NCBI GenBank assembly: GCA_907165135.1
Contig: OU015569.1
Coordinates: 3,410,001 to 3,474,000, forward strand
Length of the DNA stretch: 64,000 nt
Origin: Oikopleura dioica
Taxonomy: Eukaryota; Animalia; Chordata
Direction of reading: 5' to 3'
This document shows, in pieces, positions 1 through 64,000 of the stretch; position 1 is the stretch's first letter; each line of letters opens with the position of its first letter. Under the pieces are notes generated by a model, which made no database searches, was not told the DNA's origin, and saw only the letters and a program-made list of their open reading frames with translations. A program made the translations under genes and the position numbers.

Positions 1-113
1 CGGAAATCCAGAAAAGTTAAAAAAAGATAAACAGAATCGCCATCCAGGGAGTTGCTGCCTTTGAAAAATAAAAATAACCGATAAAGATTGAAATTCTTGC
101 AAGATCAAAAGAA

Positions 114-403
114 GGGGGTCGGGGACTCGCAGTACCAAAGCTTTTTGGTACTGCCAGTACCAATTTTGGTACTGGGAGTACCAATTTTGGCTTTCCGAGT
201 GATATTTTAACGAGATATTTCAATCGGAATAATAGTAGGCGGGTAAATAGAAGTGTATCCTGTCCGAATCAGTAAGTTTCTTATCACAGAACCCGCGGAG
301 CGGGCGTTTCTGACTGACTAAAATTTTGCCTTGCCAAAATTGGTACTGGGAGTACCAAATTGGTACTGGCAGTACCAATTGGTACTGGGAGTCCCCGGTA
401 GCC
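114..403. mobile_element. Palindromic MITE built from GGTACT/AGTACC micro-repeats
   Basis: 121-191 is a near-exact reverse complement of 333-396. A direct repeat CAAAAGAA at 106-113 and 404-411 is a candidate 8-bp TSD. Confidence 0.65.
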
Positions 404-515
404 CAAAAGAAACGCTAAAATTTCTAGCGTTTGCTTTGTCTGAGTTCTGTGAAGGTGATTTTATTCATGAATCAATGGCAGTTTGATTATAGTACAAGAC
501 ATGTTCAGGGGCTTT

Positions 516-3500
516 TTACTTTTTAGCTCGTCGTTCGATGTTTGAGGTGATTTCGTTCATCAGTCGACGGAACTTGTTTTCGTCCATTCTGATCTGGACA
601 CTTTTTACGATCTCGCCGGCGATGTATTCGTACTGAACATCTAAGATGCTCGCTTTTTCCAACTCGAACACTTCTTTCAAAGGGTTCAACTTTTTCTAAG
701 AAAAAACTCTTTCTTATGCTCTGATCATGTGAGTACCCTTCCTTGGTTAATTGAGCCGATCGTCCATTGCGGAATCAACGAGCTTTGCCTTCCCGATATT
801 TCCTGGCTGAGTTCTCTGATCGTACTCGCTCTGAAGAATATCTTAAGCTCCCATAGCTCAACTATTTCGACAAACCTATAGCCAGGATACAAGCGCACCA
901 GATCGCTCAGGCTAATCGGCGGATTCTTGGGCCCTCCAGTTCGCATAAACACAATTTCCGCCAGAATCGTCCATCCGATCGCTCTAAAGAAGCCCTGTTT
1001 GGCCATTGAGGATCGAAAGCCCGCTCTGAAGAATGAATCGAGATCCTTGTTTATCGTCGGCCGCTCTTCTTCGGCCTCGACTTTCAGATCTTTGCCTTTC
1101 TTCTTCAAATAGTTCTGGATAAGAACGTTGGCTGCGTCGTCGTCGAATTTCAGATTGAAGTTGTTCAAGTTGCTCAGTATCGTGTTGACGTTTTTGACGT
1201 TTTTGGAGGGCGGGCCGTTCGGAGAGGCCTCGCGCTTTCGTTTTTCCGTCACTAGAAACGGTTGAAAATGATTTCAGCGCGATATTTTACCTCTATAGAC
1301 GACATTTTTATCAAACTTGAAGGACTCGCTGCATTGCGTGGCGACGATGAGAACCGTCTTCTCGACGAGCGACGTCTTTGTCGCTTTGTCGAGCTCAACG
1401 GTGCGAAAGTTTCCGTCTTCCTGCTCTGCCATCGGCCTCAGTTCGTCCCTGACTTCGCTATTGTGGTACATTTCCGTGGCGAGGTCCTCGATTCGCAGCC
1501 CTCGATTCGGCTTGATCAGTTCTTTCATCTTCTTTCTGATGATTTCGTACAAACAGAGTTGGTTTGGAAGCAAGCAATCTCTTTCCCAGTTCCTTATTTC
1601 GTTCTTTGACCACTCTTCGTGTTTGTTGTGCAAGTATTGGACCCATAGTATGCCCGAACACGGCCGGGGCCGCTCCTCGGGGTCCTCTGGATCGTTCATT
1701 TGAAACGGCATCAGAAACCAGGACAAATTCATCGGAGGATCTTCCGGGTGATTGAGCATGATCTTCCAAAAGGCGGCTTCGATCTCGTAGCTTTTGAACT
1801 CGTTTGCATTCGGCGATCTACGAATATACTCGTGAATATAAGCAAGAAGAGAATCGTCAGCGGGTTCTTCGTCGAACTTGTGCAGTCCTAAAACAAGTAT
1901 TTATCGATTCTATTCGATGAGAAAGGCGCACCTATGGAAACAGGATCGTTCCGCGTTGATGGCTCAGAAAACCTGTGCTCGATCGAACAGGCAACAATTT
2001 CCGCGAGTTTGCGAGAGTCGCGAGACTTTACTGGGGGAATGTATTCTCGAACTTCTACAAATTCCAGCTGCTTCTTCATTTTTGAAAAGGGCGTAAACTT
2101 TGCGTCTTTTTCGATTTTCACCGTTCCCATGGCTCTACCAGAGGGATCCACTTTTCTAATGATGAATTCGTTTCTTTCCCAATCTGTTCTCAAGCTCAGC
2201 TCAGTTTTAACTTCGATCGTTTCCTGAATCAAAAGCTCGAAGTGGTCCTTTCGCATAAAGAACTTGTTCCTCGGAACCACTTCTTCCAGCTGACTTGGAA
2301 ACGTTGAGAAAATTTCCTCGCAAAGTTTTCGCATTTTTAATGGATATTTTTCTTGGGCTTTGATGCACATTTCGAAGTATTCGCACAGTTCTTTCTTCAG
2401 CGTTGTCTGGAATATGTGCACTTCGTCTTCGGATTTCTGAGATTTTACGTCTTCAATCAAACTGTCCAGGAAGTACCCGTCTTCGTCATTCTTTTCAGCC
2501 CATGTTCGTTTGAATTCGTCCGCAAGGCTCGCCACAGTAACATCAACTGATCTGTTTCGCTCTTTGACCGCTTCGATAGAAACTTTCGGCTCATCATCTA
2601 CGCCTGGAATGAGATCACCGCCTCCTCCACCAAGAAAGAAGCCGTCGTCCTCGATTTCCATTTGCTCAGTTTTCTGAATCGCCAAGTCTAATTCTTCTTT
2701 GCTCTCTTTGAACTCGAAGTCTTGATTTGTTTCGCTTACTAAATACTTTTTGTCCTTTTCCGCCAGCAATTCGGCTTCGATGCTGGTGACTTCTTCTGTT
2801 TTTATTGTCTTTTGCGCCTTCATCACTTCTGGAACCTGGCTCTTCTTGATGAAAGAATCGACCCTGATGCTCTCAATGTTGTTCTGAATCCCGTGCGTTC
2901 CGTCTTTCGTTTGGATGTATCCTTCTACGATTTCGTATTTGTCGCTGAAGTGCGTCCTGATCGCAGACGAAAGAAAATCCTCGTCTACCAAACAGGGGAT
3001 GAAGCTAAACGAGTTGTAGACGATGTCGATGACAGGAACAATGCCAAAGTCGCGACTTAAAGTCAATTGAAGGTACTTTTCGAGCAGCTGGAGAAGATGC
3101 GACTCGAGCCGTTTCTGGGCCTCTTTGACTTCGCTTTTGTCTCCGCGGGTAACGACAAGCGGATAGGAAAGGATCAAGTAGTTGAAAAAACTTCCGAAGT
3201 TGTCGACGATGCTCTTGGCAGTAGACGGATCGCGCTGAACAAGGCCACCTGAAGAAAGCAATTTTAGGAGACTAATTTGTGAACGAGAATTGGGCTGGGC
3301 AACCTTTGTAGAAAGTCTGAAATAGAGCTAGAAATTTTATAACAGATTGGAATGATAATATTTACGTTTCGTTGTTAACAAAAGCCGCTACTTTCTGACC
3401 CTGACTTAGGTTTTCTGCACAGGTTTACGACGCCAGATTACCGGCTGATTCTTTAGCGTACCTTGTTTCTTGCCTTTTCTAGGACGAAACCATTGTCCCT

Positions 3501-4060
3501 TAATTTGCTCGATTCCCACATCCGGCTTGTAGAGATAATTCAATGCTCCTATCCTTTTGGAAATACTCTTCAAGCGTTCTGCGTTTTCACCAGACGAGAG
3601 CAATTCTGAGGGCATCTGGGCTACTCTCTCGATTCTTTCAGTCAGCGTGACTTCTGATAAAGATCGGTTGTCTTTATTAATCCGAAGTTTAATCTTGTCC
3701 GAGCATCGGAGAGTTCTTTCGAGATTCTCGGGAGTAAGTTTGGCTAGTAGCGCGGCACTCATTCTCAGATTTCTTTCCTCTTGCTTTTCTTTCTCAGATT
3801 TTCAACTTGCATTTTACAGGTATTAATAATAGCCAATTATACATACTTATATAAAAGTCAAATAGTATAAAAACCATTCCTTTGTACGTCTTAACTTTCT
3901 CTTCAAGCTGATAATGCTGAATCTTCTTCTCATCTTCAGCGAAGATGATATTAATGCAAAGTTGCTCAAGAAAATCCTCGACGAATTTATCAAAGAATGG
4001 CGAACTTGCCCCCACTTGAAAATTCTCTGCTTTCAATTCTCTCCCATTCGTATTCGCCAT
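516..4060 (-). CDS. Multi-exon protein of unknown function (about 1000+ aa)
   Basis: ORFs 3406-3762, 1888-3261, 1274-1759, 725-1252 and 516-695 join in frame through short GT-AG introns. The first junction (to 3794-4060) is less certain. AATAAA lies at about 460. No family recognised. Confidence 0.65.
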
Positions 4061-4263
4061 TCCAACTTATTTTCGCTTCAGTTTTTCTGAGCTAATCGTG
4101 GCGTGAGAGAATTTTTGGAGCGAAGCGCGGAGGACTTTTTTTGCTTGAAAACATTTTTTGTCAAAATCGATGCTATGAAGCTGAAATGCAGTAAAAAGAG
4201 ACGACTCATTAAAACTATCAAGTATTATTTAACCTGAATAGTTTCTTAAAAATTGGGATTGAT

Positions 4264-4651
4264 GGAAATTGATTTTATTCAGGTTTCATATTTTTCGACC
4301 AAGACATCCTTTTTTAGGATCAACGTGAAGATGCCGGACTTTCTGGATGTCTTCTGACCTCAAACTCGTTTTTCGAGAACGGTTGATCGTCGTTGGAAGT
4401 CCTGGAAGTTCTTCAACGTGAAGATGCCTCGTCGTTGATCTTCGCCGACGATGGCGCCAACCGGCTAAATGAGAAGTGTTAGTTTCTGTCGCAGACTCCT
4501 AAGTGAATGTTATTTAAATTTAGACTGCGTGTGACTCAGACTGCGTAAAAAAGTTAGTCTAAATTTTGTACTGCTTATTCTAATCAACAAAGTCTTACCT
4601 GGATTTATGCTCTTTTCGGACTTTCAAACTTCAAAAGCTGAAGTGATGACT
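4264..4651 (-). ncRNA. Small two-exon TCTAGA-promoter transcript, copy A (putative ncRNA)
   Basis: TCTAGA at 4683-4688, TCAGT initiator at about 4651, GT-AG intron 4465-4598 with CTAAC branch point, 3' motif with AATAAA at 4264-4283. No conserved ORF. Confidence 0.55.
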
Positions 4652-4921
4652 GAATAAAAACATCTCTTTTGCCTGCGACTATTCTAGAAACGAGTGAAAA
4701 CGTTGTTTATTATCCGAGAACTATTCATTTTCTATATCTTTTATTCAATTTAGCAGAACTTAGCAGTCAAAATACCAAATGATAATTTCAAAAAAATTGC
4801 ATGGCCGGAAATCCTTAAAAAACTGAAAGTGCAGTTTTTATCAGCTCGTTGAGACGAGTTGAACGATGGGAATGAAGATGACGGCGATGGAGAGGAAGCT
4901 CATCAGCCAAACACGATTTTC

Positions 4922-5691
4922 TTAGGCGTTCAAGACTTGGACGTAGCCTTTTCGGCGACCGTCGGCACTCTAAAATCGGTTTTAGAGCCAGAATGCGTAT
5001 GTTATTATTAGACATTAAAATAAGCTACATTAATATTTTGCTAGTAGATTATTCATTATGTTAGATTAAATTTGTTAAACAAGTGTGATACAATTATCGA
5101 AACAAAATTGTTACTTACTTCGACCGCGGTTACGAATTCGATTTTTTTTCCTAGGTTGTGAGCCTGGCAGTGAAAGCCACACTTGTTGCATTTCGGCGAG
5201 AGCCAGCTGAACATGCTTTGGCACCACTGGTCTGTGACCTTGGCTTGCTCGAAGATGTTCAAGCGGCATGGGATATCGCGCCATGGTGCGATGGGTTCCT
5301 TGATTTCAGTAAGTGAAGAAACTAATGCATTCGTTGAAGACTTACCCCATTCTGGATCCGGAATTGGTCTTGGCAGCTGTAAATGAATCCCAAAATGGCA
5401 GTGTGATGCTCCGGGTCCTAAAAAATAATTAACTTTCAATTTCGAGTTCAGAAAACTCACGTCAATAAGTGGGCAGTTAGCTGCAACATCGAAGACGACG
5501 CGGTTGGGTGCTTTCTCTTCGATTTTGATGAAATTGGCCGTTTTCAAAGAGATGGAATCGGCGAAAAAGAACGCTGTAATATCTCGAGGAGATTTTTCTG
5601 TTGAAATTCGGGGCACCCCGAAAATCCATGGGTGGACGGCGTTTGGGTTCGGCAAGTTGATCACACCAAACTCAAACTTTAAACCCGGCAT
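4922..5691 (-). CDS. Unknown protein of about 205 aa, two exons
   Basis: ORF from 5691 splices at GTAAGT (about 5118) to TTTTAG (about 4970) and ends SADGRRKGYVQVLNA*. TATAAAA at about 5745-5751. Contains a C-x2-C-x2-H-C-x2-H patch. Confidence 0.6.
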
Positions 5692-6090
5692 GACTCTCTT
5701 GGAGATTGACTTCTGGAGTGAGCTGCGTTCGTAAGTTGTTGTCTTTTTATACCCTCAAAATTGCGTGGCAGTTTTTTGAGCCATTGTTAACCAATAAGTG
5801 TGTGCAATAAGTACTCTAGGGCTCCACCATCTCTCCAGATTGATCAACTTTATAAGAACAACCGTTTTGCGCGCCAAGAAGGGAAAGCTTTCCTCTTTGA
5901 TTTGCGCAATCCCGCGTCAGATCTAAGACTCAATGTTGAAGACTTCAACTTGAGGTCCTATACTTTTATAAACCAAATTGCATCCATTATGGAATCCCGA
6001 ATTTTAACCTGGAATGCGATAAAAAGAGACGATTCGTTAAAACTATCAAGTATTATTTTCTTGAATAGTTTTATTATAATTGGGATTGAT

Positions 6091-6392
6091 GGAAATTGAT
6101 TTTATTCAGGTTTCATATTTTTCGATCAAGACATCCTTTTCAGGATCAGGGTGAAGATGCCGGACTTCTTGGATGTATTCTGACCTCAAACTCGTTTTTC
6201 GAGCAAGGTTGATCGTCGTTGGAAGTCCTGGAAGTTCTTCAAGGTGAAGATACCTCGTCGATGATCTTTGACGACTTCGTCGCCAGCCGGCTAAATGAAA
6301 AGTGTTAGTTTCTGTTGCAGACTGCTACAAAGTCTCACCTTGACTTTCGCTCTTTTCGGACCTTCAAACTTCGTGAAAGTGAAGTGAGGACT
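6091..6392 (-). ncRNA. Small two-exon TCTAGA-promoter transcript, copy B (paralogue of copy A)
   Basis: 6021-6392 aligns closely with 4193-4651. TCTAGA at 6425-6430, intron 6291-6338, 3' motif at 6091-6110. Confidence 0.55.
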
Positions 6393-6541
6393 GCGCGGAA
6401 AACAACTAGCTTGGAAACACGTGTTCTAGAGAAAATCTCCTTTTTTTAAAGAACTAGGAGACCTAGTACAGTATTGAGAGTGGGTTCTCATGTGATTCTA
6501 ATTGACTTATTTCATAGCGTTTCTTTTATAATAATTGGAAA

Positions 6542-8933
6542 ATGACGAATGGATCAGCAAAGTCACTGATGATCCTCGTGGCTCATATTAGCGCGATGGC
6601 GAGTGCCTTATGGCGAGTGTCAATTTGAAATGAAAAAGCGGAATATTTCCCACTCCCAAGTAATGAAACCTATCAAATACTGGGGCACTCTGCAGACGGA
6701 CAACTAGAGAACCACTTCGACAATTTATCATGGAAACATTTTTGAAGACGAATCGCACTTTAGAGACAATGTGCTTCTGCCAAGGGGTTCAAAATAATCC
6801 TATAACTGCTTCTAAATGGATCAACGATAATAATTAGATTGCTTTACTAAAAAACAACCCCTTTTTCGCTACGAAATCTATCCACCCGAAAGCCTGGTTA
6901 CGGACGACGATTGGATGGACATGGATTTCGGCGAATTCAATTCAATAGATTTGGGCCCTGAATTCCATCAAGAGCTTGATGATGCGAGTCCGATGACTGC
7001 GTACAAACGCTTCTTCATAATTGCCTACTACATCATTCTCATTATTGGAATTCCAGGAAACATGTTTGTCCTTGTTATGGTAAAATTTAAGCCGCTCAAT
7101 CCACAGGAGAGTTTCTTCTAGTCCTAGTCCGTTTCTGACGACTCTTTTGAGAGAAACTTTGAGAATGCATTTCTTCTGACAAATTTGTCCGTCTCCAGTT
7201 TAATTCTGCTAATAAGTCTTCCTCTAAAAATTGCCCTTTTAAACAGTAGAGATAATTTTAACCACACAGCGATGGGCTTCTTTTTTTTAGCGAGTATAAA
7301 CTAGCACTCATTTCTTCGAAGCCCAGTCAGTTCCAGAATGGCTTTCGTCGAAAATCGGCACAGCGAAAAATACTATGATAAATAATGGCTTGTGCAAGTT
7401 TTATTTGGGACATACTGTTCTGTGCCTTTTGGCGACTCTTCTAACAATCGTAGCAGGTTGCTTTAAGAAATAGAAATCATTTTCATTTAATCATATTTTA
7501 GTCGCTGCTGACAGATTCATAGCAGTGAGAACAACGAAGAATATCATCCTCAGGTTCTTATTATGAAAAATTTGTGTGAAGCCCATTTATCAGACAAAAA
7601 CGAGCGAGCTGGTTTTTGGCGTTGTCAGGAGCCATTTGGCTGATTTCGTTGTTCATCACCACTCCAGTGTTTTACTTTTCGCTTGTAGAAGACAATCGCT
7701 GCCAAACGGTGTGGATTCTGGAATCGGAAGTAACCGCTTAATTTCCCAAAAATCAAGGCTTATTTTTCGACCATAGGAACAATGCGAGCAGTATATGTCA
7801 GAGCCATTTGAAGGAAAGCACGTCTCTGAGCTGTGTAAGAAAAAGAATACGCTGTCAACTCACAACACTTGCGAGGCGAATCATACAGATATTGAAAAAC
7901 TCTACTCTTTATTCTGCCTTGGTGGCTTTATATTATTGGTGAATACTATTTTAATTCTCGGGAAAGGTAATCTAGTCTAGCCGATGCTCGCTGTTCCAAT
8001 GCTATATTACTGCTTCTTCAGCCGTTTCAAAGAGCACACTATGGAAATAAGTACTCGCAGAATAGCAGCGATGCTCTATCTTATTCTTTAGACGGTTTAA
8101 GTCAGAGCAAACCCAATCAAGTAAACGACCGAACTTCTGAAGTGAAGAGAAACGTTATCGCCCTCTCAGTTTCAGGAAAAGGATGATCACTTGTTTTTTC
8201 GTTGAATTTGTAATTAGTGATTATTTCGACTAACAGTTGCTTTTACTTGGATACCGTTTCTGGTATTTCACCTGATCCGATTCCTGGGACCGCTCGTTTC
8301 TTATCAAATCAACAAGACTGCATGTGACATGTTCGGGTAGATTCAAATTGATTTCGCAAAGGCCGAATTTTTAAGAATGGCCACTACGCTACTGCTATAT
8401 CTAAGCTGCCTTGTCAACCCCTTACTGTATACCTGCTTCGGCTCAACTGTGAGAAAGAAATTAGGTAATAAGTCATGGGGACTTACAGCTTGAGCGTACA
8501 AACGACAACTTACCTTTTTAAGTGCGCATCGTTCGATATAGTTTTTATCAGGGAAGAGGATTAAGGATCTCGAGAATGTGCTTATCGATTTTCTAAAACT
8601 ATAGTGCACTATTCGCGACGTAAAGTCAACCATCGCTTCGTCAAACATAAGCTCGCCTATGCCCACAACATCCTTTAACTTCCACTCGATTCGCCTCAAG
8701 TCACTCAGGAAACTTTCCAGCAATGCTCAAGAATAATAATATTATTCAATGTCCATCCTTTGTCGAAAATAATTGAAGAGAACGAGGCGCCAGAGGAAGA
8801 CAACGTCGAATGAAGCGAGACTCCTGGCGGAACAACACCATTTCCATCTCCGAATCAGTTTCGGACTCAGGTTTGGTATTTACGCGTTTTGAAATTCGCA
8901 ATTTAAAATTCAGACAACAAAAGTATCAGCTGA
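6542..8933 (+). CDS. Class A (rhodopsin-like) peptide-type GPCR
   Basis: TM1 GIPGN, TM2 LTNLSVSSL, TM3 C...AADRF, TM7 LVNPLLY. The apparent stop at 8811 is probably a 1-nt homopolymer error; the last exon would end at 8933. Confidence 0.85.
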
Positions 8934-9378
8934 AGCGAGGTTCTATTCGCTGTTCACTTTGTTCAATGTTGGTTGGATTTATTTGAAGAAAATGTACACA
9001 AAAATAAAGCTATTGAATAGAATTGAACGAAATTAATAAACAGTCTCAAATTCAAAAAGTGACCGTCCCTCTCCAAGTACTAAGTGACAGAATTCGAAAA
9101 ATAACGGCAAAGGGTTCGACAGTAAAAACATTAAATTTTAAAGAATTAGGGTTGCGATAAAGGCCTCGTGAAAAGTTCGGGCATAAATATATAGAACGGG
9201 GTATGATAATCAATGAATTGAAGGATTCGACTGCTTCTCGACTTTTTATCTGGCCGTAAACAAGAAGGCGCTTCTGGTTAAAAATTATTTGTCAGTTTGA
9301 GATTGGGATATTTTTGAAGAGAGAAAGTGTGCTTTTTGTGTGGGTATTATGTTTTAAATTTGGTCGTCCTTGGCGTTT

Positions 9379-9994
9379 TCAAGCTTTGTCTCCCTTAGTA
9401 TATTCTCCGTCGTCTTTTTTCCTGTGGCGGATGAAGGCGATAGCACCGACAACAACGAAGAGCGCCGCCACGGCGATCCCGGCGTACATTATGACACTGT
9501 AGTCCTCGGAACCTGCATTCTCGGGCTCGTCCTTGACGTTCTGAAAATTACCGTTTTTATGTGAATAAATGTGAATGTTTAATTTTTGGATAGCGTTTGA
9601 AGGCATTGCCTGGTTGAAAGCAATTTACAATTGTCCCTCCTTTTATTCAAAAAGAGGTGATTTTATGGCGCATTTGATTTGAAATGTTAGATTGATAAGC
9701 TAAGCACATGCTTGGGAAAGTTTAAGCCAGCTGTATTACTGTATTTAGTGTTGTCAGACTCTCTTCTGTTGCGTCGTGGCTTTTCGGTTGCAAAAACTAT
9801 CCATGTACAAATAAAAATCATCCAAGATCCGAGTTGAAGGTATAAAAACGATTACTTACTGGGATAGAAGGACCAAAGTCGCCGGAGCCGGAGCCTTCGA
9901 AGTCTTCGTCGTCGTTGTCGTACTGTGCTTGTGCGGTTTGGTAGAGCATCGAGGAGAGTAGTGCAAGGTCTCTAGTTCGGCGGTTCATATTCAT
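9379..9994 (-). CDS. Minimal syndecan-like heparan sulfate proteoglycan (about 100 aa)
   Basis: Acidic DDEDFEGSGSGD GAG-attachment site, one TM helix and C1-like RHRKKDDGEY. GT-AG intron at about 9541-9859. Confidence 0.7.
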
Positions 9995-12900
9995 CGACAA
10001 TTTTTTCGCGTTTTCAATTTCTCACTCTGAATGGAGAATTCGTCAGATTGGCCTTATTTTATTTGACTTAGGCAGGTTTAGAAAGGGCACGCGCAGCGGA
10101 GGTCCCGTTGCCTCTCCCCGTTTCTCTCAAGGTCAGAGTGACCTCACGCACGATCTTTCACAGGATATATAAATTAGCGCCATTAAGTATACAAGGACAG
10201 GGCAGCTCGAAGAATAGCAACTTCTGCGATTATTATCCGGCCCAGACCTTAGGATTAATTATGGGAAGCTGGCAGCTGCTGCTCTCTCTACTGATGATGC
10301 AATAAAGACTTGTATCTAACCAGCAGCCATTAAATTGTTGTCAGAGTCTCTCAATAAACGGGCGATGATTTAGAACTTCTCTTATAGAAAATTCCATCGC
10401 GATGGGGCCGCGTCACTTTTTATATTTACGATTCGCTGACTAAATTTTCTCTCGAGCTCTCTTCTCTCCACGCTGCAGCGATATTAGCATTATCTTTTCT
10501 CAATTAAATTCCGGCCTCTAATCGGCGGAAATAAAGCCCTCCACGCTCTCACAAGCGATTACTGTAAACGAAGGCGTAATTATCTCAAATCTCAAAAGCG
10601 TATTTTCCGAGAGGCGACCCCCCACGGTGAGAACACTGTTTTTATGAGCGCGAGCTAGTGGAATTCATACTTCCATAAAAATTCATCATAATTACCCTCT
10701 CGCAGCTCTTTGCTGACAAGATCAGACGCCAATTAAAGCTTTCATGTTTTTCGATTTAAAATTGTCAAGATTCTCTGTCGCAGCGAACAGAAAAGTGGTT
10801 TTGTTTGAAAAACGAATCTGCAAAACGTTAATTGTTCAAATAGAGCGCGCATGAAATGGATTCTCGCCATTTTTATCAAGTTCCTGGCTCGCTTCTTTCT
10901 CTCTCTCTCTTTTTATGAAAGTGTGTCTCGTTGTGCTCGCAGCACAATCATGTTCATATTTATGTTAAATCACACGAAAAGAAAGTCAGCTTCAATTGAG
11001 GGGAAAACGACTTGTGAGTCGAATTCAAACATAGACGGCAGATATTGTCGTTTCTCCTCTATGATTGCACTTAAAAATTTAAACTTCAAAGTTAGAATTT
11101 CGCGATTCCCTTTGAAGAGGCTAAATCGATAGAATTACCCAAAACTTGATTTTTATCTTGCGTCCCTTGAGACTCTCAAGTTGAGAGGCTTTCATCCTGC
11201 TCTGAGAAATAAACGAGTAAAGGAGATATTCTGATTGTGTTCGCCAAAGGGCCGCTATCGACTCTCTCTCTCTCTCTGTTTCCCTCCCTCACGTCTCCCA
11301 TGTTCGTTATCGGCTACTATAGTGTATTCTCAAAAAAATAAACTCTGCGATAAGAAAACCGGAGAGCGACTTGACTCGTGTACGTGAGCCCGCACTGGCA
11401 CTGTCCTTGGCCGAGCGAAACACCACGCAGCTTTTTCTTTTTACTTTTTTATTACTAATTAAATTCTCGCAATTAATTTATTTCCCTGACAGCCGACGTG
11501 ATTATAGAAATTCCCAAGTCGCGTTTCCTCTTTTATCTTTATTTTTGAAACAGCCTAAATTCTTTGAAAAACATTTTAACCGACAATTTAAAACTGATTC
11601 TCTGCTTTAATCTACGCGACGCTGAAGGGATTAAGCTGAATTATTAACGAGTCTATTTTCATTTATAACTTTTACCCTTCTAAAATTAATCAGATGCGCC
11701 TGTTGAAAAATACATGGCCCTACTTCAGATACAGATCACCTCCGAGCCCCTCTAAATATTTAACAAGAAAGGTATAATTTTAAAAAAGCAGCTAGCTCAA
11801 AAAGACCTCATGACTAGCGATGGAAAATTAAAAGACAGATGGGCCTGTGAATCAGCAAATGATGTTCTGTTGCCTCGTGACAAGTGTTTGAATAAGTACG
11901 ATAAAATTGTAAAAACGCCCTGAATAAGCACTTTTGTATAACGAGCTGTCAAAATCTGACTGAGTTCGATTTCTTTACTCTGTGTGAGTAAATTCTCACA
12001 TAAATTCTTGTCCCCTTCAACTTATTCGAATCATTAACTCAGTGGCCTTGTACCACAAGCTAAATCGATTCGTATTTCGAAACTATTTCAAAGAGAATGG
12101 AAAACTCTTCGTGTGTATTCTCTTTTCAAAAAAGTGAAAATATTTCTTTTGCAAAATTAGCAAGGTCGACGAACAACTTTCGTTGAATTTTTCATGGTTT
12201 GATTTGGTCGGAGTTCGCGCACGCGCATGAGCTTCAGCTCAAGCGGCTCAGCCGTTGGCGCTCCGCCAGTCTTTCGCTGAAAAAAAACGAAGAAAAAACC
12301 GTAAAAATTATGTGGTCACGAATTACGACGTTTCTCAGCCACGTGCGGGGTTAATTACAATCCGTGCATGTGTAAATATACAGTCGTCTTATGAAGATAC
12401 TCTTTGATCTCTCCGGCGAGTTTCCAAGGACTGCTCCGTCCAGCAAGGATAGATCTTATTATAAAAATAAATAGTCATCTTATGTTTCTCTTAAGGGTTC
12501 CGTGATGTCGTGTGTGAACTGATGTAGATGGCCTGTGATAAATGGCCCTTCCCGTCACAAGTCAACTGTAGTTTCTTCGCATAAACGACTAACTACTCCC
12601 TACAGTAACTTTTTCTTCCAAGTGCCAGGACTATCCATTTACAGTTCCTTATCTGTAAATAGCAAGCTAGCAGTTTACTCGTCCAGAGAGTAGTCAAAGA
12701 CTCTGATGGCATTTTTTCTCTTGGCTGATATTGTGAAAGAAGATGATCGGCTGCACAAACTAAAATTCCCTCCGCCAATTAATAATTAACGAATTATTAA
12801 ATGTAGAATCTGTTTGCCCTGGCCAGCTGTCATTCTATTCACCGCAAAGAAAATCCAGCAGGGGCCATTTATTTTTATCAGTGTCGATTGTATCAGAAAT

Positions 12901-13627
12901 TTGAGGAAGAAGTGGAAAGGGAATACAATCCGACGGAAAACTACATCGATCTCACACTCGTTCTTCACTTTCGAACTTATTTCTCTCTTAAAAATGATTA
13001 TCAACAATTAAAAAATAAAGAGATTGGATTTTATTTTTTGCTTGTTTCATGCGAAAATTCTCGTGGTTTTCTGCCAGATGCTTGAAAACGGAGCTCATTC
13101 GGATTCAAAGTCAACGCCGGCTCAGGTACCTGATCTCATCAATATCTCAGGAATCACTAACCAACTCTTAGTAATCAATTGTTGGTGATAGAGTGCACTA
13201 CTCTCGTTCTTTTCATTGCAGAGTTCCAAAAGCATCGCATCTTAGTAAAAAGCAGTGAGTTCTCGAAAGTAAATTTTCTAAGCAAGAAAAAAATTGGAAC
13301 TCTTCCGAAAGTCTACTTGAGCTACCTTATCTTAGCGAGAAATTGAGCTCTGCCAAATTTAATTCATCCTGTGCTCTTATTATTTTCTCCTGCATTAAAT
13401 TCAATCTTCAATAAAAAATATTTGAAATCTCTTATTTTTCAAAGGCTCCCACTGAGCTACTGCTGCTGAAGCTGACATTTATCGAAACTAGAAATCGCAA
13501 GTTATCAGATGAACGCAGCGGGGAACGGGCACTACTTCAAAGATTAGGAATAGTGCACGATGCGCCCTCTTTCGACAAGGATTTGAATAAAAACGTCCGG
13601 CGGATTTTCATTTCACAAGATCGCAAA

Positions 13628-14272
13628 ATGACTGACAAGCCAAAATCTCCAGCTACAGAAGATCCTCCCATCTCGCTTACGGCAACCCAAGCAAGACCGT
13701 CGAATCGCGTCATCAGAAGTACTTTGCTGAAGGCTTTGGAAACAGATCCGACGACTGTTGGCCGAAGTGAAGTCGAGCACGATCGCGCCGATCGCTTCAA
13801 ACTAGAACGACTTGCTCTTCCCGACGGAAATCCCACTTCCTATCTTCTCTGCCGCCATTTTGCTTGCGAGGAGAGGCCCTTCAAGGACAAGGTAAAAATG
13901 TGCCATATTTTCTCTAGTCCATAACTTTTAAAGGTGTTCCTTGGAATAGGAAAAAGTGGCAAAGTGACAAATTCGCAGGTCAAGAATCACATGGAAATAG
14001 GCTATCATGGAGGTACCATGGAGCAACTTTCCGAGGCTGCGGCAGAAGTATGCATCAGTCTGCGACTTCCGCCGACACTCTTTTCCTCGGATAGCTTTAA
14101 GAGACTCACTGAGTTTCTAAGCGACGGATACTTTCCAGGCGGCATCAACGAAGAAGACATTCGAGGACACTTCGAGTAAGCTTTATTTATTTTAGTCAAA
14201 TTCCGAATAAACCCATATTTTAGGCAAAAGGGCTACGATCCTGAATGGGAATCCGAAGAAGAAATGAACTAA
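13628..14272 (+). CDS. BED-finger plus hAT dimerisation-domain-like protein (transposase-derived, no DDE domain)
   Basis: Three exons with GT-AG introns. YLLCRHFAC...VKNHMEIGYH is followed by AAAEVCISLRLPPTLFSSDSFKRLTEFL. Confidence 0.6.
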
Positions 14273-14758
14273 GGACAATAACTGCTATCGGAGACAGTAA
14301 CGATTCCAAGATCTTCCCATACTTATTACAAAACTGTGCTTTTTAACGAAACTGATAATAAAATAAAATCTGAAACCAAATATCATCGTTTGCACATCGT
14401 TTGCTTCTTACAGACTCAATATCATGAAAAAATGCGGGCTTATTTAAAATGCGCGTGAAAATTAAAATGTCGGTTGAGAAATGTTTTCGAGAGCGCTGTT
14501 GTGATACGCATCAGAAAAATCTCGAAAAGCAAACGGCCGAAGACGCGCGCGAGGAGCCGGTCCTTCCTCACTCCCAAAAGAGACGCTGTCGAGGTAACTG
14601 CTTTTTCAATTTTTTTGAATTTTTTGAAATTTCGAGTTTTTCTTCTGGCTTCCAGAGATTAGCTTGATAGAAATAGAGGATCACTTCTAATAGCGGCTAG
14701 AGACTGTTCGTGTCCAATTTTTTATTTAGTTCTGTCAATCAACTTGAACAAGGTGAAA

Positions 14759-16430
14759 ATGGTAAAGGCCGAGGAAACCCCCGCTCCCGAGATCACCGAG
14801 GAAGCAATCAAGAAGCTCTTCAACATTGGCTACCGTAACTTTATCGCCGGCGATTACCCAGAGGCCGCCGATGCCCTCCAAGAAGTCTGCCGCTTCAAGT
14901 AAGCACAGACTCGATCTTTTAAAACTCTTAAATCTGCTTTCAGCTCCGAAAAATACGGAGAGAAGGATGATAAGTGCGCGGATGCGCTGCTTCTCTACGG
15001 CCGAACGTTGCTGGAGCTTGGCCGCGCCGAGAACTGCGTTCTAGGCAACGCCCTCAAGGGATGGCGCGAGATCGAGTACGACTCGCAAGACAATATCGAC
15101 AGCGAGCAGTTCGAAAACCCCGAAAAGGTCTCCCCAGGTAAGTGAAGGTGCAGATCGCGCGGCTAATTCGGAATTGTAGATGAGCGTGAAAAGCTTAGAA
15201 ATGACGTCAACGAGGCTATGGCCGAGGCTGACACCATCGAAGAAGAAGAGTCCAAGGACGCCAAGGATGAGGTAGCCATACACTTTTGCGAGTTGTAGTT
15301 TAAAATTGGTATTTAGGAGAAGTCCGAGGATAAAAAGATGGAGACTGAGGAGACCAAGGCCGAGGAAACTAAGCCGGAGGAAAAAAAGGAGGAGGCGAAA
15401 CCTGAGGAGTCGAAGGAGGAGCCCATGTCCACCGATAAGATGGACACTGAAACTACCGAGGCCAAGCCCGCGGAAGAAAAACCAAAGGTAAGCACTGCAA
15501 GAACCTATTCATTTTTATAATTGGACCTTAGGAGCCTGCGTCTGAGGAACAGGATTCGCTCGCCGAGGACCCAGACTCAATGCCCTCCCTCCAGCTCGCT
15601 TGGGAAATCATCGAGCTCGCCCGCGTTATCTTCAACAAGGTATTTTTTCCGTTTTATATCTGATCTTTAACGGAATCTAGCGGCCTGAGTCGATGGAGCG
15701 CGACATCAAAATCAGCGAGTGCTACTTGCGCCTTGGCGAGGTCAGCCTCGAAATCGAAAACTACGCCAACGCCGTTGGCGACTTCCTCGAGTGTCAGGTA
15801 CTGAAGTAACATTCTGGTCAATAGGCAGTTATTTTTCTAGGCGCTCCAGAAGAAGCATTTCGACAAGATCGACCGCCGAATCGCCGAAACCCACTACCAC
15901 CTCGGCGTCGCTTACGGCTACCAAAAGCGACACGACTCCGCCAAAGAGCACTTTGGCGAGGCGCGCAAGATCATCGACGAACGAATCGACTCGTTGACAC
16001 TCAAGTTCGACGAGCTCACCGAGAAGGATGGTCCGATGAGCGAGCAAAATGAGTTGACCAACGAGATTGCTCAACTCAAAGATCTCCTTCCGGACCTCAA
16101 CTCCAAACTTGAGGACATCGAGGCCACACTCAAGTCCGAACCCGTCTCTGACAAGGTCTCTGAGCACCTTAACAAGGACAACAAGGTAAACTGAATGCAA
16201 AGGATTTTTATTATAACTTTGCCTCAGGTTTTAACCGACTCGAACAAGACCAATGAGTCCTCCAACATCCAGCACCTCGTCAAGCGCAAAGCTGAGGTAT
16301 GATATTTAATATATGATATATATAATCTAAGCAAATAGTTTATATTCGTATTTGTGAAATAATATATTTTCAGGAGATGGAAAAGCTAGAGGCCGTCGAG
16401 AAGAAAGCCAAAGTTGACGCCACTGCCTAA
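14759..16430 (+). CDS. NASP: Histone chaperone NASP / N1-N2 (SHNi-TPR)
   Basis: YGRTLLELGRAENCVLGNAL, an acidic insert, LQLAWEIIELARVIF, RRIAETHYHLGVAY, and a C-terminal HLVKRK NLS. Confidence 0.92.
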
Positions 16431-18132
16431 AATGTTTTTGAACTGCCAGAGTATGCTCTTTCTTCATTTTATGGGCTTTGTTCATAAATAAATCTCTTTT
16501 AAATTACTTATTTGTCCATGTCAAATCAGCTAGGAAAACTTTTTAATCAAGATGGAAAAAATACGTATGGCTGTAAAAGCTCGAATAACGTGTTAAAGCT
16601 AACAGCGGTTTTCAGCGACAGGCATTGACGCCAACGCAGCTTAGTGGTTCCATTATGTTTGTTAAACAAAAAAAGGTTCAGAGTTTTAAAGGGTTTTTCT
16701 TCGCCACACCGGATAACCATTATTTAGCTTCCATCTCAATTAGAAACTGAACTAGCGCATCTGATCAATTAACAATACTTCATTCGAGAGTTGTGTTAAC
16801 GCGAAATTATCATGATAAGAATGGAGATAGTTTATCGGATAGACGCCCTTGATGCGGGAAGAAGGGATGCAATAGAAAGTGAAACTGACCGGAAACAAGC
16901 CCGTGACCTTCTTCCCACGGCGCCACGGCCGCACTGAGGTGGTCGAGCCCACTCACTTGCAGTCTCCATTTCTTTATTCTTTTCTGGTACTGCTAGACAC
17001 AGTTTGTACTCGTAACCAGGATGAAAGGCTCAAGTTCCAAATTAAAGCATGACCGAGCGATTTCGTTCAAGGAGCTGGAAGCACTCCCGTCGAGAGATGC
17101 TCACACCACAATAATCATTAGATTCCTATCAAAACGTTTTAGGAGCTTTAGTGCGCCATAAATAGCACATTTAGCTGCATTTATGTCCTTGAACAGTGAT
17201 GGCACTTCGTCAAAAACGTAGTCATGCGTTGCGAAAGAGACCGCCGCTGCGCATCTTATGGCGCTGTTGCGGTGCTGAGGAGCATTCTGAGCACCAAAAT
17301 CTTAAAAGGTTCTGAGAGATATTAGAGCCAACATCAAGAAAAGAGATTTCCCGAAGATTTACGTTTCGTGCTAACGGTATGAGCAATCAGTTATTAAAGT
17401 GGTCTTCATTTTTTGATAGCAGTACATCAAACCTTTTTCGTAATTCGTGTACTGCCCCAATACTGGAAGATATTTATCAAAAAAAAAGACATTTAAATGC
17501 TCCTGCTTCTTGACGTTGCGTTACGAGCCTATAATAAAAAAGTACCAGGAAGAACAAACTTTCACTAAAATCATGATGATAATCATAGAAAATATTATAT
17601 TTATACATTACATACAAATAAGAAGCAAATAAATGGTTTTAAAACCAGTAAAGAAGACAGAAAACGTTTGTTTTACATCTAAACGTAGTGGCATTTAAAA
17701 AAGGATGCTCGTCCTAACCGGTTCTTACTAAAAGCCAAAACATGATCCCAAATCTCTCTCTGATCTTCTGGCCTAGATCTACGTTGATCCGAGATTATCT
17801 TAAATTTCAATGTAAAGCAGATTTTACTCGGCGTGAAACGATCCTGTAGAATTCCGACGACCGAACTAAGCTGTATTATTAGATGTAAAGTTAGCAGCAA
17901 GTAGGCGGTTTTCTGTTCAATATGATAATCTTATAAAGGCCCATAAGTTATGTTGACAGTACTTCCATATCTAAGCTACTCCAGGAAAGATCACGTCAGA
18001 GTGCGTTTTCCAAAACCGCTAGAATAAGCGCGTGATCTTTTTTGTCAAAGTGTGATATTTTCAGCTCTTATTAGCTCGTTCTCATAAGCTTATTTCAGTA
18101 TTTCTTATCAATCTTTTAAGCGGTGGGCCAAA

Positions 18133-19050
18133 ATGAGCAAGCTCAGACTTCAGTTGATAAGTTGCGGATTATTGTCTAAAGGAGTCTACGCATGGGTCGA
18201 ATCCTACGATGGAGGAGAAGACGGTCGGTTTATTTTATCAATTAAAATGCTCTCTAAAGGGAATTTAAGACGAGAAAGTTATCAAGATCATGTTGCCCAT
18301 GATTGCTATCGCCGTTTTGGCCTGCGTGGTCGGATATTATATCAAGAACAAGTTCTGTAAGGTCGACGAAGACGAAGAGAACAAGAAAGAGAAAGATTTA
18401 CAGCGGGATCTCGAAAAGATGCGTTTCCCACCGCCAAAGGCGAACAAACCGTGGCTAAACATGCCTCCAACTAACAGTGAGTTCGTCTTTTTTTTTTGCA
18501 AAAATTCTATTTTCATGAGATGCTCCGCGAGTGCCACCAGGAGGATATGAATACACACTACCTGGATATCCATCTTACGGCGACAAAAGGACAAATTCAA
18601 GAGAATCCGGAAAGGTAGGAAATCTTCTGAAAATGGCCTTTTAAAAGTTCTTTTTTTTTCAGAATTCAAATGGATCTAGTGGATACCAGAGTCACATGAC
18701 AGTCAACAACTACCATGAGAAAAAACGAAGCCGACCAGAGGTTCGTACCTAGCGCAGAATAAGTCATACTATTCCATCATTCGTTTAGAAAGAAAGGCGC
18801 CAAAAGCGCTCTCGCAATTCCGACGAGAAAAAGGCTCCTAGAGAGGAGGCTAGAGTAAGATATTATTTTTTAACGCATGGGAGACCTTTTTACCCTGAAA
18901 TAGAACTGAATACTGAAAATAGAAAAATATAAACTATTATTAGCACGGAAGACATGGAGGAAGACAAATGCAAGAAACTAACCGCACTAGGACGGTTCCA
19001 AATCCACAGATGCAAAACCCTACGAGGTACTAAACATGTACCTTTCGCAC
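18133..19050 (+). CDS. Small single-pass membrane protein, unknown function
   Basis: Signal-like N-terminus, TM segment MLPMIAIAVLACVVGYYI and a Pro/Tyr-rich tail. The 3' exons are uncertain. Confidence 0.5.
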
Positions 19051-19652
19051 ATCTACACTAAGTTAAGCCGCCCCTCACGAAAACAAAGACCCTGAATCTG
19101 ATCCTTTGAAAGGACCCAAATAACTGTTGTAGTTCACCAATACTTCTTCGCTTTCTACTTTATTATATAAGCGCCTGTTTTTTTTCTTTGCGAAATACGA
19201 AAAGTATATAACTCACTGTACAAAATGCTTAATAAATATTAAATTAAACGTCTCTTTGAACGGAAATCTGTTGCATAAAGCATAATCGAGTGTATATATA
19301 TTTTTGGCCAAGTAGTAAATATTTTGAATCGTTTGAAGCAACACGGAGCGCTGAACCTTCTGAAGCGCCTGCGAAGGTCTTATGCTGCTTTCATGAGCTT
19401 AAATAATTTAGAAACTTGCTTGCAAATCATCGAATTGAGGATAAATACGATCAAAATTTGATCAACTTGTTTACTAACCAACTGTCTTAGCAAAGTCTGA
19501 CAAAATAGCTCGTTCTCAGACAAATACTAGTTCAATTTACATAATCTTTATTATTAAAAATACTGGTGATATAAATGCTTGGCTTTGCAGAAGTAGAGCT
19601 ACAGAAAAAATGAAGTTAGCGAAAGAAGGTTAGGTTGATTGAGTAGGTAAAA

Positions 19653-20908
19653 TTAGGAAACTTTTAGTTTTTTGGCAGCACGGTGGAGGCGCTCCACGAC
19701 AAAGTCGTAGAGTTCGTATTCAAGCTTCAGCGAAGTGTTTTCTTTGAGCCATTCTCGCGTCTCTGGCGATGTCTTTTTCTTGTTCAAAGTTTTCGTTTGT
19801 GTTTTCATGTTTTGGGATTCGTCCGAAACGGTGAGTTCTCGGGCACCGCTGAAGAAACCAGGCAACAGCTGCTCCAGAATCCCGAGAGAAAGGTCCATTT
19901 CTTCAAGAGTTCCAACGAAGAGATAGTTTTCTTCAATATGTTCCTGGAATAAATAATAAATACTTGATTGCGGTGATTTCAATAAAATATCGAAAAGGAT
20001 TCTAATTCAAATTACTATCGAGCTTGTCATCTCTACTTACTTTGGCAATCTGAACGGCGCGAATATGTCGATTGTTGCATTCAGCGTCCATGCCACAAAA
20101 GTAAGGAACAACTTGCCAAACAGGTTGGGTACATTCACGGCGTCTTTTTTGCGACGCACTCATCAACAGACTCGTTACGTTGTTCATCGGAGAGCCGCGC
20201 GTTCCCACCACCGCCCTTTTCATTGCCGAATCTGGAGAAATAGTAGAAACTTTCAAAACGGTCGATCGGATCACGGATCATGTTGATGTAAGCAGCGGAA
20301 AAATCTTCGTTGAGTTCACTGAAGAAGAAATTTGTATTCATTCGAGCTAATTTCTTTAACCTGAAGTCAATGTAGTACTGATGTCTAATGTACATATATG
20401 GAGGTTCTTGGTTTTGAAGGAAATCGACGAATTCTCGCTGCTCCGTGATGGTCTTTTCGGGCTTCTCGCCTGGCTCGTAAGGTGACTCCACTTTAAAATT
20501 GTTCTTTCCTCCCAGTTTATAACTCAGGGTAGTCATTGACATCGATGCGCACTGAAACACGAATAGAGTAATCGAACCGTTCGAACGAGAATAGTATTCA
20601 CCTTTGGAACTCGATTGTAAACGACGAATTGCGCTTCAGGCATCGGTCTTATTTCCAAATCCTCAAGATGATCTTCAAGTTCTTTGATTGCTTCCATTGC
20701 ATTTTCTAGGGGAGAACTTCAAACGCTCTTGCCCAAATTTTCTGTTACCTGTGTCGATGTTGATATCTTTGAGCACATTTTCTAGCTTTCGTTGGATCTC
20801 TTTTGTATCTTCAGTAAAGTAGTAAAGAAAGGCGAGCATTCCAAACAGCCCAAAGAGGAAGACACATCCTCGAATCAAGTTCAATTGTCTACGACGCAAC
20901 ACAACCAT
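19653..20908 (-). CDS. Heparan sulfate / uronyl 2-O-sulfotransferase (HS2ST/UST family)
   Basis: Type II TM segment, VVYNRVPKCAS, YINMIRDPIDRFESFYYF, VPYFCG, EYELYDFV. Confidence 0.9.
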
Positions 20909-20977
20909 CTAAAAAGTAAGAAATGGAATATTTTCAGCCAGCTGATTAGATAATTCAAATGCTCAAGAGAATAGATT

Positions 20978-22611
20978 CTATTTATCCGCCGGCTTCGGCT
21001 TCCACTTTTTGTTGACCGGTTGAGTGCCAGGCGGACAGGGTTGAAAATAAATATCACGGAAGCCATTTTGAAGACTGAGTACGTCGCCAGACGCGTCAAC
21101 ATCTTCGGAATGATGTGATTGTATTTTTGAATAAACTAGCAATATCCTCGACGTCCTCATGTTCAGTATTTGCTCGCAATCGCAAAACAGTTCGAAAGAA
21201 GAGTGCCGCGGGTAAAGAAGCTTGCCATGCTCTGAAATTTACTGTTTGAACCTGAAAATAAACTATCAATACTTTTTAGCTCTTCTCTCGAGACCGGATA
21301 CCAAAAGACTAGTCGTCCTCCAACGCGTAGGTGCTTGTTGGAGAACTTCATCAAGTCTGCGAACACGTCGTTCAAATTATAAGCGACTTTATCCGGAAAA
21401 TGCGTCCCATCAAAGTCAATCCAGTCATCAAATTTCTTCGAAGTTCCAACCTTTTCCGACTTTTCTCGGACCCCATAAGGAGGATCAGTGATAATCGCGT
21501 CAAACCAACCACCATCTATGCCTCTCCAGGGGTTGATGTTGTTGTCAATAACTCATCCGCGGATTCATAATTTTGTCGAACGAATAAGGCAAAATTTAGG
21601 ATCATTACTTAGTCATAGAAAAGCGAATTTAAAATCCAACCTAATGAGTCCACACAATGTCCTCCAAGTCCAAATCCTTCTAAAGCTCCACGGAGTGTTT
21701 CGTTCGGTTTTCTGTTTTCCTGTCCCATTCTCGCTGATTTTCCTTTCGCCATCATTACGTTCCAGCAAATATCCGACCCCAAGACCATCGATTTGAAATG
21801 TGCGGAAGTGAGGAGCATACTCCCCGTCCCACAGAATGGGTCAAAAACAAGAGACCCTGCGCTCACTTGCGCCAAGTTGGTCATGAACAGGCACAACTCT
21901 GCATCCATGGAGGTATTTCCAACGGCGACACGATTCCTGACAGCATATTTTTCGATCAAGTTTCGTTGTCCATTGCAGAGAAATCGACCAACTGAGACGT
22001 AGACAAGGTCGTCTTCGCGACGAGGCGAGTTATCCTTTGGTATCCCATAATTCTCGATGATCGTTATTTTGCACTCGGGATTTTTTAAGTTGATCTTGCC
22101 TCGCATTGGCAAGCAGTTTGCAAAAGAATCAAACTTGCGAATTCTCTCTGGCATGGTCATCTTTTTTCGGTGAATTAGTTCGATTTCGAAAGCGAATTCT
22201 TTTTCGTAAAAAGGAGCCCTCAGACTATCATCGTTTTCCCTAGAGTAGCATTATTAAACTTCTTTTTGTTATGTGTTTACTGACCGAAAGTTTTTGTGAA
22301 CTTCTTCGTACGACGCTCCTTCTTCCCACAACTCGTATAATCCATATATTGAAATGGATCTCGAGCATAACTCGCGAAGTTTGACTTCGGTAATATCTTT
22401 ATCTTCCTTCAAATTGAATCTGACGTTATTCTGAATATACTTTTTTGCTCTGTATTATCTAAGCTGAACTCACCAGTGCACATTCTGCGTCACTAAAATG
22501 ATGAGCAGGGATCTTCATCAACTCTGCTAAAGCTCGTAGCTCAGCCATGACGAAATGAAAATGGTCTTGCTTTATTGATAAAAGCAATACCCATGTTTTT
22601 TTTCTTGACAT
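20978..22611 (-). CDS. TRMT11: tRNA (guanine-10-N2)-methyltransferase
   Basis: GNTSMDAEL, VFDPFCGTGS, FDAIITDPPYGVRE, GGRLVFWYP. Confidence 0.93.
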
Positions 22612-22750
22612 TTTCTTTCTAAATTTATATTCAAAAGGACCATTTTGAATTAGGTCTAATTATCTTTCCATCGGACAGCTTGAATAATTCTGAGCTAACA
22701 GTAATTGAACTGGAATCAAGAATAAATACTCCGAATCAGAAGTATTTGAT

Positions 22751-23432
22751 CAGGGATGGAAATCTGAGCGGCACGGCACGGCACGGCACAGCGGCATGGC
22801 ACGGCACGGCACGTGCCGTACCGTGCCGTGCCGGAGAGTAAAATCTGGTTGCGGCACCGCGGCACAGTAAAATTAACCATTCCTTGATTTGTTAATTTAA
22901 GGGCTTGACGGCCCTTCGGGCCGTTTCAGCCCCGTTCCTTGATTTGTTAATTTAAGAGGCTTGACGGCCCTTCGGGCCGTTTCAGCCCCGTTCCTTGATT
23001 TGTTAATTTAAGAAGCTTGACGGCCCTTCGGGCCGTTTCAGCCCCGTTCCTTGATTTGTTAATTTAAGGGGCTTGACGGCCCTTCGGGCCGTTTCAGCCC
23101 CGTTCCTTGATTTATTAATTTAAGGGGCTTGACGGCCCCAACCCCACTCTCATCCATTGTTAGAAAAATTCAAATTATCCAAGATTTTGATTTTATTATG
23201 GTTTTCATTTTAACTTTTGAAAATTCTATAAGTACACTAGCAGCTTTAATTTTTTTCATTTATATAAATAAGTTATATGATTCGAATTTGTGCCGTGCCG
23301 TGCCGTTGTGCCGCGGCACCCCATTATCGAATTTTGTGCCGTGCCGTGCCGTACCGTGCCGCGGCACGGGTATTTTGGTTGTGCCGTGCCGTGCCGGTGC
23401 CGCTTGAAAATTTTCTCCTATTTCCATCCCTG
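22751..23432. mobile_element. Non-autonomous hAT (Ac-like) MITE
   Basis: 13-bp TIR CAGGGATGGAAAT / ATTTCCATCCCTG, perfect 8-bp TSD TATTTGAT (22743-22750, 23433-23440), and (CGGCA)n subterminal arrays at both ends. Confidence 0.93.
22880..23138. repeat. 56-bp minisatellite, about 4.6 copies, each with a GC-rich hairpin
   Basis: Units start at 22880, 22935, 22991, 23047 and 23103. Core is ACGGCCC-TTC-GGGCCGT. Confidence 0.95.
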
Positions 23433-23504
23433 TATTTGATAAGAATTGTCTATCCCGAAGGATGTGAAAATATTTCAGCAAGATGAGAGTTTCCCATTGA
23501 GAAG

Positions 23505-25734
23505 TTATCTCAGATAGCTTGGGCAAAAGTGACTGGTGCTCTTCCACCATTCATCCATAAAAGTCACAAGCTCTTCGTGAAGAGGGCCTTTCGTCATGTA
23601 ACTCATGTTCGTTTCGAGTTGCTCAACTCTTGAAGCACCTTTCAAAGGCTTTCAAAGGAAAATTTCAAATCAAGTTGAATGGAACTTCAGCGTTTGCCTA
23701 GTATAAAGCCTGGCCTAAAACAATGCGATCGCCTTTCTCTCCAGAGAGGCATGAGTGATGGAGAAGCCATCGATAAGCTGCCTCGGCTACGGTAGCATCT
23801 TCTCCATCGTGGTGCTTTGCCAGAAGCTCCTTGATCTTTTCCATTGCGTTGAAGTGCTCAACTTTCCAGTAGCGATCTCTTTAACAAATTCAACTTTTGA
23901 AGACGTTGGAGTTTTTAACCTGTAAATTTTGTCCCATCCATTGTTGTTCATATTGAATCGGCCGAATTCGATCTTCTGCTCTTCCTCATCCTTGAACTTA
24001 TGCTTGCCAGTAAGAATACCGCCACCAAGGGGAGAGTATGCGTAGAAACGCATGTTGTGATATCGCAGACAAGGGATGAGTTCGACTTCTACTTGCCTCG
24101 TGATAGCAGAGTACATTCCCTGGTAAACAGTGGGAACGATGAAGCCTTTCTGCTTGCAAATGTTGACTGCTTCAGCCACGAGCTAAAGATCTCATTACAA
24201 CAGAGAAACAAATCCCCATAAAGTCGCGACACCGGAAATCGGCTTGAGTTGAAGTTCATGAACAAAATCAGCGGAAACAAGAGAACACACACTATTTCCA
24301 TAGAGACGCTGATTATGATGAGACGATTGACAAATGCGTTATGATAAGGCAGCGGAAAGTAAACATGAAGAAAACAAGTTAAAACGTACCCATGAGGAAT
24401 AATTCGATAGTCCGAGCTCATCAAATTTGCCCTCTTGGTGCATTTCGTTCATAGCAGCCAGAGTTTCTTCAAGAGGTGTTTCGTGATCTTAACATATGTC
24501 TATCGCAACAGGAAAACGTTCCGCAAATGAATATTTCGGATATATAAATGGCTTCTTGAGAACGAGAAAAAGTCGGAAGCAGTAGAGAAAACTCACCTGG
24601 AGCATGTAAGTAACAAATCTGAACCTTCTTGACTCGCATGTTCGCCAACGAGGTTTCGAGCTGTTTACGGACAGACTCCTTTCCAAGTCCCTTTCCGTTC
24701 CACGGATTCACCTTGGTAGCCATCCCGATTTCTGGTTTCTTCCATGCGGGAATGGTTCCTTAAAACTTTTTTAATCAAAGCAAATGATGATTCAGACAAC
24801 GTTAAATCTTCAGCTTGAGTGGTGTGCCTTGTTCTTCTATCGCGCTTTAGTACAAGAGTAAATCGATTAAGACACATTCAAGGGTCACCATGGAAATTTC
24901 TATTATACACGCGAAGTTTTTTTCTTCATCAAAAGGAGCGATTTTTATTTCTCTTTCAGGTGATAGTAACATGGACATTGCGCCAGAGCTCAAGGCCGCT
25001 TTCGAGGTTTTTGAACGAGAGAAAAAAGACGATGTGATTGAAATTTCGCAGCTTGGCGATTGTCTTCGCATGACTAATCTAGTCATTACGGAAACTTTTC
25101 TTGAAGCACAAAGGTACATTTGTACTTGTCTTACTATTTTATTTGGCTTTAGAAAGAGACTAAAAGATGACGAGATTCCATCGATTGATTGGAATCTCTT
25201 TGCTGGGATTTATAGTGCCGCTTCTGGAGAGGTTCTAGCAGAGGATACTCTTGGTGAATCGTTAAAGACGCTAGAAGTGGCAAAAATCTTCGAAGATGGA
25301 ACGATAGGCCGTAGAATAAAAACCTCGCATCTGAGAGAATTTCTGACGACATTTGGGGATGATCCTCTCACAGAGGAAGAAGCGCAAGAACTAATTCAAG
25401 ACATGGACCAAGTATTGAAAACTTCCAAGCGCAATAACTAAGAAAATCTTAGCTGCTGCAAGGGGAAGTGCAGTCAGATGCAGTGGCGATGGAACTGGTT
25501 CATGGCATGCCACTCGACGAGTTCTGATTTTCAAACAAAATAAACTTTAGTCATACCTAGAACTTTCTCCGTCTTTCCGCCGACGTACATAAAGGCAGTA
25601 TCGATTTCGTCAGCCCCGATAGATCCACCCTTGCTCAAAAAAAACTCGACCATTTTTTTGGGCACGTCTCCCACAGTGGCGTTTCTGCCCATTTCCATCG
25701 TTCCGAGCGATGCTTTGATCATCTTTGCACTCAT
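23505..25734 (-). CDS. AKR7A: Aldo-keto reductase family 7 (aflatoxin B1 aldehyde reductase-like)
   Basis: LGTMEMGR, IDTAFMY, ATKVNPW, YLHAPDH, PTVYQGMY, YAYSPLGGGILTGK, C-terminal CPSYLR. Confidence 0.92.
24971..25526 (+). CDS. Myosin light chain / calmodulin-like EF-hand protein nested in AKR7 intron 1
   Basis: ELKAAFEVFER, QLGDCLR, HLREFLTTFGDDPLTEEEAQELI. Has its own short GT-AG introns. Confidence 0.8.
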
Positions 25735-26132
25735 TTTCTCTAATTAATTTTCGTGCGAGCGGGATAGAATTTGGCAACTACATGTATTATCAAGATTTCA
25801 GTAAATATTGGTATGAACAGCAGTAAACTTCGCGTCTTTGATTTACATAGTTTAAAGTTAGAAGCGGATGGTACAGGTAACAGAAAAATTTACATTGCTT
25901 CATCGTTTTCATTAGCTTCGTGCCGCGCAAGGTAAAATAAAAATATGAACAGAATTATCTTTCGAAGTTGAGTGTCGCACATTGGACAAACGAATATAAC
26001 TGGAATGTTGTGCAGAATAACTTAAAGTTTAAATTTTAGACGACATCATTGAGGGAACTTGAGTGGGCGCTCAGACACTGTCTAACTCGAGTTAGGCAAA
26101 ATGGAACGATAGTCAACTATAAATTGCTCATT

Positions 26133-27277
26133 TTAGACGAACTCGGATTCAGAACTTGAAGAAATGTGATTGTAATTTCGCTCCAGGTCTCTTTCTCGTT
26201 GAGATCTGAGAGGGAAAACATGGCCGTCGCCGAGCGAAGTGAAAACAGGAAACATCCACAACTTCGGGTTCGTCCCAAAGACTTCTTCGAAGTTTTTCGC
26301 CTTCCAAGGTTGTAAGCGCGCTTGTCGACCATTCCATTGACGAATACTGGCGGGCGGAAGCTTTCTTTAAAGAAATAGTAATTCATCAGCGTCGATAGAA
26401 CTGTTAATACCAAGAGTAGTCATGTTGTAAAAGACGAGGTACATGTGGTAGAAGAAAAGCACCGAGACGGAAAATGAAAACATGGACCCAACGAGGAAAA
26501 TGAAGAGAATATGAAAACGAGCGCTCTGTGAATCCTTGAGTTCGTCTTTCCAGAAGAGCAGTGAGTACTTGAAACTGCGTTTTATTTAGTTCCTTGGCGA
26601 CTGAATATACCTTGAATGAAGTAGTGCAGACGAATAAACAATACGTCAGTGCGTAAAAGAGGAAGAGCATGAAGAACTTGTAGTTGGACCAACTGACGCA
26701 ATTGTTAACCCACGGACAGTAATGGTCCATTTTTAATACAACTTTTTTCGTCACTAAAATTTACTTGCCTTTGCGGCTTTAAATCAATAGCCTACCTGAA
26801 CAATAATGCGCTCGGTCTGGCTTGATGCACTTTGTTATATGACAGTATCGATAGGAGCCGCCAATCGTGCGATTTTGCACATGAAGATTGCGGGCCACTT
26901 GTCGCAGAAGCAACGATTGCTCCTCCTCTGTCGTGGCGTTTTCAATTTTGTGTTGTTCTTCTGCCGAGAGAAAGTACTCCTGCTTAGGATAGTGTGGCTC
27001 TGTCATTACTGCTTGCCAATACGACCATACAAACAGCATCAGCAACGGGTGATAAATGATAAGGTAGGCTACTCGTTCCCCATTCGAACTTACTGTCTTA
27101 TCGTGGTTCTTGCATTTTGCTTTCACAAAATTAGATGATTAATGTTGATTATTTAGAACCACTTGACAGAATGCACAACTCAACAACGTACGCATAGTAA
27201 GACCAGAGAATCACCCCCGTCACGAATAACGTTGGTATCCAACGCAAGCTCTTCAAGAGACCCGAAACGATAGTCAT
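26133..27277 (-). CDS. Palmitoyltransferase of the ZDHHC2/15/20 family with a DHYC motif
   Basis: WIP...[43 protein letters not shown]. The C-terminal NFEEVFG...SLGDG needs one extra A at about 26295. Confidence 0.9.
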
Positions 27278-27533
27278 TGTGGAGCGAAATGCTGAAATAA
27301 CAGTTTCAGTGAATAGATAGAAAATAGATATCTTTATTAAAAATGTGAGATTTCCCGTACAAAAGTAAAAGTAAAAAAGATTGTGAAAAAAATGTGAAGA
27401 TTCAAAATTGTTGACTTTGAAAGTGGAAGAGCATAACTGAAGAGATACAGGAGGGAGCACATACTCTGTAGTACAGAGTCTGTACTACAGAATGGCTAGA
27501 CCGACAGTGTTTGAAAAAGCTGAAATAAAGAAT

Positions 27534-29004
27534 TTAATCATAGTCCCGCTCTCCAAGAAGCTTGTGCGCGGCCTCCAGGCTGAAGAATAAAGGTGCGTGT
27601 CGGCTGAGAAGGGTTTTCTGTCGACATAAGCCGTCTGTCAAGCGTTCACGAAAAATATATATTCGTACATATATTGGTAATAATTTCAAAAAAATCTGAT
27701 TTAGTTAACGCGCCTTTGATGGGAAGAAGTTGGCTGATAAACTCTTGTTGGATCCCAGTCTGCTAGCTGATCATTTCTTTGCTTTCGTCGGGTCTCTTTG
27801 ATTTGTTTCTCGATATTCTTCATCCGCTCAGATTCTTGCCTCTCGCGCGTTTGTTGTTGCCTTGACACGATGTCCCGAGCAGTTAAGCTTTTGACTTTCT
27901 AAAATTGAAAATGAAAAATTTATTTTAAAAAATATGAATTACCGCATTAGCTTCAGCTCCCTTCTTTCGCTTATACTCGATTTCCATTTCCTTTTCTTGT
28001 TCTCTAACTCGTTTGAGAGCGTCGGAATCTCGCTGACGCTGTAAGTCGCGCTCCTGAAGAATTTTGCGTCGCTCCGCTATCTCTTTCTTTTTCTTCTTTT
28101 CTTCCAGCTCTTTTCTTGCAATTTCTTGGAGCCGTATTTGTTCCTCAGCTTGCTCCTTTTCTTGCTTCCACTTTTCGATTCTAGCCTTAAAAATGATTAG
28201 TCAAGGTCTCACGAGTAATGTTACTTTTTTCTTCGCAGCAATAACATCAATCTTATCATTAGATTTGGCGTTATTTTCATGCGCAACAGCTGCTTTTTTT
28301 ACTTGGCCACTGCGATACTCCTCGAGGCGCTTTTTGCGTTCTTTTTTCCACTTCTGGATGGCGGTTCTTTGCCCATATTCAAGTTTGTAGTAGCGCTGAT
28401 ACCATTGTAGATGGTCGCTAATGTCTTTCATCGTTCGTCCGGGCAGAGCCTGCTGGAATTCATCCATGACTGCGCTGTCGTGTTCGAGAGATTCTACATC
28501 GGCCACGTTGTCTTTGTATTCTTGCGAGCACACTCTCTTCCAGGTTTTTATGAAAACACTGTGGTCCACCATGTTCCAGCTTCCACAATGACCGTGTTTC
28601 GCCACATAATCCTGAAACTGCTGTACTGCTTGATCGCGGCCATTAGAAGCGTTTCCGGTGTTCAAGCTGCGCTTTTTGTAGTGATTCTCTTTCTCGTGGG
28701 ATACTTCTTTATTCCGCTCTATCTCGGTTGCTCGACGTATAGTGACATCAATTTCTCGCTTGAGAGAGGCTTCTTGTTTACAGATTTCCTCGAATTCGTC
28801 GGTGCGAAGCTTTTTGAACTCACTCACGAGAGAGTGTGCCGCTTCAAGTTCTTGTTGAAATTTTGCTGTAACACTAACGAAGTCAATAAAAAACGCCGTT
28901 AAATATATCAAGACTCACTGTTCGTTGGGAATGTCAGGGATGATACAATTTGTATATTCGTGGCATTTCTTAACTTGACCCTTGATTTGGTCCATTTCGC
29001 CCAT
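27534..29004 (-). CDS. CCDC112: Coiled-coil protein, CCDC112-like
   Basis: GHCGSWNMVDHSVFIKTW...HLQWYQRY...AIQKWK, followed by charged coiled coil. Confidence 0.7.
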
Positions 29005-29187
29005 GATAATTCGTTTGCGGTTGTTTGACTCGATCAATGCTGAAATATTCGTAAAAACAGTTTGGCTGTTACAGCGAACCTGAACTGTACTGCTCTGCGA
29101 TTTTTTCAAAGGCGGATTCTTGATCTTGAAAGTGGCTGTTTTTGGACAGAAAGCGCGTGAGATCGGCTTCGATCGTTCTGTACTTTA

Positions 29188-29763
29188 GATGAATTACCAT
29201 AAGAATTTTTCGGGCAAAAAAAAATTTTTTGAGATATTGGTATATTCTGAAAGCCCATTAAAAGTTAAACAGAATCACTAAATTCTAGGGTCAGATGACG
29301 TCATTATGACGTCATCGGGCTGATTTGAAAATTTTGTCTTTGGAACGCTTTTTCGAGCCTAAAACGTTTTTTAATTTTGTTTTTCTCGCCGGATTCGGAT
29401 TTTCCATGAAAAACTACGTAGGGACCCGGGATCAAACCGTTGAATATCAACCATTACCGACCGGTTCAATTTTTGAAACCGGTCGGTTCGAAAAATAAAC
29501 CTCGGGTCCCTACGTAGTTTTTGATCGCGAAGAACATGCAATCAATAGAAAAATCTATTTCCAGCAAAAACCGCCTCAAAAAGCGTTCCAAAGTTTCATG
29601 AATTTGGAGCCTTTTCGGTCATTTATTAATCATAAATGACGTCATAATGACGTCATTGAGCCCTAGAAATTTGGGAATCGACTAATTTTGACTTGGGCTT
29701 TCAGAATATGTTCTTATCTCAAAAAATTTTTTTTCGGCCAAAAAATTCTTATGGTAATTCATC
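29188..29763. mobile_element. Foldback MITE (whole element nearly palindromic)
   Basis: GATGAATTACCATAAGAATTTTT ... AAAAATTCTTATGGTAATTCATC. Inner arms also mirror. Flanking direct repeat is TTTA (or CTTTAG). Confidence 0.88.
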
Positions 29764-30146
29764 TTTAGTTCCAGCTCTTTAAACACCTCCATTCTGAAAT
29801 GATTACTTTTAGTCGAAGATGTAGACTTGATACGCTAGAAACAATTGTTAGGGAGAGAGGAAAAGAGGTAATAAAACAGAAATAATCATATTCAAGAGCA
29901 TCATTAGGAACTACACGAGTGGATAAGAAATTGGAAATTTCAAACGCGCCCAATCGCGTTTATCTAAAAGTCCGGGTTAAATGAGCTAGGTTAACTTTTG
30001 CACTAAATGCAATTGAATTACTGACCCCGAAATTCGAAAATGTCTTATCCAAAGGTGTGAAACGGTAAAGAAGAAGAGGATTGCCTTTGAATTTTTTGAA
30101 TTAGGTTTTTGAGAATTTTTATGAAGAGAGTACTTTGAGGAGCGAT

Positions 30147-30654
<508 letters not shown>

Positions 30655-30791
30655 TTAACACTTGTAGAACGCGCGCTGCAATCATTTGTTGAAGAAATTC
30701 TGTTAGGGAAAAGACAGGTGAAAGCTATCAGACAATATAAACTACATGAACTTTCTGCGAAATGCAGGGAGAATGAACAACACACGAGTGA

Positions 30792-32185
30792 TTATTTTGG
30801 AATATTGGAGATTTGAAGCATGCGTCTTATGGGTGAATTCATGGTTGTAAACGACGGTGTCACTGTTGAGAGTGACGAAATCTTCTGCTTTGGCTCTGGA
30901 AGATCGGCAGCACCGGCGTACCAGTCGGGAATGCGCGTCGTGTCGATCTTAGAGGAGCTGCTCTCTTCTTTGATTTCGTCCTTGTTGAGTGCACAGTTTG
31001 CGAGATCCATTTGCATTCTCCACGTCGACTCTCCACTCGCATACAGCGCGCCGCCAAGCCAGCAAATGCAATTTGATTGCGCGGGCATTTTAACAATTGA
31101 AAACTGAATAAGAATGAGCAGTTGCCTTTTCTTCCGGCTTACCCTCAAGTCTTTGAGTTTCTTGTACTTTTCCTCCTTTAGCTGTTCTCTTATTTCTTCA
31201 AGCAATCTTCTACCGATTCCTTTCAGCTTGGCGAGGCCCCCAGACAAAATGATATGTGCAGCTAATGCTCGACGATTGTCAATCGGGCTTTCTAATAGAA
31301 GGTCTAAAATTTTCGTTGTGATCGTCTCATCTTCAGCGCGGCGATCGAGAAGTAACTCGACAGTATCTCGAACTGTAGACCGCTTTACATTTAACACTTT
31401 TTCACTGTCTACGTCGATGGGTATTGTTTTTTCATCCTGCTTTTCCAGTGTCTAGAAAAGACATTTTTAATCGCTGCGCCAACCGGGAAGTGTTTTTAGT
31501 ACCTCTGGTGGGTTGACTAGATGCGCTCTTGATCGGAAAAAGCCTAATCTGCTTATAACATCTTCCAAGAAGTCAGTGGAAACGGAGTTACCCGGGTCTA
31601 CAGTTTTTCGGAATTCGTTGACAAGGTGTTTTCCGCCAATGGTGCTTTCTTGTTGATTCCAAATCTCTGGAACCCCGTGAATCACGCTAGTTATGTTTAG
31701 CCCGCTCCATCCAAGTTGAGCCACTAAAATTAACCGCGTAATTTACCGTGGTAGTAAGTACCAAAACCTATAGCCGTGGAGGAGTTAATACCAGTAGCTG
31801 TAATCGCTGCTACTGGTCGCGGAACAAAAACCAAGCCCGGTAGCGCAATTCGAGTTAACGCGGCTTCAACTATATTCTCTCGAAAGTCCTTGCGTTGGTT
31901 GATATCTTCGACAACAAGTAGCCTTCGCTCACGTGGGGAGATTTGAAGCTGCTGGTTATAAAGCCAGAGAAGAAATTCGCCGATTTCATCAACGGACGCA
32001 GTTGAAAAGTCATCCGGAGTTCTGCAGATGGCTCGAGGACCGGTCTCTCCGCTATATTTTCTCGTAAGGGGTTTTCTCGTATAGGGGTTCTCAAACCTGA
32101 AGCCTATTCTCGTGTATCTTGATCCGAATTCGACGACGACTGCTGCCTTTTCAGACGTTATACCGAGCCCAGCCATAAACGACAT
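30792..32185 (-). CDS. ACTR10: Actin-related protein 10 (dynactin Arp11)
   Basis: EKAAVVVEFGSRYTRIGF, GETGPRAI, SPRERRLLVVE, PIDNRRALAAHIILSGG, NCICWLGGA, IPDW. Confidence 0.88.
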
Positions 32186-32210
32186 TCTACAGAAAAAGAT
32201 CGGTAACGAT

Positions 32211-34139
32211 TTACGCAGCTTTTTTCTTTTTCGCGGCCAATTTGTGAACAGGATCCCATCCCTTTGTGCTGCATTCTTCCTTTAGCTTTTTTCGTTTCAT
32301 TGCGATATACGCCTCGCTCAAGATGATTTGCTGCTCAAGCGAGTTAAGTCTTTGAAGAAGCATTTCTTCCATTCTGTGGTAGCTTTCTACTTCACGCTCC
32401 TCTCGCGGCAAGAGCGCGTCTTCCAAATTCTCTTCCTCGAATAACGTTACTCATCGTTTCCTAATTCAGAAACTTACTGGATGAGCTGCCTTGTAATCCT
32501 CAATAGTTTTCTTCTTTTTAATCAGATCCTTCACCTTGTCAAATTCTAGCCGGCGTCGCAACGTTAACTTATTTTGGGCTAGAGGAGAAAACTTATCAAG
32601 CGTGAAAAATACAAAACTTACCATTGAGTGCGGCTTTTCGGGCGTGCTGAATAACTTTCACCTTATTACAGTTGAACAAGTACGTGCAGTAATATGGGAA
32701 GAAATTTCCAGCAGGGGTCATGTCTTGAAACGAAGCAAGTCCATCGTTCATCAAACGATACAGAATTTGGTTGGCATCCTTCTCGTCCATCACGCACTTC
32801 TTCGCTACATTCTTCGGCTCTAAGTAATTTCCCTCGAAAAGAAGCGCCATTATTTTCCTAGCATCCGTTCCGTACTTGGCTGCAATCCACTGTAGAACCA
32901 CCTGTTGCACCATTCGTTCGACCTGGTCAAAAATCAGAACTGATAACATTGTCCCGTTCTTTTCCAAAAATTGAAATCTTCAAAGCGTTCAAAAATTAAC
33001 ATATCAGAGTAAACTTCTTTTGGTCTTGATTTAAACGCTTTCCTGATCAAAAGATCTAACTTGCCGTCTAGTCCGTGATCGGTTTGATCACCGGCATCAG
33101 CGCATATTCTTTGAATTTCTGCCTGCGTTACGCTGTATTCGTAGCAAAGGACATCCCTTGAGTAGTTTTGCAGCCTCAATATGTGTCGCATAACATTGGC
33201 GGCTTCGGCGCCACACTTATGGCGTGTATAGTCGACCAGTAGCTGATCTGTCGTGAACTGCTTCAATCTTACTAAGTCCAGGCTCCAATAGTCTGGATTT
33301 CCGGCGATCTTATCCACGGCTAATTTTATTTTAAAAATGACTTTGAATCATAACTTGAAAAAGCCGATTTACCTGGATTTTTAAAGTAAACTTCGAATCT
33401 CTTCTCTCCTGGCTCCACGAACTCTCTATTTCCAACTAAGATAGGCTCTTTTGATATGAAGCTATTCGCGACCATCAGGCTGAAACAGTCACGAATTCTT
33501 ATGCTTGCAGCTTCGTACTGATGTCTTTGAATTTCTTCATCGGTTGCATCTTTGCGAGAGTTCAGTATATTTTTAAATAAGCACGTTATAAACGGATCTA
33601 TCAAGTAACCATTTGATAAGTAGCGAGGAATATCGAACCCTCCCCGTTCGGAACAGGAAATGTCAAGTCTTCATACATAGTTATGCACGGAGCTAACTCT
33701 TCAATGATTTCATACGCTTGGCACTGGCCACGTTCGAGAAGAAACTCAAGAATAGCCGCGCCAAGCTTCCCAAAGAGCTCAATCACAAAGAATTTGAATC
33801 GCGGAAAGGAAAGAAAGATTCGAATATTTTGAAGAACAAGTCGATACTGGGTAACACCATTTGCTGTCCTCGATTCAATGATTCTGTGTCTCAGAAAGAG
33901 GGTCAGTACATGCTCCACGCGCTCGAGACGCTGGGCCAGCTGGACTTTTCCCGCAAACGACTATTTTAAAAATATTAATAAAATCATTGATTTGAGTTTT
34001 CGCTCACTGTTATTCGCTGTTTGATGTGAAAAAGCGTGAGAAAGTCATTTCCGCCGATGATAGAGACGAAATCTTTAAAGTCCGGGCCAAAGTAAATACC
34101 CGCAAGGGTTGAGCAAAGTTCGATTTCCTCTGCTGTCAT
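32211..34139 (-). CDS. POLR3C: RNA polymerase III subunit RPC3 (RPC62)
   Basis: MTAEEIELC...YFG, FPRF...LFGKLGAAILEFLLERGQ, KYGTDARKI...LEPKNVAKKCVM. Confidence 0.8.
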
Positions 34140-34291
34140 CACCTCATTTCTAAATGATTTGAACTACATTTCTGTATTTTCGAAAAAAACAACGTTCGAA
34201 AAGGTTAAAACAAAAATTGTCAGCGTAATTGAAGAGGCAGTAATGGGCGCGGAAAAAGCACAAATGGGGAACCGATTTCCCAAGTAAGTTG

Positions 34292-35398
34292 CTAATATCC
34301 GTCGAAACGTTTGCTATGGGTGTTTCGTGAAGGCATCGTATTATTGACAAGATCGCCTTCTTCCTCCTCGTCGAGATCGACCTGAGCTTCAATCTCTTCC
34401 AATTCTCGCGAATATCTCTCGTGCATTTTCAATGCTTCCCGCAGCTTTATCTCACTGGGCATGATCTTTGATCGGAGCACTTCTTTATTTTTTGTTTCGA
34501 CGTTGAGGATACGGCGCGCTTCAACCGTACCTGCCCGTGTCGTTGCCAATTCTATTGCCAATTTATTTTTGATCAATGCAGCTGCGTCTGCTGCTAGTTT
34601 CTTGCAGGTTTCTTGAAATTACAATTTTTTATGCCGCGAAGGAAATTTACAATGATTCTTTAGTTACCGTCATTTTTTAATTCATCGCGTCTTTTCTGTA
34701 TAATCTCCGTTTGTTCCTCAATCTGAAGGCGAGCACTTTTTGTTATGTGGATTTTCTTTTCGTATTCGGCAATTTTTTTGTTTAACTCCTCAAGTTCGGC
34801 TTCGTCTTCAGCTTCCTCAGTAAGATCGATCTCTGGCGAGTCTTCTTCCTCCATGCTGTCATCAAGGCAAATCACTAAATTGCCAGATCCAGGAGAGGCA
34901 GGCGCTGGAGACGGAGATGGCTTTTTAGGACTTGCTTGAATGTTTTTTTTTCATTTGCCGTTTGGTTGATCATGTACCTCTAATTTTACGAGACGGAGTT
35001 ATTGAATTCTTTTTCAGGCTTGATTCGTCTAGTGATCGATTGGACTCAGGATCTTTTTGTGGGCTTTGAAGATGTTCATCTACTAGAGCAGCATTATCTT
35101 CAGAAGAAACTTGTAGATTATCATCAGGCACACTTTCGAGTCCAGGTATTTCATTATCTGGTGGCGTTTCAAAGTCGTAAGTATCCGGATCCAGATCATT
35201 GTCTTCGAGCCAATCAGATAGTCTTTGTTTTAATTCCCCCTTTCTTTTAAGGTTTATTAGTCAAGTTAAACTTATCGAATACACGCGTCTTGCCTTATTG
35301 ACATTTTAACCTTTCTTCCTTCCTTTTGGACTTTCTCCCCTTTCCTCGAGAAGTGATCGAAGCTCCGCAACTTTGAGATTTTTTACAAGTTTCACCAT
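34292..35398 (-). CDS. SAP-domain plus coiled-coil protein
   Basis: LKVAELRSLLEERGESPKGR..GELKQRL SAP motif, a SIM-like VICLDD, and coiled coils. Confidence 0.65.
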
Positions 35399-35504
35399 TC
35401 TTAAACACGAAATCAAAGACGATTGCTTGCGTTAAATACAATTACAGTTATATTGCACAGTCCCGTAAATGATAGCGGAAGGAAAAAAAGTTATAAGGAT
35501 AGAG

Positions 35505-38128
35505 TTTAGATTTGGAGCTGAAGCAGTAGGGAGACTTGCTCGGGTGTTGGAGCATTTATCATTGCACGGTCCTCAGTCGAGTAGTGTTCCCAGAGTAACA
35601 ATTGTAGTTGCGAGAAGACAGCCTAAACAACTAACAAATACGCCCAAACTAGAACAAAAAACCTGGATGTTGAGGCGAATCGGTTTGAACAAAATAGTCT
35701 CTGTATCTTTGTTCGCCAGGTAGAGTCGCATTGAGCTTTGGGTTTCCGTCATTTTCTTCTTCATAAGAGCGTATGTGTCGCTACAGAGTTGTTGCATAGA
35801 TTCCGTCCGCGCAAAACCATTTTCTTTTAGAACCTTGAACAGTATTTACTTTTTGACCGAAATAACGTGAAGAAACCTTGGTATTGTGTGGATCTCTTCG
35901 AGAAAGCTCTACAACTGCCTCTGCTCTGGTGAGGAAGTCTTGCAACTGACCGACCATTGCAGCAGTTCGCGAAGAAATAAAATCTTCACATGCAAGCTTC
36001 AACTGACGGTCGACATGTTTCTTAGAATCAACGAAGTATTCTTTCACTTCTGGCCTTCCTTCGAGCATAAACTCTAACAATGAGTTCTGCTGATTGACCT
36101 TAATTTGGAGATATAATATATCACATATTGCAACAGAAACTCACATTGAATATTCTGCTGATATTGTCAGATTGAAGAAGTTTATTAGCAGCAGATTTAG
36201 TCTTTTCAAAGTCGACTCGGGTCTCCCGAATCGAAAAATCAGCATGGAATGGTGCAATCTGCTCCCGTAAAATCAAAAGATGCTTGACGAGGAAGAGCTG
36301 TCCATCGATTTCAGACTTACTCAGCTAAAAAGACGATTTAAAAAGTCACAACAACCATTCGATAGTTAACCTTTATCTGATTTGAAGCCGTAGTGAGTGA
36401 CTCAACGCAGCTAGAGAGTGCTTCTTGCGATAGACCTTGAAAGATGCCACGCTCAATACACCTGTACAATTTTGACAAGCAAACTAGAACTCGGCGAACA
36501 GTTGGGTACCACATTCCATGCAAATCCGCTGGCGAGGAAGACATACTTTTAGTCCGCTCCAAAGGATGGTCCAAGGAGATCTCCACCATGTTATCTTCTT
36601 CTTTCGATGTGTGAAGTTTCTTTGCAATATCTTCCATCATCTGCAACTTTTCTGGATAAGCAAGATCCCCCTGACTTGGATTGAAGCCGAGAATGTCCGA
36701 TTTGATGTAAATGTTAGTGCGATAGACTAGTCTCTCTTGAACATCTTCGAGCATTTGCTTGACGATCACTTCAAATGCTCCAAGTTCCGCTGGGTTTCCA
36801 GAAATGTGATCGTCGATCATTTCGAGCTTGAGAATAGAACAGAGCTCGGCGAGAGTCTCCAGGTGATAAATTGAAATAATGAATGGTCGGAGGAGATCGT
36901 ATAGACCTTGACAGAGACGCTCCAGCATTTCATCGAGTGCTGCAGATGGCAATGTGAAGAAATGACGGAAGAGTTGATGCTCGTCTTGACACACATGAAG
37001 CATGAACGCGCACGATGCTCTCACAAGGCCACAGACATCTCTTCCTGTCCGGAGATCGTTAAAGGAAGAGGAGACTCCAGGGCCGATAAGTTGTTCTCGT
37101 TGGGCGCAGTAGCATGTGTAAATGTCGGCAAGCGCTTGGCCGTACTGAGGAGCGCCTTCTGAACGTGACTCGATCAGTGCTACCAATGTCTTGATTTTTG
37201 GTGCATTTGTGCGGAAACGACCGTAGTAAAGCGTAAACGCATCGTCGGTAAGGCTACTGTTTGAATAGGTTTTGCTGACTTTGCGTTCCAGCAGTTGATT
37301 AGTCGTCGTCTCGAATGAGCGCATCACATGTGTTTTAATTTGACCCAATGCTTGCGTAAGGCACTGATTAAATTGCATTAAGAAGGTCGGCGCATCTTTG
37401 AACTGCGAGTTCTGGGACATGTAGCTAATGCACGAGTCAATCCGTGAGAGAAGTGCGAGGAAAGCTTCAGAGTTAACCTCCAGTTTGGGATTCTTGAGCG
37501 CGGCACGAATAGCATCTCGCTCTTGGAAATAGGAAAGTTTTTCATGGATGGCCTCGGCGGAGTCCGTCAACCGAGTTTGTTCAAGAAGTAGAGACTCGCA
37601 AGCTTCGTGAAGGGCACATGTTTTTGAACGGACGGAAACATATTCGGATGAAACTGCATTTAGCGAACCTTGTGAAGAGGCTCGAAAACAACCATTATTT
37701 TAAATATTTAGAGCGAAATTTAAAAGAATCTATAAAGCCGTTCCTAATGCTGAGTCGACAGATCGAAGAATAGCAGCTGAAAAGTTTTTATCGCTTTCCA
37801 AATTGTTGAGCATCGCTTTTGAGACAGGATCGGCTACTTTGTGCGACATTTCGTTCTCCACCTCCGTAAACCAGTCGAGTAGCTTCATGCCGTCGTCAAT
37901 TGGACTAACTCCTGCTTTTTTCATCCCGTTCACGAGACATTCTTCATCTGAGTTAGGGACCATTGGAGGAAGCTCGGTTTCATTTTGACCCTTGTTTTGA
38001 ACGGGAAGATTTCTGGGGAGTTCTTTCTTAGAAGCTGCTTCTTGAAGATAATCGAAACAGTCGGAAAATGCCTTGATGCTTTCCACAACTGCCCGATTCG
38101 ATTCCCACCACTCGAATGCGTCGGACAT
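35505..38128 (-). CDS. COG3: Conserved oligomeric Golgi complex subunit 3
   Basis: [58 protein letters not shown]. Confidence 0.96.
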
Positions 38129-38256
38129 TCTTTATAAGAACACAATTATTGAGGGAAATGAATTCGAGTAATCTATTCGAGAAGCATACAGAAAAAATAT
38201 AAGGAAAGAGGCTTTGAAGAAGAGTTTTGGGGAAGGCGAGAATGAAAATACAGTAG

Positions 38257-40172
38257 TTATTCGTCCGTCGCAGAGAGAAGTGGCTGGTCATCGGATGCTT
38301 GGCTATCCGCCGAGGCAACACAGAAGCAATTGTTGAAAGAAAAACTTTGAGGGTCGCCTGGACACGAGTCCTCTTCAGAAGTACTGGCATCCAGCGCTTT
38401 TTGAATTCCTCTCGAATGAAGCCGATGTCCATTATTTTTCTAGGCAATAATTTTGAATGAAAGCTTGATTGAATATCATTACCTTGATAGTTTCATAAGA
38501 ATCCATCACGACGGAGATAAAAAGGGACAAAACTGTGTAAATAAAGAGGCAAATGAAAGAGTAAAGGTAAATCTGGGAGAAAAAAGACGGTCCACCGGGT
38601 TCGAGCATTCGGAATGTTGCAAACATGTCATCGCCATTGAGCAACGAGAAGAGAGTTTGAGAAGTAATGATTGGATTTCGGAACTTGGAATTGAACGGGC
38701 CAAGCACTAGCCATCCGCAAACGACGTAGCCAAAGTAGAGTGTCAGCGCACAAGTTAGGAACTTGAAAACTTTTGGCATCGCGTGCGACAAAGTAAGAAC
38801 TGTTAAAAGGATAGCACAATTATCATAAAAAACTTTAAATTCGCCTTAAATAAAATAATGAGAGCTTTCTATCCTTCCTAAAATGTTGTAACCGCGGAAG
38901 TAGCCAAGATATCGCAAAATTCCTGAGTAACAAAGAAGAGCTCCGAGACCGAGGAAAATGCAGCTTATTTGGAAATCATCGACAGAAGGCAACTGTCGAG
39001 TTTGAACGTCCAGTTTTAGACCAGTTCCAATGATAACAAATACGTCAGATACTAAATAAAAGTGATTCTTGGAGTCTAAAGATATTTTTTACCGAGCATT
39101 AGAATGTACCAGCCATCTACGAACTCGTTGCAATCAGAAAGTGTCGCTTGTTCATTGAATTTCTGCATGTACCAAGAGGAGAATTGCAAGCGCAAAAGTT
39201 GCGCCCGGAAGAGCGACCTGATTACCAACATTGTAGATAAAATCGACACGACAAGGACGAGAAAATCTAAAGAACAGAATATCTTGGATGATAGATCAAG
39301 ATACACGTATACCAAGAAGAATTATTGGGGAGGCCGAGATGGCTTCTCGATCGTCGACGCCAGTCATTGTTTGATTGAGAACAACATCCGCCAGTCCGGA
39401 GTGATCAGAATTGTCGATCTTTAGCATGTAGGAGAGGGCATAATCTCGCTTGGTCCGCTTGTTGACGACTTCGTTATGGTGGGAGATATTTAGATCGACT
39501 CTCATGACAACAATTTCATGAAGAATCAGATCGAGTTCAATATCTGCTTCCGTGGTCGGAACTGAAAATATTTTAGTAATAAAGCAGTGATAATTTCTGT
39601 CGATACTTTTAGTCGAGAATTCTTCACCGGGCGTGAAGTTTGTTAGCGTGTAAGATTCGAAAGGTCCCTCTAATTGCTGCAGTAATATTGTGACATTGCT
39701 GATTCCACTTATTTCAGCAAGAGAATCAGTTCTTTTTGCGATTGAGAAAATTATTCCACGATCATTTCGGCCTTCCAAGTGAGTATTATTTTCGACAACC
39801 GTTCCTAAGAGTGTGGACTCCTTTTCGAAATAAAAAGATTTGCTTATAAAACTCAGATTTCGTTGTAATCGTACTCGTGAAGGGTGATTCGGGGAAGGAT
39901 GGGTTTCCACCAGAAGGGTTCACTATTCTCCACACACTTTTTCGCATGTCGCTTTTGAACTCGACATTGTCTATTGGAAAGAATCAAAACTGGAAGGCTC
40001 TAAATCAACGCGTACCTTGAGATACTTTTCCAAAATTATAGATTTGGATAGTAATGGCAATGATTTTAATAATTTGGAGAGCGAGTTTGAAAGGCTTTCT
40101 GCCATGTTGCCATTTCTGGCACGGAGACCAAAAATATTTTCTTACTTTCCACGGGACGGACCCATCGTTCAT
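38257..40172 (-). CDS. MCOLN: Mucolipin (TRPML) channel
   Basis: KYFWSPCQKW..GRKPFKLALQ, GWLVLGP, LFSLLNGDDMFATF, C-terminal dileucine DDQPLL. Confidence 0.93.
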
Positions 40173-40293
40173 TCTTTCAAGAAACTTTATGGAATACCGT
40201 TTTTATTACAGATTTTGGTTATGAGGTAAACATTGGATCGAGTTTGAAGAAAAAGGCACAGCGCGGTGGAAAAATAGTTACAGATGCAATGCT

Positions 40294-40721
40294 TTAAAAT
40301 TTCATTTCGATGTCGAGAAGTTTTATGTCGAAAACAAGAGTGGCGTTGCTTGGAATTACACCAGGATACCCATGGTCGCTAAAAAGGACCCATAAAAAAT
40401 TTTGGAGTGACTCTTTTTTACCCGTAAGCATAATCAGAACTACAGATCAATTTCGCCCTTTCGCCAAGGCTCATTTGAGAGATTCCTTCGTCCCATCCTC
40501 TTATCACTGAACGGAATGTGTCACTCTTGACCCGAACATAATATTAAAACATTACCTTTTCCGAGGCCTAGTTGAAACTTGAATGGCTCTTCCCTTTTTC
40601 TCGAGGAGTCAAAAACCTTTCCATCGACCAGCATGCCTGTATAATGGACACTTACGTAGGAACCTATTGGCGGAAAGTTGGTTCCGTCCCCTGCCGAAAT
40701 AGTCTCAACTCGAACCACCAT
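40294..40721 (-). CDS. FKBP1: FKBP12-type prolyl isomerase
   Basis: [44 protein letters not shown]. Confidence 0.95.
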
Positions 40722-40765
40722 TCTTGAAAAAAAATATTAATAATAATTATTCTAATTCGAATTTC

Positions 40766-42797
40766 CTATTTCGAAAGAATTTTTATCGCTTTGCCAACAG
40801 CAATCGTATCAGAACTGTAGCGCAGAACTATTCTGCTCAATTCCTTGACCTCATCCCATAGTTCTATACAAATTTCGGAAGCCAGAGTAATTTCCATCTC
40901 AGCAAAGTCGCCTGATTTCAACATCTAGCATTAATTAAAGATAATGCAGCGACTGGTAAACTAACCTTTGGCCGCATCCTTGCTGTTGCACCATTTCTGT
41001 CCAAAAGCCTTACAAGTTTCTTTATGTGACCACAAGTTAAGTTTCCACGCGAGAAGAATGTAATGGGAAGGCCTGGAGTGATTGGAATTGCATTCTTTCC
41101 TTTGATTATTTTTGCTTGCACAAGAACTGTTGCCGATTTTGGAATTGATAAGATGTATGAGCTCAGCATGCTCACAGGCCTGATCTGTTCGAGTGCTGAA
41201 AATACATTTTCCCAAAATGACGAAGCGATTTCTCACTAACTTGTTCCCTTCAAGACGACTTCGCCAATATCCCCAGCCATTAAGGCTTTCACAGGCGGCT
41301 CGACAATATCGTTCACAATGGCTGTTTCCATCGTAGGGCACACTTTTAATTTCGTTCCAATCGCCAAACATCCGCACTCGACACGAATTCGACAGAAAAT
41401 TCCCTTTGGTTCTTCACTTATTTCAACCACGGACGCCCGCAGAGGCCGAGCTCTCAAAGCTGATCTATCTGGAGGTGTGATTGTATTGAAAGACTCTCAT
41501 ACCAGGATTTTGAAAGTAAAATTCAAAAATATTTATATCTAAAGATTATATCTACTTGGATTCTTTCTCCATTTTCCGTAATCCGATCCTAGAAGTGTTG
41601 GTCCCGTGAACCAAGGGCATTCTGTGCCATGGCTATGCTGAACCCCGACACCTTCAAGAAATTGTTATTTTCAATCTTCAAAAAATGAATACCTGATAAG
41701 GCAGAAATTGGAATAAATGTGACTTTTTTCTTGACATCATACGATGCTGATTTCAGGAAGTCAGTTAGTTGGCTCTTAATTTCGTCGAATCTTGACTTAT
41801 CGTAGCCAATTTGGTCGAGTTTGTTGATGGCCACAATCAGTTTGTCGCAGCCCAAAGCTCTCGCAATTGTGATATGCTCTTTTGTCTGGCCTCCTCTAGC
41901 AAAGCCTGCTTCAAACTTATCTCCAGTCGCGTCTATCACCACCATCGCCACATCAGCTGCCGCAGCTCCTTTGGAAATCATGGCTGGCACGAAGTCGCGA
42001 TGGCCCGGTGCGTCTACTTTTGTTATTAAATTGTTAGATCAGACAGTTGTTAGTTTTTATGAATAGATATAAATGATAGACCATTAAAATTATTTAATAA
42101 CGCTTTCCCCAGAAGAGCCAAGTTATATGACTCTAGCTCTATAATCTCGGCACTTCCTACATCAATTGTGACTCCACGTTTTCTTTCTGTTTCTGTCGAG
42201 TCCATCGCGTAAGCCAGCGCAAAGGAGCTTTTTGAATTGATGTCCGCCAGTTTCTGCAATCCGCGCGTTGTTTTCTCGTTTAGATTTCCAGAGGCAACGC
42301 TCAGCTGCCCGACTAGAGTCGATTTTCCGGAGTCTACATGTCCAATCACACACATGTAGACGTTTGGTTTCTCGCTTTCGATGCGAGCTTTCACTTCAGC
42401 CTCAATGTTGACGATCGAAAGCTTCTTTGAAATGAGCTCGATCTCGCGTGCCTCTGAGGCCGATTTCTCCTGCTTAGGGTCTTTCTTCGGAGTGTTCGTT
42501 TTCGTTTGTTTCGGAGCATTTATTTGCTCTCCAACGAATATCAATCATGAAAATAGAAAAGATATAATGATTTTGATTTATTCCCTGTGAAATATGTGAA
42601 AGAACTTTTGTAATTCGTTTCTTTTTCGGCTGCTGATTCGGGGTCTTTTTCGCTGCTTGTTTTGGTTTTGGTGGCGCCTTTGGGGCGACATACCCATCGT
42701 ATCCGTCGTAATCTTCATCATAGTAGTCATCGTCATAATCGTCGTACTCGTCATAATACTCGTCGACCATGCCCTGAACATGCCGATGCCTAGACAT
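40766..42797 (-). CDS. HBS1L: HBS1-like translational GTPase
   Basis: N-terminal MSRHRHV...DEYYD, GHVDSGKSTL, ERKRGVTID, DAPGHRDF, NKLD. Confidence 0.9.
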
Positions 42798-42887
42798 TCT
42801 TAAAAGAAATCCTCATCAATTACCGATTTTGAGAACTTTCCCATGGACTTTAGAATTTTTGAACTTTTCAAAGAATTATCTAGGGAT

Positions 42888-43728
42888 TCACTTTCTCCTC
42901 CAGTCTCTGTTCGACACACTTTCCATCGTCATAAGCTCCTTATAAATGAAAAGTAATAGACTTTTGAAAGTATTTTAATCTTACGGATGGAAGATCATCC
43001 CAATCATCCTCGTTAACTGGCTCTTCGACTTTTTGTTGCTTCGTCGAGGGTTGCTGTTCTGCTGGCTCCGTTTTGACAGTGTCATTAGTTTTTGGCAGTG
43101 GCGGGTTTGACGTTGCTGGAGCTCCATTTGAAAATTGCTTTGGTTCACGCATTTTGTGCTTATAGGGATTCATATTAGGCAGACTATCACGGACTGGCTG
43201 ATCGTACGACTTTCTCTTTTTCTGAAAGAACGAATAATTCAAAAAGGCGAGGGCGAGGCGCTTACATTGATACGCTCAGGTACTAGGTGCTTTGTTTGAT
43301 CTTGGATATTCTTTGAAAGCGGATGTTTGGCTGTTCGATTCGGTCGCACTTGTTTCGGGACAAACTGGGCACCGGCGATTGGGTTGAGAATATTCAAAGT
43401 TGGATTCGTCGCACCTAGGTCGACTGGCTTTAGTAATGGACCGTCGTCTTGGCTTGCATCCATTGGCTCCGATTTAATGTTCTCTTCTTTCTGAAAAAAT
43501 AGTGACAATTCTTCTAAGCTTGAATAAACTAACAATTTCTTGTTCGAACTTGATTTCTTCTTCTACTTGAGTTTTAACAGGATGAGAATCCGGCATTGAC
43601 GGCAGATTTTTCAGCATTTTATCGTGCTCTGCTCTAAATTGCTGGGCTGTCCTTTCCCGTCCCCGGTTTTGCATAGCATTCGTCGCTAATTCCAGAGCAT
43701 TTTGCATATGATTAGGCTCAGGCTGGGA
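42888..43728 (-). CDS. Low-complexity coding exons: a separate gene or the 3' extension of RNF113A
   Basis: Spliceable ORFs 43474-43767, 43239-43535 and 42940-43242. The last exon ends RDWRRK*. Confidence 0.5.
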
Positions 43729-43841
43729 GAATTCTTCTATCGAAAAGGTTACGAAACTGATACACATAGACTATGTCACATAGTAGTCGATGTTATTTTT
43801 TGCTAGTTTGATATTTTTTTAATGTGTGTAGTGTCTGCAAC

Positions 43842-45449
43842 CTAAACTGGATTATATTCCGCGGGATCGCGAATAACTCCTTCGTCGCTATCCACTTCTG
43901 AGCTGTCAGTAAACACAGGAGGTTGATAGCCCGGTTCGATCTCATTTCTGATAGTTTTTTCCTTTTGCTTTTTAAAATTGTTTTGAAGATCTTCTGGTTC
44001 GTAGGTTTTGAGAAGGTGTTTCTTCTTCACGCCTGGCGCAACTTCTCCTTCAGAATCTGAGGAACTTTCAATCAGCGCATCTGCTGGTAAACGCGTTTCT
44101 GTAGCAATTGCCTTTCCGAGCATGATATCTCGCTCTAGCTGTTCTTTCTTCAGCCTTTCTTCTTCTCGTAGTCTTTCGAGCTCTATCAACTCTTCTTGCG
44201 TCTTCTCTGGCGAATCTGGTATTTCATTGTCAATTTCCATTTCTCCGGCTTCGTCATCATCGTTTTCACCGTCCGAATTTTCGGATTCCGATTCTAGACA
44301 ATTATTACTCCAACTAAGCTGTACTAGACAAACCTTTTGCGACAATTCTGTTCTCCCAATGCGACATTTTCACGTCTTTGATATCGAGCTTGAGCAATTT
44401 AGCGACAATATTCTTTGCCATGTTGAAGATACCCTTCGTGTTCTTTTGGCAAACAAAACATCTTTTCGTCTTTTTGAAGTGAGCGAGAGCGCATGCTTCG
44501 CAAAAGTAGTGCTCGCAGAGTGTCAGCACTGGCTTCTGGAAGTGATTTCGACAAATGATGCATTTGAATGGAAGCTCTTCTTCGTCGGAGGATACTTCCC
44601 AGTTTTCCTCTTCCGTTTTTCCGTAGATACCCAATTCCTTTGATGAGTTATTAACCTGCTCGATTACGGAGTTATAACCAAAATCACAGATTTTGTTATT
44701 CAATAAAACGAGAAACTTTCAAACCCAGGCCTGTTCACGCTCAATCATCCAACCAAGTTTGTAGTCGCCTCTATCGTGAATGAATTTACACGAGTCACCG
44801 AATCCACAGAAGCCCGTTTCTTTGTAATCTTTACAGATGCAAGGATCGTGGTCGATTCGAATGGAAGCGCGGAAGAAGGAATTCCCTCGGACAGGCCCTT
44901 TCACTGCGAGTGATTCTTTCGTGTGCGCATCTGAGCGGATTTTGTGGTAATTTCGGTATCCACCTTTTCCACGGTAGACATTATCGTCCAGCGTTCCATC
45001 CTTTCAAGCGGATAGAAAGACTCCTTCTACTTTTTCAGAAAGATAAATTTCCTTGTTCTATCCGCTCCCTGAAGACCTTTTTGAATCTCTTCGTCTCGTT
45101 TCGTCTTTTCTTTGATATCGACAATGGGACCAAGATCAGCAGCTTCCTGCGTTGCGATATCTTGTCTGTCTTGCGTCGGAGCAGTCGTCATCGTAGATTT
45201 GTACTAAAATAGGTGAATAAGATATTTTGGAGAAAGAGGGTCACCCTGTACCTTTTTGTTGATAAGTGCTCGCATGTCATCTTCGTCGTCACTTTTAGCA
45301 GCGTAGACGCGTTTACTCGTCTGCTTGTTCAATCCCGACCGGTCCCGCTTCTCGATTCTTACGATTTCCGTCGATTCGTCTTCTTCTGAACTTTCTTGTC
45401 TTCGTTGGCGCCGTACGCCTCGATTTTTACGCTTTTTCGACGCAAACAT
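43842..45449 (-). CDS. RNF113A: RNF113A/Cwc24 (CCCH + RING) with acidic C-terminal extension
   Basis: [27 protein letters not shown] and [29 protein letters not shown]. Confidence 0.92.
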
Positions 45450-45720
45450 TCTTGATTTATATTTTATAATAAATTATACAATTATTACTTACTTTTCAGT
45501 ATAAATTATATACCGTATAATACGGTATTATCAATACTGCTGAATAATAAATCACTCCAAGATTTAAAATATTTCTCTTTTTTCAACAAAGAAAAGCTCT
45601 GAATAAATGAAAAGGTTTTGAAAGAATGCTGGTGTTGGTGGTGGAGTTGAAATAAAGCGAGAGGAATAGATGATCCCTGAACAAGCGCTATTGGCCGCTG
45701 AGAATTTAGGAGAGTACGCG

Positions 45721-46263
45721 GGAGCACACTCAAATGCTCGGCGCGCTCATTTGCTCAGGCGCTCGAATGCTCGGGACGCTCTTTTGCACGGACACGAGCG
45801 AAAGAGTGCCCAAGCGAATGAGCGTTTGATTTAATTGGTCGACGATAAAAAATGTTTTACAGGACCTAAACCATGACTTAGTGATGTCAATTCTTAGAGT
45901 TTTATCGAAATAAATTCGGAACAATTTCCAAAACACGAAATCATCGGGAAGAAATGAAAATGGACATTATTTTTTTTTCAATAAGTCATCAAGTGTTATG
46001 TAATAATTGTCCAGAATTGTTAAGATGATCATACAATGAGTCATTTTAGCGTATATTTAGAAAATACAGCATTTAGAGTGATAATACGCTGATGATCACT
46101 TTCAATTGTTTATTTTCGGAGAAATATTCTTGTGCTAATTTTCGACCAATTAAATCAAACGCTCATTCGCTTTGGACACTCTTTCGCTCGTGTCCGAGCA
46201 AAAGAGCGTCCGAGCATTTGAGCGCCCGAGCAAATGAGCGCGCCGAGCATTTGAGTGTGCTCC
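45721..46263. mobile_element. Mutator-like (MULE) MITE
   Basis: About 120-bp TIRs starting GGAGCACACTC and a perfect 9-bp TSD GAGTACGCG (45712-45720, 46264-46272). Confidence 0.92.
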
Positions 46264-46343
46264 GAGTACGCGCGCGCCCGTCCGAGCGCCGCTGCTCTTT
46301 TTTCGTCCTCGCTGAGAGAAACTCTCGAAACTCGCCTGAGGCC

Positions 46344-49300
46344 ATGTTCGGCTTTCTCAGGAAAGGGAAGCAGGAGACAGGAATGGATTAGAACGGTTAG
46401 AGTCGCGATTATTTCCATTACTTATCAATTTGAGATGAAAGAAATCCGAAAAAAGTGTCGCCTGCGGATGTTAAATTGGAGGCGTTCCAAGAACATTGGC
46501 GGCAAATCAAGCCTGTTCTTGAGAATACTGGCCCCTGGAGTGTGGGAAATCGAACTCGCGAGTCAATCGAGAGTGGGGTCATCTCTGTCCGCGCGAATGT
46601 TAACTCGCTGACGCACTTGCTGGTGGAAGAGCTGCGCACGCAAAGCCAACTTGGGCCCCTGCTCGAATTCACCTTCGAAGAGAAGATTTTCAAGCGACTG
46701 TGTGTCTGGGCTAGACAGCCCGGAATCCAGCAAGAGCAGCGTATAATCGACCAGCTTCGAATGTACGAAATGCTCATTTCCGAATCGGACCGCTGTATTC
46801 TTCACGACAAGCCGCTACTCGAGCCGATGTTTTCTCTTCTGGCGCATTATCAGACCGGTGCCGAGAACCTGGAACTCGATCAGATCGTTTCTCAGCTCAA
46901 TCAGAGCCTTTGTCTCTGGATCGGCCGAGACCCGACGCTCCTGCCTGTCTTCTTTTGTTGTGGACAGGAAGACCAGGGCAAGACTGGCTTCTTGCTGTTT
47001 TCTATGCTCGTCCAACACGTCTACCGAGATGGGCCTGTTGGAGATCGCGCAAGAGACTCAATGCTACTTATTTTCAGCTACAGTTCAAACTTCAACTCAA
47101 ATCAACCGCTTTTTAATCAGAAAAAGTGACGTAGACATAGATTGTAGTTTTGACTCAAAACTTTTGAGTATAAACTCAAATCCGTTAGAATTGCAAAGAA
47201 ATTGATTTTATTCAGGAAGTTATAAATTGGAACTCTTCCTCGCTTTTTGCGTTGATGAGGAGGGCAAAGGACTTTTCAGTACTCATTTGATGCACGTCCT
47301 TCGTACTCGATGACCGGCTGGTCTTCTGAAAATAGCTTTATTTCGCATTAGTCGATTTACAACAAACTTACTTCATGTTCTGGGCTTCGCGGACGTTCGG
47401 AAACCGAAGTCTGACCAGATCTTAGTAAAACGCCCTCATAACAACTTCGATTCTAGAGAACCGGGGCAAAAGAAAGAAAATTTTGAACTGAGTTTACAGC
47501 CATTCTGCTCGCTGCGCTGAAGTGTCGGAGTACATCGCAAATAACTCAAACTTCTGTCCCGTGCTTGCTGCTGGTCTTTCCGGACTCTACAGCTCTCTTC
47601 CAAGACGATTAGAATTTCGCGGCGACGAGTTTTGCTCGCTCGAGCGTCATCACTGGGACAATGTGCCCACCCTTCGCAGTTTTATGCAATCGCTGCTTTT
47701 CATCAACTCGGTTTGCGAGCTCGCCGAGCAACAAGTTTGCGAGTCGCTGCTTTCCTACCTACACTCGGGCTTTCTCGTTCCCGTTCTGGCACCTTCTCTT
47801 CACAAGCCAAACCAGGAAGAAACGCTCTGCTCCATCGCCTACCTTGATCTCTTCGTCCGCTCTGTCACTTCCGAGCCTCTTCTTAAACTCCTCCTACGTT
47901 TCATCGTTCTCCATGAATACGAAGGGGTCCCTCTTCTTGACACGCTCACTCAAACTCTGGGTAACTATTCGCGTCTCGCTTCTTTGCTTAAGACAACCTA
48001 GGTTCTAATCATCGTGAATGTCTCGCCGCACTGTCTCTTTTCTCTACTCTAATCTCTATCCAATGTGAGGACCTCATGTTCCAGCTTATTTTCCGCTACC
48101 TCATTCCAGGATCGCACATGCTCTGGACCCAAAGAGGGCTCATCCGACAAAATGAAAATCTCGTTATCTCCGCAGAAAAGTAAAACCCCCTTTTGTTTTT
48201 TCGATTAATAGATAAAATTTTAGATTTTTGAATTTAACACCGAAAGAAAGCTTCAAGGGTAAGAATTCTGGAACGAACTTCCGAATCACTGAAGACTTGT
48301 TTTTGTCTGCTGACGAAACGGCTGAAATCGACGAAGCTGATGAAGAGCTTGTCGCTACAGATCTTGCTCTTGTCGGCGCCGTTCCTGGTGCTATTGACCA
48401 AATTCCTTTCTCTTACATGGATTATTTGGAAGGTAAAGGGTTGCACGTATTCGTTAATAATTTACTTAACGCTCAGACGCAAGCGCTAGAATTGCCGAGT
48501 CACGGTTATCCTGCGCAACTTGGCTCTACGATTACGACGGAATCGATCCTCCCCCGAATTTCATCTCAGAGAACACTGATCTCTTCACGCCACTGCACGG
48601 CCTCGTCGCCACACGAACTCATGAAGCACTCGTTAACTTTGACATCGAAAACAACGATTTACCTTCGCTGGACGAGCTCGGCATCGAATCTATAACTTCG
48701 AAGCCCCAGTCATTTCAAAGAGCGAACTCGACTTCAAATCAAGCGAAAGTTTTTGAAAAAGTAGAAAGGCCACGAAACAACAAAGTAAAAACTGAAGTCG
48801 ACGACTTTTATCGCTCACTAATGAATAGCGAAGGTAGGGCTCGAAAATATTTTTGAATCAAATCAGTGTACTGTGGTTTTCGCAAAAAAGAGCTCATGGA
48901 AAGAAATATCAAGTGTCAATATGAAAGAGTGCGACGATCTGGACCTGTCGGTAGACCTTAAAGATGCCGAAGAAAGCTTCATGTCTGACATCACAGCTGT
49001 CGAAGCACAAATGAACTCGTCACTCGGGGAAGCCAATTCTGAAGTCGAATCGTTTGAACTTCCATCAACAGCTGAAACTGTTGAGGAGCTAGAAACAGTG
49101 TGCGAAGAGAACGCAAATGAAAGATCTATTTTGGAACTGGGTCATCTTGAAGAACAATTGACGACTCTTGGCGATCACTTTCTCGATGCACAGGTAGAGG
49201 CGACTCTTGTCCAGTAAATTTATCAACTTCTAGGCGAGTACGACCATCCATGTACCAATCAAAAAGGCTGGAACGCCATTTCTGGGCCCTTTTCTGTCAA

Positions 49301-50225
49301 CTCTATTTGGAAGGCTGGAACAAATGCCCACCAATTCCTTATATTTAAACTTAATGCTCACTGGTGTCGTCACTAAGCTTTGTTCGATGCCTCAGCCTCT
49401 ACTCCGAGGCTTCCTGTTAGATACGCGCGTAGTCTTTCAGCCTGGAGTACCAACGCTCTTCTCAGTTCTCACAAAAGTCAAGGGAAAGCTGAATGCTTTT
49501 GCGGTCTCTTGTGCAGACTTTAACTCGCTCTGTGCCCGTGCGAATCAATTCTTGCTCCAGCGGGAAGAAGATCCGATTATCATCGAAGACGATAAGGGCA
49601 GCAGTACTCCTTTTGACTTAAAGAAGTTCGAAAATGTCATAAAAGGAAAAAAAGACAAAGCTGAAAAGGTAACGCATCCTGCAATAATTGAGACACAACT
49701 TCAACATAAATATTGATTATTCAATCATATTTCAATCAAATTTATGTGGGATTCTTTTTGGGAAATTGATTTTATTCAGGTCTATGAATAAGATTGACAA
49801 TGCTTGGTCCAATCTTTGGACGAAGCTGCATGAAACAGATTATCAGGCATCATTTCAGTGCATGGGTGCTCCACCGCACAGGGAGATCGACAGCAGTGGA
49901 TGTAAATTCTTAAATTTTAATTACTCTTTTGCGTCGCAAACTTTCAAACTTACCATAAGAACCGGTGTTATCGGACTTTTCAAAGACCAAAGTCTGCGAT
50001 ATTTCATTCCTTTTGGCCCCAAAATAACTTTTATTCTAGAAAAATAAGATATTTTTCTAATTTCTGTTTTAGTTTATAAAAGCTGCTCAACTGAATCTGG
50101 CGATGCGAGAGAAGCATTCGTCTGACCCGCTCCGATTGAAGAACGGGATCTTCGCTACTGTGATACTGCGCGAATTCGCGAAAGAGCTAGCTGCGCTCGC
50201 TCATGAACACGCTATCCTTTACTAA
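46344..50225 (+). CDS. FHIP1: FTS- and Hook-interacting protein FHIP1 (FAM160A)
   Basis: HVYRDGPVGDRARDSMLL, NFCPVLAAGLSGLYSSLP, GFLVPVLAPSL, GPFLSTLF..LEQMPTNSLYLNL, EFAKELAALAHEH. Confidence 0.9.
47079..47492. mobile_element. TIR-bounded insertion functioning as a FHIP1 intron
   Basis: CAGTTCAAA (47081-47089) / TTTGAACTG (47482-47490), with flanking 8-bp near-direct repeats TTTTCAGC / TTTACAGC. Confidence 0.5.
47198..47420 (-). ncRNA. Small two-exon TCTAGA-promoter transcript, copy C (antisense in a FHIP1 intron)
   Basis: TCTAGA at 47452-47457, intron 47326-47371 (GTAAGT..CTAAT..TTTCAG), 3' motif at 47198-47216. Confidence 0.55.
49761..50002 (-). ncRNA. Small two-exon TCTAGA-promoter transcript, copy D (antisense in a FHIP1 intron)
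   Basis: TCTAGA at 50035-50040, intron 49909-49953, 3' motif at 49761-49780. Confidence 0.55.
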
Positions 50226-50466
50226 ATCAGTTATTTTCAAAGTATCTCCATCTCTTCCGAAACCGTAATTTTACCTCCTCATTGTAATGCTCCTCCGAAT
50301 GACTCAATTTTCTTCAACACACAACTTTTCTATCATCGTGTCGAAATTTTCCGCTGCAAAAACTCTTAACAGAAACTGCATGCATGAAACCTGAAATTCA
50401 TGACAACTAATAAATTGCGAATATTCAACCTTGAGTTTATTGTACAGTCTAATTCGTAAAAGTTAA

Positions 50467-51370
50467 TTATAAGAACCTAAGCTTTACATACTCGTAAACA
50501 AGCATCGCAACAATATTAGAAGGGAAAGCACGGAGCACAGTCGGCGTGAATCCTCGGTAAACGCTTCGAATTCCCCCCGAAAGAGTCGCACGGGCGCATT
50601 CTCCAAGCGATCTGTACTGACCAGAGAGATCAGTCTGATATCTAGACTTTAGCACGTCGCCTGGAAAGCCCGCTGTCCAATAGAGACATCCACAGACTCC
50701 GCCAGCAACGCATATAGAAGGAATGTATCCTATCTTCTCATCCAGCTCGTCCCTGAAAGCACTAAGAACGTCATAATTGTGTGGTTTGGTTACCGCAAAT
50801 ATCTGTATGAAAGAAAGAAGGCAGTATATCCAGGAACATCGCGCAGTGCAGTGAAGGTCCAGCCTTTGTAGAGACCCATGAAGCCGTAAGATCTAGTGAG
50901 AAAGAAAAGCGCATCGCGAGGTCTTCGGAGATGACTGTTGACTTGAAGAACGCACTTGATTCTTTCGCCCGGGCAAGAGACCGCCGTCGCTAGCAGTCCA
51001 CCGAAAGCAGCGCAGGTGGAGACCTGGCCATAAGCTCCTTTTTCAATGCCACGTGGAAAAAACACAGCTCTCGCAAGAGTTTTTCCTGTAAATGCGAGCG
51101 ATGTTACAGGAGTAGCCAAGGTCGCAGGAGTAGACAGACCGCGGAAGAACCCTTTGAACCCCTGCTCCGCAAAGAGATCTTTTGCGCAGCTTGACATTGA
51201 AATCTAAGACAGTAAAGTCGAATTTGGCAAGTTCTTATAAGGAAGCTGATTCTCACCTTGGCATCACTGCACTGCATACGCACTTTGAGCGTGTCAAGTG
51301 GATAGCCGATGAAAACGGCCGAGAGGCCAGCAGCGGCGCCAGCTCCACAATTGACAGCAATTTCCTTCAT
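50467..51370 (-). CDS. Mitochondrial carrier (SLC25, carnitine/acylcarnitine-like)
   Basis: Three carrier signatures PLDTLKVR, PGERIKC and PGDVLKSR, plus LRDVP and LRAFP. Confidence 0.9.
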
Positions 51371-51652
51371 TCGATCGCACTAGAATCTCTCATTATACTC
51401 TGACTCTGCAATCAACACTGCTCTAGCCAATCACTTTTTGAGAAAATATTTGACAAACTTTACACCTAGAAACTCGAATCTCCTCAAATAAAGGGATTGT
51501 TTAGATTTGTATAATCGTCAAAATCGGTTTATTCCTGGATCGGGCCCCAGAAACAGCAGATGAAATAGCGGCTCCGATAAACGGGACTCTGCCTTGGAGA
51601 AACTTTGCGCAGTGAAGTGTTAAACTTGCCACTTGGAAGAATTTTTTGACAA

Positions 51653-53489
51653 ATGTGCGACGGGCCATTGGGAATATTCATTGCAACGGACGGACAGTGG
51701 CTGGCCTCTCAGCCCCTCTTCAGCTATCTTGCCACAGATGACGTGGCAGCGTCTGCGAAAAACGTTTCACGTATGAACTCGGTCTCCGAGTTTGGTCTCG
51801 CCAATTTAAGCGCCTTTAATTCATTGAGAAGAACTAATAGTGGAGCTGGCGAAACAAGGCCCAAGTCAATTGAGGAACAACTCGTGAATCTAAAGGGATT
51901 GCCTTTAGCCACTCTTCTTTTGAACGAGTTTTCTGACAAGGAGAATGGAATTCGTGCACCAAGTAACATTAAAGTCAATGGACTGAGATACGTTGGCTGG
52001 CCAACAAGGGTGCAGAATAATGCCGAGAAAAAGCATATTACTGGATTCAATCTAGTCTTCGCAATCAAGGCTAGCTGCGATCAAGAAGTCGGTCAAAGAT
52101 ATCAACAAATTTCGCGCCACATTTCTACAGCGATTGTGGCAGAAGAGAAGCGAAATGGATTCCTGACTTCAGAAATGAAAAAGTGGCACAGCTACCAACA
52201 GAGCTTACAAGGTCATGATGGGTTAGAGGTGCAAGCAAGTGGAAAAATCTCCGATTTGTACAAGAAGACCCTCGATAAGTCGATTCTTGGCCAGCAACTT
52301 CAGAAATGCTTCCGGATATTGACGAAGAGGGACATGTCCAGGGATATTTTCATCGGGCAAATACGAATCGGCATCACAATAAATAACGCTTCACAAGTGA
52401 TTCACAGGCTTGACCTCGATTCTAATGACATGATCCAGCCCTTCCATACTTTAATTCTTCTTTCTGAATTCGCAAAAGACGGAGAGGGGATCGAATTGCC
52501 GAATGATTCCTCAGCCACTCTCTTTCGCATGATAAAGAAAATTCAATCCAACCGGAACTTGATGGATACGCAGCACGAGTCGGACGTTCTTCTCATTCAC
52601 CTTCAGGAAGTTGCAGCTCATCTAGTTCAACAAGGCCTTGCCAAGTTGATCTATCCTATTGACAAAAGAGCACGCTACGTATTAAACAGGGAATTCGATT
52701 TTATCTTGCTGGAAAAAGACGAGAAAAAGCGATCTCGGGATAAACGATTCAAGCCAACAGCGCTAGTCGAGGAATTCGAACAATTCAAGCAGATCTACAT
52801 GCATGGTTGCAGTATAACTTTCATTGAAGTCCTGCAGATGTTCAAAGCCAGCACGAGCGTAAAGAAAATTATTGCCAAAGTCTGCAATTATATGCACAAT
52901 ATGGAGACCGCAGAAGAGACTGTATTCAGTCTCATGCGGTGGCTTATCCTCAAAAACATCGTGACCCGACAACACTTTCTTCTCTATTTTCTGCCTCCGC
53001 CTTCTGAGGAACTTGAGCAACAAGCAGCCAGTAGTCCGTCTTCAAATGACACCCCCGAGAGCGATCAGAAAATAGCATTCAGTGATCTACCATCGTTCCT
53101 GACTCTTCATCAGAAAATTTATGTTGCCCAAAAATGAAGGAAATATCTCCTTCGCTTTCATCTTCAGTCTCCGATCAACCATTGTTCAAAAACATTGATG
53201 AAGGTAGAGTTCGAAAGAGAAACTCACAATTATTTTTTCGTGTATTTTTGACAATAATTAACTCTTCGAAGGTTGATTCTCTCGAACTCTTTACTTAGTC
53301 AATCGCGTTTTCATGAAGATTATAAAATACTACGCAAATGGGCGCACAACCTCTGAAGCAATTCGCTACTACGAGAATTTAACGAAAATTCAATTAGAAG
53401 AACTAATAAATGCTTATTCAATATTTCTAGTTGTCCGAGAGGGTACCGACCCTCATGTTGAAAAACTAGCCTCTCTCTTCAAAGGTTAA
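51653..53489 (+). CDS. NPRL3: GATOR1 subunit NPRL3
   Basis: PLGIF, LATLL, VNGLRYVGWPT, FNLVFAI, EEKRNGFLTSE, IQPFHTLILL, VAAHLVQQGLAKLIYPI. Confidence 0.85.
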
Positions 53490-53651
53490 AAACAAACAAG
53501 GAAATTCCCTGCCATAAAATATTAAAAATAATTGAAATCATAGACGATTTATTCTTTTATTTATTGCAGGTTTAACAGGAGAGTTATTTTTCATATTCTT
53601 GCTGCGTCTTTGTTCTTGAGTACTATTTCAGAATCAATCAGAGTATATAAT

Positions 53652-54065
53652 TCATAGACCTCTCATTAGCTCTTTCTCTGCCGTCCAGAAGGGGTTCAAG
53701 GGAGTCCTGCGTCGACGGGCTTTCACGATTCTCCTCCCATATTTGTTGCTTTCCCTCGCAGGAACAACGTGATCATCCGTTGTTTCCATGATCTCGACAG
53801 TTTGAAAGTTGTCCTCGTCGACGCGCTTACTCTCTGCGACAAGATCATCCCATTGACATTTGGTGATTTTGGTTTTGACGGAGAACATGTTGTCGTTCAT
53901 GAACTGTGCAAAAGAGGTCTCATCAAAAAATTGCCTTCGTCCTCGAGGGTCTTCGACCTTGATCTGAGCGGGAAAGTCGCGAACCTGAACTCGCTCAATT
54001 TTTGCAAACAGATTTTCAGCCAGTTTGATGTAATACTGGTTAGATTCAATCTGTTCAATTGGCAT
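53652..54065 (-). CDS. Intronless 137-aa protein of unknown function
   Basis: ATG in AAAATG context, clean ORF, AATAAA at about 53550-53565. Confidence 0.55.
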   Translation of the reverse strand: MPIEQIESNQYYIKLAENLFAKIERVQVRDFPAQIKVEDPRGRRQFFDETSFAQFMNDNMFSVKTKITKCQWDDLVAESKRVDEDNFQTVEIMETTDDHVVPARESNKYGRRIVKARRRRTPLNPFWTAEKELMRGL

Positions 54066-54477
54066 TTTACGTTATTTTTTGTCTGATATGATAGCTCATC
54101 GGAAATCTGGTTATATGTGTGGAAATGGTGGTGCTCGAGAGAGGAATGATTAGTTTTTTCGGCATGGCAAAGCGGGGGTTCGCTTCTTAGATATTTATCA
54201 TTTGATCTTTATCAGTATTATCCACAGCCGGTAAGTAAGAGAAAGGAACAGTCTCGGAAGCTTCAAATGGAAATAGACCCGTTTGCTTAAAATGGGCTGA
54301 TCCTTCTTAGCTACCGTATTTTTTATTTATAAATATGGAAATGATGCCATACACTGTATTATCTGAATGAAATATTAGACATGCACCCCTCCGACTGGAC
54401 ATATTAATGCACTATCACAAGTGATGGAGTGCATAAATAGAAAGGAACCTCTAAAGGTTACCGTCTTATTTCACAAT

Positions 54478-54664
54478 GATCATTTTGTTGTATTTATTTA
54501 GTTTTTCTCAGGGAAATCCATTTAGCACAGGCAAGATGTTTCAGAGCATGACTGGAAATGATTTGGAGAAATTGGGACTGTACGATTCCCACTGGACGGC
54601 TAAAAAGCGACTTTTTCCTGCCATGCCACCAGCAAAATCGGGCAAAGGATGGGGAGCTGTTTAA
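54478..54664 (+). CDS. Possible small secreted peptide precursor
   Basis: Hydrophobic N-terminus, KKR site, upstream CATAAATA and downstream AATAAA. Confidence 0.35.
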
Positions 54665-55018
54665 CAATATTCCGTAGAATAACAGTTCAAAATTTGAACT
54701 TCAAATCGTAACTGATCCACTCGGTAATAAAGGATCCCATATAAGCAAGAGATCTTTTGAAGACATTTGATTTTGTCGATCGATTCGGCTAACAACTTTA
54801 CTGTCAAAAATTTTTATGTGTAATAAATCGTTATTGGATTAGAGCTTCACAATTCAGGATTGTCAATTCTATTTGTCATTTTATTCGGATCACGTGGTGT
54901 GTATAAGAGCGATTTGAAGTCGATAAATAGATTTAATAACATGTGAGGGTCTCTGCAGTGAATATATTGAAGTTATCTGTCAAAGAAGTGCAGCTATCTG
55001 TTGTCGAGAATTGTGTGG

Positions 55019-56390
55019 CTAATACGGTGGAACTGATCCTGTGTAAAATATTTGGTGGTGCGCAGGTAAGTGAAAATATGGCTGACTCGTTACGGTACTG
55101 GGCAACTGGACGCCGTGAGCACCGGCAACGCTCCCACTATAAGTCGCGTAAGTCGGAAAGCCGCTTGAGCCGCTAAAAACAAGATTGAAATCAAGGAAGA
55201 AGTAGCGAGCTCACCCAAGAAGGATGTTCGAGTAGGCACTTTGAATTGGTGTTATGTTAGGCGTCAATTGCAAGGAGGCCATTTCAGTTTGAGCTGACTC
55301 CAAAAACTTCGAAGTCAGAGTCTCATTACGAATCACAGGCGTGAACGCAGATGACGAACTGTTAGGCGTAACCCGAGATGTTGGAGTCGGCGAAGGCGAT
55401 GGCGTGTAAAAAATCGAGGCTGAAGTGGACGGCGAATTTCCCAGGGACGCGGGGGGCATTCTGGCTTGCCGCTTCGCGACAGCTTGTCTAAGTAAAAAAT
55501 ATGAAAGCCTTTGATTTATCATTAGCTGAATTTACCTCAATCTATCCTTGACCTGCATTTCTCGCTGGAGTATCTCGATCCCCGGGTCTACTTTTCCAAG
55601 GACATGTTCTATTTTATTCTCAAGCCGGCGCGCAACTTGTTCTTCGAATTCCTGTTTTGTCATTTTCTTGATATTGCTTGCTTTTTGGGGCGATTCTGGC
55701 GTCATTTGAACGATCATCGGGGAGGGATTGAAGGAACCTCCAGCAATGGGTCCCATCGGCGAGTATGGCAGCGAAGTGAGCGGGATATGTGTTGAGTAGC
55801 CACTGGACGGATAGGACACCCCCGAACCTGGATATAGGTGCTTTTCTGGGTTGCAAAATATGATCTTATTACTATTCTGCTTTATTATCGAACAAAGAGG
55901 TCATTAGAAAATTCTTTACGCATGGCCACAGGATGAGATAAGAATTCTTACGCGAAGCGTAACGAGTTTCAACTGCTTTTGCAAAGCAGTAATTGCGTGG
56001 AGAACAATTCACAGCCTTTCAAGTCGTGTCTCGTTCAAATTCCCACGGTGGCGGCGGCGCCTCAGCTGGAACAAGCGAGTCTATGATAAACGCAGGCAGA
56101 CTGTGCTCATCTGTTTAGTAGTATCTAGACAACCCGTAACCTGAAGGGAAGGATGTATATGAGGGGGGATCCCCTGACCGACCGGGGTCATCTGCGCGTA
56201 GCTCAAACTCGCTACTTGATTCAAGCGGCGAACTTCTTCGTCTACTCTCCTTAAATTTCGTTTGTTCAACTTTTCTAAGGTTGAAGTCTTGCCTCATGCA
56301 GTGCCTTTGTGTGCCATTGTAGAGTCGTTGGTTGTAAATCTGTTGGGTGGCGATCTCGGCGGCTTTTCGTTTAGGTCGTTGCTTTGGCAT
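55019..56390 (-). CDS. Ser/Pro-rich protein of unknown function
   Basis: Spliceable exons: MPKQRPKRK..., MTKQEFEEQVARRLENKIEHVL..., last exon ends GSVPPY*. Confidence 0.5.
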
Positions 56391-59028
56391 ATTCTCCCAC
56401 TTTTTGCGGATCACTCTCTCTCAACTATTCTTCTTCGATGCAATGTTTTTCTTTCATCGACGCACGTTATATTCTTTCAGGTTCTTAAAATATGTTAACG
56501 ACTTTTATCGATAACTCGCGAAAATCAAATTAAGATTATGCAGATCAGTTCCGTTTGTACTCTACCTTTATGTTCTTCTATTCTCGAAGTTAACGATATG
56601 AAATTTATTGTCTCTGAGAAAATACGAGTAAAAGGGCGAAAAAAAGTTTCTTCGAGCTTTTGCGAAAAAAAAAACGGGAAAAACAACAAACTGGACCGGG
56701 GCCGGGTCGCCGCCGCCGTCCGAGGAGTCCGAGTCGCCGCGGTGATTTAACATAATTGGGATCTGGCTGGAATCGATAAACTTTCAAAAATAATCATATC
56801 CGCGGGGCACTAATTCCGGGACAATACAGCCACCTCAAACATTCCATCCGTCAAACACAAACAAAGCTCCTTCACACGGGTCTTGACGCAATGGCGAGAA
56901 AACATCCAAGGAAAACCGTGAACAGTTTGCTAATTTTTAGGATCTTTTATCATTTTAGAATCTAAAATTTAGATCCAAGTCCTCTTTTTCAATTCACTGT
57001 CAAACTCATTGAGTCAGCAAAGGACTTACCTTTCTTCGTATCGAAGGAGTGCCGTCTCCACCGGATCTCTTTGGGGCGCCACTTCTGAAAAGAAATCTTT
57101 TGCTTTTGAAATTTCTAAAAAAAAAGAAGAAAAAAGCGTCGAGCAGGGCAAGAACGGAAAGACGCAGCGCCAAAAATAATCCAACTGGCTAGTGTTCGCC
57201 CCCTTGTTGGGGATGCGGCCACTTGTGAACAGTCCACAATTAAAATTGGTATTTCTCTCTTTCTCTTTCTCGACAAAAAGTAACGGCAAATGGCTATCTG
57301 ATGCAATCGAATCGGACTCACTTTGGCTCGCCCAGTTTGACTTTACTCGAAAAGAGTCAGGCTTTTCGGTTCAACTCAGAACCTCTCGTCTTTGATTTGC
57401 TATTGAAAGAAACTTGTCAAGAAGAAGAATAACCCTGCTTTTAGTCCTATATTTTTTACAGTGAATACCTCTCATGCTAACTCCTAACACAAGAATTCGC
57501 AATATTGATTTTATATTGTTCTATTTCAGCTAATTCTGTGACAAAGAGTGATCATCACTAATTTGATTTCGAGTGTGGTGTTAGTTGCTATATTTGCATC
57601 ATCGATTTGCATTGTCTTTTAATAGCTGCGGATGGAACGTTTGGTTGAAAGTGCGGTGCTTCGCGGAAAGTTACGTGGTGTGGTGGCGCTGCCGTGCTCC
57701 TATTGAGTAACAACAGTCCGGAGCAGCGACCGTATCTCTCCAGCGGTGCCTTATCGCTTCTTCGCACCTCAATTTCCGTTATGATAAAAACGAGTTCATG
57801 TGATCTCGCAGATCGCCGTCTATAGACGCGACAGGATCCTTGACTACAAATTTCACTCGCTTAACAATTTTCAGTTTTCTAAGTTTTCGTCGCGCCTCAA
57901 ACTTGCTACGGTTCAATTCAAGTGCTCATGGACCAAGCAAATCAGTAAAGGCAGATTCAATTGAATTGGTCATGAATGAGCTGTGAGTGACAGACAGTGT
58001 GTTTGCAAGTAGAGGCGCATAAATGCATTCGATTCAACCAGAGGTTTGAAGAGTTGAATTGCACATCAATAGTCCGTGATCTGTGATCTTCGATGTGGCA
58101 TTGAGAAACTTGATAGAATCGTTGGATTATACTAGAATGTAAGTTCTCTTGGTGCCCGCGCATCTCAGGTTTACGTAGTTTTCTGAGAAGGATGGATCCC
58201 CGCGGCTAAGGCGCCCACGCCACCGTCCGTTCCATCCGTGGCTAGCACCACCGCTCGATTCTTATAATTCAGGCGACATAAAAAATACTTCATTTATTTT
58301 CTTTTAGGGTCGATTAAGACTCCTTCTTTAGATTCAAGAGAGAACCAATAAACCTCACCAGCAGTAAAAAAAACAGAAAAGAACTCAAGATGAGGAGCTC
58401 GACTAAGCTGCTCTTGGGCAGCATGATACAAGGTTAGCATTCTTTTATCTTTATTTATATTTAAAAATTTATGACTAAAAAAAGAAACAATCATATAATT
58501 TCTTAAAATCTCAATCCACTCGGTGTAAAATTTACATTGTAAACCTGTGGAAAAAATTTCAGATATTTCTAAATCTAAATCTAGTGCCAGGAATTTTTTT
58601 CTTTTAGTTAAATAATTTTTGATAACTTATCAAAAGAAAAAATAATGTAAATAATGAGTAAGATTATTGGACCTAATTAATTTAATACGTTAATAAAAAG
58701 GCTGATTTTTAATATCTTAATTGAATATTAAAATTTCTGCACAAAATTCTCGAATCTGATAATTAACTGCGCTTTCTTATGACTGAACTTTTGAAGCTTA
58801 CGCTAATAAAAATAAAAAACTACGTCAGGAAAAGTTTTAATATAAGAGAGACACTCAAAACATTCATTCGATCCGTTTAATCTTTGCCTAAATTATTTTT
58901 CGCGGAAGTGGAGTTGCGCTCCGTTTTCAAAGAGGCCACGTCTCGCCCTAATCATACATAAGTGGAGCTCAATTCGTTCAATGGCAAATTATCTTTTACT
59001 TAATCATCGTTCCAAATTTTCATTATAG

Positions 59029-62000
59029 GGTCAGTACACAGTCTCGTTACGCAAGAGATGTGTATGATGGATCACGAAGATCGATTGGAATGTTCGCTGA
59101 ACCCGGAAATTACGAGGAACGAATGTCTCCAACTCGATTGCTGCTTTGACTCGCACGTTCCTGCTGGGACACCACACTGCTACTTCGCCATGATGGAAGA
59201 GGACGAAGACGTAACTGATGAAGCTGAGTTGCTGGCCATTCCTCTCGCACAGGCTAGCGGTAGTTACAGGCCTCCTCAAGAAGAAGAGGAAGAAGAAGCC
59301 GAGCAGCTGGTTGAGAAAGCCGTGTTTCTAGGAGAGCAAGAGCTTACATGCGATATCAATGTGAAAGAAGCAACCAGATGTGGCCGTCGTGGAGTCCCAA
59401 AAACTCAATGTGAACGAATCGGTTGTTGCTGGAATCTCGCTTGGGTCCCCGGTGGCTCAGAAGGACCACGATGTTTCAAAAAAGAGGTAGCCGACGCTGA
59501 ACATTCTTACAACAATGGAAAGCGAGAAGAAGCCTTTGAGGATCTTCCTGCACATTTGCGTGTTCCTCTTGAACCTGAAGAACAAACTCCATCTTCTGTA
59601 GCTGATTTCCTCGTTCAAAATCTTGCTGCTAAGAAAGCGCATTTAGCGGAACACTCATGCGTTCCAAACCATTCACAACTCATGTGCTTACAGGGCGTCG
59701 AAGAACGAGAAAAATGTGACATCAAGGAAGCTCTGGATCTCGGTATACCCGCTTGCAATGCTTGCATAGACCAAGGATGTTGCTTCGATCCTGAACCAAA
59801 AATTATGAACGGGCAGATCTACCCGCTGTGTTTTAGACGAGGCCCGATCGATGAGGACCTTGCAGCTGATTTTGACATCGGGCTTACGACAGAAATTCCG
59901 CCCATCGACGATAATGAGTTTTTCGATTTGATCAATATGCTCGAAAATGCGCGAGGCGGTGAGGACTCGGAAGATACTCCTGTTGAAGCTGAACCGGTTG
60001 AGGAGACGCCGGAAGAAAGAGAACGACGACTTCGTTTCGAACGATGGCAAGAAATCCAAGGAAAACTCGGCATGGTTGATGATGTCCGAGGAGAGATCGG
60101 TATGGGCGAACTTAACAATCCTTCCAGCTTGATTCAATTTACCGGTCACCCGAATCTTCCCGGCGCAGGAAACGACTTCCGTCAGCAACAGAAAAGTGTT
60201 GACCAGATAGTCAACGAACTTGAGAAGCAACGAGAAGTCGATCTCCGAGATATGCTTCCCCAGAGTTGCAGCGTTTTGTCGGCGACGATGGAAAACTCAT
60301 CTCAACAGGAACCGTTGCAGAGGGATGGCAGACACCAGATAGACAGTCGGCAGCGCTAAATTTGAAAGATCTTATCAACGAGATCGGCGAGGACCAGAAA
60401 ACATCTCCTGCGACACGCCCAACTACAACAACGACGACCACAACAACTACTCGTGTGATGCCGACACGGCCAGTTATCTCAAACAATCCAGTTGAAGCTT
60501 ACAAAATGCAGCTTGTCAATCAATACGTTCAATCGAAGAAATCCCAACTTATCAGAGAAGGATACAGAGGCGACCAGTTGAACGCCGAGTTGGCAAAATG
60601 GCAGTCAACTTACGAAGCGAGATTCGGCGTTGCGAAGCCCACAAATATGCCACTTGTCCCAAGTTCAATTGCAGTAACCACCACGACCAGTACAACGACA
60701 ACAACTACAACGCAGTCGCCAATTAATCAACAGAAACAGTTGCTTGAGACCAAATTGGAGCAGATGCGAGCCTTTTTGATTTCACAGGGTAAATATTCGT
60801 TTTTTTTTTCGAGGAAATTTTCTTTTTCATCTGCTGAATTTGTGGGATTACATTCATATTTAGGATACAACGGCGAAGCTTTAGACTTAGAAATGAGTCG
60901 CCAGAGAAATCTTTTCTCGAAAGCTCTTGGCATCACTCCTGACACCACTATGTCTACAACAACCACCACGACGAAAGCGCCAACTCCACCACCTGGAATG
61001 GAGCTCCCTACTCAGAGCGACGGTATTTACCAAAATATTCTTTGCGTCGAACTAAAAACTATCCTTTGAAACAAATTTATAAACATATTTTACAGATAAG
61101 TGCTGGCCCGAAGAATGCGGAAATCCAGTAGAATTGAATGCTAACCTAAAGAAGATTGTCGGTGGTGTCGACGCTGGATCTATTAAATACTGGCCATGGC
61201 AAGCGTCTCTCAGACGATCATACACTGACGAGCCATCCTTCTTGCATCACTGTGGAGCCACACTCATTCAGAAACAGTGGATCCTTACTGCCGCTCATTG
61301 TTTCATTCGATACAAGCGAAAACGCGAGATCGGTAAGCTCATTTTTCATGTCTATTCGACAGAATAGAGTCTATGTCAAAAGTAACAAATAAACGCAATT
61401 TATTAAGACACCCGAATGATGGAACCAGACAGCTCTCGATTTTTGGTTCACCTTGGTCGATATGACAAGAATTCATTCGAGATGAACATGCAGCCTCGAG
61501 CTCTTTCTTATTTCGTCGCTCATCCGGGTTTCCAGCCATGGGTAGGAAACCAACAACACGATATTGCGCTCGCGCGACTTCACAAACCAGTAGAGGTAAA
61601 TATTTTTCTCTTGAACGCAGCAACTAAAGTTTTTTAGATTACTAGCTACGTAAAACCAGCTTGTCTTCCAAAGTTCGTTCCTCCTGTTGATGGAAAACTC
61701 TACATTACCGGCTGGGGCAGCACTAAATCTGTCGGTCCTTCTTCTCAGCGACTCAAGGAAATTGTCCTTCCTTTGGCTTCTCAAGAAACTTGCCGAGACG
61801 AATGGAGAGGCTATTTCAATGATGGTTGGATCTGTACCGACCCTGGTTTGAACGAAGACGCTTGTCAGGGTGACTCTGGTGGGCCCGCTGTTTACTTCGA
61901 TCAGTTCTCCAAGTCTTTCGCTGTTGTCGGTGTCACTATCGCTGGCTCTGACACGTGCTCGACGTCATCAGCCACTGTTAAGGCTGGAGTATACAGTAAC

Positions 62001-62054
62001 GTTGTCCATTACAGAAAGTTCATCGACGAAGTGACTCAATTCGGCTGTCGGTAG
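59029..62054 (+). CDS. Trefoil (P-domain) x3 + Thr-rich linker + trypsin-like serine protease (5' exons unresolved)
   Basis: Three C..R..C..C...CC[FW]...C[FY] modules, poly-Thr tracts, KIVGG, TAAHC, DIAL, GDSGGP. One 1-nt frameshift at about 60260. Confidence 0.85.
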
Positions 62055-62446
62055 ATGGCCTGATCCTCTTATCTATTAACAAAACAGCGCCATCTACCTC
62101 AAGCTGAGTGACCCTTGATAACTGTACAAATATTCTGAATGCAAAATTATTGCCCAACGGAGCCACTTCTTTACTAACTTCATCCAACGCAGCAAACATG
62201 ATTGTTTCTCATTCCGTTCATAGCTGCAAAAATGAAAGCAATAAAATCTTAAAAAATGAAATTTGAGTCATATTAAAAATAAGGGAAATGTCTTAAAAAT
62301 ATTCCGGAAATTTTGATCAAACAAGTTGTTTTGAAATAATTGTTCCTGACAATAACCGGTCCAGCGTTGTCCAGCTGGCAAAACATTTTATGGGCTCTAG
62401 ACTATTTAACAAAATGTTGCTGATTGTCTGAGACCATATCGAGAGA

Positions 62447-63358
<912 letters not shown>

Positions 63359-63445
63359 ATCTTTTTTTTGGCATCAGACTGAAAGGATACTTAACAATTG
63401 ACCTTTTGTGAAAATATTGTGAACACAAAAATAGCAGTTTCATAG

Positions 63446-64000
63446 ACGACAATGAGATGGTGAACACTGACACTGGCATTGCAGAATGTGCTTGTGGTTT
63501 GAGCCGTGCTGACAGGCACTGACAATTTAAAAGAAGAAAAAATTGATTAAAAATTTAAGAATCACCAATAGCCAGAAAGCGAAAACAGACACGTGGCCAT
63601 GGTTTGTACTAATTGCAAAATCAGACGAGGCTGGGAATTACCGTCAAGTTTGTGGAGGAACGCTAGTCGGAACGAACTTCATCATCTCTGCTGCGCATTG
63701 TTTCGTCTTTGAAGGTATTCTCGAAAAATAGGTCTCGATAAAATTCGCGGCCTAGAGAATGTTTCCGGTTACAACTTCATCCCTACGCAGCGATATCGGT
63801 TCTACTTAAATTTCTATTCGAAGAGGGATTTGAGTAATGCTAGGCTTGCAACGGCAGAGTGGATCAAATGCCACCCCCGTTTTTCACAGCAAAAACGAGG
63901 AATCTACAATGACATTTGCTTGATTAAGCTCAAGAAGTCGCTCCCCTGCGATAGCAAAACGAGGCCTGCTTGCCTTCCGACCAAAACTCCATCTGAAAAA
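63446..64000 (+). CDS. Further serine protease domain, truncated by window end
   Basis: CACG..R-ITN, WPW, CGGTL, SAAHC, NDICLIKL, RPACLP. Confidence 0.8.

Follow-up and report, generated by a model that had tools for sequence, protein, structure and literature searches.

Four short minus-strand units, A to D, lie in the window, the whole 64-kb stretch of Oikopleura dioica DNA that was analysed, where an earlier note on this DNA had placed them. In each unit TCTAGA is followed by a predicted first exon containing GTCCG, a short predicted intron, and a second exon ending in a 19-nt 3' box. Unit A comprises the TCTAGA male core-promoter element (4683-4688; motif role from PMC6389100), a predicted exon 1 of 46 nt that resembles the spliced leader (SL) (4599-4644; GTCCG 4621-4617), a predicted intron of 134 nt (4465-4598) with an acceptor common to B, or of 58 nt with a nearer AG, and exon 2 (4265-4464; about 89% identity to B), while a downstream spacer hairpin (4245-4211; segment z -2.5) and a U-rich/TGCA element lie within 4185-4264. 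Unit B has its TCTAGA at 6425-6430, a predicted exon 1 of 47 nt (6339-6385; GTCCG 6361-6357), a predicted GT-AG intron of 48 nt (6291-6338), and exon 2 at 6092-6290. In unit C, TCTAGA (47452-47457), a predicted exon 1 of 41 nt (47372-47412; GTCCG 47394-47390), a predicted intron of 46 nt (47326-47371) and exon 2 (47198-47325; fold z -3.05) are followed by a region (47101-47197) with a hairpin (47183-47139) and a GCGGTTG-type distal element (47109-47101). Unit D repeats this order with TCTAGA (50035-50040), a predicted exon 1 of 42 nt (49954-49995; GTCCG 49976-49972), a predicted intron of 45 nt (49909-49953), exon 2 (49762-49908; fold z -2.75) and a downstream region (49679-49761) with a hairpin (49747-49693) and a TGCAG element.

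TCTAGA and GTCCG are 67, 69, 63 and 64 nt apart, start to start, in A, B, C and D, respectively, and initiator-like A's stand at +44/+45 from TCTAGA in all four. The 19-mer that the earlier note described as an identical 3' end is exact in each unit (4265-4283, 6092-6110, 47198-47216 and 49762-49780); with up to three mismatches it has five matches in the window compared to 0.08 expected, and the six remaining TCTAGA sites of the window lack the family grammar. The micro-ORFs of the four units likewise read as had been stated.

Units C and D lie antisense within two introns of a plus-strand host gene of the FHIP1/FAM160 family (46455-50200; PF10257, PF19314), where D fills about 49669-50072. 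Unit C is contained in a 422-bp insertion in an FHIP1 coding exon (47079-47500, plus strand), which is flanked by a CAGC duplication, has 9-bp inverted ends (CAGTTCAAA/TTTGAACTG) and could be removed without loss of the reading frame, either as a GT-AG intron (47083-47492) or as a GC-AG intron. Three further genomic matches have inverted ends like these, and the unit positions at FHIP1 are not conserved in other appendicularians. The intron holding C is a gained insertion, and unit C is a putative case of a family gene that gives its host exon a new intron. No second copy of its exon 2 was found in the genome.

A dispersed and X-enriched gene family

Genome-wide in O. dioica Okinawa, the core of the 3' box has 85 matches, compared to 0 in the control. 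An upstream TCTAGA...GTCC[GA]-N16-18-GT accompanies 76 of these 85 sites, at a control chance rate of ~1e-4 per site; five further sites are variants or split by transposons, bringing the grammar to 81/85. The strict promoter-exon pattern has 93 genome matches and one in the control. Counting the 81 sites with a canonical 3' box and others with variant boxes, O. dioica is thus predicted to have about 100 tiny non-coding genes with fixed ends and a middle that differs from gene to gene. Unit-level statistics below cover 78 units; about 23 promoter-only loci lie outside this sequence reading. TSS and acceptor positions were set by our own rules, and the corresponding peaks are therefore partly shaped by them.

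The family is concentrated on the X: 64 of the 85 3' box sites are on the X-specific scaffold, which makes up 20% of the genome (p 1e-27), none is on the Y, and autosomes and pseudo-autosomal sequence hold about one copy in four. The grammar is also conserved across lineages, in that two metagenome contigs from a divergent Oikopleura lineage, whose alignable (genic) parts are only 65-79% identical, have the same grammar with different payloads and carry TCTAGA even though the search pattern did not include it.

Male promoters of O. dioica have TCTAGA 40-50 nt before the TSS, with a median of 44 (PMC6389100), and not at the distance of about 35 bp given in the earlier note. In agreement with this median, an initiator-like A is at +42..+46 from TCTAGA in 68/78 units. 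From the published motif, we infer that TCTAGA at about -44 would activate the units in the spermatogenic testis. Of four RNA runs compared with 46900-50300 (3,401 letters), which come from another lineage or are too shallow, X1 covers the host gene only, and X2, X4 and X5 give 0-11 reads that are mostly divergent or partial; transcription and splicing of the units are predicted from the sequence, and the mechanism below is a proposal.

Predicted introns are ~47 nt long (mode 43-49, compared to a genome median of 49), with a T-rich AG at a mode of 43-49 nt past the donor and an AATAAA box beyond. Exon 2 falls into 54 unrelated types among the 78 units and is structured (fold z -1.85; 105 perfect short hairpins compared to 32), and it evolves as non-coding sequence: only 4/52 indels between paralogs are multiples of three, some of the one-base indels possibly being assembly errors. 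A coding reading of codon-like variation in exon 2 of A and B was rejected, as this variation sits in hairpin loops and the frame is broken between A and B. About 55 nt downstream of the 3' box is a spaced U-rich/TGCA element. Long downstream hairpins are present in 28/47 scored units, and the stems in exon 2 are mostly short. We also rejected the idea that a further intron, of a non-canonical kind, runs from the 3' box to a downstream TGCAG: close paralogs change TGCAG to TGCAT, and the element is therefore read as UGCA rather than as an acceptor.

Altogether, co-occurrence of the elements, absence of a conserved frame and the second lineage bear out the earlier proposal that short non-coding genes, alike at both ends but not in the middle and driven by a promoter of the male type, form a dispersed family. 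The SL-like exon 1, the X enrichment and the conserved elements downstream of the 19-mer go beyond that proposal. We found no earlier description of such a gene family in the literature, and a term search of PMC6389100 gave no mention of SL-like exons or of a non-coding family.

Exon 1 and the spliced leader

The SL gene of the same genome (SL sequence in PMC6883708) has a geometry equal to that of the family exon 1. O. dioica SL RNA genes share with the family a 40-nt first exon that starts with A, a 5' hairpin and a GTCCG that precedes a GT donor by 18 nt. Predicted family exons start with a +1 A and have a length mode of 40-41 nt; GTCCG is separated from the donor by 17 nt in 42 units and by 18 nt in 35 (77/78), the SL having 18. 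Thus the position -23..-19 noted earlier for GTCCG holds in A, B, C and D but not family-wide, where the spacer is 17 or 18 nt, and the motif GAA.GTCCG is not general, the fixed part being (R)GTCCG. The 5' half of exon 1 resembles the SL (6.95 vs 4.1 matches of 15, p ~0.006), and a 5' hairpin is favored across the family (z -0.95 compared to about -0.06 in three controls), although individual hairpins are weak, with z ~0.1 in units A and D. Exon 1 is not identical or nearly identical to the SL: the likeness consists of GTCCG and the partial 5' match, and the spacer of 17-18 nt has no sequence similarity to the SL.

SL gene loci form a set separate from the family loci and have the SL upstream region where the family has its TCTAGA promoter; unlike them, the family has a cis acceptor, a second exon and a poly(A) box. 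Moreover, the family exon 1 sequences are diverse and mostly X-linked, whereas SL copies are near-identical and often arranged in inverted pairs. On its predicted features, exon 1 is a genome-encoded imitation of the 40-nt spliced leader, and it probably derives from it.

About 80 first exons that are unrelated in other respects retain only the +1 A, the hairpin, GUCCG and the distance of 17-18 nt to the junction, apparently by selection. These features may be regarded as a natural mutagenesis of the leader that points to the part read by proteins. The exon junction complex is deposited at about that distance from a junction.

Possible functions and relation to known systems

At the level of the class, it is likely that we are dealing with about 100 non-coding RNA polymerase II mini-genes with an SL-imitating exon 1 and a fixed 3' box. 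The best overall explanation, which we hold to be evenly balanced against all others, is that they encode non-coding RNAs of the male germline that imitate mRNAs carrying the SL. In this model, a mini-gene activated in the testis by TCTAGA at about -44 would yield a capped RNA of ~150-300 nt, in which the SL-imitating exon 1 of 40-55 nt is cis-spliced, with removal of the ~47-nt intron, to an exon 2 that is non-coding and rich in hairpins. Its 3' end would be formed by cleavage and polyadenylation at the CUGAAUAAAAUCAAUUU box, the U-rich/UGCA element lying ~55 nt downstream. Both constant ends would serve as protein handles that give the RNA the look of an SL-bearing mRNA, while the middle would be constrained only to a compact, structured state. 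Acting as decoys or scaffolds, such RNAs might engage SL-recognizing factors for the cap, for export or for translation, in a testis where trans-splicing is often bypassed by the endogenous transcripts; trans-splice sites are excluded from many TCTAGA transcripts (PMC6389100). We regard this decoy or scaffold mechanism as plausible, if somewhat less so than the RNA identity itself. A pure decoy needs neither 54 payloads nor an X bias.

Among the alternatives, precursors of small guide RNAs (Argonaute-loaded and miRNA/siRNA- or piRNA-like), in which the ends are an entry ticket, the middle is the source of the guide and the setting is an X-linked conflict in the male germline, fare best but are unlikely. 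The 54 variable, fast-turning payloads, the X enrichment, the structured exon 2 and the presence of several Ago proteins in O. dioica fit this reading, but most hairpins, at 5-12 bp, are too short for Drosha/Dicer, Rfam gives no match for any unit, and exon 2 has no antisense match, low-complexity sequence aside, in the 346 kb of DNA compared. The piRNA-precursor part of the earlier interpretation is weakened by the expression of piwi, which at day 6 is found only in females and in the day-5 testis is confined to follicle cells (PMC4402516), by the short length of the predicted RNAs and by the lack of any other genomic match to unit C; the spliced, polyadenylated-type non-coding family of that interpretation is supported.

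Less probable still are cis-acting transcription units that, working like roX entry sites or through antisense interference, would control host genes or the male X in the testis. Such a role would account for the X bias and the absence from the Y, the more so as the testis X has a distinct chromatin and is dosage-compensated (PMC5240408), and C, D and a further unit, L108, are antisense in host introns. However, it leaves the SL-like exon and the quarter of copies off the X-specific scaffold unexplained, flank orientation has no clear antisense bias (a weak test), and the FHIP1 positions are not conserved.

That the units encode micropeptides, with the SL-like leader bringing ribosomes to short basic ORFs, appears improbable. 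An ATG is present in 69/78 predicted RNAs, several ORFs are K/R-rich and an SL-like leader would favor translation, but nine predicted RNAs have no ATG, the first ORFs mostly encode 1-35 aa with neither start position nor sequence in common, and frames break between paralogs of 90-98% identity. We give very little credence to male-specific, SL2-like alternative donors whose exon 1 is trans-spliced onto other mRNAs: exon 1 has the length and geometry of an SL, but the T-rich AG ~47 nt past the donor and the poly(A) box are unlike an SL gene, exon 1 varies too much in sequence to be a leader, and O. dioica has a single SL according to the literature (PMC7986045). Just as remote is a non-autonomous mobile element without host function, to which the unrelated locations of paralogs, their sharp borders near TCTCTAGA and TGCA, and the gained insertion at C would point, since the grammar occurs at 81/85 sites despite unrelated middles and persists across lineages, almost no decayed copies exist, promoter and intron are kept, no orphan copies with a poly(A) tail were observed (intronless retrocopies being judged solely from DNA around the 3' box), and 17 paralog pairs share no TIR or TSD. 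Helitron, SINE and shared-TIR readings are not supported, these pairs having no common termini (TIR/TSD, TC...CTRR, A-tail); among the copies, C alone has the 9-bp inverted ends.

Returning to RNAs that pose as SL-bearing mRNAs, we tentatively speculate that they form a new animal class of regulatory RNAs, made by about 100 X-concentrated male-germline mini-genes born from a spliced-leader gene, in which a fake leader and the 3' box are shown to the trans-splicing/translation machinery, the structured payload acts as guide or address, and cryptic species have the class in common but differ, through turnover, in its payloads and positions. The family would bear on roles of the spliced leader other than operon resolution, and it gives a concrete candidate for how X-linked genes may regulate the male germline of a chordate.

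The TCTAGA spermatogenesis promoters of O. dioica resemble the family in the motif and in its spacing of 40-50 nt to the initiator; 1391 male-specific clusters have been reported (PMC6389100), compared to ~100 loci with the full family grammar. In another related system, a genome-encoded 5' hairpin replaces the spliced leader on non-trans-spliced RNAs. There, structure alone imitates the leader, on protein-coding mRNAs, whereas the family also copies length, sequence motif and position of the splice junction, is non-coding and has a common 3' box. Mammalian pachytene piRNA genes and X-linked testis miRNA clusters similarly comprise ~100 testis loci with a shared promoter logic and fast-evolving non-coding content, but their precursors are kilobases long or contain hairpins of 60-70 nt. 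Finally, Drosophila roX RNAs are, like the RNAs predicted for the family, X-linked, male-type, spliced, polyadenylated and structured, with a short conserved 3' box, but they come from two somatic genes, whereas the family consists of ~100 germline-type mini-genes, a quarter of them off the X.

Size and grammar of the mini-gene family

The four minus-strand mini-genes that an earlier note had proposed in the window (units A to D, at 4264-4688, 6091-6430, 47198-47457 and 49761-50040) are present on re-reading with the layout it gave, namely a TCTAGA promoter motif, a predicted exon 1 with GTCCG, a GT donor and predicted short intron, exon 2, and a 19-mer 3' box containing AATAAA. Across the genome (64.28 Mb, 19 contigs), the 19-mer matches at 78 places when one mismatch is allowed, and 85 places match its 15-nt core exactly, with none in the control in either case. 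We retrieved and read the sequence around all 85 core sites, and the expected co-occurrence with upstream elements was borne out, 76 sites having TCTAGA, GTCC[GA] 61-88 nt downstream of it, and then a GT donor; of the other nine, four have no upstream part, three come close to the pattern as variants, and transposon-like insertions divide the remaining two. The GTCC[GA]-to-donor spacer is 17 or 18 nt in 77 of the 78 distinct units, a value not imposed by the pattern, since the search range was 14-23 nt. An independent promoter-exon pattern matched 93 places in the genome and one in the control. A second 3' box, CTGAAAATACAGTCGCAAC / CTGAAAATACAGTCGCAACTTTC, in which AATACA replaces AATAAA, has 11 exact genome matches (for example at loci L031, L033, L054 and L055); it is mostly autosomal, has CTGAA and CAA.TTTC in common with the main box, and is accompanied by a family-type exon 1 at all five loci read. 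Other units finish with a plain AATAAA. From these counts together, the family therefore totals about 100 loci.

Three units (L082/L019, L046/L029 and L075) are interrupted by insertions of ~0.5-4 kb, transposon-like in appearance, and at L027, L083 and L085 the 3' box is doubled in tandem, 50-51 nt apart. At L092:1105-1256, two tRNA genes occupy the interval between two convergent units. In the window, ORFs without a Pfam match flank unit A (1888-3762 and 5056-5691, both minus strand); the latter lies between units A and B and has a TATA-like element near 5750.

Insertion, spread and X linkage

Units C and D lie antisense within introns of an FHIP1/FAM160-family gene (46455..50200, plus strand). 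In two other appendicularian lineages the FHIP1 exon is uninterrupted at the site of C, and the D intron measures ~53 nt in one of the two, which indicates that both units are insertions and that unit C created a new intron in FHIP1. By comparison with these lineages, the insertion splitting the exon spans 422 bp (47079-47500), and its in-frame removal leaves two (GC donor) or four (GT donor) added codons; unit C may have travelled between MITE-like ends. Paralog similarity runs from just upstream of TCTCTAGA to just beyond TGCA, and no termini common to paralogs were found. The retention of promoter and intron indicates spread at the DNA level.

A single metagenome scan with the pattern GTCCG-GT-box found two contigs, both with TCTCTAGA at the expected distance although it was absent from the search pattern, and both with new payloads (the variable exon 2). 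Identity to the window's Okinawa lineage is 65-79% in their genes, which fits another O. dioica lineage; such lineages diverged ~25 Mya (PMC11067885). The genes beside the unit on one contig, L108, where it is antisense in a host intron, are X-linked in Okinawa, and an Okinawa unit lies ~1 kb from the orthologue of an L108 neighbour, at a position that is not the same. By elimination, the X-specific region is assigned to the window's contig (C2, 12.96 Mb) and the Y-specific region to C3. The X carries 64 of the 85 boxes (p 1e-27) and 59 of the 93 promoter-exon matches (p 1e-19), and the genome scans gave no family box or promoter match in the Y-specific region.

Exon 1, exon 2 and the 3' end

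TCTAGA is present in 72% of male-specific start clusters, 40-50 nt (median 44) upstream of the TSS (PMC6389100). An initiator-like A lies at +42..+46 in 68 of 78 units and, counted from it, exon 1 is most commonly 40-41 nt (28 units), reaching 67 nt with a longer 5' hairpin. The published O. dioica spliced leader (SL; PMC6883708) has exact matches to its 3' 25 nt at 53 genome places, and its 40-nt exon starts with A, has a 5' hairpin and carries GTCCG exactly 18 nt before the donor. In a non-redundant set of 22 short exons, the 5' half of exon 1 agrees with the SL at 6.95 of 15 free positions, as against 4.1 in shuffles (p 0.006), and the spacer between GTCCG and donor has no SL likeness in the same comparison. 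The TSS-to-GTCCG stretch folds at a mean z of -0.95 (controls -0.03 to -0.08), a family average that is weak in units A and D, and the 5' stems differ between subfamilies. We infer that exon 1 is an imitation of the SL, from which it probably descends. At L060-L067, the intron part of the SL RNA is without a U-run Sm site and is pyrimidine-rich with CT repeats.

The first T-rich AG mostly lies 43-49 nt past the donor and, because this fits the genome's median intron of 49 nt, the predicted intron is likely removed by cis-splicing. Exon 2 (~70-260 nt) falls into 54 unrelated groups, with a folding z of -1.85 versus -0.36 and 105 perfect short hairpins versus 32. No ORF is common to the predicted RNAs, and of 52 paralog indels just 4 have a length divisible by three, so that the earlier idea of a non-coding family stands; exon 2 is structured and non-coding. 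One frame in exon 2 of L091 and L092 resembles a PDZ-domain fragment (…KGLGFNI…), a hint that some payloads may derive from captured coding DNA.

Downstream of the 3' box, a U-rich tract ends in TGCA at a bimodal distance of ~54 or ~108 nt; a hairpin (mean z -2.9) is present in all 28 long-distance cases, and subtracting it gives back ~60 nt. An additional downstream element of GCGGTTGTTGTGTAGT-like sequence occurs exactly at five places in the genome, each 50-125 nt past a family box. The distal motifs GCTTAGATCAAGT and GTGTAGT, downstream of many units (for example L057, L014 and L018), may resemble the 5' part of U2 snRNA. The opposite strand of both boxes, the sense strand of the host gene where a copy sits in an intron, looks like a strong acceptor (…TTTTATTCAG/G and …TATTTTCAG), possibly by coincidence.

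Possible roles and comparison with known systems

At the level of sequence, the analysis establishes a grammar fixed at both ends, X bias, almost no decayed copies and persistence of the family across lineages, and with them selection for structure rather than code. We propose a model whereby the units would give testis RNAs resembling SL-bearing mRNAs, their expression, splicing and 3' ends being predicted. Because many TCTAGA transcripts exclude their own trans-splice site (PMC6389100), a leader encoded in cis would bring an RNA within reach of SL-reading factors, and the family RNAs might thus act as a decoy or scaffold. We favour this reading over all rivals, if tentatively; it leaves payload variety and X bias unaccounted for. 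That the units are small-RNA precursors, as the earlier note had suggested, is unlikely, with piwi absent from day-6 males (PMC4402516) and unit C without a second match in the genome. Cis regulation of the X is less probable again and the encoding of micropeptides more doubtful still, while we give least credence, equally, to alternative SL donors and to a selfish element.

Rfam gave no match, and the literature searched, which took in few of the subscription journals, yielded no description of the family. On the features compared, the family falls outside SL genes, coding genes and mobile elements alike.
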